Shown: in pieces, positions 1 to 64,000 of the stretch
How the letters are laid out: each line of letters opens with the position of its first letter
Position numbering within the stretch: position 1 is the first letter of the stretch
From: a virus
Lineage: Duplodnaviria > Caudoviricetes
Reading direction: 5' to 3' (one strand)
Length of the DNA stretch: 64,000 nt
IMG/VR virus record: IMGVR_UViG_3300038679_000357
Coordinates: 96,001-160,000 of that record
Notes under the pieces: model-generated
Database searches by the model: none
What the model was told of the DNA's origin: nothing
What the model saw: the letters and a program-made list of their open reading frames with translations, nothing else
Translations under genes and position numbers: made by a program

Positions 1-1308
1 CAACCCAAAAAACGACCGAAGAATATGTATTCCTGGAAACGGCTCAGAAACAAAGGTGAATATTTCAACAGCCAATAGTTTGTTTACGACAAGCCCAGAC
101 TTAGGGGCTTTTACTGCGTAGTAATAAATATGTTTACCATCACCCTTCATGTCAAAGACGTCCCTGACATTCAAAAACGTAGTAAGAAACTTCAATACAT
201 CATCACCAACCAGCCCCATCGCAGCAACGGCTTTCTTCGCTCGATCAGAAATCGGCATCCACGACTCCCCGTCACCCATCTGATCGTCCATCGTATCATA
301 CATAATCTCGCCAAAAGTTTTTGTACCAGTGCCAAGCGCTATCTTACACTTATCTTTGAATACTTCCACGCCAATTGTTTTGACAGCCAAATCTTGATCA
401 ACACCAGACTTAACAAGATCGTAGTATTTTTTTGCACGCCCCTCCATGTCAACAACCAGCGACACCAACACGTGGTACATTATTGAAGTAATACTTTTGC
501 CAGATGAATTAACAATCATGTACGGAGGAGAAAGTTTAACTCCATGTCGTGAAACATCCTTGCTTGATCCACTCCATTCCCCAATCGTTAATGGCTTATC
601 CCTAACTATAATAGCCCCTTCATTAACACTCCCTACCTGCGAAGAAACCAACTCTGCCATTCGCTCATTGTCAAAATCAGCCATAAGAACTGGGCGATCT
701 GCTAAATCTCCCGCATATACGTCAACACCAACTCTGCGAGCCATCGCATACATTCCAGGGAAATCATGTTCACATAAGCTATGAATTTCATAATCCATAA
801 ATGGGACTGGAGCGTTGGAGTAGGTGGGAGTAGAGTTTAGCTTAAAATTATCAACAATCCATCTAGTCACATCTTTCATTAAGATGTCACTTACGTTTTT
901 CCCTAATAAATACCCAGATCCTATCCGATAAACAACATTATTTGATCGGTCATAAAGAACTTGAATGGCACCTCGCACTCCACCACGGGCACCGGATTCA
1001 ACCCACATTCCGTTTTCATCCTGTGCATGCGTCTTTTCAACCTCAACAACCTTTTTTCTTGCAAGAGTCTTCACAGAAGGCTCGCGTCGACTTGAAGGAG
1101 GAACGGTTTCAAGTAACTTTTCAATTTCAGCATTAATAAACTTACGAACCACGACAGAAAGAGATAAGTTAGCTACGCGGTCAAGAACTTCTGTATGAGG
1201 AACATCACTGCCTGGATTGGCGTAAGATATTGCATATATATTATGACACGACTGTTTCTCTTTCGGAGAAAACTCGTCATACGTGGCGTTAGTTCTAATG
1301 GAGCCCAT
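1..1308 (-). CDS. Hypothetical protein, partial (>436 aa, runs off the window start); absent from the ORF track
   Basis: Manual translation of the minus strand from ATG at 1308 (MGSIRTNATYDEFSPKEKQ...) stays open to position 1. An in-frame TGA lies 3 codons upstream of the ATG. No motif recognised. Confidence 0.8.
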   Translation of the reverse strand, partial: MGSIRTNATYDEFSPKEKQSCHNIYAISYANPGSDVPHTEVLDRVANLSLSVVVRKFINAEIEKLLETVPPSSRREPSVKTLARKKVVEVEKTHAQDENGMWVESGARGGVRGAIQVLYDRSNNVVYRIGSGYLLGKNVSDILMKDVTRWIVDNFKLNSTPTYSNAPVPFMDYEIHSLCEHDFPGMYAMARRVGVDVYAGDLADRPVLMADFDNERMAELVSSQVGSVNEGAIIVRDKPLTIGEWSGSSKDVSRHGVKLSPPYMIVNSSGKSITSIMYHVLVSLVVDMEGRAKKYYDLVKSGVDQDLAVKTIGVEVFKDKCKIALGTGTKTFGEIMYDTMDDQMGDGESWMPISDRAKKAVAAMGLVGDDVLKFLTTFLNVRDVFDMKGDGKHIYYYAVKAPKSGLVVNKLLAVEIFTFVSEPFPGIHILRSFFGL

Positions 1309-1362
1309 GATAAATCATTCCAATATATGTCGTTTGATGATATTTATTCAAAACGACCAGGC

Positions 1363-3261
1363 TCAATCCTTCTCTCGATATACCACATCAATGTCGAAAT
1401 CTGGTGGATTCCATCGGCTACATCCGCCATCGCCACACAGCTCCCTATCCAAGAATAAAAGACTGGCATTCTCAAATCCAACTGTAGTCATGAATACTTC
1501 ACCGCCATAATGAGTAACCAGACCAAATCCATGCATCCAGTTACTCATTTCGACTTCATTATACCCTTGATCAAGATCGCCGAGCATTCCAATAAAATAT
1601 ACGCCCCTGCGAATTGATGGATTATGACAGTGCCCGACCATCGTATCACGTTCCATAGTCGAACTGATCTTATTGTGTCGATCGCTGCCAACAGCACCGT
1701 ATATTTTAGCGTCACCATGGATGTATTTCGCTCTACCGACCTCAAGGACCCCCTTTAGCCCAACCACTTCATAACCAGCCTTTGACGCTCCAAGCATTGA
1801 GTCGATGTCCAAGAGCTTCTTCAACGATGGAAATTTACCATGAAAATCCTGTAAGAAGCGACTATGATTTCCGATAAGATAATACCTTTTTTTAGACCAT
1901 TTGGCCATCTCTTGAAGAATACTGCTTGCCTTGCCGAATTCATTGACGATATCTTCATCAATGATTGGCTCATTACGATCCATTTTATGATGATTGAGAG
2001 AGGCGCAATTAACGTGATCTCCAAGATTTACAAGATAATCCGGCGACAGTAACGTGGAAACTCGGTCAACAACATCCAAGGCGGCAGGATCATGTGAAGA
2101 AACATGCGCATCTCCGACAACAAGACCAGCGGTTTCACAGTTGTCGATATCAGTTTCAGTAAACACAAACCTACCATATGCCGAACAGAATCCACGTGAA
2201 GTTTTTTTAATCCTCAAGGGATAAATAGATGACTTTAAGTCTTTCGAAACATGCACGACAATCATACCATGTTCCCATAATTCAGCCACTTCCCCCTGAC
2301 GACGTCCACAACGATTATGGTCGAGAGCCCTTGTCTCCACGTCTTCCATTGATGGATTTGACGGGATCGTCTTCAATGGACGACGACGCATGTGATTTTC
2401 GCATAGGCATCCGGGAGAGACTATTCGACAGATATGATCGTTTTTAGTAAGCGTATGCATTTCATGAGAGTGACGACCTACAATAACTGCTGCACAATCC
2501 TGTTCAAGAGACAGTATATTCTTCGTACTGCCGACCGTATAATCATCACGAACAGCTTGATTCCTCACTACCACATCTCCGAGAATCACATCTTTGCGAA
2601 CGATTTTCACCGTTCGCCTTATCGCGTTTTCGGCAGATAATTCACGAATCTCTTCTGGAAGAGCAAGGACTACAACTCCATCCTTCCTAGCAATCGAAGA
2701 GATGTTGCCAAAATTATCCATTGCGTGTCCGATATGAATAATCTTCGCTCCAAGATATTCTGCCGCCACGCCGACAACATTCGATACCTTTTCATTCTCA
2801 TATGCCCCATGACTATCGCCAACAATAATATACGTGCCCTCGCCGTACACTTCGTCTTTAATAAAATGAACTCCCTTCACGCCTGTAATTATCTCAGCAG
2901 CCCGGTTCCTTATCGTTAAAAAATCATCCTGCGAAAGATCGCCTTTATATTTCTCCATGAATTTATGATAGCTCATCTTAGAGACGATTCTGACCTCAGA
3001 CTGACACATAATAGCTAAAGAAATGGCGGCGGTTTCAATTACGTCATCATCTGCAATAGATTTACTGTCGCCGCAATCGGTATTAGAGTCATTGCTTGAT
3101 TGACGAGCAGATTTATCGAGACTGGAAACTTTCTTGACAGAAGAAATCTTACAGTCAATGCAAACGTCATCGACAGAAAATTGCTCTGTGTCATTATCAA
3201 AATCTACGATAGGAAACTGCATGTGGTTTTTCTCTAAACCGCAACTCACGCACTTTTTCAC
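1363..3261 (-). CDS. Zn-finger plus tandem calcineurin-like metallophosphoesterase (degenerate domain + intact domain), 632 aa
   Basis: N-terminal CxxC...CxxC. The C-terminal domain has all five motifs (GDAH, GDHVN, GNH, HG, GHCH). The middle domain has GDSH, GHAMD and GRHSH. GTG start with GGAGG upstream. Confidence 0.8.
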   Translation of the reverse strand: MKKCVSCGLEKNHMQFPIVDFDNDTEQFSVDDVCIDCKISSVKKVSSLDKSARQSSNDSNTDCGDSKSIADDDVIETAAISLAIMCQSEVRIVSKMSYHKFMEKYKGDLSQDDFLTIRNRAAEIITGVKGVHFIKDEVYGEGTYIIVGDSHGAYENEKVSNVVGVAAEYLGAKIIHIGHAMDNFGNISSIARKDGVVVLALPEEIRELSAENAIRRTVKIVRKDVILGDVVVRNQAVRDDYTVGSTKNILSLEQDCAAVIVGRHSHEMHTLTKNDHICRIVSPGCLCENHMRRRPLKTIPSNPSMEDVETRALDHNRCGRRQGEVAELWEHGMIVVHVSKDLKSSIYPLRIKKTSRGFCSAYGRFVFTETDIDNCETAGLVVGDAHVSSHDPAALDVVDRVSTLLSPDYLVNLGDHVNCASLNHHKMDRNEPIIDEDIVNEFGKASSILQEMAKWSKKRYYLIGNHSRFLQDFHGKFPSLKKLLDIDSMLGASKAGYEVVGLKGVLEVGRAKYIHGDAKIYGAVGSDRHNKISSTMERDTMVGHCHNPSIRRGVYFIGMLGDLDQGYNEVEMSNWMHGFGLVTHYGGEVFMTTVGFENASLLFLDRELCGDGGCSRWNPPDFDIDVVYREKD

Positions 3262-3879
3262 TTAGTCCTCCATTGACTTTGACAACTTGTCGTAATACGC
3301 CTGCTTGTCTTTTTCATACCGTTCCTGATCTCCGCGAAACATATGGTGGTGAATGCATACCGGAATCCTGCCAATTCCGCCAACACCAGACAATTCGATG
3401 GATTGTACAACGCCTTCGTGTACTCGACCAGAAAAGAAGATTTGCTCCATCCGCTTAAACATTCTCGTCTGCATATCTGGATAGAACGGAGAAGTAAAAT
3501 ATGGGGAGTCATGATCATGGGATGGATAATGGTTCTTCCGGATCATCTGATAAGCCACTACGCCAGACTCATCAGCCATATCCATAGCCCTTCTTATAGC
3601 ATCTGTCTTTTCGCCCTCTAAGTGTTCGTCGGCGTCAAGCATCAAGATCCAAGACCTATTGCATTTGGCGATTAGGAAATTTCTAGCTGCTGAAAAATCA
3701 TCAATCCACTTGAAGTCGTATATCTCGGCACCCATTCTCTCGCAAATTTGCTTCGTGGAATCTGTAGATCCAGTATCCACTACGATCAGTTCATCGACCA
3801 CCCTACATACGGAAAGTATGCTGCGTTCGATATATTTTTCTTCATTCTTGAGTATATAAGCCAATGATATTCCACTCAT
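3262..3879 (-). CDS. GT2-family glycosyltransferase (beta-1,4-glucosyltransferase-like), 205 aa
   Basis: KNEE...VVDTGSTDST...WIDDFSAARN...LDADE and FSGRVHE motifs. Confidence 0.9.
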   Translation of the reverse strand: MSGISLAYILKNEEKYIERSILSVCRVVDELIVVDTGSTDSTKQICERMGAEIYDFKWIDDFSAARNFLIAKCNRSWILMLDADEHLEGEKTDAIRRAMDMADESGVVAYQMIRKNHYPSHDHDSPYFTSPFYPDMQTRMFKRMEQIFFSGRVHEGVVQSIELSGVGGIGRIPVCIHHHMFRGDQERYEKDKQAYYDKLSKSMED

Positions 3880-5396
3880 TGCAGAAGTCCTACAACTCTA
3901 TTGACAGCGCTTTTCCAAGTATATCTATCAAGAACCTCTTTACGAAGACGATTAGCCCGTTCCGCGACAACTTCATTTCCAGATACGACCATCTTCATGT
4001 GCGCAGATGCCTGCTCTACCTGCTCCATTCCAACTCGCCATAACTTCTGACCTTGATAAAAATACGAAATTGCAGACAATTCCTGTGGGCAATCCTCAGT
4101 TCCAGTACACTCTACCACAAACGAATTATCACGCCTAAGATACTCCGACATACCTGAATGAAGGCATGATATTACAGGCAATCCACGGGCAGCAGCCTCA
4201 ATCTGCGTTAAACTAAACCCCTCTCCTCTCGAAAGGTGAACGTAACAATCACAGGAGTCATATAACGATGGCATATCATCGATAGGAATGACGTTGTTAC
4301 ACAGCAATACTTGCGGAAGATCAGTTTTTCTATCCAAGTAGCGATCGAGAGTACCCTTAACAGTGTCAATGGAATACTGCGTCGAAATCACGAGACATAC
4401 ATCGTCTTCTTCATGAAATGACCTTACGAACGATTTAATGATAGCGTCGTATCCTTTTCTTAAATTCCACTGAATCACCGTCAAAAACTTAAATTTACCA
4501 ATACCATCAGTTGGTGGGCGACCATAAACACTTTTACATGTCGATAGATCATAGGATCTTTTTGATGACGAATATAATTTTTCATCAATCCCCAAGGGGA
4601 CTACTTTAATTGGTTTTCTAACACCTCCATTCCGAAATAATTCAGCGTTAGCTACAGACGGAACCCATACCTCATCACTATATGTATTGCAATAACGAGA
4701 AAAATCACCATGCAGCGTCGATGTCTCCATCATTGTAAAAAATATTGATTTTCCGCCATGGCGTCCATGCGGCATTGGAGTAAATGCATAAACTTTCGGA
4801 TATCGACTATCATGTGGGCGTAATATAGATAGCGAGCGAAGAAGTTTTTCCGTTTTCTTATCAACCTGCGCTACAGTAGGGTAAATATCTGGTATTGGAA
4901 CAAAACCACGACAAAAAAGACGTGACACAATCTCGCGGTTCATATTGGCGTATCCACCTGCATCAAGAAAAGAGCCCCACCATCCAACTGGTTTAGCAGA
5001 AGAAAAAAAGCGTCCATCGCGCATTTCTTCTAAGGTAGAAGCGTCAATCTGCCTGATGCTAGGAACCATCTCCTCAAACAAACGATGAAAATTACCATCA
5101 ACTCGAAACTTTGCTTGCCCCATTCTTTTTTGCCGAATAATATTACGAGATTTATCAACTTCACTTTTCGGCAATAAAAACAGGCGACCATCAGTAGATT
5201 CAGTTCCTATTGGAATATCATCCTCAAATATAATTTTATAGCCTGGATGAGCTTCAGGAAAATCAGCAGTAATGGAAGAAATTGATACCCCAGGATACAT
5301 CAGAGAAACGTCAGTAGTCGAAAAAACAGTCCCTCTTGCATTATCGTTGGAAACAGCTAATATCCGCAAGGAATCAATTTCATATACGACGAACAT
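3876..5396 (-). CDS. GT4-family (GT-B) glycosyltransferase with N-terminal extension, 506 aa
   Basis: FLTVIQWNLRKGYD and SRGEGFSLTQIEAAARGLPVI (E-x7-E) motifs; ATGA overlap with the downstream GT2 gene. Confidence 0.9.
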   Translation of the reverse strand: MFVVYEIDSLRILAVSNDNARGTVFSTTDVSLMYPGVSISSITADFPEAHPGYKIIFEDDIPIGTESTDGRLFLLPKSEVDKSRNIIRQKRMGQAKFRVDGNFHRLFEEMVPSIRQIDASTLEEMRDGRFFSSAKPVGWWGSFLDAGGYANMNREIVSRLFCRGFVPIPDIYPTVAQVDKKTEKLLRSLSILRPHDSRYPKVYAFTPMPHGRHGGKSIFFTMMETSTLHGDFSRYCNTYSDEVWVPSVANAELFRNGGVRKPIKVVPLGIDEKLYSSSKRSYDLSTCKSVYGRPPTDGIGKFKFLTVIQWNLRKGYDAIIKSFVRSFHEEDDVCLVISTQYSIDTVKGTLDRYLDRKTDLPQVLLCNNVIPIDDMPSLYDSCDCYVHLSRGEGFSLTQIEAAARGLPVISCLHSGMSEYLRRDNSFVVECTGTEDCPQELSAISYFYQGQKLWRVGMEQVEQASAHMKMVVSGNEVVAERANRLRKEVLDRYTWKSAVNRVVGLLQ

Positions 5397-5404
5397 CTAT
5401 CCAC

Positions 5405-8400
5405 CTATTTGTATGTGGATACGGAAGCCTTTCGGATAATGGAGACGGTTCCTCCGTCCACGGAAACGTTATCCTCGCTTCCCGCTCTCTCTTCTATAAT
5501 ATACACCGCGTTCAAGTCTCCCTTCATCGAATATTCTGCAACGGCATCTCCATACACAGTCGTAAATACAATGTAATCACCAACATGAAACCTCCCAGAC
5601 ATCTTTGTAGACAAAGAAATTGAGGATATTTCACGGAAGGATCTATTACGTATTGTAATCATATTTCCGTTAGTTGTATACCATAAGTCTACCTTAGCTC
5701 TAATTACCCCAGAATGTTCGAATGCGCTTCCGGCATCAAAGGAATACATGGAAGAATAAGTTGAATCAAGCCTGTGAATTATGTATGAAGATCCATCCAG
5801 CACACAAACATACAATGAATCATCCATGTGATGGAATGATGTTGGCGTTCCAGACACCCCTAAAACAACATTTCTTTCGATCAAAGTAAGATTTTCCCGC
5901 AATGTTGAGATAAAGATCCCAGAAGAAGAGTAGCCTAGAACATAAATAACGGTATTATGGACGGTTTGATCGACGAGAACGTCTTCCGCTGTGCCAATCA
6001 AATTATTATAAACCACAGATTGCTTTGCAAGAGTTTTTGATGGCTCCATGCCCAATTCTGAAAAATCAGTTTCCAAAGCCGAATAAACTGGTCTTCTGTC
6101 ATTATCATACATGTATGATCGGTCTACGGGACGATACATTGTTCCAATATAATCCAGAGACGCCGATGAGGGACCTTTGTTCACGATATCTACTGCGATA
6201 CGGAATAACGGTCGCATAGATAGCGTAACGGTAAATACGTCGGACAAAGGTTGCGCCTGTCCAAATACGAACGTTCCAGAATTACTGTCATAAGTGTATT
6301 CTCGATCTGAAACAATACTGCCGTATTTATCAGATTCCGTCACCCGGTACATTTCTACAACGTAATCCTGAGACCAACCGCCATACGCGGTGATATAGGT
6401 CGCTGCATCTTTCCTTACGAGCAATTCATTAACTCTACTTAGAACGATGCCACCATAGCCATCCTTCATTGCTGGTTGCTGATCTGACCAATACCATTCC
6501 CGTCCAACGTCGTCTGAATGTTTCACTCCATATGATACAGATGATGTAACTGGAACATTTCCATGGTGAGAAAAGATAATCTCGCCAACGTATCCATCCT
6601 TCCCATCATTTACTGGTATAGGCTGGAACATCAAAGTATAACGACGTGGTTCGTAATATTCGTACGCGGCAGAAACAAATGATGGCGACTCGAACGTATC
6701 TGGATCTCCACGGAAAGAAACGCGATACTCCATATACCTATTCACCATTCCGTATGATGACAAATCAAAATCTGTTCCAACTCCAATATCAATCCATTCT
6801 CCGAAATTCACCCCATCAGAACTAAAGCGGATTGAAAAGGTCAACCCCGAAACCCCAGGTGTCGTAACCATAAACGAAAGACGATCAAACAACTTTTCCT
6901 CACCAAGATCAATGATATTTGAATACCACCCAGTGACTAAATCAAAAGAGGGAGAATTAACAATAGAATCAACAACATATCCTGGAATAGAAACTGCATC
7001 CTCCACGTCTGAGACTTCCACTGGAAATCCGCCAAGAGAAGATGTAAATTTACGTACAACAAGATCATCATACGGTTCAGTGCGTTCAAGTTTCACAAAA
7101 ACCAATTCAACTGGATCTTCTGCATCTACCGATTTCAACTCAGACACAGCTTGATCATATGATAAATCTGAGTTGGATTCACCTCCGTCAGAAACAACAA
7201 CAACAACTTTCTTTGACGATGATAAATCCTGAGAAAAAGTGACCATTCTGCGAGCTGCTAATGCCAACGCATCATTCAACCTACTTGGTCCGATTTCAGA
7301 GAAGCTTTCAAGAACCTTATTGAAAATCAGCTCGTCAGTCTCTGGTTTAACGATCAATGATGGCGACGAAACAGAAGGGAACCAATGCATATCGCTTGTT
7401 ACAAGTGATTTATCTATGGCTTTCAATTCTTCCGGAAGACCTGGAATGAATGCTTCAGTCTTCAACACGGCTATAGTGCGAGGAGCATTATCATTACCGA
7501 CGACAACAATCCCATTATCATCTTTCTCTGTTTTAGATTCAATATCGTTATACTCATAAAAGCCAAAGTCTGCAAAAATACGAGTTCCATCCTCTACCGG
7601 TATATCGCCACCAGAAGTTCTAATGTAAGCATGAAATAGCATTGTATATCCTGGATCATATCCATGCATTCTGGCAGAAAATCCTGAAACAATCTTCCCG
7701 TCAACATATTGTGAAGTTGTCGGAATAATCTCTAATACATATCCCGAATCTCCTCCGGTGGTAGCAACTCCAGGGTAGCTAAATGCATAGTTATCCAACG
7801 ACCTGGATATACGAGAACCATCAGGTAAAGTTTTTCCATCGTCGTAATTAGCTTGAGCCTTGACTGCAAAAGCAACCGTTTTATTGGAAATTGGACCAAT
7901 ACCGATCACGGCAACCGACTTTACTATATGTGAATGAAGATTTGACACCCCGCCAGAAAGATCATATACCTCTTCAGACATCGGTGAAGTGGCATAAATA
8001 TTAACGGAATGAACGTGGTCCGGTATAGAGACGCCTTTTGAGTAGGTTACTGTACTTGTGGTAACTCCCTTTCCATTATCATCCACCGACATTTCATGAT
8101 AATGATCAAAATCAAATGAAGTTCGAAGATAATGCGTAGCAGCCTCATCAAAATCAAGAGAACATACAGTCCTATCCTCAAATCGTGAAAACTCAACGCC
8201 TTCCTTCGTTATCTTAACTGATCCAACGTCAAAAGAAACCATCGGTAAAGGATTATCGGAACGACCAACAATAAAGGTATCATGCCAAGTGAGTTCAGCT
8301 ACTGCAACATAACGACTTACCCCATCTCGCTTTAATGGATGGCTATAGGTATCATATCCTGAAGACTTGGGAGACTCTCCATTCGGCTGTTTTCGCCAAT

Positions 8401-11400
8401 CATTCTGCTGATACTCAGACTTATCTACTGGCTCAATATACACAGTAACGCCAAATGGCTCTACAAGATTGACTCTCGGTTTAGGTATTTTTGCCTGACC
8501 GCCACTTATTGTTTCAGTCAAGAACGATACGGTGTCGCTCTCTATTCCTATTCCAGACAAACCATATTTGCGAGATTTAGTGAATAAAGAAATAAATGCA
8601 CATTCCGGAGAATTACACGGATTTGGATCGTCTGGATCTGATTCACGATATGGCGGACGACCGATAAACATGTTAGAGTATAAGCGGTTGCTAACCCAAC
8701 CATAGGGAACGTCAGTATCGTGCTCAACTGGACCTTCAGAAGGCTCTCTACTTGACCATTTTGGCAAGCGTGTACCAACAGTCAATCCAGAACCACTATA
8801 AACCACGCCCATTGCAGACTGAATCAAGTCATCAGCAACTGTGTCAATATAAGGGAAATCTCTAAAAGATGACGCGGGAAGGTCTCCATTTATCGTAACA
8901 TAATCTATTCCGTCTGCCCATATCCTTTTCTGTCCGTGATAAACAGAGGATGGATTTGTATTGTAGCCAGAAGCGTAAAAATAGAAGTTCCCGCCAGACT
9001 GAGCTTGTTCACGCATCCATTCTACTTGACCTTCTTTCTTGGCGGTGAAGCCACGATATGTGCAAATAGCAGTTATCCCCTCAAACTCCCCCCTACCATT
9101 ATCTTCTAATGCGGCAAGACCGGTTGGCGCAGGTATCGGCTCATGAGGACCGAGAAGAACACCGTCAGCCACGCCTGACTCAGTTTGACTGACGGAAGGG
9201 GACATTTGCGTGCTTGTTGCCTCAAAATTAACCATAGTGCCATCAGAAACTGGCTCCACAGCCTTCCACGATACGTAAGCGCCTATATTATGCCTCGTTT
9301 CACCATCCGCCACGGATGGACCCATACCAGACATAGTTATAACAACTGGATTCCTATAATAAATTTTCTGCTTATTAACGACCTTAGATATACCATCATC
9401 CATTTCGAAAGATGCGTGGATATCAAGCAATGCAACTCTATTGAGAGGAGGTAGAGTAATTGTTGCAATTCCAGAAACAACTTTAACGGTATACTGCACA
9501 ACGTCAAGAAGATCATTGGCGAGAAGTGACTGTTCAGTAGAAATAGTGTACGGATCATCGTCATTAACTGTGCTAAAAACATTCTCTCCACCACCCATTG
9601 CCTCATTATCTCCGCACCCATCCAAGTCTGGAAGATCGTCATCTGCAGCTAATCTAGTATCTATTGTTCTTCGCGCATCATAAATTGCTACTCTCAATAC
9701 ACCATTTGCCGGGAAGCCCTTGTCTGTAATATTGTATGTAATGTTTATGTCATATGGATCTGTGGCGTAAGTCCCAGGAACAATTTGATCGTAAGTTGAT
9801 ACAGCTCCATCTTCATCGACTGATTGACACTGCTGAAAAACTGTTGTTCTATCCACGGCATTGGTGATATATATCGGACAGGCGAAATAAATATCAGTAC
9901 CCTTAACAAGGATAACTGCATTCCGATTACCAGAATCATCAAACATTGTAACCACTGGATTGACAGTATATTTTTTAGCGAGATACCTTACAGTTGATAA
10001 ACTTCCTATTTGCTGCTCTGTCAATTCAGTTGCGAATGACTTCATTTGAGTTGATGCGTACCCACCAATCGATTCCACCTTATGATCCATGGTGAAATCA
10101 GGAATGCCGTCATAATATACTGGCTCTTCAACAACCTCGTTTGACGTCGAAGATGACTGTACATAATCGGAGTCATCCACTCCCTCTTTCATCTCCCCCT
10201 TTTCCATATCTTCAATCGCCTTGGCGCGAACTTGATCTCGTTCACTTGGGTTGAACATCGACTTAGCCAAAGCATCTCGAACTGATGAATTTTCAAACCT
10301 ATCTTCTGTTATCGGACAGACTCTAACGGCGGACCATCCATTTTTGGTCATAATCTCTACTGACGAACGCTTCACTCTTGTTGGATCTGTATTGTAAAAA
10401 TCAGGATTTGCAGATGGATCTACCTGGGGTGGATCTAATGGGTCCAACAACGAAGGATCGTGAAGTGCGTGCGTGAAAATCGGTGTGATATCAACAAGGT
10501 TTACCGTCATCGGAAGTTTTTCCGACACATTGACATCTACTTTAGCGCCAATTTCCGTAGATGGAGTTACAATAGCTGCATGTTTTGACATCAAAAAAGA
10601 CGACGGCATCGCATCCGCGATTCCGACCACTCCAGATTGATCGATAGATGATACCGTTGTTGCATGATAGGCTACAGTCTCTCCTTCAGCAACTTTGTAG
10701 GCGTTCCGGTCATCATCAATAATATCAATGGAATCACCACGCTTTATAGATGAAGCATCCTGCGGAGATATATATATGATTGTTGCCCCAGATGAAGCAT
10801 CTGAAATTAAATAAATTGTTTTCTGTTTGGCTGCATCGCTATTCATCTCTTCAGTTGGCTCTTTATCAACATAAAACTCTACTATTGTTCCGTCTGGAAG
10901 CGGCTCTCCTTCTGCATCAACTGTATCAATTTCCAGGAGTGCGGTTTCATCCATGAAGTACAATTGATAGAATTCCCACGATGACATCGGCTTAAACACC
11001 CACTCTATATGAGCGCCATTTGCAGTCTGAACAAAAAATACAATATCAGATCCATTAAGTGGATCGACTACATAAAATTCAAACGCATCAGTTTTATCCC
11101 ATCCAGTAAGTGATTGAGCAGTATACCTTTCGATCATCGCCCCATTAGAAAGTGATGTCCCGATATATACTTCAGGATCAATTACTATTGCAATCGAAGA
11201 AACATAAGTGATATTTTTCGGCTGCTCAATAGAAGAAATAGAAGATATTCGAACTTGATCATCAACAATAAACGTATGCTCACCAACAACTATAGAGGTA
11301 TCACCTGGCTGAATATCTGATTCTGGTCGAGAAACAGTATAATCGTTAGAAAATCCGTAAACATACCTAATAGCATCCCTTCCAGATGAAGTTGAAACGG

Positions 11401-12589
11401 ACAAACACGCTTCTCCATTTGGTCCTTCGTCTGCAGTAGATATTGACGGAGAGTCAGATTGCCATACTGGTTTCCACCCATCATCTACTGTTTGAGTGCG
11501 AAATTCCGACCAACCGGTATCAAATCCATACACAAGATACTTTGATGAGGATAAACTCCTGAATCCGTACGCGACAACTCCTGTTCCCATATGAGCACGG
11601 ACGTCTCCTGATAACGGATTCCCAAAGGCATCCACTCCTGTTAATGCAGTGTAGTCGTCAACACTTACTGTTACTCCTCTCAACTTACCACTCATAGATA
11701 ATGATAACGGAGATAATGGTCTAGCTCCAAATTGTACAAAATCATACGTTACGTTACGAGGAAACTTAGACTTGAAAGACGACATAATTCCATTGACAAT
11801 CTCTTTTCTAAGAGAGAAGCGATCATTCCACCCCATACTTCCAGACGAATCAACTACATAAGATAAATGCAAATCCATTGGAATTAATCTAATTGAGTCA
11901 ACGGATGGTGATGGATAATATGGACCAGGACCAGAAACGATCATCGTATTGTAAAATGTTCCAGAAGACAAAACGCTTTTTCCAGATTGACTGCCAGACG
12001 AAAGTATTGCTGGCGGGGTAACAATCATGTGTCCAGGCATTGGTCCAATTATTTCGGAATAAGCGTCAAAATCTGAAGCAGCACGAACAGTGCGATGAGC
12101 CCCTAAAATATCCTCCCATGTAGAGCCTCCGTCAGAACTCATGGAGCAACCGTTATCTCCGTCAACTATAGCATAAGCCCAAGCGGCATAGTTGTTTTCA
12201 TCACCACCAGACTGCCACACAGTAAGACACAATCCATTTTCAGGAGTAGTCATCTCTGGTATGGATAAGTTAAATTTATACCAGTCATTTTGCTGTATCG
12301 CTGAAGATAAAATAGAAGCAGAAGATAAAATTGAACCAGTTGGATGTCCGTTTTCGTCAGACTCCCGCAATTCCGCCCACATCGTAAAAGAAAGATCATT
12401 ATCTGATCTAGCTCTGATGAGATATATGGCTACCCACCCGACAGATATCAACTTCTGCACAAATGACAATTTCTGAGATAAAATTCTTGGAGTAGATGGG
12501 TTAAAATTGACAGCAGAGTGACTTGTCGCAACGAATTTTGTTGCGGACCAGCCCGATACACCGTATTTTCCTAAAACTTCGTTGGACAT
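5405..12589 (-). CDS. Giant distal-tail/adhesin protein with a split vWA domain, Ig-like repeats and a triple-HxH module, 2394 aa
   Basis: DSSGS MIDAS at aa 247 and GPSRLNDAL...VVVVSDG at aa 1767-1801. Three P-x-x-DGT-x-[VI]-x-x invasin/Big_1-like motifs. Located in the tail gene block. Confidence 0.7.
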   Translation of the reverse strand: MSNEVLGKYGVSGWSATKFVATSHSAVNFNPSTPRILSQKLSFVQKLISVGWVAIYLIRARSDNDLSFTMWAELRESDENGHPTGSILSSASILSSAIQQNDWYKFNLSIPEMTTPENGLCLTVWQSGGDENNYAAWAYAIVDGDNGCSMSSDGGSTWEDILGAHRTVRAASDFDAYSEIIGPMPGHMIVTPPAILSSGSQSGKSVLSSGTFYNTMIVSGPGPYYPSPSVDSIRLIPMDLHLSYVVDSSGSMGWNDRFSLRKEIVNGIMSSFKSKFPRNVTYDFVQFGARPLSPLSLSMSGKLRGVTVSVDDYTALTGVDAFGNPLSGDVRAHMGTGVVAYGFRSLSSSKYLVYGFDTGWSEFRTQTVDDGWKPVWQSDSPSISTADEGPNGEACLSVSTSSGRDAIRYVYGFSNDYTVSRPESDIQPGDTSIVVGEHTFIVDDQVRISSISSIEQPKNITYVSSIAIVIDPEVYIGTSLSNGAMIERYTAQSLTGWDKTDAFEFYVVDPLNGSDIVFFVQTANGAHIEWVFKPMSSWEFYQLYFMDETALLEIDTVDAEGEPLPDGTIVEFYVDKEPTEEMNSDAAKQKTIYLISDASSGATIIYISPQDASSIKRGDSIDIIDDDRNAYKVAEGETVAYHATTVSSIDQSGVVGIADAMPSSFLMSKHAAIVTPSTEIGAKVDVNVSEKLPMTVNLVDITPIFTHALHDPSLLDPLDPPQVDPSANPDFYNTDPTRVKRSSVEIMTKNGWSAVRVCPITEDRFENSSVRDALAKSMFNPSERDQVRAKAIEDMEKGEMKEGVDDSDYVQSSSTSNEVVEEPVYYDGIPDFTMDHKVESIGGYASTQMKSFATELTEQQIGSLSTVRYLAKKYTVNPVVTMFDDSGNRNAVILVKGTDIYFACPIYITNAVDRTTVFQQCQSVDEDGAVSTYDQIVPGTYATDPYDINITYNITDKGFPANGVLRVAIYDARRTIDTRLAADDDLPDLDGCGDNEAMGGGENVFSTVNDDDPYTISTEQSLLANDLLDVVQYTVKVVSGIATITLPPLNRVALLDIHASFEMDDGISKVVNKQKIYYRNPVVITMSGMGPSVADGETRHNIGAYVSWKAVEPVSDGTMVNFEATSTQMSPSVSQTESGVADGVLLGPHEPIPAPTGLAALEDNGRGEFEGITAICTYRGFTAKKEGQVEWMREQAQSGGNFYFYASGYNTNPSSVYHGQKRIWADGIDYVTINGDLPASSFRDFPYIDTVADDLIQSAMGVVYSGSGLTVGTRLPKWSSREPSEGPVEHDTDVPYGWVSNRLYSNMFIGRPPYRESDPDDPNPCNSPECAFISLFTKSRKYGLSGIGIESDTVSFLTETISGGQAKIPKPRVNLVEPFGVTVYIEPVDKSEYQQNDWRKQPNGESPKSSGYDTYSHPLKRDGVSRYVAVAELTWHDTFIVGRSDNPLPMVSFDVGSVKITKEGVEFSRFEDRTVCSLDFDEAATHYLRTSFDFDHYHEMSVDDNGKGVTTSTVTYSKGVSIPDHVHSVNIYATSPMSEEVYDLSGGVSNLHSHIVKSVAVIGIGPISNKTVAFAVKAQANYDDGKTLPDGSRISRSLDNYAFSYPGVATTGGDSGYVLEIIPTTSQYVDGKIVSGFSARMHGYDPGYTMLFHAYIRTSGGDIPVEDGTRIFADFGFYEYNDIESKTEKDDNGIVVVGNDNAPRTIAVLKTEAFIPGLPEELKAIDKSLVTSDMHWFPSVSSPSLIVKPETDELIFNKVLESFSEIGPSRLNDALALAARRMVTFSQDLSSSKKVVVVVSDGGESNSDLSYDQAVSELKSVDAEDPVELVFVKLERTEPYDDLVVRKFTSSLGGFPVEVSDVEDAVSIPGYVVDSIVNSPSFDLVTGWYSNIIDLGEEKLFDRLSFMVTTPGVSGLTFSIRFSSDGVNFGEWIDIGVGTDFDLSSYGMVNRYMEYRVSFRGDPDTFESPSFVSAAYEYYEPRRYTLMFQPIPVNDGKDGYVGEIIFSHHGNVPVTSSVSYGVKHSDDVGREWYWSDQQPAMKDGYGGIVLSRVNELLVRKDAATYITAYGGWSQDYVVEMYRVTESDKYGSIVSDREYTYDSNSGTFVFGQAQPLSDVFTVTLSMRPLFRIAVDIVNKGPSSASLDYIGTMYRPVDRSYMYDNDRRPVYSALETDFSELGMEPSKTLAKQSVVYNNLIGTAEDVLVDQTVHNTVIYVLGYSSSGIFISTLRENLTLIERNVVLGVSGTPTSFHHMDDSLYVCVLDGSSYIIHRLDSTYSSMYSFDAGSAFEHSGVIRAKVDLWYTTNGNMITIRNRSFREISSISLSTKMSGRFHVGDYIVFTTVYGDAVAEYSMKGDLNAVYIIEERAGSEDNVSVDGGTVSIIRKASVSTYK

Positions 12590-12612
12590 TAGATCATTCT
12601 TTCCGATAGAAT

Positions 12613-12622
12613 ATTGTACAAC
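12613..12622 (-). promoter_or_regulatory. Promoter-motif variant GTTGTACAAT
   Basis: Immediately after the upstream stop, 23 nt before ATG 12589. Confidence 0.5.
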
Positions 12623-13161
12623 TACGCCGGAAGTAGTGAAATTTCAGCGACAACATCTCCAATATGGGTAGTCGATCCACTACTGGTTGTTACGCCAAAT
12701 TGAAACTCTGTACCAGCGGGATAAGCTAGATTACCAAGATCAAAGTTAGAAACGTTATTTACAGCAGAAACAGATAGCGTAACCCCAGAAAACATAACAT
12801 TCGGATCAGAAGATGTACCAAGTCTTACTACCGGAGAAGCCAATAGTGGATCAGATACTGTTTTATGGCGTACAAATAATTTTGATAGGATTGCTACGGC
12901 TCCGGATGGAACTATATAAATCGACGTCTGCGCCGCAACTGTCATATCAACAGATAGTATGTTTTGACTAGAAACATTTCCATGATACGGAAGTAAATTC
13001 CATTCAGTTGAATCATCCCCAATCTTAATTCGATAAAACATCGGTCCAAAGCCATTGTCCTCAATACCAACTTCTCCAAACAAGAGAATAGGATTTGTCG
13101 AGGTCCACTGTGCCGACGTTCCACGCCTTACTTTAATTCTTGCAATTTTGGTCTCTGACAC
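12622..13161 (-). CDS. Tail fibre-related protein with an Mtd_N (major tropism determinant N-terminal)-like domain, 179 aa
   Basis: IKVRRGTSAQWTSTNPILLFGEVG...KIGDDSTEWNLLPY matches the Mtd_N/hyaluronidase N-terminal signature; GTG start. Confidence 0.8.
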   Translation of the reverse strand: MSETKIARIKVRRGTSAQWTSTNPILLFGEVGIEDNGFGPMFYRIKIGDDSTEWNLLPYHGNVSSQNILSVDMTVAAQTSIYIVPSGAVAILSKLFVRHKTVSDPLLASPVVRLGTSSDPNVMFSGVTLSVSAVNNVSNFDLGNLAYPAGTEFQFGVTTSSGSTTHIGDVVAEISLLPA

Positions 13162-13175
13162 GTACGCACCATATG

Positions 13176-16100
13176 TTATGGATTTCCACCGTCTATCTCA
13201 ATATCCCAGATAACCGTATCTGGAAATCCTCCGTCAAACACATCTTCCAATACGGAAGTCGGCAATCCTCCATCAAGAATATCCCACGGCTCTTCCGAAT
13301 TACTAGATGAACTAGACGAAGAACTGAATGAACTACTGCTCGAAAGACTTGAACTACTACTCGAAAGACTTGAACTTACACTGGATGAACCAATCTGTCT
13401 GCTATATTTGTCAGATTGATATACATAATACCCAGAAGAAGTAGAAAAAGCCACTTCAGACGAAGAAAGGACGTAAACTCCACCAAGATATGAAGGAAGA
13501 GGGTTATATTGTTTTGAGTCTTCAAGATCAATAGCCTCTGTCCAAGTATCTCCGTTATCAAATGATGAATATATTCGATGACCAGAGCCAACGGCGTATT
13601 CCATTCCACCAACAAATCCGATACCATTAACTTCCTCAATTAACGGAGAAAGGTAATGTCCATGCGTTAAGCTGTCACCTACCGCATCCCTAGACTCAGA
13701 CGAAACAATTGAAAATTCTCCAGCCTTAATAGAATGAGTATGACTCCACTCCGCGTTTTTCCTAATAAACACAACGTTCGATACCGAAGGAGCGCTTATC
13801 ACTTGAGTGGATGGAGGAACTTGAATGATCCCAGGAAATACCGCAAGGACATCAAACTTATACGAGAGACCATCAGTACAGTCAATTTTCATTACATCCC
13901 CGGAAGAAGCCATAGAGCTGTCACTCACACCCACTAAGGTGTCACCATAGGCAATCCCTGACGTAACTGTTGTACTTCCGGCTTCATACTCAAAATAATA
14001 CGCTCTTGCGTACGAACCATTATCAATGGTAAAATCACATGGAAGAGGCGAGGATAACCCGACGATAGATCCTGAAACGGAGACAACTTCTGATAAAAAT
14101 GACGTGCGATTAGAAACAACTTCCAATTTACACCCGACAACAACACCAAATACGGATACTAATTCTAATTCATTTGCCCCCTTCAACGCATCGTATGATA
14201 AAAGAGAGTTAGATGAAATGAACTTACTGTCATATTCCATGGCGACCGTCTTTCCAAAACCAACTGTAGACAAATGGATTCGGAAACCTACACCAACCTT
14301 ATTCCCATCATTTCCTGAGATATCAATTTTCCCATCCTCTCGTGCCACGAAAATAGACGAAGAACTATGACGAACAACTCTCAGCCGATAGCGCACAAGA
14401 GGTTGTTTTGGATCGTATGCCGTCAGCCAAAATCCTGTAAATAAATCAGTCTCTGATGACAGCCATGGATCAACCAACTGCCATGCTCCAGAAAGCAATA
14501 GTTCTACCTCAAACGAGGTGGAAGATGGTATCGCTGTTATATCACCGATAATTGGTCCTGAAATAGGAGTGACTTGATGCCGATGTCCATTGTTCCAAGA
14601 CGAAAAAACATTCGAAAAAGAAGGTATTGACGACAAGGGGACTATAGAAAGACTAAAGTCAATTCCAGAGTACAGAGTGTTAAAAACAGAATACGACGTT
14701 AACTCTCCGTCAACTCCAATTGCCTCATACGATTCTCTAACGCTAATGATTGTTTCATCATTTGATACAATCTGTAATTTTCCTCCATCGGGAATAGAAT
14801 CTACGCCGTTGAACGACAATTGATTTCCAGACAACTCATTAACCTGTCTCTGAGAATCAAAATCAACCACAATTGGTATATTTCCAACAGAGTTAGTGCA
14901 ATAAACTGTCGCTCCGACACGAAGAGTGGAAATCGTATCGTATCCTTCGGGAGCTACTACTTCAGATGATAACTCAATAAAATTGGCGGTATTTTTAACG
15001 ATCTTGTAAACGGCTATATCAGATCTTGGCAATCCATATTCAGACTCCTGTGGTTCAACAACAAGGGAACCTCCATTAAGTAGGGACGGCTGCATCGTTC
15101 CCACATAATCAACATACAGCCTGATTCCAGATCCAGACAAGCGAAATCCGTATCCATTAACGGCTGATGACGCATCTCCAGAAACAACCATGTCAACAGT
15201 GCCATCAGGTTTGGACGCCGAATTTGAGACGACTGTAAGAGGTGGTATAGACGCAATAAACGATATTTTCCATTCCACAACCTCATTTACTACAACCGCC
15301 TTAGACAATTTAGCAGACAACCTATAGGAAGAACTTAACCCTGGCGACGGAACGACATACTCGACTACACCAGAAATACCAACGCTCTCTATAACGGCTG
15401 CATTTCCAATCGCCGAGATCCTACCATCCCTACGCCTGTCATAAGAAAATGTGCCACCTGAATCCCATTTCAAACCGTCAGAAGTTCCAACATGGATTCT
15501 TCTTTGACGATCCTCTCTAATGCAGTTCATCCTATATGGCAGAACGGTAAACGTTCCACCAGACGATGACATCATGGATTCCCCAAATACGACAATTGTT
15601 GACCCGCTATTTGAGACAACTCTCGCTTCACTCCCGCCGACTGCCATCATCCTTCCAACAAGACTTCCGTCCGGAGGCGGTCCAAGATTAAAATCAACCG
15701 CAACAGATACATTCAAAGCGTCAGTAATCGACATTGAAAGAATGTTCCCGGTCAGTGAAACTGAAGAGAATAATTCGTTCCACCGATTTCCAGTCCCAGT
15801 ACACACATAAACTCCAGAACGATTTCCGTCAGCAGATTTGGCACACGCTGCGATAGATCCGTTCATAAGCAATCCGTATGAAACTACAGTCATATCGGAA
15901 AGTTTATCGCTAGTTGAGTACAAGCTTCCCTTCAGCCATGACACCCCCTTATCATCACTATACGACAAGAATCCATCACCAGATACAATCAGTGTATTTA
16001 CAAATGAAGGATTTGACGGATTGACTACACCGTCCCATTTGTTCCACCAATATGATGTCCCATCATCAGACCTTATTGCTCCCCACCTGGCAGCAATCAC

Positions 16101-19100
16101 AGTAGGAATTCCACCTACTGAATTAACTGATACTTCACTCCACAAAACAAGATTAACATCAGTCGTTTTATACAGCCCAGTTGATGACGCTACGTATAAT
16201 GTGGTCGCATCAAACTGAAGAACATCATATACTTTTTCAAATTCAGGAACCCTTATCCAGTTTGACTCCAACGAAACAAAATCAAGAACATACAGTCCTG
16301 AATCGGAGGCTGAGAAGCACATATTAGAAAAAATGCCAAAACCAGGAAGAATGGTTGATAACCTTGACGATCCAGCGCGTGGACCGTCAACATCATATAT
16401 TGCTAAACTAGCCATGTCGCCAGCATTCCTGTCGATGTAACGATCTATGTTCATTGGATCGCCAGGAATGTCATTGTAATTAAAACGAGTGAGGAAAGTG
16501 TCTATAAAATTGGACGCGACTCCAGGAAACATATAATCTGCAGCAACAGAAAGATGCATAAGATTAGCCAGATAAACATCTGACATTCTCCATCCGAGAC
16601 CTGTATTTTTTGTAGATAGAGCATCTTCCACTTCTTCATGAACGAGAACGCCTACATTTGTCAATTTCCCATCATACACGGTAATCCGAACATCATCAGA
16701 TGACATAACCTGTGGAACCAAGTCTACATCAGCCTGAGACGGAACGTAGTAAGCTGACATTTCATCTAGTGTTACGCTGGAGTTAGACTTCGAAGAATAA
16801 GACAAAAAGACAGTTTTTGTTATCGTTCCATCCACCCACATAAGCCTCAATCTTCCTGATGCAGGTAGATTAGAAAGCAGCGATAGCTCAACAGTTAATG
16901 TGGTATCTCCAACTTGCAGATCTGAGGCAGTTTTTCCAGAGACCGAGAAAATAATATACCCGGCGTTGTCTACCTCTACGTATCCAGTCCTCCTGTCAAT
17001 ACCGCTCCTAGTGGAAAGAACCAAACGATCAGCAATATATAGGTCATACCCAATGCCATCCTTCCATCCACCCTGTTCTGGTCTATAAGAAGATCTGTCA
17101 TACACGCCGTAAACATTGCTTCCGAGATGTATATCTCCACCAAAGTCAACAGACGATCCAGGATAACTTACGTACGTGTTTATCCTCGATGGAATATAGT
17201 CTACCGTGAATGACGACGGCTGTCCAACTCCAAATAACATAGTTTGCGTATATTCGCTTCCGTCAAACGATCCAAAAGAGTTATCGTATCCGACATGGAC
17301 TGAAAACCCATCATATGATGGAGTTGAAGAAACAGCCATCGGAGGAAAAGATCTTGAATCAGACCAAACCCCAAGAGAAAAAACAGATACGATGTCAACA
17401 GTAGATACATACAACTTACCAAATGCAGCAAACACAGTTGTCCATGAAGATCTTGGCTTTTCAACTGTCGTTAATGCAGCCCATGAAACAGCATTAACGC
17501 TTCTAGCAACAGATCCATTTGAGCAAAAGACAGTAATCGTCCTATCAAACTCGTGAGAGTGTCCTAAATATTCTTGAATAACCCCGCCAACCACATCGTG
17601 TGAATGACCAGCATCATGAGATGTCCACCCGTTCAAATCTCCATCAACTGAAATTGAATGAGAATGCCCAGAAACGATCGACGTAGCATCTAAACTCCGA
17701 TCAATCGATACCGAAACTACTTTAGACGGAAGAATCGTGCTGACCCAAGTTTTTCCATAATCAGAAGAAATAGATGAATATTCATCAGAAAAGGCAACGA
17801 TCATCCCGTTCGGGAGGATTTCTATAAAAGATGATCGCTTCCCAGAAACAGGGCGAGCAACCTTACGGAATCCACGTGCAGAACCATGAAGAGAAACATA
17901 AAACCCTGAATCAGACGACAAAGCTGCAAGACCGGACGGAGCACGTTTCATAGCATATACGTACCCAGAAATTGAAGATTCATCAATCGATTCCCATTTC
18001 ACATCTGCGTCATCCGACCAAAACACTCCAGACGAAGATACGGCAAAATACCTATTTGCTGACGATGCATATCCAGATGGCACATTACGTTGTAGGGAAA
18101 TGTCTTTTACAGCATATCGGCTAAAGTCATTGACAACCCGGTAAAAAGTTTCCGGTTCCTCTTCTGACCCCTCTTCTTTTTCTTGAGGTATTTCTGCAAC
18201 AACCACTTCGCCTGGCTTAATATCAGATGCAGTTCTGATGGCTGTATACCCATATTTAGTCAACTTATACGTAGATACATACCTTAAAAGTATTCTATCT
18301 ACACCTCCTGGAACTGCCGGATTACGAAGCCCAACAAAAAGATAAGTATCACCTGGCGCAGATACCATCATTGTCGCTTCAGCTATCTGTTTGCTGTACG
18401 CAGAGTTAATATCAACAGCAATACCAGTCTCTCTCCCATAAGTAGTTACAGCCTCAGACAGAGCCGAATAAATATCTCCAGGATTCGTCTTAACTTGAAC
18501 TCCGTTAACAGAGAACAAATACGCCCCACCAGAAGGAATCATCCATAAGCCATCAGACGTAGAAACCAAAACGTTTCCTAACCCATCATCACACACGTGG
18601 TAAACCGATCTGGCGTCAGTAGCCATTCCACTAGATGGAATCTGATATATCATACCGTCATACGACTGAAGTAGTGACGGAATAGGCTCAGCTATTTCTG
18701 CAAATCGCCCCATGTGATCAATGACAGGAATGCGTTCTGGATCGAACTTACCGGCTGCGATCTTTGACGCTGGGATGTATAAAATATTATCCTGTGGCAA
18801 TCTCCCTTGAACCTCAGAATTGGTCAGAACCTCGACCTCAACAACATCAACATGTGCTTCAGACGACAAGGTAACAACGATATCAGAAGCGGCTGGAAGG
18901 ACAAACTTAAAGGTATCTCCCTCATGAACGAGGCGATACTCACCCACCATAGCCTGAGTTTTAAGCTCAGACACTGGAGTTGCAACGTCTGGAAGAATGA
19001 TGTTTGTTGAATCTGGATAAGCAGTGTAATAGGCAATCGCCGCCCGAAGCATGAATCGATATAAACTTCCCTCTTCTGAGGTAAACACCCAATCTCCACT

Positions 19101-20225
19101 GGAAATCGTATATTCTCTTGCCTTTACAGTAACTCCACCAGTAAAAGTTACAGTTTTAGCCAATGCGTCAATGGAAAAGTCAGTATCAGTGTACTCCTTG
19201 CCGTTAACGTATATCTGCACCGCATCAGACTGATCCCATCCATCATTATTCCCATTTCGCAAGGAAATGTCATGAATATGTCCGACAACCTCTACATCAG
19301 ACACTGGATCTCCAACAATCGCAGACGTTACAATATGGTAGTGGAATGGTCCATTCCCATAAACTGCCACCGTAATTCCATTCCCGTCGTCATCAACCCA
19401 ATAAGTATGGTCATGCCCCTCAGACTCTGAGGTATGATCGCTATTTATGGCAGTAAACTCATATCTGGCGTCATACGACGAGGTAAGCACCATAGATCGA
19501 CGATCGACGTCAAGTCTAATAGGCTGCGGGTCATAATAGTTACTTCCTCCATGACGATGACCATGCAATATGTATCTGGCGAAATCTTTAATTGGAGCGT
19601 CCATGTCGCCGAGGTAAGCCACAGATGATGTGTCTACAAACGAAACAGTACCGGACCTAGTTATAACAAGACCGATTAGAACGCGACCAGAAGAAGAAGC
19701 CTGTCTAAGAGATGACGCATAGGAGAATGCAACAGCGGAATGAGACGGATTCAAAGTAGATGAAGTCTCTGGTACTGGATTTTCATTATCCGGAAGGAGA
19801 AATGGGACTTCTTGGATGTAGTTGGAGTTTCGATAAGCATAAAGATAACACTCCGAATCATTCGGAAGTGTAACTGACGCAGAAACAAGAATTTTGTCGT
19901 AGACCACCCCAGACGGAGATGTGTAATACGACGCTTCGATAATAACATCTCCAGGAAGAACAGACGTGTGGGGGATGATATTCCATCCTGATTCAGAGAA
20001 ATACCCATTAATTATACCTGTTCCTTGACCGATGGAAACTGATAAACCTGTTGTTGGAACTGGAATCCACCCAGAGATGACACCAACTCCTATAATACCT
20101 ACATAAGAAGACAAATGACGGTCAACAGTAATAAACCGTTCATAATCGGCGCGGGCGCTGTAGAGATGCCCAGCTCCGAAAAACGGCATCCTGTAGTGGT
20201 TCGTATAGAATGAATTGTATGCCAT
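13176..20225 (-). CDS. Giant virion tail protein with Asp-box/BNR repeats, HxH modules and a C-terminal poly-Ser tract, 2349 aa
   Basis: SSDYGKTW, SDDKGVSW and SFDNGDTW Asp-boxes; at least 10 HxH motifs; N-terminus paralogous to the 31565..35755 gene; terminal DGG-x-P repeats. Confidence 0.7.
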   Translation of the reverse strand: MAYNSFYTNHYRMPFFGAGHLYSARADYERFITVDRHLSSYVGIIGVGVISGWIPVPTTGLSVSIGQGTGIINGYFSESGWNIIPHTSVLPGDVIIEASYYTSPSGVVYDKILVSASVTLPNDSECYLYAYRNSNYIQEVPFLLPDNENPVPETSSTLNPSHSAVAFSYASSLRQASSSGRVLIGLVITRSGTVSFVDTSSVAYLGDMDAPIKDFARYILHGHRHGGSNYYDPQPIRLDVDRRSMVLTSSYDARYEFTAINSDHTSESEGHDHTYWVDDDGNGITVAVYGNGPFHYHIVTSAIVGDPVSDVEVVGHIHDISLRNGNNDGWDQSDAVQIYVNGKEYTDTDFSIDALAKTVTFTGGVTVKAREYTISSGDWVFTSEEGSLYRFMLRAAIAYYTAYPDSTNIILPDVATPVSELKTQAMVGEYRLVHEGDTFKFVLPAASDIVVTLSSEAHVDVVEVEVLTNSEVQGRLPQDNILYIPASKIAAGKFDPERIPVIDHMGRFAEIAEPIPSLLQSYDGMIYQIPSSGMATDARSVYHVCDDGLGNVLVSTSDGLWMIPSGGAYLFSVNGVQVKTNPGDIYSALSEAVTTYGRETGIAVDINSAYSKQIAEATMMVSAPGDTYLFVGLRNPAVPGGVDRILLRYVSTYKLTKYGYTAIRTASDIKPGEVVVAEIPQEKEEGSEEEPETFYRVVNDFSRYAVKDISLQRNVPSGYASSANRYFAVSSSGVFWSDDADVKWESIDESSISGYVYAMKRAPSGLAALSSDSGFYVSLHGSARGFRKVARPVSGKRSSFIEILPNGMIVAFSDEYSSISSDYGKTWVSTILPSKVVSVSIDRSLDATSIVSGHSHSISVDGDLNGWTSHDAGHSHDVVGGVIQEYLGHSHEFDRTITVFCSNGSVARSVNAVSWAALTTVEKPRSSWTTVFAAFGKLYVSTVDIVSVFSLGVWSDSRSFPPMAVSSTPSYDGFSVHVGYDNSFGSFDGSEYTQTMLFGVGQPSSFTVDYIPSRINTYVSYPGSSVDFGGDIHLGSNVYGVYDRSSYRPEQGGWKDGIGYDLYIADRLVLSTRSGIDRRTGYVEVDNAGYIIFSVSGKTASDLQVGDTTLTVELSLLSNLPASGRLRLMWVDGTITKTVFLSYSSKSNSSVTLDEMSAYYVPSQADVDLVPQVMSSDDVRITVYDGKLTNVGVLVHEEVEDALSTKNTGLGWRMSDVYLANLMHLSVAADYMFPGVASNFIDTFLTRFNYNDIPGDPMNIDRYIDRNAGDMASLAIYDVDGPRAGSSRLSTILPGFGIFSNMCFSASDSGLYVLDFVSLESNWIRVPEFEKVYDVLQFDATTLYVASSTGLYKTTDVNLVLWSEVSVNSVGGIPTVIAARWGAIRSDDGTSYWWNKWDGVVNPSNPSFVNTLIVSGDGFLSYSDDKGVSWLKGSLYSTSDKLSDMTVVSYGLLMNGSIAACAKSADGNRSGVYVCTGTGNRWNELFSSVSLTGNILSMSITDALNVSVAVDFNLGPPPDGSLVGRMMAVGGSEARVVSNSGSTIVVFGESMMSSSGGTFTVLPYRMNCIREDRQRRIHVGTSDGLKWDSGGTFSYDRRRDGRISAIGNAAVIESVGISGVVEYVVPSPGLSSSYRLSAKLSKAVVVNEVVEWKISFIASIPPLTVVSNSASKPDGTVDMVVSGDASSAVNGYGFRLSGSGIRLYVDYVGTMQPSLLNGGSLVVEPQESEYGLPRSDIAVYKIVKNTANFIELSSEVVAPEGYDTISTLRVGATVYCTNSVGNIPIVVDFDSQRQVNELSGNQLSFNGVDSIPDGGKLQIVSNDETIISVRESYEAIGVDGELTSYSVFNTLYSGIDFSLSIVPLSSIPSFSNVFSSWNNGHRHQVTPISGPIIGDITAIPSSTSFEVELLLSGAWQLVDPWLSSETDLFTGFWLTAYDPKQPLVRYRLRVVRHSSSSIFVAREDGKIDISGNDGNKVGVGFRIHLSTVGFGKTVAMEYDSKFISSNSLLSYDALKGANELELVSVFGVVVGCKLEVVSNRTSFLSEVVSVSGSIVGLSSPLPCDFTIDNGSYARAYYFEYEAGSTTVTSGIAYGDTLVGVSDSSMASSGDVMKIDCTDGLSYKFDVLAVFPGIIQVPPSTQVISAPSVSNVVFIRKNAEWSHTHSIKAGEFSIVSSESRDAVGDSLTHGHYLSPLIEEVNGIGFVGGMEYAVGSGHRIYSSFDNGDTWTEAIDLEDSKQYNPLPSYLGGVYVLSSSEVAFSTSSGYYVYQSDKYSRQIGSSSVSSSLSSSSSSLSSSSSFSSSSSSSSNSEEPWDILDGGLPTSVLEDVFDGGFPDTVIWDIEIDGGNP
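13296..13388 (-). repeat. Poly-Ser tract (31 aa) containing a 21-bp tandem duplication
   Basis: actactgctcgaaagacttga (13332-13352) is followed by actactactcgaaagacttga (13353-13373), one mismatch. Confidence 0.9.
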
Positions 20226-20287
20226 CCGATGGACCGTTTAGGATGCGACAAACCGCATAGGCTTGCGCAAAGTTGATGTCTTCCTTC

Positions 20288-20297
20288 ATTATACGAC
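20288..20297 (-). promoter_or_regulatory. Promoter-motif variant GTCGTATAAT
   Basis: In a 116-nt intergenic gap upstream of the 2349-aa gene. Confidence 0.45.
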
Positions 20298-20341
20298 AAA
20301 TAGAGGCGGATGACCTACGGGAAGCCCAATCAAAAGATCAA

Positions 20342-20764
20342 TCAAACTTCCCTTACCTGCCAGAAATTCCACGGAAGAGGGGCGATACTTGCAGGATTAA
20401 AATCTTCCGAAAAATCATTAGCTGAGTATTTTGCCCTGATTCTAGCATATTCCGTCCATACATTGTCAGACCAATTTTCAAGGTCAGTTATCCTCGAAAG
20501 CCTGGTGACTGAACTTGATGAATCGGACTTCCAAGCAATGCACCTTTTTTGAAACTTGTCGTCAAAACCAGACTCTTCATCAATCCAATCATTGACAGTT
20601 GCGTACAGAATCTCAATCGCTGCACTCTTAGCATTCTGCTGTGCTTGCTCAAGGCTATCGGCAACCACCTGAATTAACTCTGAATTCAATCCTGATACTT
20701 TGTCGTCATTAGATAAAGAATCAACCAATGATAAATCAGACTTTTTCAAAATAAACATACTCAT
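20342..20764 (-). CDS. Hypothetical protein, possibly a tail fibre assembly chaperone, 140 aa
   Basis: AGGAG RBS; directly downstream of the tailspike gene; helical and Trp-rich. Function inferred from position only. Confidence 0.4.
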   Translation of the reverse strand: MSMFILKKSDLSLVDSLSNDDKVSGLNSELIQVVADSLEQAQQNAKSAAIEILYATVNDWIDEESGFDDKFQKRCIAWKSDSSSSVTRLSRITDLENWSDNVWTEYARIRAKYSANDFSEDFNPASIAPLPWNFWQVREV

Positions 20765-20789
20765 ACTTTATCTCCTACTAACTTTTTTG

Positions 20790-23700
20790 TTAAGCCAATA
20801 TCGACCCGCCAGTAGCTGTCAACTCATTAGCTGTAGTTCCAGTTGGTTGAGTGCTACTCTTTCCTATTGTAGATCCTTGCGTTGCGTATAGTCCATAAGT
20901 TGGATTCGTTCCAGTTGATGGATTTGATCCGGAAACCACCACGCAAGTATCTGCATATATTCCGCGATAAAGATTTGATACATAGTTGTTATTTATATTT
21001 GAATTACATCTATTGGCTCGGATACCAACATTCGTATTAGTCTTTGCAGCAGCAAGAATATAGTTTGCAGACACGGTTGCAACCATACCTAGCGACATAT
21101 AAACTCCAGAACAATCATTTACATTTGGGACTCTGATTTTTAAATTTCGAACAATAACAAAGCAGGCACATCGTTCAAACCAAAGCACGCCATTGGCTGC
21201 TCCAGCCCATGTATTAGCATCGATATATACCGCTTGAGTTGTATACGCGGCTGTTCCTTCAGTAGTATCACCCTGAAAGTATAAAAACCCTCCACTAAAA
21301 TCTCTGACAGCCACATTGGAATTCCAAGTGTGAGTACCATTAGCAAACTGGAATGTAAGTGAATAACCATCTAATTCATTTGGGCAATTTGATACTATAG
21401 TTTGAACTTGAGCAGCAGTCATAGATGTTGGTATATTAATCGTAACTCCGGCTCTCAATCTAATGAAACCACCATTTGTTCGTAAGAACGGGGATACAGA
21501 CCAGGACGGAACATCTCCTCCGCTAATTGACAATAATCCGGCTGTAGTTACTGAAAGCCCATAATTACATGCGGTACCAGTCCCTCTATTATCGTTGGAA
21601 TTTGCTAACGACCTATCGATATGGATTGCACGGTCCATATTGCTTAAATAGTTTCGTGATAGATCACCTGGTCCGACTGCAAAAAATCTTATTCCAAAAT
21701 TGGTGTTTGTTTTACCAGAACCTAAGATATAATTATCAGCAACAGTAATGTAACCTGAATGATTCGCAGCATATACCCCATTAGTGTTCGCTACATCTGG
21801 AACAGTTATCTTTAAATTTTTAAGATTAATTTGAACACTATTCCTAAGAAGTTGAATAACACCTGCTGTGCCACCAGTTCCACCCCACGATCCAGCATTC
21901 AAATGAACAGCTTGAGATGTGTATGGTCCACTTCCTTCTGAAATATTTCCTTGAATATTTAATGTTCCATTTGAAAAATTAATAAACTGTAATTGACCGT
22001 TCAATGTATATGCGCCATCGGAAAATTGAAAACTTACCGTAGATGACTTTAAGTCTCTTTGCTGTAAATTAATTGTATTCTGCATTATAGCAGCGGTCAT
22101 AGAGTTGTCAAAAGTAATAGTGTGGTTTGGCACGTTGTATATAGTCCCAGATCGACCGTCATACCCAACTGCAAACGGACAATAATAACCGTTTAAAAAC
22201 GTAGTCACATCGGTTATGCTAATTATTCCGCCATTAATAACATAATGACCATACAATGGCGCAGTTCCTGTACTTGAATTTGCGTTGCACCTTAATTGAG
22301 CACATGAACTAACGATACCATTTTTAACATTACTGACGTAATTCTCCGTGCAAGACCCCTTAGAGAACATCCAATACAATCCAGAACATTCAGTTGTATT
22401 ACCAACTCCAAGAGAATAGCAAAATGACACTTCACAATATAAAGTTCCATAAATAAATGCACCCATACAATTCAAAAGATCTGGATGCGTAAACTTCATC
22501 CACTTAACATAGCATAGGCAAGCGCAATTATTGACGTTTATATTTCTTACGCCCGCGCTCAGTCCAGACCCATTGAGATGAACCGCTTGATTGGTATGCA
22601 TTGTTGTCGCTTCGGAAGAATTACCCTGGATTATTAATGATCCACCATAAAAATCATCATAATTATGCCCAGAAGTAAGTGTATATGTTCCGTCGGCATA
22701 CTGGAATGTTAAAGTGTAAGAATTTAGATTTTTTGGCTGAGAGTTAATGATATCTTGAATCTGAGTATCAGACATTGAGTTGTCAAAATTTACAGTAATA
22801 TCTTCCGTCAACTTAACATCACCAACAACCGATCCAGAAAGCTCCTCAGTTACCTGAAGAAATGTTTTTGACACCCCTCCATATATCTTTGTTCCACCAG
22901 ATCTCCATCCTACAACATGTATGGTGTCTCCATAAACCAAGTCCAATGTTTTATCCAAGTTAACAAAAGAATTTCCAACAGATATGACAGCGCCAGATTC
23001 AATAACTGCGGTTGAAGTATTTTTGTATACGATCCCATACCCAGATGTCGTATCAAACATCAATTGCGCAACAATCCTATATTTTGCATCTTTCGGGCAA
23101 GTCCATATTCCGGTTGTATTATTATAAGCGGAGTCTATATCAATAGGCTCCGAGTCAAATATCACAGTTGTTTCAGTTTCATTGGAGATAGTTTGATCAG
23201 TTGACCGATAACCATCGACACGCAATATTTCACGACTGAAAGATCCGCCAGAATTCACCCCGTAGCCACGACAAATTAACTTACCAGAAGTGAAATCGGA
23301 AGAACTAAGAGAATATATCGTAACCGAAGCAATCGCGCTAGTGCTCTTCCAGAACCCACCAACCTTATAATTAACGACACCAGCATTTTCCGAGGTCGAA
23401 GATTCATAATCCTGACCATCACCAACATACGCTTTATAGTAAGACGTTTCCTTGAATGATGGAACTATTAACTTCAATGCCCCGCCATAGTTCGCTGATG
23501 CCGTCGACCCAGGGATAGCTCCTATAACCCCATACGACAAGCCAGCTCCATCATTGGATAAACCACCTTCAGTATTGTCAGCGGTGGCATACCGACCAAC
23601 TGAATCATAATTACTGCCAGTATCTCCATTGAATCTGATACCAATATAATCCTGATCAGCAGAAACGTCAGATCTTCCATAAATTAATATTTCTAAATCA

Positions 23701-24080
23701 TCTCCAGAGATATTATTCACAGGAATTGTTATCGAATTTACACCCGTTAAATCAGCTTCAAATTTCTGCTGAAAATTGAATCCAGACTCAGCAATCTGAG
23801 TCAATGCAGATTTTCGTATAAGCCCATCGCTAGTTTTTGAAGAATCGTAGTAATTATCTATGATGGACGGAATTTCAGTATCAACCCTCGACATTGCCGC
23901 TTGAAGATCGGCGTCAGACGCTAATATCCCAGTGAATGACGTGTTATCCACTGATATATCTTCGGCATTAGCGTTTGTCTCATCAAGAACCTTATTCCCA
24001 TCACGAGTCAATCCATCAACGTCGGACGATAATCCCTTACCGTTGACGTTGGCATCAAGAAAACCTACATGTTTTACCAT
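20790..24080 (-). CDS. Tail fibre/tailspike: C1q-like domain plus three tandem right-handed beta-helix domains, 1096 aa
   Basis: C1q-like segment (TDQTIS...VIFD...YNNTTGIWTCPKDAKY...GDTI). Three ~225-aa repeats begin with a conserved [FI]xxSM..[AQ]..Q...TFQF.DGTY...G.L..QG...TNQAV motif followed by Asn-rich beta-helix turns. Confidence 0.8.
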   Translation of the reverse strand: MVKHVGFLDANVNGKGLSSDVDGLTRDGNKVLDETNANAEDISVDNTSFTGILASDADLQAAMSRVDTEIPSIIDNYYDSSKTSDGLIRKSALTQIAESGFNFQQKFEADLTGVNSITIPVNNISGDDLEILIYGRSDVSADQDYIGIRFNGDTGSNYDSVGRYATADNTEGGLSNDGAGLSYGVIGAIPGSTASANYGGALKLIVPSFKETSYYKAYVGDGQDYESSTSENAGVVNYKVGGFWKSTSAIASVTIYSLSSSDFTSGKLICRGYGVNSGGSFSREILRVDGYRSTDQTISNETETTVIFDSEPIDIDSAYNNTTGIWTCPKDAKYRIVAQLMFDTTSGYGIVYKNTSTAVIESGAVISVGNSFVNLDKTLDLVYGDTIHVVGWRSGGTKIYGGVSKTFLQVTEELSGSVVGDVKLTEDITVNFDNSMSDTQIQDIINSQPKNLNSYTLTFQYADGTYTLTSGHNYDDFYGGSLIIQGNSSEATTMHTNQAVHLNGSGLSAGVRNINVNNCACLCYVKWMKFTHPDLLNCMGAFIYGTLYCEVSFCYSLGVGNTTECSGLYWMFSKGSCTENYVSNVKNGIVSSCAQLRCNANSSTGTAPLYGHYVINGGIISITDVTTFLNGYYCPFAVGYDGRSGTIYNVPNHTITFDNSMTAAIMQNTINLQQRDLKSSTVSFQFSDGAYTLNGQLQFINFSNGTLNIQGNISEGSGPYTSQAVHLNAGSWGGTGGTAGVIQLLRNSVQINLKNLKITVPDVANTNGVYAANHSGYITVADNYILGSGKTNTNFGIRFFAVGPGDLSRNYLSNMDRAIHIDRSLANSNDNRGTGTACNYGLSVTTAGLLSISGGDVPSWSVSPFLRTNGGFIRLRAGVTINIPTSMTAAQVQTIVSNCPNELDGYSLTFQFANGTHTWNSNVAVRDFSGGFLYFQGDTTEGTAAYTTQAVYIDANTWAGAANGVLWFERCACFVIVRNLKIRVPNVNDCSGVYMSLGMVATVSANYILAAAKTNTNVGIRANRCNSNINNNYVSNLYRGIYADTCVVVSGSNPSTGTNPTYGLYATQGSTIGKSSTQPTGTTANELTATGGSILA

Positions 24081-24121
24081 TGACTAACCCCGCATAAAAT
24101 CTAATAGAATCATTCAAAAAA

Positions 24122-25681
24122 CTATATTAAAAATCCTCGCAAAATAGCCGTCGCAGAATGTGTCGTGCTACCTCCCGCTACGGTAACAGTCATCTGAATC
24201 ACAGATCCAGATGAAATAACCGTAGAAAGAAGTGCTCCTGCATCCCATGTTTCACGCGCATTGGCTACATTCATTATTTCCGACAACTCTACTGGAGCAA
24301 GGATAAAATCAAGATCGTCACTAACACCCAACTCAATCGTAGGCATTGTTGATGCCCCGGAAATAGAATTTACGACAATATCAAAATATTCAATAACAAA
24401 CCTTCTCCCTGATGGTACGGTAAAAATTGTTGACGAAGCTGCTGACGTCAGTGATACTGAATCATTGTAAAACACTACAGTTTTCGAACTTAATGTATTA
24501 AGCGCCAATTGAACATTTGTATCAGCGGACGTTAACCCGGCGGTAAATAACGTTGTGTCGGTGTTGATCTGCGATGCAATTGGCGTAACTGGATTGGACC
24601 CAACAGAAGAGGTAGTATTGCGTCTCCAATCAACATATGTTCCACCCGTATCTGTCGAGACAATACGTGCTTTAACTGTATTTGAGTAAACTGTGCTGGT
24701 TTGAAATATAACCGTTCCGATGAATATGTATTCTTTAGCAGCTAAACCAGCCGTGTAAATACTAGTTATTTCATTTTTCGCCCCAATTCTAGCATTGGCG
24801 ATTGTTGTGTATTGAGATTGACCTTGAATAGCGTAAATCTGTCTTATTATATCATTCGTCGCAACAAGATGACATAAAACGAAATTCCCTTGTCCTACTT
24901 CAGTTTGCTGCCAGGTCGAACCAGTCCATTGATTATAAGCAAGACGACCGTTTCCTCCGACAAACGATTTTACAGGAAAGTTTGTAGCAGTATCAAGATT
25001 AACCACTCCAGATGCACCGCTGTAATATATAATAGGTATATTTGCTGGAGCAGATTTAGCAGAAATCGAAAGCTGAATATCTTCATCGTTGATTATACCA
25101 GATTGCACACCTAACTGAGCGTGCGTATCAAGACTACCACTTTGGTCTACGAGAATATCAGTTACGCCAAGACCAGACACATATAGCGTCCCGATGCCCT
25201 GATGTAATCGTAAATGAGTTACTCCATCCATAAGGCATGTATGTCGTTCATCCCCAATGACGATACTCTTATCGTTTATAGCGTCCCAAAAAATATTGGC
25301 AACATATACGTGCTTTAATATGAGATCATCAGAAAACGTCGTTGTCTCTGTCAAATTTCCAGTAGAATAATCAAAATATACAAAATGATACCCAGTTACA
25401 TCTGATATTTCTATTGACTGTGTACCTGTTTTCGTATATTTCACCCCCTTCATGTAAAACATAAAAGAGGAAGAAGTAGGAGAAATAGAAAAAATCCTCG
25501 TGCCATCAACAAACGAAATCGTCGTCTCAGGCACGAGGGGGAAACCAGTTGGATCATTGGTTGTTGTGGCAATGGCGAGAGGACCGTCCTGCCATGTGAC
25601 AGAGCCGTCACCAGAGGACGTTGGAACTCGACCGAGCACTTGCCCGGTCGATTGTAGCCATTTTACTTCCTGTTTTGCCAT
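24122..25681 (-). CDS. Putative tail fibre/virion structural protein, 519 aa
   Basis: Thr/Gly-rich beta structure. The A..I..D...F...L...D.NVQ.AL linker is shared with the 1096-aa gene, and the C-terminal domain is shared with the 179-aa gene. Confidence 0.65.
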   Translation of the reverse strand: MAKQEVKWLQSTGQVLGRVPTSSGDGSVTWQDGPLAIATTTNDPTGFPLVPETTISFVDGTRIFSISPTSSSFMFYMKGVKYTKTGTQSIEISDVTGYHFVYFDYSTGNLTETTTFSDDLILKHVYVANIFWDAINDKSIVIGDERHTCLMDGVTHLRLHQGIGTLYVSGLGVTDILVDQSGSLDTHAQLGVQSGIINDEDIQLSISAKSAPANIPIIYYSGASGVVNLDTATNFPVKSFVGGNGRLAYNQWTGSTWQQTEVGQGNFVLCHLVATNDIIRQIYAIQGQSQYTTIANARIGAKNEITSIYTAGLAAKEYIFIGTVIFQTSTVYSNTVKARIVSTDTGGTYVDWRRNTTSSVGSNPVTPIASQINTDTTLFTAGLTSADTNVQLALNTLSSKTVVFYNDSVSLTSAASSTIFTVPSGRRFVIEYFDIVVNSISGASTMPTIELGVSDDLDFILAPVELSEIMNVANARETWDAGALLSTVISSGSVIQMTVTVAGGSTTHSATAILRGFLI

Positions 25682-25696
25682 TACCTACCTATCCAA

Positions 25697-25708
25697 TGAT
25701 TCTACAAC
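25697..25708 (-). promoter_or_regulatory. Promoter-motif variant GTTGTAGAATCA
   Basis: Intergenic, 15 nt before ATG 25681. Confidence 0.55.
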
Positions 25709-25714
25709 CATTCA

Positions 25715-27091
25715 TTAGGGAGTAGAACTGCTGGAACTGCTAGAGCTACTTGAGCTACTAGAAGGAACTGCTGTGCCAGAATACAACACAGTCAATTTAT
25801 CTCCTTCCTCAAGCAATCCATCAAGACCAAGAGATGTCCACTTCAGCCTATCAGTAACTACACCGTCCATAGTATAGTCATCGCTGTAATATTGTGCAGG
25901 AGCACCTTTGACAAGAAGTATGACATCCTCAGCGGCAGACGGAACAATCGACAAGGTAATGTATTTATTAGAGATGTCGGTTGCCGTAAGAACAAACTGC
26001 TCAACAACCGTCCCAGTAAGTCCAGCGACCGCACTGTCGATGTAGTCCTTGTTTGCCGCATCTGTCGCAGCCAACGGAGTTCCAACCTTGATAGTACCAC
26101 TGGCTGTAGCAAAGTCATAAGTCTCAGATAGATCCAACTCAGTTGCGCCAACTCCGTCAGCCTTAATTCTGAGGCGACCACCGTTACCAGTATCACCTTC
26201 GATTGAAGTGTCATCTACTTTAACCGCAACGCCATTTGCAGAAACATTAATAGCGGTAGCGAGATTTGCACCACCAGTCGAATCAGCAACAACAGATACG
26301 ACATAGCTGGTAATATCAATACCATTTCCTTCGGTATACGGAACAGTCTGACTGAACTGAGTAAATACAATCGGATCGGTATCAACAGATATATCACCGG
26401 CTGCTACTACAACAAAACCACGACCAGCGTTGAAAGTGCCCTGCTCAACAAACGTAAAGTTTCCACCAGATACCTCACTGGACGGAGAACCATCAAAGTC
26501 AGTTGCACGGGTCAAAACGGTAGCGCCAACACCACCGACTGTCGTAACAGTATAAATACCATTATGAACGTTTGATCCGTCTACACCATTTTTGATCAAA
26601 ACGCGCATCGTCGTTGCATCAAGATCAACTCCGTCAATCGTGGTAAGACCAACAGCAGGAGCGGTAAGAGTTTTTCCTATGCCACTTCCAGAAGGTGTCC
26701 ATGCACCAAGGTCAGATACCGTTGCTACCCTAACCGACTTTTTAGGATCAAGACCTGCCGCAATACCATCAGCATACGCCTTGTTGACAAAATCACTTGC
26801 ATTAGTTGGAACAACTGAAGATTGCGGCAATGTTGTGGAGAATGTCCACAACTGGGTGATGGTCTCAGTTTGGTCCAATCTGGCAATATAAGCGCTATCA
26901 GCCAGTTTCGAAAAACTTATGCTTCCCGCCAACTGCCCGTCAGTAACGCCAAGTAGCTTAATATTCAAACCATCATTAGTCCTTTCGAGAGAGCCACCAG
27001 TCGAAACAACTTTTACTCGCAGCGCGCCAGACCCATTATCTTCCAACGACTGTGAATCTTTGTTGATCCATTTAGAGTTCATCAACGCCAT
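25715..27091 (-). CDS. Putative tail/head fibre protein with C-terminal poly-Ser, 458 aa
   Basis: NKAYAD.IAAGLDPKKSVRVAT...TIDGV...RVLIKN...NGIY...TRATDFD...FVEQGT is a common phage fibre domain; GAGGT RBS. Confidence 0.75.
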   Translation of the reverse strand: MALMNSKWINKDSQSLEDNGSGALRVKVVSTGGSLERTNDGLNIKLLGVTDGQLAGSISFSKLADSAYIARLDQTETITQLWTFSTTLPQSSVVPTNASDFVNKAYADGIAAGLDPKKSVRVATVSDLGAWTPSGSGIGKTLTAPAVGLTTIDGVDLDATTMRVLIKNGVDGSNVHNGIYTVTTVGGVGATVLTRATDFDGSPSSEVSGGNFTFVEQGTFNAGRGFVVVAAGDISVDTDPIVFTQFSQTVPYTEGNGIDITSYVVSVVADSTGGANLATAINVSANGVAVKVDDTSIEGDTGNGGRLRIKADGVGATELDLSETYDFATASGTIKVGTPLAATDAANKDYIDSAVAGLTGTVVEQFVLTATDISNKYITLSIVPSAAEDVILLVKGAPAQYYSDDYTMDGVVTDRLKWTSLGLDGLLEEGDKLTVLYSGTAVPSSSSSSSSSSSSSTP

Positions 27092-27116
27092 AATTTACCT
27101 CATCCTTGTTTTATTT

Positions 27117-28124
27117 TCAGAATACATACCTAACAATCATGGTATCTCCTTCAGATAGCACTCCGTCTAACGTTAACCCATTCCAAGAAATTCTTGGAGG
27201 AGATAACAAAACAGTGAAATCATTTGAAGAAACCAAAGAAAATGACCCTGCCACCGCAACTTCAACCAATGATAACGGGTTTGGAGTATTCGAAAGTTCA
27301 ACATATTTGTTTGATATATCCGTGGCTGTAAGAGTAAAAGTTTGAGCTACATGAACATGGTTTGGTATAACCACACCACCATTTACCACAAGATCAGATA
27401 TGGCACCTGTAATTGTCATGCCGCCTTCGTAATATATAACTCCGCTACCAACAGTTATGGCATAATCTGGAAGAGTGCTGTAATCATCGTTTTCATAGCA
27501 CTGTATCTTTGCTCCATCAGAAGACATGATTCCGTAGGTTGTTCCAGAAAATACGCAAAAACTTACCGAAGCATCAACTCCTAATAAAAACAAACCTATA
27601 TTTCCATTTAACTTTGAAGAGGCATGAAAATAACATCCTGACACATACACTGGAGTGCTTGAACCAGACGCGGTAACGCAAGAATAATACATACTATCTT
27701 CAGCTATAATGGATAAGTTATATATCCTTGTCACACACCTGATGTCAGAAATATCCAATCCAACTGGTAAAATCACAGATTGGTTAGTATGTCTATCGCT
27801 CTTGTCCTCCAGCATATTACCGACGATTTCAACTGTGCCGTTCATAAAGCCAGAGAAAGTAAGGCGATCCACCATTGACGAATACGTTCCATCAGCAAAT
27901 TGAAACGTCAATGTGTGTCCACCGAGGTCAACGAGTATGGCGTCAATCAAAGCTTGAGCGGCAGCAGACGTCATTGACGAATTAAAGTTCACGACTGTAT
28001 CAGACGTAAGAGAAAATAGACCAATAATGCCTGATGGAGTGGTAAAACCACCATTGGCGAACACCTCCGTACTTGCTGTCGGAGTTATCGGAAGATAATC
28101 ATTTGGAAATATTTTACTAGCCAT
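27117..28124 (-). CDS. Short beta-helix tail fibre/spike protein, 335 aa
   Basis: One copy of the beta-helix cap motif of the 1096-aa gene; C-terminal LTATDISNKY domain shared with the 458-aa gene. Confidence 0.7.
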   Translation of the reverse strand: MASKIFPNDYLPITPTASTEVFANGGFTTPSGIIGLFSLTSDTVVNFNSSMTSAAAQALIDAILVDLGGHTLTFQFADGTYSSMVDRLTFSGFMNGTVEIVGNMLEDKSDRHTNQSVILPVGLDISDIRCVTRIYNLSIIAEDSMYYSCVTASGSSTPVYVSGCYFHASSKLNGNIGLFLLGVDASVSFCVFSGTTYGIMSSDGAKIQCYENDDYSTLPDYAITVGSGVIYYEGGMTITGAISDLVVNGGVVIPNHVHVAQTFTLTATDISNKYVELSNTPNPLSLVEVAVAGSFSLVSSNDFTVLLSPPRISWNGLTLDGVLSEGDTMIVRYVF

Positions 28125-28134
28125 TCTTCACCCA

Positions 28135-31100
28135 TCAATATTCCGTATAGATATTATTCCCATTCCAGTCAAGAATATCATTTCCATCCCAATCCTGTAA
28201 GAAAAATAATCCAGCATTCTCAGACGAACTGCTGCTTGAACTGCTACTTGATGAGCTATTACTTAAACTACTACTTGATGAACTATTGCTTGAGCTACTA
28301 CTTGAACAACTACTCGAAAAACTTGATGAACTTGATGAACTACAGCTTGACGAAGAACTAAATGACTGTGACGAGCTGCAACTTGACGAACTGCAACTTG
28401 ACGATGAACTAAAAGATTGAGAGCTACTACTCAATGAGCTTGACGAACTACTACTACTCGATGAGCTTGCAGATGATGACGATGGAGCAATAATCCTCAT
28501 GATTGCCCGAGACTGAAGCGAAGCTACATCTGCCACATTGTCTTGATCGCTCCATGACGGGTTCGTCCTCAACCAATCTGTCGTCCATCCATGAACACTT
28601 CCTCCGCTATGGATAACTCCCTCGTTGCGGATATTTTCTTCATCAACCCATTTAGGACGTTTAACATCGGAAACAACAGGAACAGCAAAGGCATCTACGT
28701 TGAATGGTTTTTCAATAAAACGCGATCCTCTAAGATAAAATGGATATTCAGACCCGCTTCCAGCAACTGGAGCAACTGACGAAGCAGATACTGTCAACAC
28801 GCTCCTGGAATACATCATCGTTCTAGTAAATGAATAATAACTAAACGACGCCTTTTTTGCCGGACCAGAATAAACTACGCCAACATCGCCGGTAAACCCA
28901 TCGAGAACCTGTCCATCAACGTCCAATGAAAAATTAACGTCAATCGGCATGTATGGATAATGAGAATCAAGATCATAAACAACATGTATCGTTTTTGCTG
29001 GACGGTCATCATAAATTCGAACGCCTGAAATAGAAATTCCAAGCCACGAATCAGAAACAGAAAATCTAGCTGTATGCTCGGAATAATTACCATCAGAATC
29101 GAATAATCCAAGCCTATACCTAATCACAGATGATGGTGATAAAATTGACGAAGATGGGAATTTATATTCCCTAGCATTTCCTGACTCATCGACAAATGTC
29201 GTCCAGGTCCCGCCGTCAACAGATGCTGACATTGACACAATAAATGGAGAAGGAGATGGAGATGAAAATTCAACAATAAAATCAGTATCACCAGATCGTG
29301 GCGGTCTGGTTTTTCCATCATCTCCATAAAAAACTATTTCATCAACGGTAAATAACGGAGCATCAAGATACAATGTTATTTCAGCTCCAGAAGCGACAGA
29401 AACAGACGAAAAAGAAACAGTCCCGATAGACGGAAGATTGTACGCTCCGGCGTCATTTCCGCTAGAATCAAAAAATAGCACAAGAGGTGTATCGGTAATA
29501 AATTGTGACTGACTTGGCATTACTCCAGGATAATCGCTCAAAACCCCTGAAGACTGAAACGCAGCAAGCATTCCATACATAGGAGATTGTGGGGCGGAAT
29601 ACTGTTGACTGCGACCAACAACAACGGTCCCAGTTTTTCCAGCATCACTACCGAACGAAGATGGAGAAAGACCAAACGCAGGAGTAACTGGAGAATCTCC
29701 TGGACACATTCCAGTAGTTAAAGTAGATAGTCCGTAGGCAGCCTCAAATACAAGAATTTCTTTCTGCTCTGTCGTTAAGGGGATCGGCGTACCGCCAACT
29801 ACATTGTAAAAATTAGGATATACCGTCCATAAATCAAAAAATTCAGCGGGAGTTTGGAGATAATCATCAAGAGAGAAATCATAAGATGATACTGGAGAAA
29901 GCGAAGATACACACTCTTTTAGAACCTGACGCCACCACATCGACACAATTAACACATGCGATTTATGTGTCCTCGTAACCCCATTACACACCTCGCTGGT
30001 AATAAACTCCAGCGAATACGCACCATGAACGCCGTAATCAATACTTTTTAAATAGCTATCCTGGGTTGCCGCAGGAACATTGAATGAAATAGCGCCTTCA
30101 TTAGTTAAATTACCAAGTGAATATCTTATGCCAGAGAATAAATCGCGAACAAATAATTCAGTAGAAGATGAAGATCCCACCGCCGTTATCTTACCATTAT
30201 CTATGACGTATCCATAACTCAATGATGGAATATCACTGTGAATGACGATTGATTGTCCAGTCATGGAAACAAGAGACTGAAGTCCAGATCCCTCCACCCA
30301 CGTATCGCGGAAACCAACAATTGGAATGTCCCTTCCAATCATCCCCCTTGGAGGACGCCTACCGTAAGATGAAATAAATGAGGAACCGTAAATACGCGAG
30401 TCCGATTCAGCAGACTTTATTAACTCTTTATCATTAACAATAGATGCAATCAATGGATGGCGCGGCGGAACTGGAGCGAACGACAAATTAGAAAATGAAT
30501 GATGCAATCCAGAAATCGACGATCCAAGAGACCGCCTCAAAGTTACATTGGATAGCCTATTGGAAGAAAAAACAACCTCTCTCATGCCATCCATTACTGC
30601 CGCAATCATTCCATCGGCATATTCGGTAGCCCATATCACATTAGAAAATAGCAAGGTATATGGAGAAGATGTACCCTTTTCTGAAGCATACTGTATGCCT
30701 TCGATCGACAATACTGGAAAATCATTTGGAAATTGATAAACCTTCACGGAATCGGTATCGGCAACGCATACTCTCGTAGAATTCGTAAATGTAGCTGATT
30801 TTGGAGAAGATAAGGAGAATAACTGAGTTTCATAAACAATCGTTCCAACGGATGGTTTTATTGCTCCGTCTATTGGATCTAGCCACTCTATGATATTTAC
30901 TTGATTAATAGCGGAAAGAGTAATACACAAGTTTCCAGTTGAAGGATCATAATCACAATGAACTGGTTCCACGCCAGGATCGTAAGAATACATCTCCGTT
31001 CCGTCAGACAAAATATCGGCAACAACTGTGTATGGAACAGTGTTATCGTAATCAGTCAGGAATATTCTAACCAATCCAGCCACCATGCGAGCGACTGCAT

Positions 31101-31554
31101 GAACATTCTTTGAGACTGCTCTGATCGGATTCCCATCCCACCACAAATATCCTTCGGAATATGATACCCCACCGCCAAACAACTTTCCAGGAACCGATGT
31201 GGTTGACGCTATGCCGGATGAAAAAACGTCAAATACCGTCGACACACCATCGGCGTAAGACGAAACAAGAAGAGTATTCGCTGGAGATATCTTTACCGAA
31301 ACATGCTCAGACTTTGATATGCCATTTGATTCCTGTCTCCATCTGACCACACATGGTCCAGAAATGACGGAAACAACCCCATCATCCACAGAATATGCCT
31401 CGGCGCAGGAAATGTCGGCGTCAGTCCTATAATCGCTCTCAGACGGTCTACGGTAAGAAAAAACAAAAGAATATGGCAGTGCTGAAGAGGGGGTTACGAC
31501 AAGATCGACGTACCCGTCCCCGATCGTAGATACGGCGATTGAGTATGTTGACAT
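28135..31554 (-). CDS. Large virion structural protein with an NHL/propeller-like segment and an 87-aa poly-Ser tract, 1139 aa
   Basis: LSSPKSATF...VCVADT resembles an NHL repeat; located in the distal-tail block. Confidence 0.55.
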   Translation of the reverse strand: MSTYSIAVSTIGDGYVDLVVTPSSALPYSFVFSYRRPSESDYRTDADISCAEAYSVDDGVVSVISGPCVVRWRQESNGISKSEHVSVKISPANTLLVSSYADGVSTVFDVFSSGIASTTSVPGKLFGGGVSYSEGYLWWDGNPIRAVSKNVHAVARMVAGLVRIFLTDYDNTVPYTVVADILSDGTEMYSYDPGVEPVHCDYDPSTGNLCITLSAINQVNIIEWLDPIDGAIKPSVGTIVYETQLFSLSSPKSATFTNSTRVCVADTDSVKVYQFPNDFPVLSIEGIQYASEKGTSSPYTLLFSNVIWATEYADGMIAAVMDGMREVVFSSNRLSNVTLRRSLGSSISGLHHSFSNLSFAPVPPRHPLIASIVNDKELIKSAESDSRIYGSSFISSYGRRPPRGMIGRDIPIVGFRDTWVEGSGLQSLVSMTGQSIVIHSDIPSLSYGYVIDNGKITAVGSSSSTELFVRDLFSGIRYSLGNLTNEGAISFNVPAATQDSYLKSIDYGVHGAYSLEFITSEVCNGVTRTHKSHVLIVSMWWRQVLKECVSSLSPVSSYDFSLDDYLQTPAEFFDLWTVYPNFYNVVGGTPIPLTTEQKEILVFEAAYGLSTLTTGMCPGDSPVTPAFGLSPSSFGSDAGKTGTVVVGRSQQYSAPQSPMYGMLAAFQSSGVLSDYPGVMPSQSQFITDTPLVLFFDSSGNDAGAYNLPSIGTVSFSSVSVASGAEITLYLDAPLFTVDEIVFYGDDGKTRPPRSGDTDFIVEFSSPSPSPFIVSMSASVDGGTWTTFVDESGNAREYKFPSSSILSPSSVIRYRLGLFDSDGNYSEHTARFSVSDSWLGISISGVRIYDDRPAKTIHVVYDLDSHYPYMPIDVNFSLDVDGQVLDGFTGDVGVVYSGPAKKASFSYYSFTRTMMYSRSVLTVSASSVAPVAGSGSEYPFYLRGSRFIEKPFNVDAFAVPVVSDVKRPKWVDEENIRNEGVIHSGGSVHGWTTDWLRTNPSWSDQDNVADVASLQSRAIMRIIAPSSSSASSSSSSSSSSSLSSSSQSFSSSSSCSSSSCSSSQSFSSSSSCSSSSSSSFSSSCSSSSSSNSSSSSSLSNSSSSSSSSSSSSENAGLFFLQDWDGNDILDWNGNNIYTEY
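28222..28482 (-). repeat. Poly-Ser tract, 87 codons (73 Ser), with mixed AGY/TCN codons
   Basis: Direct translation; non-Ser residues are A, L, Q, F, C and N; the SQSFSSSSSCSSSS unit occurs twice. Confidence 0.95.
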
Positions 31555-31564
31555 TCCCGACGAC

Positions 31565-34500
31565 CTACACGGTAATTGTTATTCCGGACTCGCCGGATGG
31601 ACGCGCATCCTTTATCCTCCTGACAATTGAATCGCCGAAAGACCATTCGACGTTGCCCCAGGAATCAATGATGGCAACCCGGCTCGAATAAGACGAGGAT
31701 ACAGGATCATTCTCCACAATAACAAATTTATCCTGTGAGGAAACAGGATAGTCAGATATGGAAATGCACCCAGTGTCAATGGCTGGCCAAACAAAGTAGT
31801 CATACGTTCCATACTCAAGAAACACGTGTGAGAATGAAGAGCCAGGAGGAAGAACGCCAGAATCAAACTCGTCTCCGAAAAGAGACAAATCTGGATCGGC
31901 TTGGAATTGTATCAAATTAGTTGATCCAGACATAATTCTGATATTTAATGAACTGTTGTTAGTCCATGTAACACTAGTTCCAGACGGCATCGATGAATCA
32001 ACTAGCGATAATCCATCTTGATCATATGATATATTAGTGTATGAAGCCCTAAATCTTGAAAAATCAGACACCCTCCTATCAGATACATACTCCCACACTG
32101 TTTCTGATGTAGCTGCATTGCGATCAACTTTTACGACAATCGCTTTCCGTCCAGACGAATCGCCAATCAAAACAACATCATCAGAAACTTTACAAACACT
32201 ACCGAGAAAATCCATCGCATCAGTTCTACTTCTTGCTAATTCAGCCTCAGAAGTGCTAAATGATACTAAACCATTATGACGGAATTCAACAACAGATGAT
32301 CCATCTACAAATGAAGACGCAGAAGCGACATAATAGTTCGGATATGACTTAACTCCAATTTTAGCAACGACAGTATCGTATGATCCATCGCCAACCGATG
32401 AGTTATCAAATGAATATCTAGCGTCAATAGGACAATATATATTAGCTGGAATAACTGGAGTGAATTCGATATACGTACGAGATTGGAGATTGCCATATCC
32501 GCCGTATGATTTGATCGCATCTTGCGCAACAGATAGTGACGCTGATGTAGAGTTCGGCAAATACATATCAATATGTATCGTGTCTTCCGAAAATTGACCA
32601 GCAAGAGGAACGTTTGACGAATTGGTTAAAAACAACTTTATAGTATGCCTTCCTGCTGGGAATACAGATACATACAATGGCGATGTCACGAGATGATCGA
32701 TTGGCGTTCCGCCATCAACAGAGTGCCTGACTTTTGCTCCAGCCGGTACGTTAACATACTGTAATCCTACCTCAATAAGTCCAGAAGAAACCTGTTGATT
32801 GTCGTATGGATAAATCAGTTTCAAATGCGGACTTACATAGCCGCCAGCATCGACGTAAAAAGACAAACTGGTAGAAACCTGATCTCCCGCAAGAATATTG
32901 CCAGACATATCAACTAAAAACGCGGTAACGGTATGAGATCCAGCCGACAAAGAATTGAATGTATAAGACGGCATATCGTAAAATGTTATTGGAATTGAGC
33001 CGTCAATCGAAATAGAAATTCCAACTTCCGTTCCGAACACAGCGTTTACAACAGATAAGTCAACTTGGACGGGAGAAGCCACAGGAACAATAGCGTTGCG
33101 AACTGGATTCGTTATGATAAGATAGGGCATGGTTGACTGAGATGAAGTCGCAAGCGCGACGGCATCTGGCTGCGCGATGTCAAAAAACAGAACATTCGAG
33201 GACTTGAAATATCCATCTGGAAGATCATTTATTCCAGAATGTTCACGATCAATGCCAAAAAGCGATGGCGTGGCGTTATTATATCCAAGTCTCAGCCTTC
33301 TAGCCCCAGCAGAGATAACAAACTTCGATAAATCTATATTTCCTTCCGAATAAACATCTGACAAGTCCTCGTCAAAAAAGACAGACAATCTCATCATTGG
33401 TTCATTATAGTAACAGCCGACAACCTTCATTGATCGCTTTATTTCTTGAGCTTCTGTAGTGGCTGTTTGAACTTCCGATGAAGATACTTCAGTCTGAGGA
33501 AGTGCATACGGATAATCTCCAGTTGGATCATATGAATACATTCCAGACAAGCCCCACGAAACTCGTCCATCCCTAGATAACTCAATGACTCGATCATTTT
33601 CCGAATCAGACACAAGAAACGATCCAGATGGAGAAATATCAACAGACGTCAATTTACCAAACCCAACCCCGCCACTCTTCATTTGTCGATAACTTCTAGG
33701 CGCTAAAGAGCCATAAACCGCCAAAGTCTGAGTAAACGAATCATCCAATTGTCGAATGGAACCATTCGTTCCAAGCACATAATTCCCAATATCAGATACA
33801 TTCGCCACGGTTATTCCACCAGGAACCGTAGAGGAGTCTATGTTATGTAGTGTCCCAGATCTCCATGAGTCCTCAGTGGAGAATGAAAAGCCGAAATCAT
33901 CTCCATAAAACACACAATCAAGCATGAGGGACATCATTTGTGGAGACCAACGACGATCTGAAGATGCCTCGAAAAGAGCCTCTATTTGAATATATTTATA
34001 TTGATTTCCTGGGATCGGTAAATCAATTGCCGACCCACTCGTGGTCATATAAGAAGACCATGTCGCATACGGCAAATCAGCCATTTCATTGGCTACTCTG
34101 GTTCTGGCGCGAATTGCCGTACCAACCGGAATAGATGCATTCCACCGCAAATATGAATATAGGTTTTGCGTTCCATTGCCGTATGTAAACAAAGCAGAAC
34201 CATTTGGCTTAAAGAAGTTACCAGACGTCACAAACATCTCATCAACATTCAATGAAAATGGAATATCAGTATTCCATCCAGCACTGGTCGAAACATAGAA
34301 ACCAACGAAATTAACCTTTGTTCTGGTATACTGAGAAATATCAACCGTGACAGTCATCCAACCATAAGACCCGGATTCATCGTACGTCAGCATGTTGCGG
34401 TCTATCACGACTCGATTTGACGATTGGCTTCCCGCTGTGGCATCAGAAAGATAGAAGTAAATATCACCATGTTCAGCCGTTTCGCACAACACGGAAAACA

Positions 34501-35755
34501 CCAAACTGTCATATCCAGACCAGTCTTGCGGATCAAATGTTTTCGAAAGCTGTAATATGTTATCCGAATCATCACGACCAACATCCAATCTGCCACTACC
34601 GTCACCACGTGACGGATCGAAATAAAATGAGGCAGATACATCTCCACTGTCAAAAACTTTTGTCTCCCAATCCCCCACATTATTGAAGTCTTCGACATAA
34701 ACCTTCGACTCAACCGCCCCAAGCATTATGGAATTTCCGTATAAAACTGTGTTGGATAATGAAGCAAGAGAAAATTCATCCCTTGAATCCCACGACTTCG
34801 TATAAGTGGTTGTTGCTGGAGCAGGTGTTCCAGTTATTGTATGCGTTCCTCCCTCAGAGGAAGGGCGATAATCAACGATCGCCGTTGTATTTACGGCATC
34901 AACCATGTCATCTGGACTTATTCCTGGAATATAGGCAAATTCATTGACGAGATAGTCGTCTATGCCAGGAATGGCGTGTTTGAGGGATAAGACCAACCTA
35001 AGTAGGTTTACGGTGGAAATTTCTCCCATCAACCTTGAACCAACGTTATCTAGCAACTGGACAAACGTATCAAGTTGAGCGTGGGTCAAAATTCCATTGT
35101 TCTCAAGATCCTCAATATGGTCAAGTTTTGGTATGCGCTCCTGATCGATAACGCCACGTAAGATCAGCGACGCATCAAGATCAGCCATATTTCCAGGACC
35201 AAGAAACCCCTGAACGTCAGTCACGAGATTTATTTTCGATGGGCTATCGCTTCCACCAATATGACGATGATCCTTAACGATCTCTATTAACGCCTCACGA
35301 AAACCAAGAGACTTCCTTCCGGACATGTCAATCGAATCAATCGCAGTTGCGCTTCCCTCTGGGTTTGTCGTAACTGACCCAAGATACAAGAGCGTATCAT
35401 CGTTCGGTATGGTTGTTGTAACAACAAATCTCGTATACCCACTGTAATAGGTATCTACATCCGTCCCGGCGTAGACCATATTCACTGAATCATAATCGAG
35501 AGAAAGAGTGACATCCTCGACGGTTTCTGCTGCAATATAATTGATATGTCCAGAACCGATAGTAATCGTTACCGTAGCAGAAGTCGGATCATTCGATATA
35601 AGTTGCCAACCATCAACAATACCATTACCCATCACCTGGAATAAACCAAGTATCTGCCTATCAAGAGTCAACCAACGCTCACGTTCCACGACAGGAACGT
35701 TAGTTTTATCTCCAGCCTCAAGATACCCAAGCTTATATTTAGGTGTTTCTATCAC
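31565..35755 (-). CDS. Large multidomain tail protein (CBM-like, beta-propeller, Ig-like and cupredoxin-like domains), 1396 aa
   Basis: QDWSGYDSLVF...GWMTVTVDIS (CBM-like); FLVSDSENDRVIELSRDGRVSW (propeller); two Ig-like G.HT repeats; GTSVTWTN...FDSGVLPPGSSFSHVF..GTYDY (cupredoxin fold); GTG start. Confidence 0.65.
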   Translation of the reverse strand: MIETPKYKLGYLEAGDKTNVPVVERERWLTLDRQILGLFQVMGNGIVDGWQLISNDPTSATVTITIGSGHINYIAAETVEDVTLSLDYDSVNMVYAGTDVDTYYSGYTRFVVTTTIPNDDTLLYLGSVTTNPEGSATAIDSIDMSGRKSLGFREALIEIVKDHRHIGGSDSPSKINLVTDVQGFLGPGNMADLDASLILRGVIDQERIPKLDHIEDLENNGILTHAQLDTFVQLLDNVGSRLMGEISTVNLLRLVLSLKHAIPGIDDYLVNEFAYIPGISPDDMVDAVNTTAIVDYRPSSEGGTHTITGTPAPATTTYTKSWDSRDEFSLASLSNTVLYGNSIMLGAVESKVYVEDFNNVGDWETKVFDSGDVSASFYFDPSRGDGSGRLDVGRDDSDNILQLSKTFDPQDWSGYDSLVFSVLCETAEHGDIYFYLSDATAGSQSSNRVVIDRNMLTYDESGSYGWMTVTVDISQYTRTKVNFVGFYVSTSAGWNTDIPFSLNVDEMFVTSGNFFKPNGSALFTYGNGTQNLYSYLRWNASIPVGTAIRARTRVANEMADLPYATWSSYMTTSGSAIDLPIPGNQYKYIQIEALFEASSDRRWSPQMMSLMLDCVFYGDDFGFSFSTEDSWRSGTLHNIDSSTVPGGITVANVSDIGNYVLGTNGSIRQLDDSFTQTLAVYGSLAPRSYRQMKSGGVGFGKLTSVDISPSGSFLVSDSENDRVIELSRDGRVSWGLSGMYSYDPTGDYPYALPQTEVSSSEVQTATTEAQEIKRSMKVVGCYYNEPMMRLSVFFDEDLSDVYSEGNIDLSKFVISAGARRLRLGYNNATPSLFGIDREHSGINDLPDGYFKSSNVLFFDIAQPDAVALATSSQSTMPYLIITNPVRNAIVPVASPVQVDLSVVNAVFGTEVGISISIDGSIPITFYDMPSYTFNSLSAGSHTVTAFLVDMSGNILAGDQVSTSLSFYVDAGGYVSPHLKLIYPYDNQQVSSGLIEVGLQYVNVPAGAKVRHSVDGGTPIDHLVTSPLYVSVFPAGRHTIKLFLTNSSNVPLAGQFSEDTIHIDMYLPNSTSASLSVAQDAIKSYGGYGNLQSRTYIEFTPVIPANIYCPIDARYSFDNSSVGDGSYDTVVAKIGVKSYPNYYVASASSFVDGSSVVEFRHNGLVSFSTSEAELARSRTDAMDFLGSVCKVSDDVVLIGDSSGRKAIVVKVDRNAATSETVWEYVSDRRVSDFSRFRASYTNISYDQDGLSLVDSSMPSGTSVTWTNNSSLNIRIMSGSTNLIQFQADPDLSLFGDEFDSGVLPPGSSFSHVFLEYGTYDYFVWPAIDTGCISISDYPVSSQDKFVIVENDPVSSSYSSRVAIIDSWGNVEWSFGDSIVRRIKDARPSGESGITITV

Positions 35756-35769
35756 TTTTCACGTCCTAA

Positions 35770-35985
35770 TTATTCTGATACGATATGATCGCCTTCCCAA
35801 CTTGAGAAACCAACCATAAAATACTGGCGACCGTCGCCTACTTGTTGAATATCGACGTTCAATGAATCTGCCGCTGGAGTATTGACTTCAGAAAACCTAT
35901 TTACTTTATACGATATGGCGTCTCCAACCGACGGAAAATTCTTTTCCACGATTCGTTTGATTACATTTTCGATATTATACGCCAT
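35770..35985 (-). CDS. Hypothetical protein, 71 aa
   Basis: Strong GGAGG RBS; fills the gap between two large genes. Confidence 0.7.
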   Translation of the reverse strand: MAYNIENVIKRIVEKNFPSVGDAISYKVNRFSEVNTPAADSLNVDIQQVGDGRQYFMVGFSSWEGDHIVSE

Positions 35986-36005
35986 AATCCATCCTCCATT
36001 AAACG

Positions 36006-39000
36006 TTATTCAGTATCCGGATCTGGATCGACTGGTTTTTCTGACGGAATATCAGCCGTTGGCGAGAAACTGTCAGAAGGCTGAGTTACCTGATACGCTC
36101 CAATCGACGTCTTCCATGTATTTCCAGAAGATTCGTAGTTGTGAGAATACTTCGTTACCCTGAATTTTTTCTTGAAAAAATCAATCTCACTCTCATCACC
36201 CTCATTTTTCTTCAATGAAATAAATTGTCCTGGACGGAATACTGGATTGTGTCCAACTGTATTAAATTCCACCTCAAATCCTGGTCTTCCATGCATCTGT
36301 TGCATCATGTTTACAAACCTATTTCCAGCAACCTCGTTACCAAGATCAGTTCTATCATACCTAACTTCTTTAATGAACCCCAAATAACCTACCGAATCAG
36401 GTTCAGTTAAACTTTCCTTAATTGACCTAGATATTATAAGAGGTGCCCCTGTACCTCGATCAATCGTACGGACAAAAATTGAGTTGAATACACTCGAACT
36501 CAATGTAGAAACCATTTCCAATCCATCAAGCATCAACCTGTGCGGAGCAGAAGTTTGATTGATACTCATGTAATATGTCTCTTTCACATTTGGGTCCCAC
36601 GCTGGATGCACGTAGTTAAACAAAAATCCTCCCGGAATTGGAACCATATGAAGTTTACCCTGCATATCAAAATAAAGATACAACTCAAACCCCTTCATTG
36701 CATTTACGATGCAATCCTTAATAGGCGTTTCAGAAGAAAACCTAAACATTGGTTTATCATAAGCCAATCCTTGTCCAAGGAAATAATATAATGGTCCCCC
36801 CTTCTTTCCCTGAGTCTTATCGACGTCATCCACTGATGATATTCCGGCTCGACCACATAAATCATCAACAGCAGTAAAAATATGCCGTCCGTCATAATAA
36901 GGAGAATTCATTATCGGAATCCCCTCAAGAACTTTCCAATGATCTGCACACTCAAATGTTATATACTCTTCTCCTGGAGCATAGCTACCATTACGACCAA
37001 AAGCGATGCCGGTAAAAACGATATCGCTATCTTCAAACGTAACAGATTCATCCTTACTCCACTTTAACCAGACCTTTATCCCTCTTGCTTTGGATAGATA
37101 ATCACTATATTTTCCACTGCTATTGAATAACCTTAACGATCCAGTAGATTCAATCATGATTGGTTTTGGGCTATCCAACTGCCTAGACGCAGAAAAAGAT
37201 ATAATATCATTACTAACGTCTACAAAATCGTCGGATTGAACTACCGTTGAGGTGGTGTCCTGCGGTTTGTTCGCTGAAATATTATACAGGATAGGAAATC
37301 CAGCATCACCACGCACAGAGGATGCCGCCTCTCCTTGGACCTCATTACCCGAAGGAGTATATGTTTTTGAACTCAGTTCATCCGCCTCAAAGTAAACAAA
37401 CCAAAACGGCTCATTTTTATGCATACCGACTTTTTTCTTTGACCTAACCATGTGTATTCTACCCCATGGATTAATCATTCCGGTATTGTAGTTAGATTCA
37501 GTCATCTCTCGTTTCGTTGAATCCTGACGAGCTTTAGCTTTATCTTCCGATTCAGTCATATCTACTTCCATATACTCACGGAAAATAGCCCCATACATTC
37601 TACTTGCCTTCCCATTCCCCTTTGCAGATTTCTGATCGTCATTTGGAACAACCATTGAAACCATCGTACCATCTGCACAATCTCCAGCACGAATTCCAGA
37701 ATTTTTGTCATCTGTGAGAGGGTATTTATGCCCTTCATACCCAGTGTTTCCCATTTCGGGAAGGGTCATCCATCCTCTTTTCTTAAAGGTCATATGGCAC
37801 GACAACACCGAAGACTTACATCCATATCCATACACCGACAATCTAGGCGTCTTTAAATTGAATGGAATCATGGTGTCTTTGCTGCCAGTAATAGTAATGG
37901 AATGATACTTGTCTGGTCCGCTATAAATGCACAATCTCCCCATAACACTCATGAAACCAACCTTAATTTCTCCACCGCTAACAAAATTTTCAACCAGCCA
38001 TGGCGCATTTATGTCAATTTGCTGGTATACACTTTGTGCTTCACTTCCCTTTGATTTATCTGATTCCTTGCCAGACTTTCCAGATCCTGCAGCCTGTGTC
38101 TGCGCACCACTAGTTCTTCCTCCAGAAGATCTCTTACTATCCTTTTTTGATGCATCAGCGTTACGAGCCCGATACTCATAATTGACAAAAGTTCTTCCAG
38201 TATTTTCTATAACCAATTCAACAAACCCGATAGAATCACCAGAAGTTGTTCCACTTCCATTGTCTCCTTCAGATTCTGAAATCACAATAGATAAAAGGGA
38301 AACCGCCTTACTGTCTTTTGGAATATTTATCGCATCAGGACGAATGACAACCCAAAAAGGATGCCCCTTGTCCTTAAACGGCGAAACCGTCTCGATCCCC
38401 CACCACACTCCAGCCTCAGCTTCTACCTGTCGAACAAACGACGAATTGTATGTTTGAACGATATCTTTTGTGTCATTTTCTTCCTCTTTACTATCCTCAG
38501 CTTTTTCACTATCATCTGGCTGAGATTGAGCTTGATCATTTTCGCTTGGCTTCTCTGCTACGGCATCTTCCCTATCCTCGTCAATATACCCAGTGCCTCT
38601 ATACGTGATTGGCTGCGCGTCATAATCCTTATCGGAATACCTTTCTGGAGACACACTTTCAAACTGACTTATCCATTTCTGTCTATTTCTGCGCAATACC
38701 GCATCATCCATATTCTTCAAATATGTTTTCATGTATACTGACTTTACCGAATCAAACGGGTTGACGCCATTGCTCGCAGCAGTCGAAGATGTAGAACCAC
38801 TTGAATTGGCTGATGCTTCAGGAGTTGCCGTTGGTGTCGTTGGTGTCGTTGTCGTCGTTGTCGTCGTTGTCGTTGATTCTTGATTTCCGACCTGTTTCCA
38901 GTAAACATCAGTATAATTCGTATTTGACGCATTGTTTCTATCAAGCATAAAATTATCAATAGGCTCAAATATCGGCTGAGGAATGACACACCCGCTCAAA

Positions 39001-39188
39001 ACATCACCATTCTTAGAATAAGCCATGAGAGCGGTAGTATTATACGAAATTGAGTTATTACTTCCGTCATTTATGGTAACTGCCCAGGTGAAATTTTTTC
39101 TTAGCTTTGCGGTATCCTTGATGACGCCAGGAATATCATTGTAGAGACGTGCCCTGATATGCGCTTTTCCGAGATCAACATACGACAT
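36006..39188 (-). CDS. Baseplate hub / tail tip protein (gp27/Tal-like C-terminal half) with a large N-terminal extension, 1060 aa
   Basis: DVSNDIISFS...VFTG...ITFECAD...YFDMQGKLHM...EFNTVGHNPVFRPGQFI...FRVTKYSHNY fits the hub fold pattern; two genes after the tape measure. Confidence 0.65.
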   Translation of the reverse strand: MSYVDLGKAHIRARLYNDIPGVIKDTAKLRKNFTWAVTINDGSNNSISYNTTALMAYSKNGDVLSGCVIPQPIFEPIDNFMLDRNNASNTNYTDVYWKQVGNQESTTTTTTTTTTPTTPTATPEASANSSGSTSSTAASNGVNPFDSVKSVYMKTYLKNMDDAVLRRNRQKWISQFESVSPERYSDKDYDAQPITYRGTGYIDEDREDAVAEKPSENDQAQSQPDDSEKAEDSKEEENDTKDIVQTYNSSFVRQVEAEAGVWWGIETVSPFKDKGHPFWVVIRPDAINIPKDSKAVSLLSIVISESEGDNGSGTTSGDSIGFVELVIENTGRTFVNYEYRARNADASKKDSKRSSGGRTSGAQTQAAGSGKSGKESDKSKGSEAQSVYQQIDINAPWLVENFVSGGEIKVGFMSVMGRLCIYSGPDKYHSITITGSKDTMIPFNLKTPRLSVYGYGCKSSVLSCHMTFKKRGWMTLPEMGNTGYEGHKYPLTDDKNSGIRAGDCADGTMVSMVVPNDDQKSAKGNGKASRMYGAIFREYMEVDMTESEDKAKARQDSTKREMTESNYNTGMINPWGRIHMVRSKKKVGMHKNEPFWFVYFEADELSSKTYTPSGNEVQGEAASSVRGDAGFPILYNISANKPQDTTSTVVQSDDFVDVSNDIISFSASRQLDSPKPIMIESTGSLRLFNSSGKYSDYLSKARGIKVWLKWSKDESVTFEDSDIVFTGIAFGRNGSYAPGEEYITFECADHWKVLEGIPIMNSPYYDGRHIFTAVDDLCGRAGISSVDDVDKTQGKKGGPLYYFLGQGLAYDKPMFRFSSETPIKDCIVNAMKGFELYLYFDMQGKLHMVPIPGGFLFNYVHPAWDPNVKETYYMSINQTSAPHRLMLDGLEMVSTLSSSVFNSIFVRTIDRGTGAPLIISRSIKESLTEPDSVGYLGFIKEVRYDRTDLGNEVAGNRFVNMMQQMHGRPGFEVEFNTVGHNPVFRPGQFISLKKNEGDESEIDFFKKKFRVTKYSHNYESSGNTWKTSIGAYQVTQPSDSFSPTADIPSEKPVDPDPDTE
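38830..38874. repeat. Imperfect 9-bp tandem repeat (x5) encoding a poly-Thr/TTP linker in the hub gene
   Basis: gttggtgtc x2, gttgtcgtc x2, gttgtcgtt. Confidence 0.85.
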
Positions 39189-39195
39189 ACGTCAC

Positions 39196-42100
39196 CTAAA
39201 AATTTACTGGAGAAAGATTCCAGTCAACGCCCTCAGTGGTTGAAGTAGCGGCGTTAACCAATCCCTTGTTATCGAAGAACACGACCCTCATCAACCCAGA
39301 CTTGCCAATCTGAAAAGAAACTTGTTGATCGAAGGTATCGGTTATCTTCACATCAAACGTATTATTTAATTCGACCTGTAATTCCTCTCTTAATTTACGT
39401 GCAGCCGCGCTTGGATCAGTTGAGCTGACGACATTAGAATTGTACCTTGAGTGGAACTTTACGAGAGAGGGAATGGAAATTTTTTTCATTCTCAACTCAA
39501 TTTTGTCTTTAATGTAACACATCAAAAGCCAATCCCCCCAAACAACAAGAGACGGAGAAGAGCTGACATAATTTGAAGGAGTCAGCGAAATATCATTGTA
39601 GAACGACCAAGAAGATCCATCAGATGACGATAACGCCCACGCCAAGACAGTCCCCGTCCTGAAAACGATGAATTTATACTTACCGGATGAAGCTATAGAA
39701 AGAGGATGGACCGATAATCCCTCCACTACAACAAACGGATCTACCCCTTCTATAGCTCCATCTCCAATTACAATATTTCTCGAAAGTGAAACACTACTCG
39801 ACAAAAGAACAGGCGTTCCTTTAGAATAGAAAGCATACACTGGTCGACCAAATGAATTAATCATATTTACTTGGCTATGTACAATCGCCAAAATCCCATC
39901 GCCAGATTCATTCTCAACGACAGAATATCCAACAACATCTATGTCCTTTCCACACTTCGAAAATGCACACTGGTTTATGTTTGGTACGGCGAGAAATGGA
40001 TAGCGCCACATGGTTGTCTTATCCAACACATCGCCAGTTCCTCTTCGGAAAAAATAACCAGAAGAAAATGAACCGAACGAGTCGGTTGAATTCAATATAA
40101 AAGCACCATTCTGTTCAATATCGGCATATCCTACAGGGGGAAGAATATTCTCTGACTCTCGCTTGCTCTCTGTTCCGGGAACTATTCTTACCTCGTCTAT
40201 CATAGAGCTATCCGATGGAAGATATGAAATAACTGGTTGCTCAACACATATTACCGCCTTCCCGTTTACTGGGAAAACATGCCTAGAAAAAGCATTTCGA
40301 ACAACTTTTTCGGAAGGAACAGTTTTTACAATGGCAGAGGCAAATTTGGAGTTTTCCCTATCCATATTAAGAACGGGAACAAATCTATACCTCGATCCAT
40401 CTCCAGCCAATGGATCGTCACTGGAATTATTCCCAGCTATCCTATACTCTACTTCCCTTCCTCCAGAAAAGTATTCAGCATTTGAATAAAACGGGATATC
40501 TTCAACTCCAGAAACTGTATTTTTTCCAGCCGCCCTGGTAAATATAGTGTTTTCCTTTCCAGAGGTTGACTCTATTCCGAGTAAGCGGTCAGATTGATAC
40601 ATCCTCCATAGAGTATTGCGATACTCCCCCTTATCATCAACTGGATGACGATCTGGCATGGCTTTACGAACAACAATGGAAACCACATCCTTATTATTGA
40701 TCGACAAAGGGGGAACTGATATGGTTTGAGTTGTTGACCCATCGCCGGAAACTGTAGCTACGACATCTGTGGTACCAGCGTCATGATGAATGAGAAACTC
40801 ATTCATGTCGTTCAAGAATCCTAAACGCCCCTTTCTTATGAACATCGCCTTCGATGCATCATCGTACCTTTCATACAAAATATATTCTGCTTCGTCCAGA
40901 TCATCATTCATGTATGCGACATAACGATACGCCTTAGCTGTAGAAACTTTGATCAGCGAAAAATCGACACCAGATATATTAGGGAACAACACTGGATTGT
41001 CTTCAATTAACCGAATTGAAGCGTTTCTCGGTACCGACATACTCAATGGAGAGCCTACATAAATTCCATCAAACATAATTTTTGCGTTTGTTCCAATATC
41101 CGTCAAAAACGCATTCAACCCGAGAAACGGAGTGGCAATGTAATTGAATGGACTCCTACATGGATGAAGATCATCAAAACTGATCCACCAGTTTCCGCCA
41201 TATTCATCGACGCTCGGCTCTTCGATCGCCTCAACATCCAGAGATATATAAAGATATCCACTATCAGAAGAGTCGATTCCATCTCTATTTTCAGTAATCC
41301 CAATGATACTAAAAGACTTCGTTGATTCATTTCCTTGTCGATTGAATCTCCACCCATTATATTTTTTCCATCCACGCACAACAGTAGATGATGCATCAGT
41401 GGGAAGGTCATTAAGAAATCTTTCCCTGAGATAGTCAAGCGTATAGTAATTTCGATCCGTAAACTTACACTTTAACACAACTCTAAGTGGAATCTTATCG
41501 TCCTCAGATATCTTTCCAGTGTCATCAATCCTTTTTGCATATGCACTTTCAACCTGTACATCAAACAGACCGCGATCAAGAGAGGTATTCGTAGGAGCTG
41601 AAATTCCTGACTTATTGGTACATATATCAGATATTTTCCACAACTTCCCGGACAATATCCTGAACGACCCGTCAACCGACAACGAATCATATAAACTATC
41701 CATACTCGACGCAGACTCAGTAGAAAGCGTAAACACCCCAGAACGCTCATGAGCCACAACCTTGTAGGCAGAAAATTCAAGTTGACCAGTTTTTGTGAAA
41801 AGAACGTGATTCCCAACCTGCGTCCCCTGACCAAAATTATGACGGGAAAGTGTGGTTGACGTTATCTCAAGGCTAATGGACACATTCGATGCTCCAAGCT
41901 CTTTCATTACCCTCAAAACAACATCCGAAACTACAATTTCGACCCCATCAACCGATACGGACGCCCCCTTTACAGCAATGCTTTTACCGTCATATACTGG
42001 CTCATTCGTTAGAACCGCTTTTGCCTCAGACTTATACTTCGCCGCCTTGCCATTTGATTCAGCAACAACTTGCGTATCTTTCGATGAAGATGCCTTTTCC

Positions 42101-43098
42101 TCCTCAACTTTTGCCTGCGCCTCAAGATAAGATGAAATCAAGGCTGCATCGTAATATACGGAAGTCCACGAGGATGAGGTGGCTTCTATCGCCTGCTCCC
42201 TTGTGGTGTACCCAAAATTAGACGATACAATATATTCTCTACCAAAAATTGTCTCTGTATATGCAGTTTTAGGGTCTTCCATCTGTAACGGTCTATCAAG
42301 GATGAAAAATGAACCAGCCAAATCTGGGAATAAACCTGACTCCACCTCAGACTTGAATTCAGAAACGTCGGCAATAATTCCAACATCAGATGAGATTGAC
42401 TTTACAGGAAACACCCTGTTATTAACTACTGGTTTGCCAGTTGAAGCATCTGTAGACTTCCAATAACACTTAATATTGAGCGTACCAATATCGGACGCCC
42501 CCATCGTAGAATTTTGGTCAAGCAATGGATTGATCTTGACGGTCAGTGATGAAATACTCACAACAGACGAAGAAACAGTTCCATACTGAAGAACAAATCT
42601 CTTGAAAGAACACTGATGACGATGTTCGAGAAATGGTATGAATGACACAATATTTGTCACAAATACAGAACCGGTTGACATGACAAATGCCAAAAGCATT
42701 AGATCAAATCCATAATGCACGGATTCTTTATATATGTCATTCAACTGGTAATGGAACGTAGCGGGGCGAAATGACGAATATCCAGAAGCAGTATTTGATG
42801 TCGTCAGTAGGTATTGACCGGTTGACAGCCAATTCCAATATCTCCCGCGCATATCGAGAATGGTCGTGTAATTATATCCAACAAGCAAAGCGCTCGGTAG
42901 CGGAATGACTGGACCAATCCACGCACCGACAGGATATTCTCCCGATAGGATATCCAACCTTGTTGCTATTGATTCTGATGGAACGTTTGTCTCAGATATA
43001 GCATAATCCTTGGACAAATTTCTCTCGTATGTCGTGGGAGTCCAGGTTCCCATCCCAGGATAGGTCGGATAGTTATCATATTGTCCTAGTTCAGCCAT
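39196..43098 (-). CDS. Large virion protein at the distal-tail (Dit) position, ~1300 aa
   Basis: Lies between tape measure and hub; C-terminal Asp-box-like motifs (SSDGSSW, TTEGVDW). ATG at 43098 (8-nt overlap with the TMP end) is preferred over TTG at 43146. Confidence 0.55.
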   Translation of the reverse strand: MAELGQYDNYPTYPGMGTWTPTTYERNLSKDYAISETNVPSESIATRLDILSGEYPVGAWIGPVIPLPSALLVGYNYTTILDMRGRYWNWLSTGQYLLTTSNTASGYSSFRPATFHYQLNDIYKESVHYGFDLMLLAFVMSTGSVFVTNIVSFIPFLEHRHQCSFKRFVLQYGTVSSSVVSISSLTVKINPLLDQNSTMGASDIGTLNIKCYWKSTDASTGKPVVNNRVFPVKSISSDVGIIADVSEFKSEVESGLFPDLAGSFFILDRPLQMEDPKTAYTETIFGREYIVSSNFGYTTREQAIEATSSSWTSVYYDAALISSYLEAQAKVEEEKASSSKDTQVVAESNGKAAKYKSEAKAVLTNEPVYDGKSIAVKGASVSVDGVEIVVSDVVLRVMKELGASNVSISLEITSTTLSRHNFGQGTQVGNHVLFTKTGQLEFSAYKVVAHERSGVFTLSTESASSMDSLYDSLSVDGSFRILSGKLWKISDICTNKSGISAPTNTSLDRGLFDVQVESAYAKRIDDTGKISEDDKIPLRVVLKCKFTDRNYYTLDYLRERFLNDLPTDASSTVVRGWKKYNGWRFNRQGNESTKSFSIIGITENRDGIDSSDSGYLYISLDVEAIEEPSVDEYGGNWWISFDDLHPCRSPFNYIATPFLGLNAFLTDIGTNAKIMFDGIYVGSPLSMSVPRNASIRLIEDNPVLFPNISGVDFSLIKVSTAKAYRYVAYMNDDLDEAEYILYERYDDASKAMFIRKGRLGFLNDMNEFLIHHDAGTTDVVATVSGDGSTTQTISVPPLSINNKDVVSIVVRKAMPDRHPVDDKGEYRNTLWRMYQSDRLLGIESTSGKENTIFTRAAGKNTVSGVEDIPFYSNAEYFSGGREVEYRIAGNNSSDDPLAGDGSRYRFVPVLNMDRENSKFASAIVKTVPSEKVVRNAFSRHVFPVNGKAVICVEQPVISYLPSDSSMIDEVRIVPGTESKRESENILPPVGYADIEQNGAFILNSTDSFGSFSSGYFFRRGTGDVLDKTTMWRYPFLAVPNINQCAFSKCGKDIDVVGYSVVENESGDGILAIVHSQVNMINSFGRPVYAFYSKGTPVLLSSSVSLSRNIVIGDGAIEGVDPFVVVEGLSVHPLSIASSGKYKFIVFRTGTVLAWALSSSDGSSWSFYNDISLTPSNYVSSSPSLVVWGDWLLMCYIKDKIELRMKKISIPSLVKFHSRYNSNVVSSTDPSAAARKLREELQVELNNTFDVKITDTFDQQVSFQIGKSGLMRVVFFDNKGLVNAATSTTEGVDWNLSPVNF

Positions 43099-46000
43099 AA
43101 GCGTTTTGGGCGGCGACCTTCCATTCAGATCCGGAGCCTCCTCCAACGTCTTGACCTATGACGCGACCGTTCAACACTAGTGTTCCAATACGCATACCGC
43201 CTGAAATCGACATGGAACTACTATTCATAGATGACGGAGAGATAAGACCTCCGGACTCAAAACCTTTTCTATTAAATGAATCAGAAAGTTCTTTCATACG
43301 AATATCATTAGCTTTTTTCCGATTTTCCAAATTAACAGCCCTAATAGACTGTGTTTTTTTAACAGCGTTGAACGACGCCAAATTTTCTATCATGGACGGG
43401 TCATTAATACCCATTTTTGCAAGCCTTTCACGAGCGTCTTTAAACGCTATTTTATACACTCCAGGATCAATATCTTGAAGGTCAACTGTCTTCATTTTAT
43501 TAGCTAATACAGATTGAATTTCATACATTTTATTCCTTTTTTGCTCATCATTAGAAACACCTGGGCTATCTTTCACAAAACTACTATTTGATTTTTGATC
43601 GCTAGAAATATTTCTTTGTAAAGTAGATCCACCCAAGCCAGTGAACCAAGAAACACCTTTCCCAGCAAGTTTTCCCGCCATATTCGCAGCACCTCTTCCA
43701 GCCATGGATGCAGCTCCAGAAAGAACCTGAACTTCATTTCGATTAGCTATATTGGCATCTAATATATCGGCGGCTGCATGAGCGTTTGTATTAAGTCTAA
43801 CGGCTATTTTTTTACTAGTATGTAAAGCTTTTCTACCGGCAAATTTAGCCAGCTTCCAATAATCAACTGTTCCGCCGTCGGCATACCCGCCATTTATCGC
43901 TTTTAACAGATCTATGTTTTTCTTGGTAGCGTTTGCATTTACTATAAATTCTCCAGTAGCCAATCCAACAGGAGTCTTTCCATCAATCATCCCAGTGAGA
44001 TTATCCTTACTTGACGGAGACCCCGGTATGAGTCCGCCTCCAGCCTTACCACCGGCAGACTTACCTCCATTAATAATCACGTTACCTGCAACGTCTATAG
44101 CCGCAGACTGTGTATTCATTTCTGGAATTACGCCAGCTTGAGCCGTACTCCTCTCTAAGTCTGCAGCCTTTGATGTACCGGGTCCACCACCCTTTATTTC
44201 AGCTTTTTCATTGCGCATAATATCTTTCATATATTCGGCAGCAACAGTGCCTTCCATCGACCCAGGACCTTTGAATCCTTGTTGAGTGTATTGCGCCGCA
44301 CCCTCCATTCCCGTTGACCCAGCAAACGGATTGATCGTAGCAAAGCCACGACTGAACGCTCCGCCAAAATCTTTTCCAGCCCCAACCATTTGCATCTGCT
44401 GCATAGAAACAAGTCCACGATTCGAACTTGCAACTAAATCTGAAACAAGGTTACTGCTTGTGGTCATCTCATTAATTACATCAAGATAACCTTCCTTCAG
44501 TGCCAAAGCCTTTTCGATACGCTTACTATCAAGATCAAGAAGTTTATTCCCTATCTCTAACTCCTTGTTCTGAAGAACTAGGAATTTATCAAGTGTTTTT
44601 ATGCGCTTGTCATTTGGATCTTTAGCAATTAACTCCTGCTGCATCGCATTTATCTTAGCGAGAGCTTCGGCATTTCCAGAATATGCCTGAGCCATCACAT
44701 CAAGACCAAGCCCGGTTTCTTTCTGAACATCTCTTGCAGTCTTAGCTGCTTCCGATCCGACAAGGGCTCGCTCTTTTTCGACCGCAGCAATACGCTTTAC
44801 AATAACGTCATAAACCCTTTTTTCACCCTGGAAATGTGCCGAATATCCAGCCGCAGTTTTTCCAAGAAGATCAGCTCTTTTTTGTTCACGCTCCTCAATC
44901 TTAGCGAGCATCGCCTCTTCCGCACTATGTTTTACCGTCATACTATCCATATCAAGGCTCATCTGCTGGATGGAAGCTTGGCGCTGTTTAACATCCAAAT
45001 TCATTTTTCTTTCCTCACGTTCTGCCTCAATAATCTTTTTAAGGCGAACTTCTGCTATAGAAGCATCGGCTATATCTATTGCTTTTAACTGTTCTTTTAC
45101 GTTAAGCTCTTTAACTAATACATCGAACTTTTTCTTTGCCGCTTCTAGCTTTTGTGTGTCCGCACTTCTTTGCGCTGGAGTGGCGTCAACATCCAATGCC
45201 TTGCCACTTGCATCCATCATTTCTTTTAACGCCCCAACCAATTTTGCTTTGTTATCGTCGCTAATACCAACATTACCCATTTTGTTTTTAAGGTTACTTT
45301 CCATGTCTTCTGTGAAATAAACCTTCTCCATCTTCTCAAGCTCTTCTCGCTGACCTTCAATGGCTTCTAGCGCCTTTTTAGCCTGAGTTGCCTGAATTTG
45401 AGTCCATCTTGCCACCTCACCCATCATAAATGGATTCTGTGCCATGGAATCTTTCATAGAAGAGGCGTGTCCAGCAATCTTTTCGTATGCAGAACGAATC
45501 TTTTCTAGCTGCTCGTTTGATTTATTGTAATTATTAACAAGAGCTAGGGATGTTGCTTTTTGTTTTTCTTGCTGTTCAAATATCGCCCGATTTTTTTCAT
45601 ACTTAGAAGAAATCTCCTTACCAAGCTTTCTTTCTATAGTTTCTATATCGACACCAACATCTCTACGCAGTGCGTCGATCATTAATAACTTTTTGCTTTC
45701 GTCACTCTGCCTTTTTATTAAGTTAAAAATATCCTCTTGCGACTTTATTCTCGTTCCTTCCTTGACCTCTATTTTATCACCAAGTCTATCAAGAGATTCA
45801 AGCATTTTCTTCGTTTTTGCGTCCCCTTCTTCGCCACCGCCAAAAAACGACCCAGCCATACCGCCAGCCAGACCACCAAGACTAGATCCAGCCATAGCCC
45901 CCATCGGACCGCCAAGCGCAAACCCAACACCGGCACCAAGAGCCGTGCCAGCCATCGTTCCAACACCAGACCACATTTGCGAATCCCCAGCAATACCTCT

Positions 46001-47290
46001 GGAATAAGTATCAGAGAGTGTTCCACCAGCGACATGCCCGCCAGCAGATGCGCCTTGATATGTATTGTAAGCACCAATTCCAACTCCAGCGACAACCGTG
46101 CTGGCAACTCCCAATCCAGCCATCTTCCCCTTCATGCCGCCAATACCACCCGTTGCGTTCTTCGTCTCAAAGCCAAACGCCCTCATATTGTCGGTCATGC
46201 TCTTTATTGACTCAGCAACAGACATAAAGGATGTTATGCCAATGGCTTTAAGTGACAATATAACCGCAGGAACGATAGAGAACTTATTCATTATTTTATC
46301 GACAGCAGTAACAAGCTTCGTCATGCCCTTTTCAATCGCGATAAGAGCAGTCTCAGAATTTTTTCCTGCGGCTACATTAGCGTCAGAAATTGCCTTCTGT
46401 CTTTCCTGAACGACAGTCTCATAGTCTAATAATTTTTTCTGTTCCTTATTAATGCTTGAATACGCCTGGGCAATAGTAAATAGCTGACGACTACTTGCTC
46501 CATACCCCTTCATCGTCATCAACAATGACGACATACTAGAAGCAGACGATTTTCCCGTCCTACTAAAACGGTCAAGATCATCGACCATTCCAGGAAGCAT
46601 ATTGTCTAATTCAGCAAAGCGCTGAGTCATTTCCCTGATAACTTCTGGAGAACCACCAAATTGATCGCGAGCCAAGCTCGTTATACCCTCTAATTTACGA
46701 ATCGTATTCCCGGCGACGTTCCCCATCTCATGAAAATCTTTAGTCAATTCAGCCATTTGAATGTGACTAAGATTTGCTGCACGAGCCATGCGCTCCATCT
46801 TAGCTGAATCAAGCTCTTTCCCCATCACCTGCAATTGATGACTGACCTGGAATGTGGCGCGATTGAATTTAGTAATGGATTCGGTAACGGAATTCAACTT
46901 AAATAGAGTTCCGCCACTGATCTTATCATTGAATTTTCCAACACCAGAAGTCAATTTATCAAGAGTTGAAGCCGTCATGTTCATTTTAACGACCCAATCT
47001 CCGGCGCTAAACATTGCCGCCTTCATCGCCAAAGCCATCTTTTTCTGCATTAATTCAGATTCGCGCATTTCCTTGATATTATCTTTCAAGCTATCGCGTA
47101 TGGCTTTCGTACTTTTTCCAAAAGCGGCAAAGGCTGAATTACTAGTATAAACCTCCTTCGTCAAGGAGATCATATTTGCCTTAAAGGCGGCATTACGCTG
47201 AGACAATCCAAGTATAGCGCCGTCTACATCTTTCAGTCCCTTGGAAAGATCAGAAAAAGATTTGACTATGTCATCGTAACTCATTGCCAT
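43091..47290 (-). CDS. Tail tape measure protein, ~1399 aa
   Basis: Long Ala/Lys/Glu helical regions; Gly-zipper segment; C-terminal GGLIPG...D...LATGEFIVNA...LLKAINGGYADGG TMP motif; downstream of the chaperones. Start placed at ATG 47290. Confidence 0.9.
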   Translation of the reverse strand: MAMSYDDIVKSFSDLSKGLKDVDGAILGLSQRNAAFKANMISLTKEVYTSNSAFAAFGKSTKAIRDSLKDNIKEMRESELMQKKMALAMKAAMFSAGDWVVKMNMTASTLDKLTSGVGKFNDKISGGTLFKLNSVTESITKFNRATFQVSHQLQVMGKELDSAKMERMARAANLSHIQMAELTKDFHEMGNVAGNTIRKLEGITSLARDQFGGSPEVIREMTQRFAELDNMLPGMVDDLDRFSRTGKSSASSMSSLLMTMKGYGASSRQLFTIAQAYSSINKEQKKLLDYETVVQERQKAISDANVAAGKNSETALIAIEKGMTKLVTAVDKIMNKFSIVPAVILSLKAIGITSFMSVAESIKSMTDNMRAFGFETKNATGGIGGMKGKMAGLGVASTVVAGVGIGAYNTYQGASAGGHVAGGTLSDTYSRGIAGDSQMWSGVGTMAGTALGAGVGFALGGPMGAMAGSSLGGLAGGMAGSFFGGGEEGDAKTKKMLESLDRLGDKIEVKEGTRIKSQEDIFNLIKRQSDESKKLLMIDALRRDVGVDIETIERKLGKEISSKYEKNRAIFEQQEKQKATSLALVNNYNKSNEQLEKIRSAYEKIAGHASSMKDSMAQNPFMMGEVARWTQIQATQAKKALEAIEGQREELEKMEKVYFTEDMESNLKNKMGNVGISDDNKAKLVGALKEMMDASGKALDVDATPAQRSADTQKLEAAKKKFDVLVKELNVKEQLKAIDIADASIAEVRLKKIIEAEREERKMNLDVKQRQASIQQMSLDMDSMTVKHSAEEAMLAKIEEREQKRADLLGKTAAGYSAHFQGEKRVYDVIVKRIAAVEKERALVGSEAAKTARDVQKETGLGLDVMAQAYSGNAEALAKINAMQQELIAKDPNDKRIKTLDKFLVLQNKELEIGNKLLDLDSKRIEKALALKEGYLDVINEMTTSSNLVSDLVASSNRGLVSMQQMQMVGAGKDFGGAFSRGFATINPFAGSTGMEGAAQYTQQGFKGPGSMEGTVAAEYMKDIMRNEKAEIKGGGPGTSKAADLERSTAQAGVIPEMNTQSAAIDVAGNVIINGGKSAGGKAGGGLIPGSPSSKDNLTGMIDGKTPVGLATGEFIVNANATKKNIDLLKAINGGYADGGTVDYWKLAKFAGRKALHTSKKIAVRLNTNAHAAADILDANIANRNEVQVLSGAASMAGRGAANMAGKLAGKGVSWFTGLGGSTLQRNISSDQKSNSSFVKDSPGVSNDEQKRNKMYEIQSVLANKMKTVDLQDIDPGVYKIAFKDARERLAKMGINDPSMIENLASFNAVKKTQSIRAVNLENRKKANDIRMKELSDSFNRKGFESGGLISPSSMNSSSMSISGGMRIGTLVLNGRVIGQDVGGGSGSEWKVAAQNAYG

Positions 47291-47353
47291 ATGGAAAGCC
47301 TGCAAAGTGAATCAATCTATCGATTTATTTCAAATGATCAGAAAGAAATCCTT

Positions 47354-49591
47354 TTACTTGGGAGGCGGTGTTCTAACCTGATCAGCTCTCGTGACTACGT
47401 TTGGATCTGGAAGATCCTGTGTTGGCTCTGCACCTCCGACATCGTTCGCGGCATTTTTCACATCCTCATCATTAAGTCGAATGTTATCTTTACCGGGATC
47501 AGAAAAGTTTCCAGCGTTCTCATCTTCATCCGATAACTTAATTTTTTCATCCTCATCAATCCTACTAACAAGAACCCTCAATGAATCAGCCACGCCTATA
47601 CCACAACAGAAAGCATAAAAATAGCTACCCTGAGTAGCGTTTCCACCTGGATTATCAATAACAGCCTGGACTGAGTCCATAATGAGAGGAACAGGAAGAT
47701 TAGGGAGATCAGAAACCTTTGTTATGACCGGAGGACTACTCGACTTCTTTCCAGATATCCCAGGAACAGATGGTGGTTTTTGCGGCTGATATGGAGTATT
47801 GCTTCCCGCACCTTGAACAGCTTTAATCATTCTGTCTACAGCGATATCTCCAGCCTTCGTCGTAGAAAGAACCATTGCTTTGTTGGCGTTAGGATCTTCT
47901 ATATTTGGATCTATTGCATATTGATCTACATTTGTCTCAACATTCTTCAATTCTTCCTTCGAAACAGTATTCCCCCAAAAACCGCCAACGCCAATAATTG
48001 GATCTGGTTTTCCATCTCGAATGTAATACTTCGCAAGAAACGCCTCATCATTCTTGTTTTTCGCCCCGCCTTCTACTAGTTCATTCCATTTTGCTGCAAG
48101 TGCATTTGGAGAATTTTCAAAAACACTTAGTGCAGATGGATACTGGCTAAATATCAACTTCATAATTCCATTAGGGTCGTACAACTGCGAGGTAAACATC
48201 GTCTTGAATTTTTCATAAAAATCAATAAACATCTTACGTTTTACACTTGATGGAATTCTATTACCAGTGCTCGTTGAGGTTGACATTTCATCAATATCAG
48301 ACGTCTCAATCCCGGCATCCCTCAGCTTTCCCTTAAATGAATTGAAAAAACGATCGCCAATCATATTTACGGCTGTCGCTGAAGCAATTTTTGACGCAGC
48401 TCGACGCGAGCCCTTCAACAACGTCTCAATAAAACTCTTGTAACTCTCATCTACTCGAACAATACCATACAAGCAACACCCAATAACAAACGCAGCTCCA
48501 GACCTACCAATTGCCTGAGCATCCGTAGATGGATCATAAACCTTATTTGGCTTCAGTTTTTTCTTGCTTACATAACTCTGATACGTTACCGTATCGAAGG
48601 ACTCCTTAAACGCATCAATAATCGCGTTAGACGCCCCTTTTGCCAATGCTACAAAATCATCTGTATTTACGTTTGTATTAGAACTTAAATTGGTTACTAC
48701 ATCCTGTAGATTTTTGTCTAAGTATTTATTATATCCATCGGTTATATTATTCAAAATAACACTAGATACGTCACCTTGCTTATTTGCAGTAGCAGAAACA
48801 GACGCAGCTTGCAATAACTCTTTTTCCTTATTTACAATTGCCGAGCTGTCAATTTTACTGCTCCCAATCGGATTTCCACTACCATCCTTGATTTCCGCCA
48901 TTTTTTCCATTAACAACACAAAAGCTTGAGACTCTCTCCAAGCAGAAACTACATCTGATCTTACTTTTTCCGAAATATCCATCAACGCAGCTTCACTTAT
49001 TGTTTTCAATAAATCAGAAAAATCGCTACCACTCTTAACCTGATGGATAAGCCCAATTAATCTAGCTACAAAAAACGCCTTACGAGACGGATCAATATTA
49101 CTTGGAATAAACCTTACTAGCTCTTCAAATTCAACGGCTTTATTTGCATTAGACCCCTTAAATAAATTCATCATCTTATTGACAAAAGCATCACTTAACG
49201 CAAGTGGTTCTTTAGAAACTAAATGAGCCAAACTAGAAACTACCGAAACAACTCTCATTTGAGCTTCATTTACGGCACTATCTTTCATCATCTCGTCCGC
49301 TATACTATTAAATATCGACGAAGATGGTTTATTCTCGGCAAGAGACGTTACAAGATTAAACAGATGTTCAGAATATAAATCGCCTAAAATAGACTGGTTC
49401 ATTTCAATATACTTGTAAACATCCCATATAGGATGTCCTTGAACCTGTCCAGACGCTTTTGTACATGCCTCATGGGCTTTTTTCTGAGCGTCAGCTAATG
49501 ACGCGAGAACCAACTTACGGGTAGTTAATTCAGCTACCGAGGATGGCAGTGTAGATATTCTCTTCCACCAACTTTTGTTCGAGCATGTCAA
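47354..49591 (-). CDS. Hypothetical helical protein (~745 aa, start uncertain), possibly an internal/ejected virion protein
   Basis: Long open frame between chaperones and TMP; the TTG start overlaps the upstream gene; no motif recognised. Confidence 0.55.
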   Translation of the reverse strand: MTCSNKSWWKRISTLPSSVAELTTRKLVLASLADAQKKAHEACTKASGQVQGHPIWDVYKYIEMNQSILGDLYSEHLFNLVTSLAENKPSSSIFNSIADEMMKDSAVNEAQMRVVSVVSSLAHLVSKEPLALSDAFVNKMMNLFKGSNANKAVEFEELVRFIPSNIDPSRKAFFVARLIGLIHQVKSGSDFSDLLKTISEAALMDISEKVRSDVVSAWRESQAFVLLMEKMAEIKDGSGNPIGSSKIDSSAIVNKEKELLQAASVSATANKQGDVSSVILNNITDGYNKYLDKNLQDVVTNLSSNTNVNTDDFVALAKGASNAIIDAFKESFDTVTYQSYVSKKKLKPNKVYDPSTDAQAIGRSGAAFVIGCCLYGIVRVDESYKSFIETLLKGSRRAASKIASATAVNMIGDRFFNSFKGKLRDAGIETSDIDEMSTSTSTGNRIPSSVKRKMFIDFYEKFKTMFTSQLYDPNGIMKLIFSQYPSALSVFENSPNALAAKWNELVEGGAKNKNDEAFLAKYYIRDGKPDPIIGVGGFWGNTVSKEELKNVETNVDQYAIDPNIEDPNANKAMVLSTTKAGDIAVDRMIKAVQGAGSNTPYQPQKPPSVPGISGKKSSSPPVITKVSDLPNLPVPLIMDSVQAVIDNPGGNATQGSYFYAFCCGIGVADSLRVLVSRIDEDEKIKLSDEDENAGNFSDPGKDNIRLNDEDVKNAANDVGGAEPTQDLPDPNVVTRADQVRTPPPK

Positions 49592-50006
49592 GAAAACACC
49601 TCATAATATCAGGTCTAGTTTTACCAAGAGATTCAGAATCCAGTTGAACGGGAGTTCCATCGTTGTCAACAACATTCCATGATGTCGCCATACATTCAAA
49701 AAGCAACTGCCGGAAGGAGGCTGTATCCAGCGTCTGAACGCCATTAATGTGATAAGTGCTTTCTCGTATGATCTGCCTACTCTTACTCCAGTCAGGTATT
49801 ACAAGCTTGATAGTGATAGATTTCGCACCTTCTATGATCGCTACCGGCTTATTGCCAATCGTTCCTGGAACGACAACAATATTTGTTCCCTCTTTCTTGT
49901 AATACACAGTTAGATCAAATGAATCCTTGTCAGAAACCATAATGTCATCGACACATGGATTCTGAACAACTCCCTCATCTACATTAGCTACGCTTAAATC
50001 GTCCAT
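49530..50006 (-). CDS. Second tail assembly chaperone-like protein (paralog of 50290..50742), 158 aa
   Basis: Aligns by eye: K.....W...R.I..E......LDT...........W......G......D...L....P......L. Confidence 0.6.
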   Translation of the reverse strand: MDDLSVANVDEGVVQNPCVDDIMVSDKDSFDLTVYYKKEGTNIVVVPGTIGNKPVAIIEGAKSITIKLVIPDWSKSRQIIRESTYHINGVQTLDTASFRQLLFECMATSWNVVDNDGTPVQLDSESLGKTRPDIMRCFLDMLEQKLVEENIYTAILGS

Positions 50007-50008
50007 TT

Positions 50009-50230
50009 TTATCTCCTTACTTTCTTTTTAGTTGAAGATCCGATAACTTTTTTCCCAGGATCTGCGTCAGCCATATTTTCTCCCATTGCCTCTGCGGCAG
50101 CTTCCACCTGCGCCCTGGCGTTCATAACGGTGAATATCTGCTGCATCTTCACGTGAGAAATTGCATCAATTTGATTTGGAGTCCATCCAAATTTCTCCAT
50201 AAACAACAACTCTAAAACTTCATCCGGCAT
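50009..50230 (-). CDS. C-terminal part of the frameshifted tail assembly chaperone (lambda gpGT-like)
   Basis: In the -1 frame relative to 50290..50742, open from the slippery site to TAA at 50009; LFMEKFGWTPNQID is typical of gpT-like domains. Confidence 0.8.
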   Translation of the reverse strand: MPDEVLELLFMEKFGWTPNQIDAISHVKMQQIFTVMNARAQVEAAAEAMGENMADADPGKKVIGSSTKKKVRR

Positions 50231-50289
50231 TTTCCTCTCGGACCCACCATTCCCATTTTTTTGAGAACTGAAGTATAGATGAGCCGAGA

Positions 50290-50742
50290 CTAGGAGTTTT
50301 TTTCCATCTCCGGCGACATATCGCCTTCTTCATCGTACAGTTTAAGAAGCAACTCGGCAACGACTGGATTAAGAGATCTTATGGTTTTTTCATCTGGCTT
50401 TGTCTTGACCCTTTCCCCCTCACTATTAACCCTCATAAAATCCCACTCAATCAAAACGGCGCACAATTTTTTAAATTCATGTTCGTAGGTATCAAGGTAT
50501 TTCATCATGCTCTCAGGATCATTCTTAATGCATTCTTTCGTAATCCTGGTATACTCACCCCATGTCAGCATCTTAAACTTTACAGTATGAAGAGAAAATC
50601 CCTTTCCCTCCAACTTAGCGATAGCTTCTTTCGTTCTTTTTGCATCAGGCAAAGATGGTACTTTTACCGCATCAACCTTCTTTGAGTCATATACTTTTGC
50701 GTAAAAACTCTTCTCAAAAAAACTATCATTATCAACAAACAT
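50290..50742 (-). CDS. Tail assembly chaperone (lambda gpG-like), 150 aa
   Basis: Lies between tube and TMP; ends ...GAA AAA AAC TCC TAG with an A-AAA-AAC heptamer. Confidence 0.8.
   Translation of the reverse strand: MFVDNDSFFEKSFYAKVYDSKKVDAVKVPSLPDAKRTKEAIAKLEGKGFSLHTVKFKMLTWGEYTRITKECIKNDPESMMKYLDTYEHEFKKLCAVLIEWDFMRVNSEGERVKTKPDEKTIRSLNPVVAELLLKLYDEEGDMSPEMEKNS
50296..50302 (-). promoter_or_regulatory. Programmed -1 ribosomal frameshift slippery site A AAA AAC
   Basis: X XXY YYZ heptamer in the correct phase, one sense codon (TCC) before the stop; the -1 frame joins the downstream ORF with no stop, giving a 244-aa fusion. Confidence 0.85.
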
Positions 50743-50782
50743 AAAAAACTCCGTTGTTATCCTATTTGATTATACAACGGAG
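50743..50782 (-). terminator. Hairpin (9-bp stem, 16-nt loop) plus U6, overlapping the promoter and RBS of the chaperone gene
   Basis: CTCCGTTGT-N16-ACAACGGAG-TTTTTT-ATG on the minus strand. Confidence 0.6.
50765..50780 (-). promoter_or_regulatory. Putative phage promoter CCGTTGTATAATCAAA
   Basis: Identical 16-mer at 63705..63720 (+); contains TATAAT; 22 nt upstream of ATG 50742. Confidence 0.7.
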
Positions 50783-50827
50783 AGCATATAGCTTTTGCTT
50801 GGATCAGCCATCAATTTTCGTGGCATC

Positions 50828-52264
50828 TCACCATCTGAATAGCACCACCTTCTTGTTTGTGCTCCATCTTTTGCAGATCGACAGGCAGAAGAAATGGTAC
50901 ATCCACCGATTAGGCTTTAAGCCCAAAAAGGCTATCACTAATACGGCGATAACGACCCACAGATGGAGGAATCCCTTCAGACCAACCATAATAACAAGGT
51001 AACACATAATGGAATGAAATAGGACAAAGAATTTTTTATTTGGCATGGTTATTTCCCACACATCTGCGTTGTACTTACCATAATAACGTCCACACGAATT
51101 CATGGTCGGAATATGCTGTGCCCCGACATGACCACGTATCTCACAGACTCCATCGATAACCAGCTCAAAAAAAGTGTAAAAGGCGACCATAGCGCCTAGT
51201 GGGATGAGCACAAACGCACCTGGACCTTCGTGGGCTGCGTAGGAGACGGCGATCAGAAAAAACGAAATGGGAGTCAGGAAATCCTTTGCCTGCACGTCAA
51301 AATAGAAGTGATCCTCTTTCTGACGGCGATGGGCTTCCTTAACAACGGCAACCTGATTCTCAACTGCCTGCCGCTCCGCTTCATCGCGGAACTTCTTTGC
51401 ACGCATAATGAGGAGCTTCATTTCCTGTTCATCACCATACATGTATTCGTCATGCGTGTAGATATATGGAACCGCGTCGTAATAACACGTCCAATCCGCT
51501 GTCGGCAGATATTCAAACACAGGATTCGCCTCGATCATCTGCCATTTCGGCTTGACGATGCCGTGATTCACATAGTTGGCACCAACAACGATATGGCGAC
51601 GACGAATGGTGTTTGCGTCATCATCCGGATGCAGATTTTCATAATCCATCAACGGCAGGCGTGACGGCGGAATGCTATTTTCACTCGCATTGATATACCA
51701 TGGGTACATCTCCACAATCCGACGATCGATCTCATTCAGATTCTCATACGGATCACGGTAATCGAGATTTGATGGCTCCTGATGCGAAAAAGAGAAGGAG
51801 CCTTGCTCTTCCTCGGATTGGTCAGAATCATTTGGCTTTCCGAAGAGAGTATCATGATTTTTGCTGAAGGTGGAAGGGTAAGCCGACTCAGCCTGCCTTG
51901 CATCGCTCGCATAACGGTAGTCGTTACGGGTACGGGTCATCACGGCGGCGGCGGCGATGTACATGACGTCATCCGAACTGGCGGTGATCATTGGGGCTCC
52001 ACTGCCAAAACCGTCAAATGCCTGGTTTCCCCGGATCTTGAACAGGGGGGAGCCGCCGCCATTGGTCGCATAGACGGTATCGCCGATGACGGTGCAGAGC
52101 GGGGTCCCAGACACGCAGTGTCCGAGGAAGACCATATTTCCGCTGATCGTACAAACTGGGTTGGAATAATCGCTGCGTCGGTACAGACAGTCTCCCTCCC
52201 CTACGAAAATTGGACTGCCGTAATCGTGCTCGACTCCGTAACCGCCAAATAGCTGAACTGACAT
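50828..52264 (-). CDS. Moron: membrane protein with N-terminal short beta repeats and ~4 C-terminal TM helices, 478 aa
   Basis: ATG 52264 with GGAG RBS (the longer ORF overlaps the tube gene); I.G..VY.G repeats; two hydrophobic hairpins; elevated GC in the 5' part. Confidence 0.7.
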   Translation of the reverse strand: MSVQLFGGYGVEHDYGSPIFVGEGDCLYRRSDYSNPVCTISGNMVFLGHCVSGTPLCTVIGDTVYATNGGGSPLFKIRGNQAFDGFGSGAPMITASSDDVMYIAAAAVMTRTRNDYRYASDARQAESAYPSTFSKNHDTLFGKPNDSDQSEEEQGSFSFSHQEPSNLDYRDPYENLNEIDRRIVEMYPWYINASENSIPPSRLPLMDYENLHPDDDANTIRRRHIVVGANYVNHGIVKPKWQMIEANPVFEYLPTADWTCYYDAVPYIYTHDEYMYGDEQEMKLLIMRAKKFRDEAERQAVENQVAVVKEAHRRQKEDHFYFDVQAKDFLTPISFFLIAVSYAAHEGPGAFVLIPLGAMVAFYTFFELVIDGVCEIRGHVGAQHIPTMNSCGRYYGKYNADVWEITMPNKKFFVLFHSIMCYLVIMVGLKGFLHLWVVIAVLVIAFLGLKPNRWMYHFFCLSICKRWSTNKKVVLFRW

Positions 52265-52286
52265 AGGTGACTCCTTGGTTAATGGA

Positions 52287-52314
52287 AATATAGCCTCAAC
52301 CAAGTAAAAGTCAA
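52287..52314 (-). promoter_or_regulatory. Sigma70-type promoter for the moron gene
   Basis: TTGACT-N16-TATATT, directly after the tube terminator and 22 nt before ATG 52264. Confidence 0.7.
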
Positions 52315-52326
52315 GTACATGAACAC

Positions 52327-52358
52327 AAAAAAGGAGAGGCGGCATATGCCGCCCCTCC
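52327..52358 (-). terminator. Rho-independent terminator after the tail tube gene
   Basis: GGAGGGGCGGC-ATAT-GCCGCCTCTCC-TTTTTT (11-bp stem including one G-U pair). Confidence 0.9.
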
Positions 52359-52379
52359 AGAAACCCCATCTCCAACAAA

Positions 52380-53297
52380 TTAGAGAACGAATTCGACGCG
52401 CCCTTTTCCATGGGTGGTAACACCCTTGAAATTGATCGTCGTAACGATAGGTCCAATCTGGGATTCTGCCGTTCCCCTTGCAAAACGGACTGCTGCATAA
52501 ACCCTGAAATTCGCACCGATATCGAAGCGAATTGGGTATGCGTAATCACCGTCGTATTCATCCCAGAAATTAGCACCTTTGCCAGGATCGCGACTTGACT
52601 GTATGCCACCATCGCCAGCATAGGATGTGATCGATCCTTCTACGTTCTTCATTCCCTCAACCAGATCTCCAAACAGATCCGACTGTCCAAGAACGAATTG
52701 ACGCTGGAGGTTGTTCGATGCAGTAAACTGGAATGCCTGCAACCCATCCATATAGTCAAGTGTTTCGTAGACTGAATTCCAGTCTGCGTCATCATCGCGT
52801 TTAAGAACTGGGCTACCACTATTCTGCAGAATGCGGAACGACGACTTGTCCCATGTGACAAGTTTTTCACCCTTCGTAAATCCAGTCATATCGACTGGGT
52901 CTACGTCAAGCAACTTTGTTCCCATGATGTCAAGTGTATAGTTGACGACTTCACCAGCAGTCACATTGAATGTGAATTGGTTTAATCTGCAACCAGCAAA
53001 CGCTCTAGTAAATCCATCGAAATACTTGACGTTAATTGTAACGCCATCCTCGTAATTAGCTTCGAGGTAGTCGATGAACTCGCCGGTACTCTCAGTAACG
53101 GGTCCGTTGATTGATCCAGCCACTTCGATTTTACCGAACGCCCACGCATTGTGGGTTTCGTCACCCATGACCATGTCAGGGGCTTCGATCTGCTGTTCGG
53201 CGTTCAAGGAGCATGTATTGAACCTGATCTTCAACTTCGTGAGATCAGGACTATCAATCTGTGCGTAGCCCCTGAATCCTGGTTTAATCATAGCCAT
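52380..53297 (-). CDS. Major tail tube protein, 305 aa
   Basis: GKIEVAGSING...FAGCRLNQFTFNVTAGEVVNYTLDIMG...FQFTASNNL...GMKNVEGSI matches the siphovirus-type tube pattern; GGAGG RBS; followed by chaperones and TMP. Confidence 0.85.
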   Translation of the reverse strand: MAMIKPGFRGYAQIDSPDLTKLKIRFNTCSLNAEQQIEAPDMVMGDETHNAWAFGKIEVAGSINGPVTESTGEFIDYLEANYEDGVTINVKYFDGFTRAFAGCRLNQFTFNVTAGEVVNYTLDIMGTKLLDVDPVDMTGFTKGEKLVTWDKSSFRILQNSGSPVLKRDDDADWNSVYETLDYMDGLQAFQFTASNNLQRQFVLGQSDLFGDLVEGMKNVEGSITSYAGDGGIQSSRDPGKGANFWDEYDGDYAYPIRFDIGANFRVYAAVRFARGTAESQIGPIVTTINFKGVTTHGKGRVEFVL

Positions 53298-53321
53298 GTG
53301 AGTAACCTCCTCGTTAATTGA

Positions 53322-53648
53322 TTAGGAGGAGAAGTCCATCGCGGTATTCGGCTGTCCGGGGATACCGTGTACCATCCTCATGACGTAGTCATTTACGGCT
53401 TCGCCCAGACTGTCATAAGAAGTGGTTGAACCATCATACTTTGACGTACCAAGGACGAGGTCGCCTTCGCCAGTTATAACAAACGGATTAATCGTCGTAC
53501 CAGCCTTCGTCCTGGCGCTAACCGTCAACTTCAGATAGGTATCGAGAACTCCGTCGGTTTGATCAGCCAAAACTCCCTGTTCCGCGTCCAACGTGATATT
53601 CTTCTGCCTTCCAGTGGAAGGATCGAAGACCTTAATCGTGCTTGCCAT
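53322..53648 (-). CDS. Small putative structural protein, ~108 aa
   Basis: ATG 53648 with GGAGG RBS; C-ending codon bias like the tube gene; directly upstream of the tube gene. Confidence 0.6.
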   Translation of the reverse strand: MASTIKVFDPSTGRQKNITLDAEQGVLADQTDGVLDTYLKLTVSARTKAGTTINPFVITGEGDLVLGTSKYDGSTTSYDSLGEAVNDYVMRMVHGIPGQPNTAMDFSS

Positions 53649-53667
53649 ATTTTTTTCCTCCATTATC

Positions 53668-53683
53668 CCATCCTTTCGGATGG
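53668..53683 (-). promoter_or_regulatory. Perfect GNRA-tetraloop hairpin CCATCC-GAAA-GGATGG
   Basis: Intergenic, just upstream of the RBS, with no U-tract. Confidence 0.55.
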
Positions 53684-53710
53684 CAAATTTCGTTCTTTAT
53701 CAAAATACTA

Positions 53711-55138
53711 CTATGTGAACACAATTCCCTTTTCCATCGAAGCTAATAAAACAATAGCTCGATGAATATAGGTATGCGCTCTTGCGACCTCTTTCGATTG
53801 CCTACCTGCAATTTCCTTTGATAAATCACCCTTAGAGAGTAAATAAACTGCCTCTGCCATAGAATCAGCATCGGAAACGCATGAATTACCGTAAATTTCT
53901 TCCACCTCCCACCTATAATCTGTCAACAAAGCAGAACCACAAGCTGGAGCGTCATAACATCTTGGGTTCATACTTTCGGCACGAAGATTAAATAATCGAT
54001 TATCAGTAGACTCCTCTCCATTCGAATTCCGAAAAAGATTAATACAAATCCTCGATGACGCTTGGGCAAGTAACGTATTATCTGTCGTAAACTCTCCGCG
54101 AACAAAGAACGGCATATCAACAATGTCCGCATCCTTACACGTTCCACCAGCAAACATCTTCAAACCAGCCTGCATACACATGTCGTGAACTGAAATCAAC
54201 ATTTTTTTTCTTTCCGGATAGACCGCACCAATAAAACACACGTCATATTGCTTGCCGCCCATAGACTCAGCCAACTTCATTGCTGATGAACAGCGCTTCA
54301 TGTCAGCAGCCGTCGGAAGATAGTTGACGCCAAATCCCTCAGCTACAGAGATTTCATTTGTCATGATATGGTCATAATACGAATGGATTGAAGTTGATAT
54401 GTCCAAAGCATACGGATCTTCCGTAGAAATAACCACTTTTTTCAAACCACAAGACTCCAGTAGCCACCCAGGTATGGACAAACCATCTGTGACTACAATA
54501 TGAGTGTAGCCATTTCTTTTATCAACGCATTCAGCAAGCAACATTTTCAGCACAACATCTGGAACAAAAAATCTACGCAATAAATCGTACTCAAATTTAC
54601 CATACTTAACCCCGATATCGGAAAACGCCGACACATAGGCGTCAAATACAGCTTTCGTACCCCATCCAAGTAAACCACTAACAAAAAGCGGCTTAAATCC
54701 ATCAATCAAAGAAATAGAAGGGTTCTTGGATGCGATATAATTGAGCCACAACGAACCAGCGTATTTTAATGCTCCAGAAACTGCATGAACTTCAGTGATC
54801 ACAGATGGAGATGGGTGAGAAGCGTGGAGTGTTTTTACGTCTGGAGAAAAGAATTTTCTCTGTTTACCAGCAATCACGGCAAGACGTACCATAGCTGCTC
54901 CAAAATCACTTGGAATAGACTCAGGGACGAAAGATGTCGGAATACACATCCAACCGTCTGGGATCGGCAACCCCATTCCATACGGTAAAGACCTAACATT
55001 TCCATGAGGAACACACCCCTCATAACCAATACAAAATGCAGACTTACATCTGAATGGCTCTACGCCATCCCAACTCATATCTGGAGACAAAGATGGAGAA
55101 GCAAAGATGGAATATTCTCCAAGCTCAATTCTATGCAT
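53711..55138 (-). CDS. CgeB/YkvP-family (GT1_2-like) glycosyltransferase, 475 aa
   Basis: YDVCFIGAVYPER...SRICINLFR...NPRCYDAPACGSALLTD...HTYIHRA. Confidence 0.85.
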   Translation of the reverse strand: MHRIELGEYSIFASPSLSPDMSWDGVEPFRCKSAFCIGYEGCVPHGNVRSLPYGMGLPIPDGWMCIPTSFVPESIPSDFGAAMVRLAVIAGKQRKFFSPDVKTLHASHPSPSVITEVHAVSGALKYAGSLWLNYIASKNPSISLIDGFKPLFVSGLLGWGTKAVFDAYVSAFSDIGVKYGKFEYDLLRRFFVPDVVLKMLLAECVDKRNGYTHIVVTDGLSIPGWLLESCGLKKVVISTEDPYALDISTSIHSYYDHIMTNEISVAEGFGVNYLPTAADMKRCSSAMKLAESMGGKQYDVCFIGAVYPERKKMLISVHDMCMQAGLKMFAGGTCKDADIVDMPFFVRGEFTTDNTLLAQASSRICINLFRNSNGEESTDNRLFNLRAESMNPRCYDAPACGSALLTDYRWEVEEIYGNSCVSDADSMAEAVYLLSKGDLSKEIAGRQSKEVARAHTYIHRAIVLLASMEKGIVFT

Positions 55139-56171
55139 GAAGCATCTCCAATAACGTTTGATATACTATAGGGGCTGTAATCTTTTGCATACATCCATTT
55201 TTATCTTGCGACAAACAAAAAGATGAGCTTACAGCCGGACCTTCGCACGCCTGACATTTTCCAATTCGTATAATCTTAGAAAACCTTCCACCATGATCCC
55301 ATCGACGAGAAACCGCCCCCTTCAGTAAGATATATTTCGGATGATCTATAAAAATTGCCGCATGAGCTGGCCACGAGTCAGTACCAATGTAAACGTCAGC
55401 TCGACTCAATAGGTATAAATAATCCTGAAACATAGCATCGCGACCAATTACGTCATAATGCGGAATGATGCCATCACAAAAAACTTTTTGCCCACCAGAC
55501 ACAAATTGAATTACTGGCAATCCCAACCCTTCAACCATCGAATATAATTCTCTCCATCTATCAACAGCCCATGCCTTCAATGGATAGGCGCTTTGACCAT
55601 TAATTGGAGACCTACTGTCATGAAAAATAATAAATCTCTCTGGAAGAGATATAGATAAATTTCTTTGCCTGGTGTATTCGTATATCGGAATCGACACTCC
55701 ATCATAGCTGCAATTCAATCCAAACCTATGCCAATCAGAAAAATAATCATCCTCTGAATTGAAAAGTCCAATTAAACTTGATGGAGAAATATCGTAAACT
55801 GAGTTGATTTTCACTCCCATTTTCTCAGAAAGAGCCAAAACGTATTTTTTCCCATATTCTCGGCACAATTCAACTGACGAGTCTTTAACCGGGAAGAAAA
55901 AGTTCAACTCGCCATCCACACTCTTTCTGAATTTATTGAATACGATAAAATCAATTTTAGGATGCAATCGAGATATATAGTCACGATCTCTAAACTTAGA
56001 GATATCTGACCTGACAATGTCAGATACGAACTCCATTCCTTGATATACTTGCGGAACCAAATGATCACAGTAAAAAACAGTCACCTCACCATACATGTCA
56101 TGTAGGTTTCGCACAACAGAAGTTCCAAGTATTGCATCGCCGATCCCGCCGGTTTGAAAGAAACCGATCAT
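55131..56171 (-). CDS. GT9-family (heptosyltransferase-like) glycosyltransferase, 346 aa
   Basis: GGIGDAILGTSVVRNL...KAWAVDRW...ADVYIGTDSWPAHAA. Confidence 0.9.
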   Translation of the reverse strand: MIGFFQTGGIGDAILGTSVVRNLHDMYGEVTVFYCDHLVPQVYQGMEFVSDIVRSDISKFRDRDYISRLHPKIDFIVFNKFRKSVDGELNFFFPVKDSSVELCREYGKKYVLALSEKMGVKINSVYDISPSSLIGLFNSEDDYFSDWHRFGLNCSYDGVSIPIYEYTRQRNLSISLPERFIIFHDSRSPINGQSAYPLKAWAVDRWRELYSMVEGLGLPVIQFVSGGQKVFCDGIIPHYDVIGRDAMFQDYLYLLSRADVYIGTDSWPAHAAIFIDHPKYILLKGAVSRRWDHGGRFSKIIRIGKCQACEGPAVSSSFCLSQDKNGCMQKITAPIVYQTLLEMLHA

Positions 56172-56174
56172 AAC

Positions 56175-57041
56175 TCACCATTCGTCTTCCGACTTCGCAA
56201 TAAATAACCCATATCCGACATCAGGTTTTGCTTGAAGAAAATCAGAATAATTATCATCCGTAAACAACCCGGATATATCTCCATTGTACAAGCCCCATTG
56301 CGGATGTGCATCAGCATGCTCATCAACGAGAATTTGACCAGCGGCGTTTGCCCCATGCTTAAAGTCAAGAACTGGAAGACCATGAACGACTTCGTAGCTG
56401 TCAACTATATCTCCTGAACCTGCTTCTCCATTATCAAACTCTCTTGGAACTGGCTCTAAAATTCCGGTTGACTTGAACCTTATTTTTGTGTTGAAATGGG
56501 AATGCAGAGCACTGATCTTCGCGGCGTACCTGCTCAGATGCCAAAAATGGATCTTTGGCTTGAAAAACCCATCTCTGTCTGCAAATACATGATCATAATA
56601 AACGGAATAATCCACGCCATTCCTGATTGGTGCTGACATTGCCTCAACATACCCAGGAGGGTACATAACATCATGTTCCCATAAAATAACTGGTTTGTTT
56701 CGGTCTACTTGAGATATTTCAAGGGCGTGAACAATCTGAGACAAAATAGTTTCTGGTGAATATACCAACATACCAGTGACAACATTAATAGCGCTCCTCG
56801 GAAGTGAAACTTTCAAGTCAAACTTACCCATGAACGACGCCAAATGTTTATTGGGCTCGTCATTAACCAGACCGTCAAAATCAACGGAACAATTGGTCGT
56901 CCTGTCGGAGACAGGCATATGAGAAGATATCACCAAGCCATATCCATATGACGAAGCTGCATTAATCGCGGACGTCAGCGTTTTATGGAGAAGGGGTTTC
57001 GGAAGCAGGCAATTCGTATAGAAGACGATCAATCCATCCAT
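56175..57041 (-). CDS. Putative GT-A-fold glycosyltransferase, 288 aa
   Basis: VFYTN...SQIVHALE...VILWEHDVMYPPGY (EHD in place of DxD); adjacent to two other GT genes. Confidence 0.6.
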   Translation of the reverse strand: MDGLIVFYTNCLLPKPLLHKTLTSAINAASSYGYGLVISSHMPVSDRTTNCSVDFDGLVNDEPNKHLASFMGKFDLKVSLPRSAINVVTGMLVYSPETILSQIVHALEISQVDRNKPVILWEHDVMYPPGYVEAMSAPIRNGVDYSVYYDHVFADRDGFFKPKIHFWHLSRYAAKISALHSHFNTKIRFKSTGILEPVPREFDNGEAGSGDIVDSYEVVHGLPVLDFKHGANAAGQILVDEHADAHPQWGLYNGDISGLFTDDNYSDFLQAKPDVGYGLFIAKSEDEW

Positions 57042-57050
57042 CTTTTAATC

Positions 57051-57974
57051 CTAAGATTTGCTTACTTGTGGGAATCCATGTTCATCGATATTCTTGCCGA
57101 ACCACGTCAATTTGGCAGCCTTAAAAAGTGTGTTGTTCTTAGAAACAGTACCCCATTCAACATCCGTAGTTCTACTGTCGTACATATAGGCAACACGACG
57201 AAGAAATTTTGCCTTGTCGGCAACTCTATACGAATTATACCTAATGCGATTCAACCTAAGCTCAGTCGGACCCATGACCTCAACGATACTGAAGTCTATC
57301 TCAGCACTATTATTGTCCTGGACCTCATATCTTGCCTGACCATCAGCCTGCCAAGCTGTTGTATCTGGAATAAAAACACGGTCTCCAAGTGGAGATAAAT
57401 CGGAAATCAATGGAGTTGTGTCATTAACAACATCAAGGTGAATATTCTCATTCAACAAGCGATAAATACAATCACCATACTTCATCACTACTCGTAACGC
57501 ATTCTCATGAGCGTCAGATTTTACATAGCACATGATAGATATGCTATGATTCTCGCTCAGCCCACCTTGAACGTAAAGCCATTCGTTATTCAATGAAACT
57601 GGCTCAACAGTTACGACTACTCCAGTATTAGGAATAACCTCTCTATCACCAAAAAGAACCCCGTTTTCAAACAAAGGGATATTACCAATCGCCTTCTGTA
57701 TGACAGCGGCGTCAGAAACTCTGAAATCTCGCCCAACCGGATTAAGCAAAACGATATGATTTGTGTCTGTTTTCGTCAATACGGTGTGATATTCCATTGC
57801 TCCGCCGCTATTATCCATCAGAAGAATCTCATTTGCGCCATCAAAGCGGAGAGTATCGTCGACCATAATGTCTTGACTGCCAGCCATAACGTCTGCTATA
57901 AAGGGGGTTCTCGCAACGACATTTTTCTGGATCAATCTTATGATGCCGTCAACTACTTGTTCTGCTGCTATCAT
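57051..57974 (-). CDS. Putative tail terminator/completion protein with two inserted beta domains, 307 aa
   Basis: Located between adaptor and tube; core pattern (VVTVEP...E...ISIMCYV...KYGDCIYRLL) interrupted by two ~70-aa repeats. Confidence 0.5.
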   Translation of the reverse strand: MIAAEQVVDGIIRLIQKNVVARTPFIADVMAGSQDIMVDDTLRFDGANEILLMDNSGGAMEYHTVLTKTDTNHIVLLNPVGRDFRVSDAAVIQKAIGNIPLFENGVLFGDREVIPNTGVVVTVEPVSLNNEWLYVQGGLSENHSISIMCYVKSDAHENALRVVMKYGDCIYRLLNENIHLDVVNDTTPLISDLSPLGDRVFIPDTTAWQADGQARYEVQDNNSAEIDFSIVEVMGPTELRLNRIRYNSYRVADKAKFLRRVAYMYDSRTTDVEWGTVSKNNTLFKAAKLTWFGKNIDEHGFPQVSKS

Positions 57975-58186
57975 TTAAAGTCACCTATCATCGACATAAC
58001 TCTTCCAAATTCGGTTGAAAGGTCATGTTCTATTGCTTCTTCATCGCTATTGTACACCATAGGATGCATAATTCTCGTCTTGATGAATTTATTTTTAGGC
58101 GCAAGATAATCCGCCTTTACTTCATGCATCGCGGCAACAAAACCGCTCACAAGATCATTCATTGCGTCAATGAGCGGATCTATCAT
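57971..58186 (-). CDS. Hypothetical protein in the neck module, 71 aa
   Basis: ATGA overlap with the downstream gene; fills the gap. Confidence 0.6.
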   Translation of the reverse strand: MIDPLIDAMNDLVSGFVAAMHEVKADYLAPKNKFIKTRIMHPMVYNSDEEAIEHDLSTEFGRVMSMIGDFK

Positions 58187-58191
58187 CCTGA

Positions 58192-58914
58192 TTATTCCTT
58201 TTCCTGTCCTTTAGAGTATTCTACAGGAACTTTAACGCCGTCATACAACTGCTGGCGAACAAACCGTTTCCCGACATACTGCTGCCCCTTTAGGCGAGTC
58301 ACTCCTATTAGAATATTATCGAGACTTTCTCTTGCACTGTTTCTCATAGTCTTGCCAAAATTACTCACATCAGGAGAACCATCGGAAGAGAAAAGTTTAT
58401 CGTACATGAATGAAGCGGCGAATCTTGCCGTCATTGGAGTAACTGGATCTGGATAAACAAGCATTTCAATGACACCATCACTTCCAGCGTCATATGCATT
58501 CATGGTTGGGCTGGCAAGGGTTAAATGCCTTGTGTTACACTTCATGCCACTACCTTCATCAAAAGAAGTAGGGATATTAGCAATCCGACCAATTTCACTG
58601 CCATTTGTATCTGATAATCTAACGCATTCCCCGACCCTAAATTTCGTAATGTCATCAACCATAACGTCCGTTGACGATGGAAGCATGTTATGGACTATCG
58701 GAGATCTAGCTACAGTAACTCTTTTAAGTGGAGTTAAATACACCGAAGAAAGAGCCGCGTCCACGTGCTGGATGGCAAAAAGCAAATAACGTTCAGCTAC
58801 CTGTACGGAAATAGTGCTCCTGGTCGGTGCCGTTACGCTAGGACCAATAATATTTCCAATCGTTATGTTCTCTGGCAAAATTGCTCTAATATCATCCAAG
58901 CACGCATACGACAT
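58192..58914 (-). CDS. Head-to-tail adaptor (Mu gp36/DUF1320-like) with an inserted beta domain, 240 aa
   Basis: MSYACLDDIR...A...VDAALSSVYLTPL [insert] PDPVTPMTARFAASFMY...A...L..I..G...L. Confidence 0.7.
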   Translation of the reverse strand: MSYACLDDIRAILPENITIGNIIGPSVTAPTRSTISVQVAERYLLFAIQHVDAALSSVYLTPLKRVTVARSPIVHNMLPSSTDVMVDDITKFRVGECVRLSDTNGSEIGRIANIPTSFDEGSGMKCNTRHLTLASPTMNAYDAGSDGVIEMLVYPDPVTPMTARFAASFMYDKLFSSDGSPDVSNFGKTMRNSARESLDNILIGVTRLKGQQYVGKRFVRQQLYDGVKVPVEYSKGQEKE

Positions 58915-58922
58915 AAAACCCC

Positions 58923-59984
58923 CTATTTGGACTTTTCGTAGTCACTCCTCGCTCTCAAGCACATGCCCTGAGATACAGCATAAAAAGGATTGACTGACAT
59001 CCTCACATCAAGAACCTCAAACGGAAGCTCTTCTTTTGCTAATATAGACTTGAATCTACCAGCAACTCCTGGGATCATAGACGTACCACCAGCAAGAACT
59101 ATCTCGCACGGTCCATCAAACTCACGCTGAGACTTCTTCAACTCACGGCGAATATTAGTAATCGCCCTTGAAATCGTCTCATCATAATAGATGGAAAGGG
59201 CAGCGGCAAGCCTATCTGAAAAATCAATTTTAGCTAAATCCAGCTTCGTTTCCTTGTACTTCGTTACCTTCGACACTGGCGTACCAGTAACCGTTGCCGC
59301 CTGCTGATCAATATAATCTCCAGACTTCGTCACAGAAAATTCGCAAACGCTCAATCCCTTATACGCGCCAGCTACATTGAACATACCGCCACCCATTGAG
59401 ATACCAAAACCAGTAAGAGGGACATCACCATCTTCTGTGCGCATCAACGGATTTGAATCATAAACAACTCCAAGACCTTCGTTCAATGGAATGGCATTGA
59501 AACCGAGAGACGAAAGGAAGTTTTGAATGATCATTTGATGGAAAATGTTGTTTTTCGACGGCTCATCTACAGGATTGGCTGGAACAGAAAACCTTATCGG
59601 TTCTCCATCGAACTGCGGCACGCCAACCAAAGCCTTGATAATGTGGAACAAAAGCTCTTGACTCTGCTTGATCTCCGGGTTAAGCAGTCCATCACGCATA
59701 GGACGCATCACTTCTCCCTTTCCAAGAGCATTTACAAGTGAAAGGGCGTCTTTTCCAATGACGAAATATTTGTCATCACACTTGGCGTACAGATAGTTTC
59801 CTCTAGTGAGTAAATCAGTCGATTCATCACCGGCTGGAATTTCATATAGCATATTGCGACACGTCGTATTAACAAAATCGCCATCCTTTGTCTGCCTGCT
59901 GACGACCAAGTTAGCAGTGCCAACGTCAAGACCAACTCCTGGAAGGTATTGATGCTTTTCTTTTTCGGCTTTTGCCATCTTCAT
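58923..59984 (-). CDS. Actin-like ATPase (MreB/MamK/FtsA superfamily), 353 aa
   Basis: GLDVGTAN (phosphate 1), RPMRDG, NEG (connect 1), SMGGGM (phosphate 2), SGDYIDQ, VLAGGTSMIPG (adenosine). Confidence 0.9.
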   Translation of the reverse strand: MKMAKAEKEKHQYLPGVGLDVGTANLVVSRQTKDGDFVNTTCRNMLYEIPAGDESTDLLTRGNYLYAKCDDKYFVIGKDALSLVNALGKGEVMRPMRDGLLNPEIKQSQELLFHIIKALVGVPQFDGEPIRFSVPANPVDEPSKNNIFHQMIIQNFLSSLGFNAIPLNEGLGVVYDSNPLMRTEDGDVPLTGFGISMGGGMFNVAGAYKGLSVCEFSVTKSGDYIDQQAATVTGTPVSKVTKYKETKLDLAKIDFSDRLAAALSIYYDETISRAITNIRRELKKSQREFDGPCEIVLAGGTSMIPGVAGRFKSILAKEELPFEVLDVRMSVNPFYAVSQGMCLRARSDYEKSK

Positions 59985-60301
59985 TCTCCTATGGTACTCA
60001 ACATGTCAATCATCTTTTTCGTGCCACCTGACTTCACTACCTTTTCGGAGCTAGATAAATCTCCAGAAATTTCCGCATCCTTGGCGGCGGTAGATTGTCC
60101 AAATGCCTTTGCGACTACAGCTAAGGAATCTATATCTTTTTCCTCGACATGACCACCTCCAAAAACGGAGGGAATCATTTCTGAGGAGCGATTAACGACG
60201 GACGATCGGAAAGCCTCCAAAAGAAGCCTTCTAAACATATCCGACGAATACAATTCCTCTATCGCGTATTGTACAACCTTCTTAACCAACCACTTTAACA
60301 T
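59981..60301 (-). CDS. Hypothetical protein with an amphipathic N-terminus, 106 aa
   Basis: ATGA coupling to the actin gene. Confidence 0.65.
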   Translation of the reverse strand: MLKWLVKKVVQYAIEELYSSDMFRRLLLEAFRSSVVNRSSEMIPSVFGGGHVEEKDIDSLAVVAKAFGQSTAAKDAEISGDLSSSEKVVKSGGTKKMIDMLSTIGE

Positions 60302-60558
60302 TTTCTTCTCTCGATGAATTGTTCTTCGAAAACACGACTCATATCAAGATCTTTGAGTGGGTCATTTGACAGTATCCTGGAAATATTGATCATGGCTATT
60401 TTTGTCATGGCTATCCGAATATAGAAAAGATCTCGCTCAGTGAAGCCGGAAACGTCAAAACCACTCGGGTGATCCATGATAAGTCTTTCTATTCTTTCAT
60501 AGACAGAATCCGAGCTGAATTTTGCCCCCACCCTTTTACCGTCCACAAAAAGGGACAA
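60295..60558 (-). CDS. Hypothetical protein, 87 aa
   Basis: TTG start next to the upstream stop; overlaps the downstream start. Confidence 0.55.
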   Translation of the reverse strand: MSLFVDGKRVGAKFSSDSVYERIERLIMDHPSGFDVSGFTERDLFYIRIAMTKIAMINISRILSNDPLKDLDMSRVFEEQFIERRKC

Positions 60559-60559
60559 A

Positions 60560-60772
60560 TCAACCTCTCATTATTCCAATTTGAGGAAGAGCAGATCTTT
60601 TGGCTGCTTCCTTATCGACTTTATCATTTCGAACTTGCATGACATTATGATGCTTACACTTTGGACAAACATACAAGATTCTCGACTCAAGAAAATCTAT
60701 TTCACACGCCACGGTGTCTTCTGACGCCATGCTAGGGAATCCGCATTTACCGCATTTCAAAGAAAGAATCAT
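60560..60772 (-). CDS. Zn-ribbon protein, 70 aa
   Basis: CGKC...CPKC. Confidence 0.75.
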   Translation of the reverse strand: MILSLKCGKCGFPSMASEDTVACEIDFLESRILYVCPKCKHHNVMQVRNDKVDKEAAKRSALPQIGIMRG

Positions 60773-62862
60773 GAAGCGACTCCGTCAGGAGCATTAGCTT
60801 CAGGAGAAGAGCTATTTTCTGCAGGTGCTACTGCAATATTTGGAGAATTTGTTGGTGGACGAATAATATTTGTTCTCGCCGGTCTATTTTGAGGGTTACG
60901 TAAATGCCTTACGTCAGTAATCTTTGTAGGATCATATACAATAGCTCCTTGCAAATAATCAAAAGATTCGCCTTCCTTACTTTTTAGGAAAGATAGATTA
61001 TCTTTTTCAATGTTAATTTTCCATCCATCTATTACAGTTTCATTATATCTACTAAGTAGATCTTTATATCCATTAATACGACTGGAAAAATCTGAATCGG
61101 TCTCGTTGTCATTTTTTTCTACAGGCAAATTAACGAAGCCACCTTTTTTTCCTTGGTTTTTTAATCTGTCAATAATCGCCTTAATTTTGTTGTATTCGTC
61201 AGTCCCTATAAAAGTACCAAAAGGAAGATTAGAGGTATCGGAAACTTGAGTGGACGGATTAGCGTCTGGGGGTGCAGCCACTTGGGGTGCGACAGGCACA
61301 GGAGTAGATGCAGTAGGGGGAGTTGTGGTAGCGGAGGTGGCGGGAGTCTGAGAAGACTCAGAATCGCTATCATCTAGCTTTATTTTCTCTTCTGCCTTCG
61401 TAATCGCCGCACTCAAAATATCATTTGGATCAATATCCCCTGCAACAAGTTTCTTGGCGATATCATCTCGACCCATCATTTTTAATCCATTCGTCTTTAC
61501 CTCAGTCCAGAAACTAGAAGACGATGCATTATCGTCTATCATATTGGCAACAATCGAGGCTGACCAGCGAAGTGTTTTCAACACGGTATTGAGCATTTCG
61601 TACAAAGCCTGATTGCTAGATACTTCTGGTCGATCAATGTATTTTGACACACCGCGAAACACACTTGCAATGTGCTTAGCAATCTGTTGAACATGTACCA
61701 TGAAATTGTCGTTATATTTCTTTATAGTATCTATAGGAGTAGTCGCAGTCGACGTAGTAGGCGTAGAAGCCATTTCAGAAGTATCAGCAGACTCTGCCGC
61801 CAACACTTTACGGATACGATATATAGAAGCGACAACCCTATTTTCAGTCTTTTCCCTACCGCTTACCTGACGCACGTATTTCATCACGGGCTTGAAAATA
61901 CTATCTGAGAAATATTTCTTTGAGTTTCCCTGACTCTTAATTTCCTCTATGGTTTGGTTAACCAAATAACGACCATCCTCCCTGTAAAAATCATCAATTC
62001 TCTTTTCATCAAAGAGAATGGTTTCAGGTACTTCGTCATATTTTGCAATATCGTCTATAGACTCCTTATACACGCAATAAAATTTTAAGACATTGTAAAT
62101 ATCTTGAATTGAGTTTGACGGATAAAATGCCCTTCCTTCTCCAGGAACAATAGCTTCCTGTAGAGAATTTACCGACTTTACTAAATCCTTGTAAGTTAAC
62201 GGAGAAATCCACTCATCGTTGGCTTTTTTGGCTATTTCTGAGATAGTCTCATTAAACCTCTCCGACACTCTCGCCGTAACAGCCGGATCTTCCTTCTCTT
62301 CAACACTCTCTTCAACGGCAGCTTCGCTAGAATCCGCTCCTTGAGGCTGACTTATAGCTGGAGTAGATGATTGCCCTGGAGATTGAGCTGGAGACGCTGC
62401 TGGTGGAGTTGATTGCGGTTGAGTTGGTGTAGTTGATGCGGTAGGCTGTCCGGCAGGTGGTGTCGGAACCGCAGACGAAGATGGGGCATTAACTTGCTGT
62501 CCGCCAAGACTCGCTCCAGGAGTCGAAAAGGACTTCAGTGTTTTTTTACCAATTCCAGTTGTCTTTGCTTCCGCCCATCTAACTGGATCGTTCGCGATCA
62601 ATAAATCAGCAATAGAACCAAGATACTGAAGGGATTTGGCGATATCCTCATACTTCGAAATAAGATTCCCAACATCAGCATCTCGCAACCCACCCGCTGA
62701 CAAGGCTGCATCAATTGCCTTTTTTTCCGCCGTGAGTCCAGAAGCAGCTTTCTCTATTTCTTCGTATAGAATCTTTCCATATCCACGAAGAATATCCATT
62801 GCCTTATCAACATCAATGCGGTCTGTATTTGCATTATCTAAAGCAAGCTTCCAGATCTTCAT
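60769..62862 (-). CDS. Hypothetical protein with Pro/Ser/Thr-rich linkers, 697 aa
   Basis: GGAGG RBS; helical domains separated by three low-complexity PST tracts. Confidence 0.7.
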   Translation of the reverse strand: MKIWKLALDNANTDRIDVDKAMDILRGYGKILYEEIEKAASGLTAEKKAIDAALSAGGLRDADVGNLISKYEDIAKSLQYLGSIADLLIANDPVRWAEAKTTGIGKKTLKSFSTPGASLGGQQVNAPSSSAVPTPPAGQPTASTTPTQPQSTPPAASPAQSPGQSSTPAISQPQGADSSEAAVEESVEEKEDPAVTARVSERFNETISEIAKKANDEWISPLTYKDLVKSVNSLQEAIVPGEGRAFYPSNSIQDIYNVLKFYCVYKESIDDIAKYDEVPETILFDEKRIDDFYREDGRYLVNQTIEEIKSQGNSKKYFSDSIFKPVMKYVRQVSGREKTENRVVASIYRIRKVLAAESADTSEMASTPTTSTATTPIDTIKKYNDNFMVHVQQIAKHIASVFRGVSKYIDRPEVSSNQALYEMLNTVLKTLRWSASIVANMIDDNASSSSFWTEVKTNGLKMMGRDDIAKKLVAGDIDPNDILSAAITKAEEKIKLDDSDSESSQTPATSATTTPPTASTPVPVAPQVAAPPDANPSTQVSDTSNLPFGTFIGTDEYNKIKAIIDRLKNQGKKGGFVNLPVEKNDNETDSDFSSRINGYKDLLSRYNETVIDGWKINIEKDNLSFLKSKEGESFDYLQGAIVYDPTKITDVRHLRNPQNRPARTNIIRPPTNSPNIAVAPAENSSSPEANAPDGVAS

Positions 62863-62883
62863 AGCAGGAATCCTCCAGGTTAG

Positions 62884-63228
62884 TTATACCTTAGCTGGAG
62901 TAATAACTGGCTGATCAACTGCCGGAGAAGTAACAACTTCAGGTGCTTTCTTCGTATGAACCTGTGTTACCTTTTCTTTAGCAATGTCTAGCATGCCTTG
63001 CTGCACCTTTACGAGTCCGTCGAGGTACATATTCACCTTGTCGGTAAATTCATCATTTGACGCCATTGCATATTCACCAAGAGAAACGGACGCTTCAGAC
63101 AAGAGTGTAACGCACTTAAATAAGTCTCCAAGAGTCGCTTCTTTCTTCGGTTCAGAAGTTTTCACCTTACTGAGAGCGAGAACATTGAATGACGCACCCT
63201 GCATAATGTTATTCCCATTCTTTTCCAT
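62884..63228 (-). CDS. Hypothetical protein, ~114 aa
   Basis: ATG at 63228 preferred over TTG at 63234. Confidence 0.65.
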   Translation of the reverse strand: MEKNGNNIMQGASFNVLALSKVKTSEPKKEATLGDLFKCVTLLSEASVSLGEYAMASNDEFTDKVNMYLDGLVKVQQGMLDIAKEKVTQVHTKKAPEVVTSPAVDQPVITPAKV

Positions 63229-63230
63229 AT

Positions 63231-63695
63231 TCAAATCACTCCAAGTAGATTTTGATCAGTTGTTATTTTAGACGATAACCCGAAAACGTCACGGTTTCCG
63301 GTGTAAACGCTCATGTCGTTATACCATTTCTGCAAGGCGGATAGTCCTTCCTCTGAGCCAGTTTCAACAACCGCCCAAATTCCGTCTTCTATGTATGATT
63401 TTACAACGTTTACAAATGGCTTTAAGCGGCTATCGATAGACAGATCTACTATTAATCTTCCAAGTGGCGTACCGCTGGCATCCATCATGTATTTCATTGC
63501 ATCTTTAGGTATGGCATCCATTGGTCTCATGATGCTCTCAAGGATTACTTGGTTAACGTGCTTGCCATCAAAAACCTTAGCTTGCTGTTCTTCATCTGGA
63601 TCTGCATATGTCGTACCGGTAGAAACGCCTTCGTCTCCGGCTGGATTAACTCCTTCCGGAATAGATGACTGAGCGTATCTGTCTAACCAATCCAT
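63231..63695 (-). CDS. Hypothetical protein, 154 aa
   Basis: Clean ORF starting MDWLDRYAQ. Confidence 0.7.
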   Translation of the reverse strand: MDWLDRYAQSSIPEGVNPAGDEGVSTGTTYADPDEEQQAKVFDGKHVNQVILESIMRPMDAIPKDAMKYMMDASGTPLGRLIVDLSIDSRLKPFVNVVKSYIEDGIWAVVETGSEEGLSALQKWYNDMSVYTGNRDVFGLSSKITTDQNLLGVI

Positions 63696-63704
63696 GAATT
63701 ATTC

Positions 63705-63720
63705 CCGTTGTATAATCAAA
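63705..63720 (+). promoter_or_regulatory. Putative phage promoter CCGTTGTATAATCAAA facing the HNH gene
   Basis: Identical to the 50765..50780 (-) copy; lies in a divergent intergenic gap. Confidence 0.65.
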
Positions 63721-63753
63721 CAAAATTACCTCAAAACAAACAAAAAATCCTGC

Positions 63754-64000
63754 ATGTCCAAAAAAGCAGTCAGAAAATCCATGAGATCAGGGGTGAAAAA
63801 ATGCCCCATCAGCGGCTATGTCGGTCCGCTCATAGAGCACCATATACATGGTCGTGAAATAAATGATGCAGAAAGCGACTGGAACAAAGCATGGATTTCC
63901 CCAAATGTACACGATATGATCCATCAAGGTGTGATCATAATCGAAGGATGGTTTATGACCTCAGAAGGAAGAACCCTCATTTGGAGATGGAACGGAGACG
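63754..64000 (+). CDS. HNH endonuclease-like protein, partial; absent from the ORF track
   Basis: Manual translation MSKKAVRK...CPIS...LIEHHIHGR...N...SPNVHDMIH; open to the window end. Confidence 0.7.
   Translation, partial: MSKKAVRKSMRSGVKKCPISGYVGPLIEHHIHGREINDAESDWNKAWISPNVHDMIHQGVIIIEGWFMTSEGRTLIWRWNGD

Follow-up and report, generated by a model that had tools for sequence, protein, structure and literature searches.

Glycosyltransferase genes among the tail genes of an uncultured groundwater phage: a candidate virion glycosylation system

Introduction

Several glycosyltransferase (GT) systems offer points of comparison for the genes described here. SunS/YolJ, the sublancin S-glycosyltransferase of the Bacillus prophage SPbeta, has a peptide as its substrate. 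In Gram-positive bacteria, serine-rich repeat adhesins are glycosylated by GtfA/GtfB together with GT8 and GT2 extenders. Sugar-coated phage particles have, to our knowledge, been shown for just a few mycobacteriophages. Their virion O-glycosylation is reportedly described by Freeman et al. (2023, Cell Host Microbe 31:1216). A review places the mycobacteriophage glycans on C-terminal extensions of capsid and tube subunits (PMC12619734). The bacterial autotransporter heptosyltransferases (BAHTs; TibC, AAH) are cytoplasmic enzymes that attach sugars to Ser of a structural protein, and in TibC the C-lobe carries an iron finger formed by C339, C342, C358, and C370 (PMC4358343).

The genome considered here, 255 kb in length and 97% complete, belongs to an uncultured groundwater phage. 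The window analyzed, 64,000 nucleotides in all, covers the tail and fibre region, and all genes under study lie on the minus strand. The phage has at least 11 GT genes, along with genes for a methyltransferase and a GDP-mannose 4,6-dehydratase (gmd), nearly all of them in the late half of the genome; beyond the five GTs in the window, GT4, GT8, and GT2 genes and the methyltransferase gene lie elsewhere in the genome. As in the mycobacteriophages, the GT genes are found within the structural block, and proteins of the particle itself are proposed as their substrates. Unlike the mycobacteriophages, the phage belongs to another lineage with another host, its tube protein has no Ser/Thr-bearing C-terminal extension, and it has approximately 11 GTs, which span at least five families and include two core enzymes of the tail module. 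Because these GTs lie among late structural genes and two are fixed beside the tube gene in all relatives, the phage probably sugar-coats its own particle. Glycosylation of virion proteins by a late-made, multi-enzyme system of the phage is the explanation to which we incline, as somewhat more likely than not. Enzyme identities, synteny, signals of co-transcription, and conservation are shown by the analysis; from the genes we infer the substrates of the system, its sugars, and its effect on the particle.

A conserved GT block beside the tail tube gene

Three of the five GT genes in the window belong to a block that ends with the tube gene:

58192..58914, minus strand: p240, neck or tail protein, conserved, with whose gene the block begins (synteny)
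57051..57974, minus strand: p307, neck or tail protein, conserved, perhaps the tail terminator; its gene immediately precedes the GT-A-like gene in all loci
56175..57041, minus strand: GT-A-like GT, 288 aa, with invariant E122-x-D124 (family profile)
55131..56171, minus strand: GT9-fold GT, 346 aa (AlphaFold model, structure matches, motifs)
53711..55138, minus strand: CgeB-like GT-B glycosyltransferase, 475 aa (PF13524, 2.3e-11)
53322..53663, minus strand: p113, small protein, conserved, with 20% Ser+Thr, encoded between the CgeB-like and tube genes (synteny)
52380..53297, minus strand: tail tube protein, 305 aa (PF18906, 1e-14)
52333..52358, minus strand: strong intrinsic terminator just past the tube stop codon (11-bp stem, 9 GC pairs, T run)

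The order p240, p307, GT-A, GT9, [CgeB, p113], tube is conserved in 24 of 24 related loci. The GT-A-like and GT9-fold genes stand beside the tube gene in every relative; the CgeB-like gene and p113 occur only in some, with p113 found only in loci that have the CgeB-like GT. Across these relatives, identity of the GT9-fold protein falls from 58% down to 31%, and that of the tube protein ranges from 41 to 74%. The GT-A-like and GT9-fold genes accordingly count as core neck-tail genes, with the CgeB-like GT as an addition in this clade. The tube protein itself ends in ...HGKGRVEFVL, contains 12% Ser+Thr, and has no Ser/Thr-rich tail.

GT gene junctions consist of overlaps of 4 nt and 8 nt and gaps of 0 to 9 nt. 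No strong terminator was found inside the p240-to-tube block, whereas one follows the tube gene, so that, judged by this terminator and the overlapping or abutting codons, the three tube-side GTs are predicted to be co-transcribed with p240, p307, p113, and the tube gene. A promoter (TTGACT-16-TATATT, 52314-52287) comes after the terminator. The original prediction that the GTs are embedded in the tail operon is borne out: they lie within late tail genes, show signals of shared transcription, and retain their catalytic motifs in deep relatives. Its placement of the tube-side trio between a tail terminator and the tube stands as regards the junctions, but p113 intervenes before the tube, and it is a weak language-model lead that makes p307 a possible tail terminator.

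The GT-A-like protein itself has no Pfam match, PF00535 included; seven of 50 members of its family do match PF00535. Among the 62 homologues, E122 and D124 are invariant, and this ExD aligns with DDD in KfiA and in heparosan synthase (E 0.01-0.03). The ESM Atlas neighbours of the protein are viral GT2 clusters. The gene is filed as GT-A-like only. For the CgeB-like GT, PF13524 scores 44.3 bits (cut-off 25), and 70 residues are invariant in 10 orthologues, including an NPRCYD...CG...LLTD motif.

The GT9-fold enzyme

The match of the GT9-fold protein to Pfam GT9 (PF01075) is weak (0.0074; 16.1 bits, below the cut-off of 22). Its AlphaFold model (pLDDT 92.4) matches GT9 structures with Z scores of 20.2 (3tov), 19.3 (WaaF, 1psw), 18.6 (TibC), and 17.4 (WaaC), compared with 11.9 or less for the nearest non-GT9 fold, and a Foldseek search with the model gave an E of 4e-10. 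TibC is thereby tied with LPS heptosyltransferases as the best structural match. An N-terminal GGIGD motif, with D12 conserved in at least 90% of sequences, and a C-lobe DSWPxH motif, with D265-S266-W267-P268 invariant and H270 present in at least 90%, align to lGDvIlttP and NDSGPMH of 3tov in HMM alignments that are weak and not significant alone. The enzyme thus shares with WaaC/WaaF (CAZy GT9) the fold (Z 17-20), the N-terminal GD motif, and the D(S/T)xPxH motif; it differs from them in its Pfam GT9 score under the cut-off, its extra Cys4 cluster, and the location of its gene in a phage tail module. Genes of the ADP-heptose pathway were not found in the phage.

The Cys4 cluster (C306, C309, C319, C327) is invariant, together with catalytic-type residues, in 28-30 GT9-like sequences. 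It lies near the C-terminal helix, where model confidence is 62-80, and roughly where the iron finger of TibC sits, a comparison by position and fold only. Like TibC, the phage enzyme has a GT9-type GT-B domain (rmsd 3.2 Å over 263 residues, the lowest rmsd), and its four conserved Cys fall in the C-lobe not far ahead of the C-terminal end, a placement that may correspond to that of the TibC iron finger. Unlike TibC, the phage enzyme has a Cys spacing of CxxC-x9-C-x7-C rather than CxxC-x15-C-x11-C and lacks the N-terminal beta-barrel (TibC 1-97): the model starts directly with a Rossmann strand, and its residues 1-346 align to TibC 98-389. A sequence-level link between the GT9-fold protein and TibC was sought and not found. 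By analogy, the enzyme may act in a TibC-like manner, as a cytoplasmic GT9-type enzyme that bears a Cys4 metal finger and attaches O-linked sugars to Ser of a structural protein.

The GT4-GT2 pair and the donor sugars

The remaining two GT genes of the window follow a giant late gene:

5405..12589, minus strand: giant late protein, 2394 aa, presumed tail appendage, directly upstream of GT4-GT2 (ORF)
3876..5396, minus strand: GT4-type (GT-B) glycosyltransferase, 506 aa (PF13692, 1.9e-12; PF00534; GT4-conflict/PF20706)
3262..3879, minus strand: GT2 (GT-A fold) glycosyltransferase, 205 aa (PF00535, 1.1e-16)

Coordinates and junctions agree with the earlier statement that GT2 and GT4 directly follow the last giant tail gene; the GT4 stop and GT2 start overlap by 4 nt. 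The 2394-aa protein has just a weak VWA match. In the closest relative the arrangement is the same, with an orthologue of the giant protein (68% identity) followed by GT4 (65%) and GT2 (75%).

The GT4 scores 43.2 bits with PF00534 and 48.1 bits with PF13692 (cut-offs 26.4 and 27), and two paralogues of it are encoded at genome positions 167681-170859. GtfA was absent among the NCBIfam matches of the phage's three GT4 proteins. The GT2 (PF00535, 61.7 bits, cut-off 23.3) has its DxD in LDADE, residues 81-85. Its catalytic domain is closest to the SunS/YolJ peptide glycosyltransferases: the best NCBIfam match is SunS (TIGR04195; 9.5e-16; 57.6 bits vs an equivalog cut-off of 350), and identity to SPbeta yolJ is 33% over residues 4-155. 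Unlike SunS, it is just 205 aa long, covers positions 59-203 of the 421 in the model, and has no counterpart of the SunS C-terminal half. The five GTs that had been predicted to belong to different families are all confirmed by Pfam, structure, or profile, and they differ in fold as well. For two of them, the nearest characterized relatives have peptide or protein substrates, namely SunS for the GT2 and, among the tied GT9 matches, TibC for the GT9-fold enzyme. The GT4 and the SunS-like GT2, with the GT4, GT8, GT2, and methyltransferase genes elsewhere in the genome, could start and extend O-glycans.

With regard to donors, the original prediction noted no nucleotide-sugar genes in the window and looked to the host or the rest of the genome; this can be refined, as gmd lies 7.5 kb before the window. 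Nucleotidyltransferase and aminotransferase genes were not found in the phage. Donors would be mostly host-derived, with the phage gmd contributing towards a 6-deoxyhexose.

Poly-Ser tracts and the possible acceptors

Long Ser or Thr tracts occur in late proteins encoded between the two GT loci:

13176..20225, minus strand: giant late protein, 2349 aa, poly-Ser linker at residues 2274-2315 (nt 13281-13406)
25715..27091, minus strand: fibre protein, 458 aa, C-terminal 13-Ser tail (nt 25721-25762)
28135..31554, minus strand: late protein, 1139 aa, 99-residue poly-Ser linker at residues 1019-1117 (nt 28204-28500)
36006..39188, minus strand: late protein, 1060 aa, poly-Thr at residues 99-127 (nt 38808-38894)

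These tracts, as had been claimed, are real. All six Ser codons are mixed within them, so they are not DNA microsatellites, and this mixing indicates selection at the protein level. In the 2349-aa protein the linker precedes a short acidic C-terminal module, and the closest relative's orthologue has a Ser tract of 30 residues in the corresponding position; in the 1139-aa protein it precedes a DWDGNDILDW C-terminal motif, both being kept in the orthologue. Homologues of the 458-aa fibre protein have Mtd_N, adenovirus-fibre, or YadA-stalk domains.

As in serine-rich repeat adhesin systems, long Ser-rich tracts and GT4, GT8, and GT2 enzymes occur in one genome; unlike those adhesins, the phage tracts consist purely of Ser and are not built of SxSx repeats, and there is no accessory Sec system. 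The tube-side GTs would most likely modify one or more of p240, p307, p113, and the tube, or the fibres, during folding, and the likeliest acceptors for the O-glycans would be the poly-Ser tails and linkers found in at least eight late proteins. Poly-Ser tracts as acceptors are plausible, but gene distances lend the claim no support: within the late region, the distance from poly-Ser genes to GT genes is no shorter than expected by chance or than that of random late genes, and in all 24 relatives the 10 kb around the tube-side GTs are free of poly-Ser tracts. The closest relative, the one in which co-variation was compared, keeps GT4-GT2 and all three poly-Ser tracts of the window.

The chance distances and the 24 loci with the tube-side block but no nearby tract fit a second explanation, in which virion proteins are glycosylated on Ser/Thr of folded tail or fibre domains, as TibC acts on a beta-helix, and poly-Ser merely forms flexible linkers or tails. 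Five of the eight tracts are placed as linkers, with a large body on one side and a small C-terminal module on the other. The other three end their proteins as free C-terminal tails and so cannot act as linkers, and a poly-Ser end is found in just one of 120 fibre homologues, namely the orthologue of the GT-bearing closest relative. We regard this explanation as unlikely, although it deserves consideration.

Other roles for the enzymes

A different role would be late remodeling of the host envelope, at the LPS core or a surface polysaccharide, such that receptors are masked and adsorption of progeny or rivals is blocked. LPS and surface polysaccharides are made by enzymes of the GT9, GT4, GT2, and GT8 families, O-antigen pathways typically include gmd, and the GT9 model is equally close to WaaF, WaaC, and TibC. 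Set against this are the strict neck-tail synteny over deep divergence and co-transcription with the tube gene, which are unlike accessory conversion genes, as well as the lack of flippase, polymerase, or lipid-carrier genes within the window. We also know of no Cys4 cluster in WaaC or WaaF, a further point against this role, which we judge quite improbable.

Glycosylation of phage DNA against restriction, of the kind known from T4 and further hypermodifying phages, appears very unlikely. The GT4 genes match the "GT4-conflict" Pfam family, and several phage GT sets do glycosylate DNA (PMC12619734). Nevertheless, no thymidylate-synthase-type hydroxymethylase to supply such DNA glycosylation was found in the 97%-complete genome, and the GT genes lie in late structural units rather than with replication genes. 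Just as improbable is that the tube-adjacent GT-fold proteins are non-catalytic structural or assembly proteins with a retained fold, for although the slot between neck protein and tube is a usual place of structural genes, the donor-binding and catalytic-type motifs D12 and DSWPxH (GT9) and ExD (GT-A) are invariant or nearly so in 28-50 diverged sequences, as is the PRxYD...G...D motif of the CgeB-like GT.

Implications

Glycosylation of the phage's own particle could be carried further, to an obligatory step of tail morphogenesis throughout the lineage, in which the core GT-A-like enzyme and the Cys4 GT9-fold enzyme, a phage counterpart of the BAHTs, would modify the tube, neck, or fibre, and further GTs would build complex O-glycans on poly-Ser tags. 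We put this forward tentatively, as a proposal more apt to fail than to hold. Were the tail of this lineage glycosylated by GTs as conserved as the tube, virion glycosylation would be an ancient, built-in assembly step of huge environmental phages and not an occasional accessory trait, and the TibC-type idea, in which a structural protein is modified by a GT9 enzyme bearing a metal finger, would extend from bacterial adhesins to viruses. The block of GT-A, GT9, and tube genes is a compact three- to five-gene set amenable to co-expression without phage culture.

The phages of the lineage are large and uncultured; they come from metagenomes of groundwater and other environments, with contigs of up to 500 kb.

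Glycosyltransferases Beside the Tail Tube

The best-supported model for the glycosyltransferase (GT) set, in which we place moderate confidence, is a phage-encoded protein-glycosylation system, expressed late, whose targets would be tail, neck or fibre proteins of the virion itself. Three of the GT genes lie next to the tube gene:

52380-53297, minus strand, tube protein (PF18906)
53711-55138, minus strand, CgeB-like GT-B enzyme (PF13524, 2.3e-11)
55131-56171, minus strand, GT9-like enzyme (weak Pfam GT9 match)
56175-57041, minus strand, GT-A-like protein (no Pfam match; family-profile evidence)

The ORF coordinates bear out the overlapping or near-adjacent start and stop codons described for these genes in the original prediction. 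The CgeB-like GT retains 70 invariant residues across ten orthologues, including an NPRCYD...CG...LLTD motif. For the GT9-like enzyme, an AlphaFold model built with an alignment of 30 homologues was confident (pLDDT 92.4), and Foldseek and VIA-align placed it closest to GT9 structures, namely 3tov (Z 20.2), WaaF (19.3), TibC (18.6; rmsd 3.2 A) and WaaC (17.4), with the next fold at Z <= 11.9. Its GGIGD and DSWPxH motifs align to the corresponding GT9 motifs of 3tov. The protein at 56175-57041 is called GT-A-like on the strength of sequence profiles: E122 and D124 are invariant among 62 family representatives, in family-profile alignments this ExD falls on the DDD of KfiA and heparosan synthase (E 0.01-0.03), PF00535 is matched by 7 of 50 family members, and viral GT2 clusters are its neighbours in the ESM Atlas. 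The profile evidence took the place of an AlphaFold model built from the 288-aa sequence alone (pLDDT 34).

The GT9-like family also carries four invariant cysteines (C306, C309, C319, C327) just ahead of the C-terminal helix. TibC, a protein heptosyltransferase of enterotoxigenic E. coli, holds an inserted Cys4 iron finger in its C-lobe (C339, C342, C358, C370) and works in the cytoplasm, where it glycosylates a beta-helical adhesin on its Ser residues (PMC4358343). However, the phage enzyme has no counterpart of the N-terminal barrel of TibC, the Cys spacing of the two enzymes is unlike, and profile searches against PDB sequences gave no sequence-level link between the Cys4 region and TibC; the phage enzyme therefore falls outside the TibC family. 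By analogy, it may nevertheless have a similar working mode.

Conserved Order of the Tail Module

Upstream of the GT genes lie p307 (57051-57974) and p240 (58192-58914), and p113 (53322-53663) separates the CgeB-like gene from the tube gene. A strong terminator (52358-52333, minus strand) follows the tube stop codon and is itself followed by a good, near-consensus promoter match (terminator and promoter together span 52287-52358), whereas the interval from p307 to the tube gene contains no comparable terminator. Thus, the three GT genes share a unit with p240, p307, p113 and the tube gene. The 'tail terminator' label originally given to p307 survives as a weak lead only. On the far side, ORF 50828-52621 overlaps the tube gene; in view of the terminator and promoter, its real start probably lies well past the first start codon, and the overlap is an ORF-calling artefact.

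The order p240, p307, GT-A, GT9, [CgeB, p113], tube was found in 24 of 24 related loci (a few near-duplicates included), across which GT9 identity falls from 58% to 31%. Clade I loci possess CgeB, p113 and an upstream actin-like gene, whereas clade II loci lack all three. Since the order is kept in every locus of both clades, GT-A and GT9 are core genes of the tail module; their conservation is about that of p307 and somewhat below that of the tube.

The CgeB-like GT and p113 (53322-55138, minus strand) occur together in ten loci (L002, L003, L014-L019, L021 and L022) and are both missing from the other clade. With a composition of 20% Ser+Thr, p113 could be a partner or substrate of the CgeB-like GT; a single gain or loss fits the pattern too. 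The actin-like gene (58923-59984, minus strand; PF25216, 2.5e-59) encodes a full-length homologue of the volactin family inside the neck/tail module. No other gene of the block is as well conserved (70-86% identity in clade I relatives), yet clade II loci lack it. Volactin is a cell-shape protein of Haloferax. In L004, a 332-kb relative, an IS605/TnpB (Cas12f-like) element (7808-9091) has inserted between the p307 and GT-A-like genes, in the orientation opposite to theirs.

The GT4-GT2 Pair

A second group of GT genes follows the giant gene for a 2394-aa presumed tail-appendage protein:

3876-5396, minus strand, GT4-type enzyme, 506 aa (PF13692, PF00534, GT4-conflict)
3262-3879, minus strand, GT2, 205 aa (PF00535, 1.1e-16; LDADE DxD motif)

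Among NCBIfam models, the GT2 best matches the peptide S-glycosyltransferase SunS (9.5e-16, far below cut-off), and yolJ from prophage SPbeta is 33% identical to it. The closest relative, on a 500-kb contig, likewise has a GT4 (65% identity) and a GT2 (75%) behind its second giant gene. The GT2 stop codon is abutted by a gene for a 632-aa metallophosphoesterase (1363-3261, minus strand) with a C-terminus like the PHROG 'DNA transfer protein', an arrangement kept in the closest relative.

Candidate Acceptors and Rival Readings

Within the window, poly-Ser tracts occur in three proteins (2349, 458 and 1139 aa) and a poly-Thr tract in one (1060 aa); five further poly-Ser proteins are encoded elsewhere in the genome. 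All six Ser codons are mixed in the tracts, so selection acts on the protein rather than on a DNA repeat. Of the eight poly-Ser tracts, five are linkers ahead of small C-terminal modules, and the remaining three form free C-terminal tails. In the closest relative, all three window poly-Ser tracts stand at equivalent positions, their sequence altered. Mtd_N, adenovirus-fibre or YadA-stalk domains occur in homologues of the 458-aa protein, which identifies it as a fibre; among 120 homologues, only the closest relative's orthologue has the poly-Ser tail. Mtd_N was also found in a 179-aa protein, and a C1q-like domain in a 1096-aa protein. The two largest linkers precede short acidic Trp/Asp/Gly-rich C-terminal peptides (13176-13300 and 28135-28210, minus strand), DWDGNDILDWNGNNI and PWDILDGG...DGG, which are retained in the closest relative and could have a docking role.

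Part of the GT set would probably use the poly-Ser tails and linkers as acceptors. Within the late region, however, poly-Ser genes are no nearer to GT genes than random genes are (p 0.6-0.95), and the genome-wide proximity (p 0.014) reflects only their shared location in the late half. In every relative, the 10 kb around the tube-side block are free of poly-Ser tracts, and the tube protein has no Ser/Thr tail. The missing proximity, the missing nearby tracts and the tailless tube weaken the poly-Ser acceptor idea. A system that glycosylates virion proteins at sites other than poly-Ser is a distinct if rather unlikely alternative.

Remodelling of the host envelope by the GTs is less probable still; the structural likeness of the GT9-like model to WaaF and WaaC would favour it, and the fixed place of GT-A and GT9 in the tail module speaks against it. 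Glycosylation of DNA is highly improbable: a genome search found no thymidylate-synthase-like gene. Equally improbable are non-catalytic GT-fold proteins, in view of the invariant catalytic-type motifs.

Sugar Genes Elsewhere in the Genome

Beyond the GT genes of the window, the genome encodes the following (genome coordinates):

87445-88464 (L010:9445-10464, a piece of the same genome), minus strand, GDP-mannose 4,6-dehydratase (TIGR01472, 409 bits vs cut-off 415)
167681-170859, two further GT4 genes
209977-213422, methyltransferase, GT8 and weak GT9-like gene, flanked by two poly-Ser proteins
224521-226028, GT2 and weak GT2

The dehydratase gene adjoins the primase and a DnaB-like helicase, and is the sole nucleotide-sugar enzyme found in the phage; the genome search returned no sugar nucleotidyltransferase, ADP-heptose pathway gene or DegT-type aminotransferase. 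At 209977-213924 (L007:4977-8924, minus strand) the order is a 152-aa poly-Ser protein, a 562-aa protein, GT8, the methyltransferase and a 1470-aa protein with a poly-Ser end. In the 562-aa protein (211734-213422), a C-lobe of weak GT9 likeness is accompanied by a Cys-rich ...CM..IT motif; the protein matches the GT9-like family only weakly (E 0.0012). A 'GT9' proposed at 221978-223333 was rejected, having no similarity to this family. A DNA methylase gene (162320-164368; L011:2320-4368, minus strand) contains a LAGLIDADG endonuclease domain, suggestive of an intein or fusion.

The Phage and Its Relatives

No related GenBank phage or IMG/VR contig was found: GenBank phages contain no relative of the tube, GT9-like or CgeB-like protein, and IMG/VR yielded none when scanned with either the GT9-like sequence or its alignment. 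Bacterial and archaeal genomes, scanned for GT9-like relatives, gave no match and hence no host clue. PHROGs and Pfam assign no function to the remaining poly-Ser proteins or to most late genes. The moraphage paper treats another, T4-like lineage (PMC12619734). Relatives are known solely from metagenome assemblies, in contigs of up to 500 kb. The record itself, from groundwater metagenomes, spans 255,142 bp and is rated 97% complete, with the window covering its bases 96001-160000. All long ORFs of the window are on the minus strand, at a GC of ~42% and a steadily negative GC skew of the phage DNA. Of its 46 tRNA genes, four are for tRNA-Ser, and between them these read all six Ser codons.

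What the first reader, a model, noticed from the sequence alone, without database searches (positions are those of the whole stretch)
7100..11870. A single vWA domain split by a ~1,470-residue insertion
Seen: the first half of a vWA fold (LSYVVDSSGSM at D247, helix, TYDFVQFG at ~288) has no matching second half nearby. The second half (GPSRLNDALALA at 1767, KKVVVVVSDG at D1801, VELVFVKL, KFTSSLGGFPVEV) appears ~4.4 kb downstream with no first half of its own. Together they give a complete MIDAS (D247, S249, S251, S1769, D1801). The insert holds Big_1-like DGT repeats, two small beta domains and an HxH module. Inference: a giant adhesive arm loops out of a metal-dependent vWA core, and folding could act as a latch or conformational switch at the tail tip. 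I know of no vWA insertion this large.
Basis: partly seen in the sequence, partly recalled or inferred. Interest (0 to 1): 0.8.

Follow-up and report, generated by a model that had tools for sequence, protein, structure and literature searches.

The report
Giant insertion splits phage vWA domain
A 2,394-residue tail-region protein of a 255-kb phage carries one metal-binding vWA adhesion domain whose two halves lie about 1,450 residues apart; dozens of related giant proteins keep this layout, and in some relatives the halves sit in two separate genes.

Summary
The gene at window 5405-12589 (minus strand, 2,394 aa) has the first third of a vWA domain at aa ~238-302 (strand b1, DSSGS, helix a1, strand b2). 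The rest (helix a2 to the last helix, with S1769 and D1801) is at aa ~1748-1882. Pfam, PDB profile searches and hhalign place the two pieces on complementary, non-overlapping parts of one vWA domain.

AlphaFold2 models of each piece with its flanks show no local completion. Sixty-six representatives of 50%-identity clusters (63 of them 2,100-4,800 aa) carry both pieces 1,419-2,411 aa apart, with every MIDAS residue conserved.

Relatives with an uninterrupted vWA exist (P0139, P0159). In a sister clade the protein is cut into two overlapping genes inside the insert, at two different points, so each gene product carries one half.

Best reading: one discontinuous vWA fold that closes the base of a giant multi-domain loop in a tail-fibre-module protein, with an intact metal site.

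Not shown: physical pairing of the halves. No family member is short enough to fold both in one job. This is a new variant of a known kind.

The parts
5405..12589 (-). Whole gene, 2,394 aa (P0001). It is the last giant gene of the tail and fibre module.
   Evidence: ORF list and translation. Nine full-length homologues at 44-68% identity. Neighbours are an Mtd_N tail-fibre gene upstream and GT4 and GT2 glycosyltransferases downstream. The tape measure gene is at 43091-47305.
11879..12589 (-). N-terminal region, aa 1-237, before the vWA N piece. Fold unknown.
   Evidence: No Pfam match. Only aa 200-237 were modelled, as two strands.
11684..11878 (-). vWA N piece, aa 238-302: strand b1 (240-248), MIDAS loop, helix a1 (260-275), strand b2 (280-288), then a presumed b3 stretch.
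   Evidence: Pfam profile positions 3-49 and 5-49. AF2 secondary structure. hhalign to columns 9-65 of the uninterrupted relatives. PDB profile hits to the starts of the vWA modules of S. sanguinis PilB and complement factor B. Coordinates checked.
11837..11851 (-). MIDAS motif D247-S-S249-G-S251.
   Evidence: Invariant in 10 of 10 close homologues. D-x-S-G-[ST] in 65 of 65 family representatives that cover it (Ser in 64, Thr in 1).
7349..11683 (-). Insert, aa 303-1747 (~1,445 aa), mostly beta-rich where modelled, with no Pfam family.
   Evidence: Gap between the two HMM matches. No Pfam hit, including no intein or Hint hit. Both ends of the insert are conserved across the family.
11150..11353 (-). 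Small beta-barrel inside the insert, aa 413-480.
   Evidence: AF2 model. VIA Z 8.8 (rmsd 1.6, 65 aligned) to phage Mystique tail tube 103-170. Z 8.5 to LKA1 tailspike gp49 283-360. Z 7.5-7.7 to phage Chi tail tip, the Klebsiella phage P560 depolymerase and the JBD30 baseplate.
7928..8104 (-). Three invariant HxH pairs, aa 1496-1554, inside the insert.
   Evidence: H1496, H1498, H1525, H1527, H1552 and H1554 are invariant in 10 homologues. Function not studied here.
7550..7744 (-). Beta-sandwich domain with the conserved DGT motif, aa 1616-1680. It is the last globular unit of the insert.
   Evidence: AF2 model with block pLDDT 71-92, all strands. D-G-x-R is nearly invariant in 65 sequences.
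7394..7480 (-). Long beta-hairpin, aa 1704-1732, leading back into the vWA domain.
   Evidence: AF2 strands at model positions 105-116 and 123-133, pLDDT about 76-89. The W-x-P motif after it is nearly invariant.
6944..7348 (-). vWA C piece, aa 1748-1882: a2, a3, b4 (1795-1799), a4, b5 (1828-1834), a5, b6 (1855-1859) and the last helix.
   Evidence: Pfam PF00092 positions 66-130. PDB profile hits: ITIH4 vWA E 4e-5, integrin alpha1 I domain 68-164 of 192, VWF A3 79-149 of 187. AF2 plus VIA: all top 50 hits are vWA, Z 9.3-10.8; Rpn10 residues 56-192 of 192 aligned. hhalign to columns 88-227. Coordinates checked.
7283..7285 (-). S1769, the MIDAS residue at the position of the canonical Thr.
   Evidence: Aligned to the G-G-T Thr of ITIH4. 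Ser in 65 of 66 and Thr in 1 of 66 representatives.
7187..7189 (-). D1801, the MIDAS Asp at the end of strand b4.
   Evidence: Invariant. Aligned to the T-D-G Asp of ITIH4.
5408..6943 (-). C-terminal domains, aa 1883-2394, conserved together with the vWA C piece.
   Evidence: Profile positions ~680-960 are matched by most of the 210 hits, including the uninterrupted relatives. In distant relatives this region has weak F5/8 type C matches. No Pfam match in P0001 itself.

Best explanation
The gene encodes a giant protein of the phage's tail and fibre module. One MIDAS-bearing vWA domain is written in two pieces. Piece 1 (aa ~238-302) supplies strand b1, the D-x-S-x-S loop, helix a1, strand b2 and probably b3. 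Piece 2 (aa ~1748-1882) supplies helices a2-a3 with the Ser that replaces the MIDAS Thr, strand b4 with the MIDAS Asp, and the remaining strands and helices.

A ~1,445-aa multi-domain, largely beta-rich module is inserted in the b3-a2 connection. Once the whole chain is made, the two pieces pack into one six-stranded alpha/beta vWA fold. That fold pins the two ends of the insert together like a clasp.

From textbook vWA topology the b3-a2 connection lies on the face opposite the metal site, beside the domain's own N and C termini. The metal site therefore stays free to take a carboxylate from a ligand: a host-surface receptor or a partner tail protein.

Shown here: complementary homology of the two pieces, absence of local completion, family-wide conservation of all MIDAS residues, uninterrupted relatives, and two-gene relatives.

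Inferred: that the pieces physically pair, where the insert emerges, that metal is bound, and what the ligand is.
For: (1) Complementary matches. Pfam profile 5-49 versus 66-130. hhalign to the uninterrupted relatives at columns 9-65 (97.1%, E 7e-11) and 88-227 (97.6%, E 3e-12). An HMM made of the two joined pieces aligns as one colinear domain to P0139 aa 634-844 at 49.1 bits, against 21.7 and 32.9 bits for the pieces alone.

(2) Solved vWA structures match only the back part. ITIH4 E 4e-5, and integrin alpha1 I domain 68-164 of 192. In VIA all top 50 hits are vWA at Z 9.3-10.8 with 126-146 residues aligned of ~190. Rpn10 aligns from residue 56 to 192.

(3) No local completion. After b2 the N-side model has only low-confidence coil and then beta domains. 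The C-side model has b4-b6 plus helices, preceded by a beta-sandwich and a hairpin, with no b1-a1-b2 unit.

(4) Sixty-six cluster representatives (each standing for a 50%-identity cluster) carry both pieces with gaps of 1,419-2,411 aa. D-x-S-G-[ST] is present in all 65 that cover it, G-x-[ST] in all 66, and [ST]-D in 64 of the 65 that cover that position, with A-D in the other.

(5) In a sister clade the two pieces are in two overlapping genes. L010 has a 1,546-aa gene with the N piece (59 bits) and the 1,511-aa P0111 with the C piece (73 bits). L008 and L013 are similar, with two different cut points. These gene pairs align end to end on the single-chain relatives P0105 and P0108.

(6) Tail context.
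Against: Pairing of the halves was not modelled. The smallest gap in the family is 1,419 aa, so the two halves with the insert span well over the 1,200-aa limit, and joined constructs are not accepted by the folding tool.

Each half alone is below Pfam's gathering score.

Some VIA alignments start at model residue 41-44 and align about 13-15 more residues. One or two local strands may therefore sit beside b4 in the truncated model. I could not inspect coordinates.

A covariation test between b1 and b4 columns was uninformative (Neff 55, p = 0.26).

No metal-binding or ligand data exist. Ser replaces the canonical MIDAS Thr.
Confidence: 0.78

Rival explanations
1. The halves pair in trans rather than in cis. 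The N piece of one chain complements the C piece of another chain in an oligomeric fibre. The split vWA would then be an intermolecular clasp, a domain swap, that builds the fibre.
For: In relatives the halves are on two different polypeptides encoded by overlapping genes. L008, L010/L011, L013 and P0106's contig show this, with two different cut points. Trans assembly must therefore work in that clade if the fold forms at all. With a ~1,445-aa tether, cis and trans pairing are both topologically possible.
Against: All 66 representatives carrying both pieces, including the whole close clade of P0001, keep both pieces on one chain. Nothing here shows oligomerisation. Cis pairing is the simpler default for a discontinuous domain.
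Confidence: 0.15
2. These are two independent, degenerate vWA-like units. Each half is completed by divergent local sequence, for example the IVVVG... stretch and the hairpin at aa 1691-1732 acting as a cryptic first half for the C piece.
For: From about aa 1692 to helix a2 is roughly 60 residues, the right length for b1-a1-b2-b3. Some VIA alignments extend upstream to model residue 41-44.
Against: AF2 models that stretch as a long two-strand hairpin with no a1 helix. The best structural matches cover only about 70% of vWA templates, starting near template residue 56. After b2 the N side has no alpha/beta continuation. The joined HMM finds exactly two complementary hits in P0001 (hmm 4-67 and 68-202) and no extra copies. 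Conserved S1769 and D1801 would have no partner without the D-x-S-x-S loop.
Confidence: 0.04
3. The split vWA is an evolutionary relic. The insertion destroyed the domain and the motifs are leftovers with no metal site.
For: Both halves score below Pfam thresholds.
Against: All five MIDAS positions are kept in 64-66 cluster representatives (each standing for a 50%-identity cluster), while mean column identity of the halves is only 34-44%. Relics do not stay invariant at that divergence.
Confidence: 0.03
4. The vWA fold forms as proposed, but its metal site docks a phage partner rather than a host receptor. One candidate is the acidic tail after the poly-Ser tract of the neighbouring 2,349-aa protein. 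Another is an assembly ATPase of the MoxR type.
For: The neighbouring giant protein ends in a Ser tract followed by an acidic tail with three D-G-G repeats. MIDAS sites bind carboxylates (established for integrin I domains). MoxR-vWA pairs are proposed virion assembly chaperones in some jumbo phages and an archaeal virus (PMC7824862).
Against: No MoxR-type AAA_3 gene is present in the 255-kb genome. The acidic-tail idea is pure inference.
Confidence: 0.2

Closest known systems
Canonical vWA / integrin alpha I domains (Pfam PF00092, PF13519; e.g. integrin alphaM and alpha1 I domains, VWF A3, ITIH4, Rpn10)
   Same: Same fold elements in the same order and the same five-residue metal site layout (D-x-S-x-S, Thr/Ser, Asp). 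The C piece aligns to these structures at Z 9.3-10.8.
   Different: Those domains are about 180-200 contiguous residues. Here about 1,445 residues (up to 2,411 in relatives) sit between b3 and a2. Ser replaces the MIDAS Thr.
Gram-positive pilus tip adhesins RrgA and GBS104 (vWA domain with two inserted arms; PMC7893114)
   Same: A MIDAS-bearing vWA domain of a surface adhesin that tolerates insertions and sits in a nested multi-domain architecture.
   Different: Their arms are short hairpin or loop elements that flank the metal site and shape the binding trench. Here the insert is a chain of whole domains making up about 60% of the protein, and it is inferred to leave on the opposite face. There is no evidence here of sortase signals or isopeptide domains. 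They are not homologous beyond the vWA fold.
Uninterrupted relatives P0139 and P0159 (1,108 and 1,113 aa). NCBI names P0139 'MAG: vWA domain-containing protein [Nitrososphaerota archaeon]'.
   Same: Homologous in the vWA domain and in the two domains that follow it (profile positions 570-956, E 1e-9). A glycosyltransferase gene follows the gene, as in the window.
   Different: Their vWA is contiguous, about 211 aa. Pfam VWA_2 positions 3-106/107 match P0139, and PF00092 is precomputed for P0159. Their N-terminal parts are unrelated.
Two-gene relatives (L010 in NCBI GCA_020047435.1, L008, L013) and their single-chain counterparts P0105 and P0108
   Same: Same two vWA pieces with intact MIDAS residues, a giant insert and the same downstream domains. 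Glycosyltransferase genes lie downstream in L010 and L013.
   Different: The chain is cut inside the insert into two translationally coupled genes with ATGA, TAATG or TTGA overlaps. The cuts are at two different points, corresponding to about 1,561/1,604 and 1,940/1,954 in P0105. Their inserts contain Laminin_G_3 and Kelch propeller domains not detected in P0001.
Other discontinuous catalytic or binding domains with large nested inserts, such as the Cas9 RuvC domain interrupted by the REC lobe and HNH (from my own knowledge, not tested here)
   Same: A single fold assembled from sequence segments hundreds of residues apart.
   Different: A different fold and function. Those inserts are several hundred residues, against 1,400-2,400 here.

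Membership tests
vWA domain (Pfam clan vWA-like; PF00092 / PF13519) | Score at or above Pfam's gathering threshold | tested here: not met
   PF13519 scores 22.6 bits against a cut-off of 27. PF00092 scores 18.7 bits (N piece) and 17.9 bits (C piece) against 23.8. Each match covers only part of the profile, as expected for a split domain. Simply adding the two PF00092 scores (36.6 bits) would pass, but that is my arithmetic, not a tool result.
vWA domain (Pfam clan vWA-like; PF00092 / PF13519) | MIDAS residues D-x-S-x-S, Thr/Ser and Asp in the right loops | tested here: met
   D247, S249, S251, S1769 and D1801. They are invariant in close homologues and conserved in 64-66 representatives. They align to the MIDAS Thr and Asp of ITIH4.
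vWA domain (Pfam clan vWA-like; PF00092 / PF13519) | Six-stranded alpha/beta fold (b1-a1-b2-b3-a2-a3-b4-a4-b5-a5-b6-a6) | tested here: inconclusive
   The C piece was modelled as a2 to the last helix with b4-b6 and matches solved vWA domains at Z up to 10.8 over about 70% of the template. The N piece was modelled as b1-a1-b2. The assembled fold could not be modelled because the gap is at least 1,419 aa and the limit is 1,200 aa.
vWA domain (Pfam clan vWA-like; PF00092 / PF13519) | Homology to proteins with an accepted, contiguous vWA domain | tested here: met
   hhalign gives 97.1% and 97.6% to complementary parts of the P0139/P0159 domain. P0159 carries a precomputed PF00092 hit. P0139 matches VWA_2 positions 3-106/107 and is named a vWA protein by NCBI.
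Phage tail fibre / receptor-binding protein | Gene lies in the tail module, downstream of the tape measure and baseplate genes | tested here: met
   Tape measure match at 43091-47305. Tail-fibre PHROGs at 25715-27091 and 12622-13161, and Mtd_N. The gene is the last large gene of the block. The same order is seen in L006.
Phage tail fibre / receptor-binding protein | Presence in the virion and binding to a host receptor | not testable with these tools
   No proteomic or adsorption data. The only structural hint is a small beta-barrel at aa 413-480 like those in tail tube, tailspike and baseplate proteins (Z 7.5-8.8).
RrgA/GBS104-type pilus tip adhesins | Two short arms inserted beside the metal site, with the vWA nested in IgG-like domains that carry sortase signals | not tested
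   Architecture recalled from PMC7893114. P0001 has one giant insert at a different loop, and no Pfam match to pilus or Cna-type domains appeared. I do not file it here.
Intein or other mobile insertion | Hint/intein splicing domain or homing endonuclease in the insert | tested here: not met
   No Pfam family at E up to 0.5 in any piece of the insert. Both ends of the insert are conserved across the family as ordinary protein sequence.

The most novel reading that the evidence does not exclude
The two vWA pieces are a natural split-protein clasp. They associate non-covalently, in cis or between chains, and complementation of the fold, possibly locked by the metal ion, is what assembles giant tail-fibre proteins. 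In the two-gene relatives it joins two ~1,500-aa polypeptides. This would be fragment complementation of a vWA domain used as an assembly device, comparable in logic to donor-strand complementation in pili.
Probability: 0.25. Interest if true: 0.8.

Novelty: new variant of a known kind. Interest (0 to 1): 0.6.

Why it matters
Discontinuous domains are common, but here about 60% of a 2,394-residue protein (and up to 2,411 residues in relatives) is threaded through one loop of a ~200-residue adhesion domain. The arrangement has been kept, with its metal site intact, across at least 66 sequence clusters.

The natural series makes this a ready-made system for three questions:
- How far apart can the parts of a fold be and still find each other?
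- How does a half-domain wait through the synthesis of 1,400 residues?
- Can a vWA fold be reconstituted from two chains?

That series runs from an uninterrupted domain, through small inserts and giant inserts, to two separate genes cut at two different points.

For phage biology it flags a conserved metal-dependent site in the host-recognition module of a poorly known group of jumbo phages. It also explains why automatic annotation misses the domain: each half falls below Pfam thresholds.

Tried and rejected
- Phage databases. Megablast and tblastn of the gene against 50,697 phage records found no match. PHROGs gave no family.
- Shorter relatives sharing the N terminus. A word-index search restricted to 550-1,750-aa proteins found none.
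- Shallow 10-sequence profiles of each half against the PDB gave only weak vWA hits. The 65-sequence profiles were needed.
- A family member short enough to fold both halves in one job does not exist. The smallest gap is 1,419 aa.
- Covariation (MI with APC) between b1 and b4 columns of 64 joined sequences was uninformative: Neff 55, no enrichment, p = 0.26.
- A single-sequence PDB search with the P0139 domain found nothing significant.
- Structure search with the N-side model was dominated by the small beta-barrel at 413-480. The 50-residue b1-a1-b2 unit is too small to score.
- A MoxR partner is absent from the genome.
- An intein or mobile element in the insert is not supported by Pfam.
- Assembly chimera or frameshift as the cause of the split is rejected. 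The same architecture recurs in 66 independent cluster representatives and in a syntenic 500-kb contig.
- 'Big_1-like' repeats are not supported by Pfam for P0001.
Full report
**What is there**

The finding lies in one ORF, window 5405-12589 on the minus strand, encoding 2,394 aa (P0001). The window is part of a single 255-kb viral contig, estimated 97% complete.

All large genes around it are on the same strand and form a tail module:
- a tape-measure match at 43091-47305;
- tail-fibre families at 25715-27091 and 12622-13161, the latter with an Mtd_N domain;
- two glycosyltransferases directly downstream at 3262-5396.

P0001 is the last giant gene of the block. The same order is kept in a 68%-identical homologue on a 500-kb contig.

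**Checking the observation**

Pfam finds only vWA, in two sub-threshold pieces that do not overlap in the profile:
- PF00092 positions 5-49/174 at aa 245-291;
- PF00092 positions 66-130/174 at aa 1757-1821;
- PF13519 positions 3-49/107 at aa 244-291.

Nine full-length homologues (44-68% identity, 2,187-2,726 aa) keep D247, S248, S249, G250, S251, G1767, S1769, S1800 and D1801 invariant.

A language-model feature search placed aa 1690-1900 among vWA clusters at score 0.92. This is a lead only.

**A large family with the same split**

A profile of aa 1200-2394 searched against 1.84 billion cluster representatives gave 210 hits. I then searched those proteins with HMMs of each half. Sixty-six representatives (63 of them 2,100-4,800 aa) carry both halves, separated by 1,419-2,411 residues.

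Among them:
- D-x-S-G-[ST] is present in all 65 that cover it;
- G-x-S/T is present in all 66;
- [ST]-D is present in 64 of the 65 that cover it, with A-D in the other.

Overall column identity of the halves is only 34-44%. A metal site whose ligands come from both halves is therefore under selection.

**Are the two pieces one domain?**

With 65-sequence profiles, the C piece hits solved vWA domains only over their back part:
- ITIH4, E 4e-5;
- calcium-channel alpha2delta-1 and complement C2;
- VWF A3 residues 79-149 of 187;
- integrin alpha1 I domain residues 68-164 of 192.

The N piece hits the starts of vWA modules, namely S. sanguinis PilB 160-221 and factor B 222-266. These are marginal, at E 0.01-0.04.

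The profile search also returned relatives whose vWA is not interrupted. An HMM built from the two pieces joined in silico aligns as one colinear domain to P0139 aa 634-844 (49.1 bits). The pieces alone give 21.7 and 32.9 bits. The result for P0159 is similar.

Pfam sees VWA_2 positions 3-106/107 in P0139. P0159 has a precomputed PF00092 hit, and NCBI names P0139 a vWA domain-containing protein.

hhalign of the real, unjoined alignments gives:
- N piece to template columns 9-65, probability 97.1%, E 7e-11;
- C piece to columns 88-227, probability 97.6%, E 3e-12.

Only about 22 template columns, the b3 region, lie between them. P0116, P0135 and P0133 look like intermediates, with tens of extra residues in the same region.

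**Does either half complete itself locally?**

AlphaFold2 on aa 1600-1895 with 65 sequences gave mean pLDDT 81.9. The model contains:
- a beta-sandwich at 1616-1680;
- a long hairpin at 1704-1732;
- then a2, a3, b4, a4, b5, a5, b6 and a final helix.

All 50 best structural matches are vWA domains (Z 9.3-10.8), but only 126-146 residues align out of about 190. Matches such as Rpn10 begin at template residue 56.

AlphaFold2 on aa 200-480 with 66 sequences gave mean pLDDT 79.8. It contains b1 (240-248), a1 (260-275) and b2 (280-288). After that come a low-confidence coil at 289-319 and only beta structure.

So neither half has a local partner.

One caveat remains. Some alignments of the C model start at residue 41-44 and align about 13-15 more residues. 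A local strand may therefore lie beside b4 in the truncated model, and I could not inspect coordinates.

**An unexpected extension**

Several hits of 1,000-1,650 aa start with Met and have only the C piece. Their contigs show an upstream gene that overlaps the start codon and carries the N piece.

| Locus | Upstream gene (N piece) | Downstream gene (C piece) | Overlap |
|---|---|---|---|
| L008 | 1,241 aa, N piece at 204-263, 47 bits | P0150, 1,493 aa, C piece at 769-905 | TAATG |
| L010 (NCBI GCA_020047435.1; also L011) | 1,546 aa, N piece at 56-115, 59 bits | P0111, 1,511 aa, C piece at 766-892, 73 bits | ATGA |
| P0106's contig (no DNA available) | 1,550 aa | P0106, 1,564 aa | 8 nt |
| L013 | 1,926 aa, N piece at 60-114 | P0102, 1,095 aa, C piece at 363-485 | TTGA |

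The L010 and L013 pairs align end to end on the single-chain relatives P0105 and P0108. The cuts fall at two different points inside the insert.

In those lineages the vWA fold, if it forms, must be built from two polypeptides. This argues that the halves find each other without chain continuity. It makes a 'clasp' role plausible.

**How it most likely works**

Shown: two complementary, co-conserved half-domains with a full set of metal ligands.

Inferred:
- The halves pack into one vWA fold.
- From the textbook topology of integrin I domains, the b3-a2 connection is on the face opposite the metal site, near the domain's termini.
- The insert therefore hangs from the bottom of the domain while the metal site stays exposed.
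- The N piece must wait, unfolded or shielded, until about 1,450 more residues are made.

The ligand is unknown. A host receptor is the default for a gene in this position. A phage partner is an alternative, for example the acidic tail after the poly-Ser tract of the neighbouring 2,349-aa protein. No MoxR-type ATPase is encoded.

Nothing supports a latch or switch.

**Comparison with known systems**

The closest described case of a vWA domain with insertions is the pilus adhesin pair RrgA and GBS104. Their two arms are short hairpin or loop elements beside the metal site (PMC7893114).

Full-text searches for split, discontinuous or interrupted vWA domains, or for vWA in phage tails, found no description of this architecture. 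A review of jumbo phage genomics mentions vWA only as a MoxR cochaperone and as TerF (PMC7824862).

I rate this a new variant of a known kind. The fold and the metal site are ordinary. The size of the insertion, its conservation and the two-gene forms are not.

**Limits**

Pairing of the halves is not demonstrated. The covariation test was uninformative. The insert's domains remain largely unassigned. The host is unknown.

Noticed in passing
window 3262-5396; also L003 11349-13814, L006 16206-18367, L010 10662-13232, L013 14877-15617 and 17955-19064, L014 7806-8549: Glycosyltransferase genes (GT2 and/or GT4) lie downstream of this gene (directly adjacent in most loci) in the window and in distant relatives, including the uninterrupted and two-gene forms. 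This suggests a conserved functional link, possibly glycosylation of the fibre protein.
   Followed up: partly
window 13176-13400 (minus strand): The neighbouring 2,349-aa protein ends in a long poly-Ser tract followed by an acidic tail with three D-G-G repeats. It is a conceivable carboxylate ligand for a MIDAS site, but this is untested.
   Followed up: no
G000:C1:245664-245954 (outside the window; locus L004): A second, apparently contiguous vWA-like match (PF13519 positions 2-93/107, 24.1 bits, sub-threshold) lies in an 813-aa open frame elsewhere in the phage genome.
   Followed up: no
window 11150-11353 (aa 413-480 of P0001): A small beta-barrel in the insert resembles a module found in phage tail tube, tailspike, tail-tip and baseplate proteins (VIA Z 7.5-8.8).
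   Followed up: partly
window 7928-8104 (aa 1496-1554): Three HxH pairs are invariant in 10 homologues. The same feature was flagged by other first-stage notes as shared with the 2,349-aa neighbour.
   Followed up: no
L014 3944-4196: In this relative the two parts are separated by a single in-frame TGA, and the frame stays open for about 250 nt up to the called TTG start. This could be readthrough, a sequencing error or a recent fission.
   Followed up: no
L012 5462-5836: A Cas12f1-like TnpB fragment gene sits next to P0115. There the C-piece gene is not preceded by an N-piece gene on the same strand.
   Followed up: no
L003 (NCBI GCA_038832055.1, 29-kb contig): The uninterrupted relative P0139 is deposited in a Nitrososphaerota archaeon MAG. 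The contig carries methyltransferase, GT2-TPR and UDP-galactopyranose mutase-like genes around it. It may be a viral or cell-surface locus binned with an archaeon.
   Followed up: no
L006 (JGI 3300071653, contig of 500,031 bp): A 68%-identical homologue with identical local gene order lies on a contig about twice the size of this genome. It could be a larger relative or a concatemeric assembly.
   Followed up: no

Follow-up and report, generated by a model that had tools for sequence, protein, structure and literature searches.

A candidate promoter-embedded translational lock upstream of the tail assembly chaperone gene of an uncultured 255-kb groundwater phage

A 40-nt hairpin element directly preceding the start codon of a tail assembly chaperone gene probably acts as a promoter-embedded translational lock that shields the tail operon of an uncultured phage from an inserted gene. 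Folding predictions bury the Shine–Dalgarno (SD) sequence of the chaperone gene on RNA reading through from upstream and leave it freer on RNA initiated at a promoter whose DNA overlaps the 5' strand of the same helix. The genome is a 255-kb viral record from a groundwater metagenome; unless given as genome positions, coordinates refer to the window, the 64,000-nt stretch that was analysed as a whole and corresponds to bases 96001–160000 of that record.

The region is read on the minus strand, where a tail tube gene, a terminator, a sigma70-type promoter, a 478-aa gene, an 85-nt spacer harboring the element and a 150-aa gene follow one another. The tail tube protein gene (52380..53297) matches PF18906 (E=1e-14) and phrog_290, and the intrinsic terminator downstream of it (52327..52358) is canonical, with an 11-bp GC-rich stem, a 4-nt loop and T6. 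The promoter TTGACT-N16-TATATT (52287..52314) is the best match in a consensus scan, and the SD of the 478-aa gene, AAGGAG, lies at 52276–52271. This intervening gene (50828..52264) encodes an N-terminal beta-flower-like repeat domain and C-terminal transmembrane segments, and its stop codon (50830–50828) precedes the hairpin's 5' arm by 46 nt. We detected no separate terminator between the intervening gene and the chaperone gene, the sole downstream candidate being the hairpin element itself.

Judging from its sequence, the 150-aa gene is a gpG/GT-type tail assembly chaperone gene with a conserved −1 frameshift. The gpG/gpGT-type gene spans 50009..50742 on the minus strand, with the 150-aa open reading frame at 50742–50290 (ATG 50742–50740) and a slippery site, A_AAA_AAC, at 50302–50296. 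The −1 register is correct, and the resulting 244-aa product runs to 50009 and takes in the whole of the following 73-aa open reading frame. The GAAAAAAAC motif is kept at the end of the chaperone open reading frame in the related loci L002, L004, L006, L009 and L010, and the gene is flanked by the tube gene on one side and the large tail proteins and tape-measure region on the other. The in-register heptamer, the length of the frameshift product and the gene position agree with the sequence-only reading, which had identified the putatively locked gene as a chaperone gene. A 158-aa open reading frame in the same module is a weak chaperone paralog (profile HMM, E about 1e-4) and overlaps the start of a 745-aa open reading frame by ~60 nt (window 49530–49591).

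The hairpin element occupies minus-strand positions 50782 to 50743 and abuts the ATG. Its 5' arm, CTCCGTTGT (50782–50774), was delineated from sequence and fold, and the last five bases of this arm are the first five of a promoter-like 10-mer. The greater part of the −10 hexamer falls within the 16-nt loop (50773–50758), as do the predicted start site and a 3-bp inner helix; the 3' arm, ACAACGGAG (50757–50749), carries the SD GGAG at 50752–50749. The T6 run (50748–50743) provides both the spacer between SD and ATG and a potential terminator U-tract, and continues in the RNA as AUGUUUG. The stem comprises 9 bp, including 5 GC pairs, with three of the four pairs at its base being G–C and U6 following directly 3'. 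Every part of the hairpin–T6–ATG arrangement that had been put forward from the letters alone was recovered between 50782 and 50740, as was the TATAAT hexamer (50774–50769) straddling the boundary between 5' arm and loop.

The 40-mer is predicted to fold with −14.0 kcal/mol, compared with a mean of −3.7 ± 1.7 kcal/mol for 200 dinucleotide shuffles, none of which folded as well (z −6.1). An RNA that starts at 50762, and so has no 5' arm, is predicted to be virtually free of structure (−4.1 kcal/mol, z −0.6), so that the comparison of long and short 5' ends came out as the sequence-only reading anticipated for a transcript beginning near 50762. Genome-wide, about seven distinct minus-strand elements combine a perfect 9-bp inverted repeat with a T-rich tail, whereas 0.3 are expected from shuffles, which argues that a hairpin followed by a T-tract is no chance feature. 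Four DNA sequencing runs yielded an identical sequence of the region with zero variants, and thus carry no covariation information.

In silico, the SD of the chaperone gene has a probability of being unpaired of 0.005–0.007 in read-through RNA, that is, it is predicted to be ~99% paired, which ranks seventh among the 218 genes of the genome. For promoter-initiated RNA of our phage, this probability rises to about 0.27, and the predicted unlocking is insensitive to the choice of start between +4 and +10 after the −10 hexamer. These values support the proposal that the SD is sequestered on read-through RNA and freer on promoter-initiated RNA.

The promoter-like 10-mer GTTGTATAAT (50769..50778, minus strand) contains the −10 hexamer TATAAT at 50774–50769 and has no −35 element. 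Sigma70-type geometry places the predicted transcription start at 50761..50763 on the minus strand, 6–8 nt after the −10 hexamer, at the bases A/G/G. The genome contains 12 exact copies of the 10-mer, compared with about 1.1 expected, and 11 of these lie on the main coding strand. The degenerate form GTTGTAnAAT, in which the variable base is position 3 of the hexamer, occurs 22 times against 3.7 expected, with a strong coding-strand bias and with many copies 19–50 nt 5' of an RBS and ATG. No −35 element is conserved for the 10-mer, either among the genome copies or among the family loci, where only T-richness is found upstream. We also asked whether GTTGTAnAAT sites throughout the genome generally occlude the RBS and rejected this, the mean change in SD accessibility being about that of the genomic background.

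The motif is retained at the orthologous gene across the family. GTTGTA(T/C)AAT is found 23–50 nt 5' of the chaperone start in all ten of the closest genomes, despite a diverged spacer, and nnTGTAtAAT precedes the chaperone gene by 21–79 nt (all but one by 21–50 nt) in 42 of 50 unique family loci, a count that reaches down to about 30% tube protein identity. In all 42 loci, TG abuts TATAAT directly. Strong comparative evidence of this kind indicates that TGTAtAAT is a functional promoter word and an old fixture of the tail module. The initial assignment of TATAAT to a phage promoter is thereby substantiated by a recurrent 10-mer that is devoid of a −35 element and kept at the same gene.

The 10-mer resembles extended −10 (TGnTATAAT) promoters recognized by sigma70/sigmaA in its perfect TATAAT, its lack of a −35 element and its upstream TG, but differs from them in that no base separates TG from TATAAT, whereas one does in extended −10 promoters. 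The TGTAtAAT 8-mer does not vary among phages of many different environments, which hints at a phage-encoded specificity factor behind it. We examined the phage's own sigma factor as a reader of the 10-mer and found the assignment not supported, the protein matching sigma70 region 2 only. Literature searches for TGTATAAT returned incidental matches only.

Another copy of the 10-mer lies 5' of a clamp-loader (DNA_pol3_delta2) gene at genome positions 80066–80110 on the minus strand and is enclosed by UCUUCUUCG/CGAAGAAGG. The 3' arm CGAAGAAGG overlaps AAGGAG and yields a partial predicted lock, with the probability of the SD being unpaired going from 0.19 to 0.39. Because this copy precedes a clamp-loader gene, the 10-mer is not confined to structural genes, and the label 'late' for the promoter is unproven. 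At genome positions 193340–193381 on the minus strand, a GC-rich terminator with T5 is directly followed by GTTGTACAAT, an un-nested terminator-then-promoter layout that is also the one seen in relatives without the inserted gene.

To place the element in a comparative framework, relatives had to be reached through the tube protein, which gave eight contigs and a further 80 loci; a chaperone HMM then placed the orthologous gene in about 60 loci. The chaperone protein itself has one relative in a large protein database (L002, 70% identity), and chaperone protein patterns retrieved no relatives from viral contigs or metagenome contigs. Searches of deposited phages gave no match, either for near-identical DNA or for the tube protein, the latter result indicating that there is no cultured relative. 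The tube profile detected only two distant loci in viral contigs and had no match in isolate or MAG genomes, which therefore offer no clue to the host.

In 33 unique relatives, the tube and chaperone genes are adjacent and the order is tube gene, canonical terminator, promoter and chaperone gene, with no intervening gene. The probability of the SD being unpaired in these 33 genomes ranges from 0.02 to 0.83 (median 0.26) and is never below 0.02. A tight lock, defined as an SD unpaired with a probability of 0.007 or less, is predicted in six of the nine genomes that carry an intervening gene and in none of the 33 without one. The sequence-only reading had suggested that relatives without the inserted gene might lack the 5' arm, and they do. 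Its broader proposal, that the element insulates tail assembly from the inserted gene, gains in silico support from the same distribution.

The six locked genomes form three unrelated helices, and every 5' arm lies upstream of the predicted start. Type A pairs CUCCGUUGU with ACAACGGAG in our phage and reaches 11–12 bp in L004 and L014, whose loops differ. Type B pairs UCUUCUCCA with UGGAGAAGA in L005, and type C, AAUCCU(C)/(G)AGGAUU, is formed by L007 and L010 and, in part, by L009. In a tube-protein tree, the seven genomes with a gene between tube and chaperone form one clade (support 92/92), within which the three helix types fall into three subclades. The insertion was probably a single event, since the seven carriers form one clade. 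The association between insertion and lock has a Fisher p of 1.6e-5, or 0.002 when collapsed to helix types; both values overstate independence given a single insertion, and phylogenetically the association is close to n=1. Turnover of the stem sequence with burial of the SD retained appears more telling than this association. When a locus is shuffled with its base composition, 10-mer and SD left intact, only 2.5–10% of trials give a tight lock. Exceptions exist: the clade members L009 (0.21) and L002 (0.37) are devoid of a tight lock, and L060, a distant relative with an independent insertion, has no lock (0.33).

Homologs of the intervening gene occupy the same position in L004, L014, L005, L007, L009 and L010; they are 15–38% identical to ours and likewise combine beta-flower-like repeats at the N-terminus with membrane segments at the C-terminus, and their matches to PF21786 fall below the curated cut-off. 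Common to the seven genomes is a layout comprising the tube stop codon, a GC-rich terminator, TTGAC(A/T)-N16/17-TAT(A/G)TT, AAGGAG and ATG. Morons, as defined by Hendrix and colleagues, are independently transcribed inserts between conserved late genes. The intervening gene behaves like one as far as its sequence goes: it has its own sigma70-type promoter, it separates genes that are adjacent in most relatives, and its G+C content is slightly above that of its surroundings. It departs from morons in being common to a whole clade, in having no clean terminator of its own and in being bounded downstream by the candidate lock/promoter element. The earlier description of a promoter-driven moron therefore stands with regard to the promoter, which is conserved, of the sigma70 type with a −35 element and located behind the tube terminator. 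The acquisition is not recent, since the whole clade has the gene; we view it as moron-like and old. Elsewhere in the tail module, a 354-aa gene is encoded on the opposite strand in two relatives (L008:7163-8227 (−) and L011:3704-4768 (−)), the L011 copy having a sub-threshold beta-flower match. Sequence comparison thus suggests that the beta-flower membrane-protein gene is a mobile accessory gene. Our search of the literature on insulation of morons by RBS hairpins retrieved no description of a tail operon insulated from a moron in this way.

We propose the following mechanism. Long RNA would originate at the sigma70-type promoter of the 478-aa gene and would run on toward the chaperone gene because no separate terminator lies between the two genes. 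On this long RNA, CUCCGUUGU would pair with ACAACGGAG and bury GGAG, so that 30S subunits would bind poorly, and some long transcripts may also terminate at the helix because U6 directly follows it. The 10-mer GTTGTATAAT, which overlaps the 5' arm, would fire about 7 nt downstream, inside the loop, and its transcripts, being without the 5' arm, would form neither lock nor terminator; their SD would lie free in an unstructured leader of 20 nt. Overall, the output of the chaperone and tape-measure genes would depend on the ancient promoter that belongs to them and not on how strongly the inserted gene is transcribed. What the computation shows is the structure, the recurrence of the motif, the conservation of the promoter and the confinement and sequence turnover of the lock; we infer where transcription starts, which of the two promoters fires when, how large the effects on translation and termination are, and which polymerase or sigma factor reads the 10-mer. 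Some results weigh against a lock: in our phage, the short-leader RNA is predicted to open to only about 27%, and the SD is occluded at other 10-mer copies to no greater degree than across the genome in general. Moreover, with spacers of 39–85 nt, almost any hairpin overlaps both promoter and SD, and the lock could be a by-product of a terminator or stabilizer hairpin.

This last point underlies an explanation we regard as unlikely though worth serious attention, namely that the hairpin is the intrinsic terminator or 3'-end stabilizer of the intervening gene and that SD sequestration is an unselected by-product of the short spacer. The element does share with Rho-independent terminators a GC-rich stem base, a direct U-tract and a location downstream of a stop codon: its 9-bp stem is immediately followed by U6 and then by more U-rich sequence, it belongs to the rare class of hairpins with a T-tail, it is the only terminator candidate between the two genes, and runs of at least five U also follow the hairpins of L014 and L010. 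Yet the stem has only 9 bp with 5 GC pairs, the 16-nt loop contrasts with the short loops (about 3–8 nt) of Rho-independent terminators, and a consensus terminator scan covering loops of 3–8 nt does not call the element. Its loop is the largest among T-tailed perfect 9-bp repeats, tied with one other. The intergenic terminators of the genome have ΔG values of −15 to −27 and loops of 4–6 nt and lie 42–76 nt before the next start, compared with which the −13 to −14 of the element is at the weak end. Among the well-formed terminator-like hairpins of the genome, it alone has a T-tract that directly adjoins a start codon, and this tract doubles as the SD-to-AUG spacer. A run of at least five U follows the lock in three of the six locked genomes (ours, L014 and L010), whereas L005 (AAGAGAG), L007 (UUCUAUU) and L004 (AUUUGCGUU) have no usable U-tract and all six nevertheless bury the SD. 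As the sequences turned over, pairing of the SD was preserved and the terminator tail was not. The original statement that read-through RNA is terminated or has its RBS sequestered consequently fares well for sequestration, and termination is the weakest leg of the model: some termination is plausible in our phage but is not the function that has been conserved.

The other explanations account for less of the comparative pattern. That the hairpin is a translational-coupling device, melted by ribosomes arriving from upstream, or a target of RNase III or RNase E, seems to us quite improbable. In L004, L005 and L007, the upstream stop codon lies about 10–15 nt before the 5' arm and a terminating ribosome could open the helix, but in our phage the distance of 46 nt is beyond the ribosome footprint, and coupling leaves unexplained why a conserved promoter lies in or beside the 5' arm. 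For processing, an Rfam search over 50300–52500 at E up to 1 gave no family match, and the region contains no processing motif. We consider it very improbable that the inverted repeat is a DNA operator on which a dimeric regulator would contact both 9-bp arms and repress the promoter. The repeat is perfect and brackets the −10 hexamer and the predicted start site; its arms, however, have a centre-to-centre distance of 25 bp, an unusual spacing for a dimeric operator; the genome contains just four exact copies of the arm word, none of them paired outside this locus; and three unrelated arm pairs across relatives, each including the SD, fit a constraint at the RNA level and not a site bound by protein on DNA. 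Equally disfavoured, and in our estimation just as improbable, is chance complementarity of no function between a promoter-constrained and an SD-constrained sequence. Both GTTGT and GGAG are subject to constraints of other kinds, 4% of shuffles give a tight lock at our locus, and random occurrence would yield about 20 perfect 9-bp inverted repeats in the genome; chance agrees poorly, though, with the z of −6.1 for the 40-mer, with arms perfectly kept and extended to 11–12 bp in L004 and L014 while the loops differ, and with two more subclades in which independent helices have the same predicted effect. On this balance, we retain the promoter-embedded translational lock as the preferred reading.

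Locks of this design have been described in phage T4. According to section 29 of PMC3014915, genes e, soc, 49 and I-TevI have a late promoter situated in the DNA for the 5' strand of the helix that sequesters the SD, and mobE of phage Aeh1 belongs to the same class (the same section, and PMC2655525 cited there). As in the T4 cases outlined in that section, the SD and/or the AUG would be buried in a helix on transcripts started upstream, and neighbouring genes of different transcription programmes would be kept apart in expression. The 10-mer promoter likewise overlaps the DNA of the 5' strand, and its predicted transcripts lack that strand. The analogy with e, soc and I-TevI drawn in the sequence-only reading appears apt with respect to mechanism, combining an SD helix with a promoter over its 5' strand, and our element probably joins the T4 e/soc/49/I-TevI class of promoter-embedded translational locks. 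Several differences set it apart from the T4 locks. The lineage is unrelated, our phage being an uncultured 255-kb groundwater phage with a PF18906-type tube gene that is not T4-like, and the promoter word is (G/T)(T/C)TGTAtAAT here and TATAAATA there. The locked gene would be the resident tail chaperone gene downstream of the insert rather than an inserted or lysis gene. U6 follows our helix, which may thus also be a terminator escaped by transcripts of the internal promoter. Finally, our element is known from sequence computation, unlike its T4 counterparts.

Two further sites in the genome carry predicted promoter-embedded locks. At window 52264–52314 on the minus strand, the SD AAGGAG of the intervening gene pairs with the spacer of TTGACT-N16-TATATT, and its predicted probability of being unpaired changes from 0.013 in read-through RNA to 0.50 in promoter-initiated RNA. 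We considered a 5' lock on the SD of the intervening gene as a trait of the family and rejected it, this arrangement being seen only in our phage and L014 and partly in L004. The other site, at genome positions 254150–254245 on the plus strand, consists of TTGACA-N16-TATATT with CTCCTTG in its spacer, and this CTCCTTG pairs with CAAGGAG, the SD that serves a 77-aa gene; here, at genome position 254240, the corresponding probabilities are 0.002 and 0.91. At both the 52264 and the 254240 locks, the promoter is of the sigma70 type and not the 10-mer, and the promoter spacer forms the 5' arm.

The general problem touched by these observations is how an inserted, independently transcribed gene is kept from upsetting the stoichiometry of a tail-assembly operon. 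Our data bring a classic T4 regulatory trick, in predicted form, to an unrelated lineage of huge environmental phages, and define a searchable comparative signature for other metagenomic phages: helices that vary, the same burial of the SD and a 5' arm upstream of the start of a conserved promoter. A conserved promoter word of 8–10 nt may also aid the annotation of transcription units in a family that has no cultured member. We entertain, tentatively and with the odds somewhat against it, a wider scenario in which TGTAtAAT serves a large and entirely uncultured phage family as its dedicated promoter word, read by a phage-encoded factor similar to T4 gp55. Once a separately promoted membrane-protein gene had been inserted between the tube terminator and this promoter, the descendants would have rebuilt promoter-embedded RBS locks repeatedly, and some of these, ours included, would have become terminators that transcripts of the internal promoter escape. 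If true, phages could be selected for, and could evolve, insulation of their late operons against inserted genes, and this trait would have a recognisable sequence signature.

Follow-up and report, generated by a model that had tools for sequence, protein, structure and literature searches.

T4 Imm and P22 SieA are phage inner-membrane proteins of superinfection exclusion that are made outside the late programme. The HK97 gp15 moron is reportedly the subject of Juhala et al. 2000 and Cumby et al. 2012. It is small, missing from related phages and yields an inner-membrane protein that is expressed from the prophage (PMC3594210). Another point of reference is the beta-flower, defined as a shallow barrel in which 8-12 short strands surround a hydrophobic helix; beta-flowers were placed in the Tubby clan (CL0395) in 2023 with no function reported, while the fold of this clan has been linked to the binding of lipid head groups (PMC10584680).

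The locus described here lies in a stretch of 64,000 nucleotides that was analysed as a whole (the window), corresponding to positions 96001-160000 of a 255,142-bp IMG/VR virus record with a CheckV completeness of 97%. One relative was read as DNA: L002, a 7,017-bp metagenome contig of 53% GC and the sole locus obtained from one metagenome scan.

An insulated gene between tail tube and tail assembly chaperones

A first-pass annotation had described a textbook moron at this site, composed of a tube terminator, a sigma70 promoter, a ribosome-binding site, a 478-aa gene and a downstream hairpin. All of these elements are present on the minus strand, which carries all relevant genes of the cassette region:

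53297..52380, minus strand: tail tube gene, 305 aa, upstream neighbour (PF18906 Phage_tube_2, E 1e-14; phrog_290)
52358-52333, minus strand: intrinsic terminator after the tube gene (11-bp stem, 9 G-C pairs, T6)
52314-52287, minus strand: sigma-70-type promoter TTGACT-16-TATATT (10/12 matches)
52276-52271, minus strand: ribosome-binding site AAGGAG, 6 nt before the ATG at 52264, read from the sequence
52264..50828, minus strand: 478-aa coding sequence, stop codon included (open frame; full-length homologs; syntenic homolog in L002)
51926..52264, minus strand: residues 1-113, predicted beta-flower domain (about 5 beta-hairpin repeats and an Ala-rich hydrophobic helix)
51752..51925, minus strand: residues 114-171, low-complexity acidic linker (pLDDT < 50)
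51425..51751, minus strand: residues 172-280, conserved alpha/beta domain (no structural match found)
51290..51424, minus strand: residues 281-325, long charged helix, coiled-coil-like (model helix 281-324)
50831..51289, minus strand: residues 326-478, two predicted transmembrane hairpins (4 TM) and a basic C-terminal tail (hydropathy, charge distribution)
50782-50743, minus strand: downstream hairpin and T-run, holding GTATAATCAA at 50775-50766 and pairing the GGAG of the next gene
50290..50742, minus strand: tail-assembly-chaperone-like gene, 150 aa, downstream neighbour (60% identity to its L002 ortholog)
50009-50230, minus strand: 73-aa ORF after the 150-aa gene (phrog_9001 tail assembly chaperone, E 0.0026)

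Plus-strand ORFs at 51230..51664 and 51782..52252 were rejected as shadows of the conserved minus-strand frame. Downstream of the cassette, the 73-aa ORF is shifted by -1 relative to the frame of the 150-aa ORF, whose end reads GAA AAA AAC TCC TAG; judged by their sequences, both fit a chaperone frameshift pair of the G/GT type. Just upstream of the tube gene lies a 113-aa gene (window 53322-53663, minus strand) for which no family match was found. No other gene of the block is as well conserved (76% identity to L002). It has a GC3 (third-position GC) of 0.58 and probably encodes a virion or tail protein made in large amounts.

The signals around the 478-aa gene stand out to different degrees. 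The tube terminator folds at -28.4 kcal/mol (z -4.2), a value equalled by none of 200 shuffles. The site TTGACT-16-TATATT is the best promoter-like site within 10 kb, while that interval shows no general excess of promoter-like sites (13 found vs 21 expected). With its hexamers kept in L002, it is predicted to provide the 478-aa gene with a promoter of its own. TTGAxx-16/17-TATATT sites recur in the phage's own genome as a class to which this promoter belongs, and about two thirds of the copies fall within the non-structural, tRNA-rich arm formed by the first 85 kb. Sites of the form TTGA[AT]A-16/17-TATATT were recorded on the minus strand at genome positions 3304, 10406, 11927, 13399, 22495, 36738, 58227 and 84398, and a promoter-like site at genome position 118111 was dismissed as it falls inside a 1096-aa ORF. 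The public gene call for the locus (P0001, 505 aa) begins at ATG 52343-52345, within the hairpin loop of the terminator that follows the tube gene. As the L002 homolog lacks an upstream extension of this kind, the start has probably been mis-called.

On the other side of the gene, the hairpin CTCCGTTGT...ACAACGGAG followed by T6 (stem 50782-50749; fold z -3.1) abuts the ATG of the 150-aa chaperone gene and pairs its GGAG ribosome site. The stem is kept in L002, and hairpin and T6 together are predicted to form the cassette's own terminator. A phage promoter motif had been noticed within this hairpin as well, and the genome bears this out: its 255 kb contain 7 copies of GTATAATCAA, compared to an estimate of less than one by chance. 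The copies are found at window positions 50766-50775 and at genome positions 13049, 121098, 159710, 173382, 231479 and 246557. Several of them lie just 5' of genes, and since one directly precedes the major head gene, the motif marks the late class and is likely to be the late-promoter core of the phage. At the matching site L002 reads GTACAATCAA.

Relatives, base composition and age of the cassette

An HMMER scan that covered 1.84 billion protein representatives revealed three full-length homologs, P0002 (41% identity), P0003 (40%) and P0004 (31%), while shorter proteins share the N-terminal domain. A word-indexed protein search matched the 478-aa protein to itself only, and a profile search brought in only P0006. 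Neither the gene nor the tube protein had a match among 50,697 phage records (megablast and tblastn), and no relatives of the cassette were found in the IMG/VR viral contigs scanned by protein or profile or in the scanned GTDB genome contigs. A 17-mer of the conserved hairpin hit 7 IMG/VR loci, none of which encodes the neighbour proteins; about 14 hits were estimated to arise by chance, and these loci were discarded as chance matches.

L002 is colinear with the window, in the order GT, GT, 113-aa gene, tube, 478-aa homolog, chaperones. Identities between both loci are as follows: GT346 55%, GT475 57%, 113-aa gene 76%, tube 73%, 478-aa homolog 28%, 150-aa chaperone 60%, 73-aa ORF 54% and 158-aa ORF 52%. 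Thus the 478-aa gene diverges fastest, with 28% compared to 52-76% for its neighbours. The signals are present as well. At the equivalent place L002 has a terminator of unrelated sequence and equal strength (-29.1 kcal/mol, z -4.1). Its promoter also reads TTGACT-16-TATATT, and within a spacer that has otherwise diverged ACTTGACTTTT and GGCTATATT form islands of full identity. A ribosome site, GAGGAG, stands at the matching place, and the stem of the downstream hairpin is conserved. Since the whole cassette is found in L002 together with its signals, it is older than the separation of two phages whose tube proteins have diverged by 27%.

In three further relatives, a tube ortholog and a member of the family appear to share one contig, which does not imply that both are adjacent. 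The longest contigs of tube ortholog and family member are of equal length for P0030/P0002 (500135 bases), P0033/P0024 (70195 bases) and P0036/P0026 (331749 bases), and the tube orthologs P0030, P0033 and P0036 have 74%, 68% and 66% identity. Divergence of the family follows that of the tube: tube proteins of 74% and 73% identity go with full-length homologs of 41% and 31%, respectively, while in the relatives with 68% and 66% tube identity the similarity is confined to the N-terminal domain. Such tracking is as expected from vertical descent combined with fast evolution, judged from the proteins compared here.

These results bear on the status of the cassette. As a moron it was rightly recognized in one respect, namely that, judged by its sequence, it is an insulated unit with its own promoter. 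Because the gene is present at the same site in L002, however, the cassette is not an addition that relatives lack, which is the defining test of a moron. The check for presence or absence in related phages, which had been suggested along with the moron reading, thus goes against it in L002, and the three relatives with apparently shared contigs point the same way.

The base composition had been taken as a sign of a chimeric, recently acquired gene. The underlying observation is correct: GC is 0.55-0.605 at 51800-52200 compared to 0.42 in the window, and drops to 0.40-0.455 at the 3' end. Only 0.6% of all 400-bp segments of the 255-kb record are as GC-rich as the stretch 51800-52200. The anomaly is mostly one of third positions, with a GC3 of 0.56 for the whole gene and 0.64-0.66 for the first 150 codons, while the genome has a mean of 0.37 (sd 0.076, 100-codon windows). 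At codon positions 1 and 2, GC is raised solely in the Gly/Ala/Pro-rich first 150 codons, i.e. in the beta-flower part. However, the neighbours have a raised GC3 too (0.58 in the 113-aa gene, 0.50 in tube), and the top value among the credible protein genes of the record, 0.63, belongs to the major head gene. This head gene (phrog_2522, E 2.4e-67) is located outside the window on the minus strand of the same genome (G000, 172494-173360; L003:995-1861). As the rise is common to the head, tube and 113-aa genes, it need not mark foreign DNA, and with L002 carrying both gene and signals at the equivalent position, the claim of a recent, chimeric acquisition is not supported.

GC3 seems instead to rise with the expected level of expression, as judged from the head, 113-aa, 167-aa and tube genes. 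In likeness to the codon usage of these four genes, the 478-aa gene ranks 4 of about 159. Its codon choice correlates with the phage's own highly expressed genes at 0.48 and with the GC-rich relative L002 at 0.47-0.52, two values that are not separable, and in L002 the GC3 of the homolog equals that of its neighbours. Codon usage of such a virion-like rank would also fit a late and abundant protein.

Domains and predicted topology of the 478-aa protein

The 478-aa product founds a small family that combines a predicted beta-flower, a linker, a 110-residue domain, a coiled coil and two putative transmembrane hairpins. Short beta repeats, a coiled segment and about four TM helices had already been noted, and they were recovered as repeats of about 18 residues, as a helix spanning residues 281-324 and as four hydrophobic segments.

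Residues 1-113 align with a set of short relatives at an hhalign probability of 98.9% (E 1.1e-17, 107 columns). PF21786 is matched by 10 of the 12 members of this template set, and the alignment takes in the trailing Ala-rich helix. The direct match of residues 1-120 to PF21786 (E 4.5e-5) reaches 23.8 bits, below the gathering cut-off of 34; homologs score 15-31 bits and the relative P0010 44.6 bits, and phmmer relates the 478-aa protein to P0010 with E 2.7e-6. In a language-model atlas search the best match of the domain is a PF21786 cluster (score 0.92), whose classified members are few and mostly phages. The AF2 model shows ten short strands and a helix at 100-112 in this part (pLDDT 66-84). 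Its best PDB row is 1zxu, a weak one (E 0.17), and 1zxu is also the comparator employed by the discoverers of the beta-flowers (PMC10584680). At the level of profile homology, we thus predict residues 1-113 to form a beta-flower domain of the Tubby clan. As in the described beta-flowers, beta-hairpins are repeated about every 18 residues, with G-[ND]-x-[VI] at their tips, and a hydrophobic, Ala-rich helix follows.

The middle domain is modelled with good confidence if residues 168-285 are taken alone (pLDDT 87.5, pTM 0.80). For this model Foldseek gave no PDB match at E <= 0.001, the best VIA Z was 3.4 among 48,161 chains, and neither Pfam nor the atlas search delivered a match. As modelled, the 110-residue domain would be without a match in solved structures, which by itself does not prove a new fold. 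Residues R223-H224, N230-Y231, K238 and H271-D272-E273 are invariant in four homologs, and this polar cluster could form a binding or catalytic site.

Conservation is uneven along the protein. Among the full-length homologs, identity amounts to 40-59% in the beta-flower and 30-49% in the middle domain, compared to 14-26% in the linker and 15-21% in the TM part, so that linker, coil and TM part reach at most 26%. Although the TM part has diverged, its architecture is kept. Shorter relatives of 402 and 340 aa possess the beta-flower and four TM segments while the middle domain is missing. The AF2 model shows a long helix at 281-324. Searches with the whole-protein fold led to weak rows, or to generic hairpins of helices in the TM part, which is modelled at low confidence.

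That the gene encodes a membrane protein, as first proposed, is borne out by hydropathy and charge distribution. The four hydrophobic segments are located at residues 331-345, 350-370, 412-429 and 432-449. In 7/7 homologs the N-terminal flank, the loop between TM2 and TM3 and the C-terminal tail are basic, while the loops TM1-2 and TM3-4 are short and neutral or acidic. The positive-inside rule, the one basis for orientation used here, gives a predicted topology with the N- and C-terminus inside and few residues outside the cytoplasm.

Possible roles and comparison with known systems

Taken together, the cassette is built like a moron, yet it appears to be an old and fixed part of the tail module in a clade of large phages. 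The joint explanation that we consider best is a self-transcribed, old tail-module cassette whose early membrane protein acts at the inner face of the membrane, with a role in conflict that is a guess. We put it forward tentatively, at slightly less than an even chance of being right as a whole. Under this explanation, host RNA polymerase would transcribe the cassette from its own promoter, uncoupled from the late tail transcripts and most likely at an early stage of infection. The terminators on both sides, together with the hairpin that masks the ribosome site of the next gene, would keep expression of the cassette from activating the tail genes. Since the terminator, the distinct promoter class and the hairpin are all kept in L002, the gene would be expected to be expressed when the tail genes must stay off, and as no PF00589 integrase was found, early lytic infection would be the most likely time. 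The tube terminator may be leaky, which would allow late read-through. The protein would insert with both ends in the cytoplasm, which would bring the beta-flower and the middle domain to the inner face of the cell membrane. There it might block the DNA entry of competing phages or protect the membrane against host abortive-infection effectors. Rapid divergence (28% compared to 52-76% for the neighbours) fits a conflict role, although exclusion or counter-defence at the inner membrane is a guess at this stage. Of the functions proposed in the first-pass annotation, receptor masking is disfavoured, since the positive-inside rule places nearly the whole protein of all seven homologs in the cytoplasm.

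Other explanations were weighed against this one. A true moron would be a recent foreign and possibly chimeric gene between tube and chaperone that is expressed from the prophage, and the classic anatomy, the GC3 of the first 150 codons far above the genome mean, a codon choice that correlates equally well with the GC-rich L002 and with the phage's own genes, and the label 'provirus' given to the record by IMG/VR would all agree with it. However, we regard it as very unlikely, given that L002 has gene and signals at the same site, that three more relatives apparently share contigs with tube orthologs, that GC3 is raised in the tube, 113-aa and major head genes as well, that the excess of GC at positions 1 and 2 is confined to the Gly/Ala/Pro-rich beta-flower, and that no integrase (PF00589) was found in the 97%-complete record.

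Alternatively, the product of the 478-aa gene could be a late, abundant membrane protein for the production or release of particles, such as a platform for tail assembly, a factor in lysis timing or a virion or ejection protein. While the fixed position within the tail module, the conservation across the clade, the codon usage resembling that of the major head and tube genes and the strong ribosome site speak for such a protein, the gene has its own sigma-70-type promoter instead of the GTATAATCAA late motif and is separated from the late genes by terminators on both sides and by the hairpin over the next ribosome site. In addition, its sequence changes far more quickly than that of any neighbouring structural gene, and with 478 aa and a large cytoplasmic part it is unlike known holins, so that we consider this scenario unlikely. 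A further scenario is a membrane tether or organiser like phi29 p16.7. An early tether of that type, fixing phage DNA, replication or the phage's own actin-like filament to the membrane, would make use of the coiled coil, the membrane anchor and the cytoplasmic domains, and its Tubby-clan head would have a fold that has been connected with the binding of lipid head groups (PMC10584680). Nevertheless, no DNA-binding or actin-binding domain was recognised and the rapid divergence would be unusual for a housekeeping organiser, which leaves the tether quite unlikely.

The early inner-face membrane protein that we prefer has a more far-reaching version: a clade of phages of 250-500 kb would keep an early, membrane-anchored beta-flower protein, encoded in an insulated unit within the tail operon, as a new membrane-acting factor of exclusion or counter-defence. 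In this specific form the claim is rather doubtful. If true, it would provide the first biological role for the beta-flower fold and would add a new 110-residue domain for which no structural match was found. Independent of this claim, the locus illustrates that moron anatomy and an odd GC content are no proof of a recent arrival, as this cassette is ancestral and its gene matches the most highly expressed genes of the phage in GC signal. It also places the beta-flower domain in a setting that can be tested, i.e. a quickly evolving, membrane-anchored phage protein with its own promoter.

How does the cassette compare to described systems? No known exclusion or defence family was matched by the 478-aa protein in Pfam, PHROGs, NCBIfam and PADLOC, and no similarity in fold to any known exclusion or anti-defence protein was found. 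T4 Imm and P22 SieA are thus proposed as an analogy for its possible action, while size and domain make-up differ and the four databases reveal no homology to them. Described beta-flowers are mostly small and either stand-alone or of the lipoprotein type, whereas the predicted beta-flower here forms the N-terminal part of a 478-aa protein, in which a second domain, a coiled coil and, at the C-terminus, four TM helices follow. With HK97 gp15 the locus shares the promoter and terminator of its own, the position inside the tail operon beside chaperone genes, an inner-membrane product (here predicted) and a composition off the genome average, which here extends to the tube, 113-aa and major head genes. 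Unlike gp15, its protein comprises 478 aa with large cytoplasmic domains, has no sequence similarity to gp15, is kept at its site in relatives and belongs to a 255-kb record in which no PF00589 integrase was found. In sum, the cassette is a fixed, moron-like unit that encodes a new multi-domain membrane protein with a predicted beta-flower at its head.
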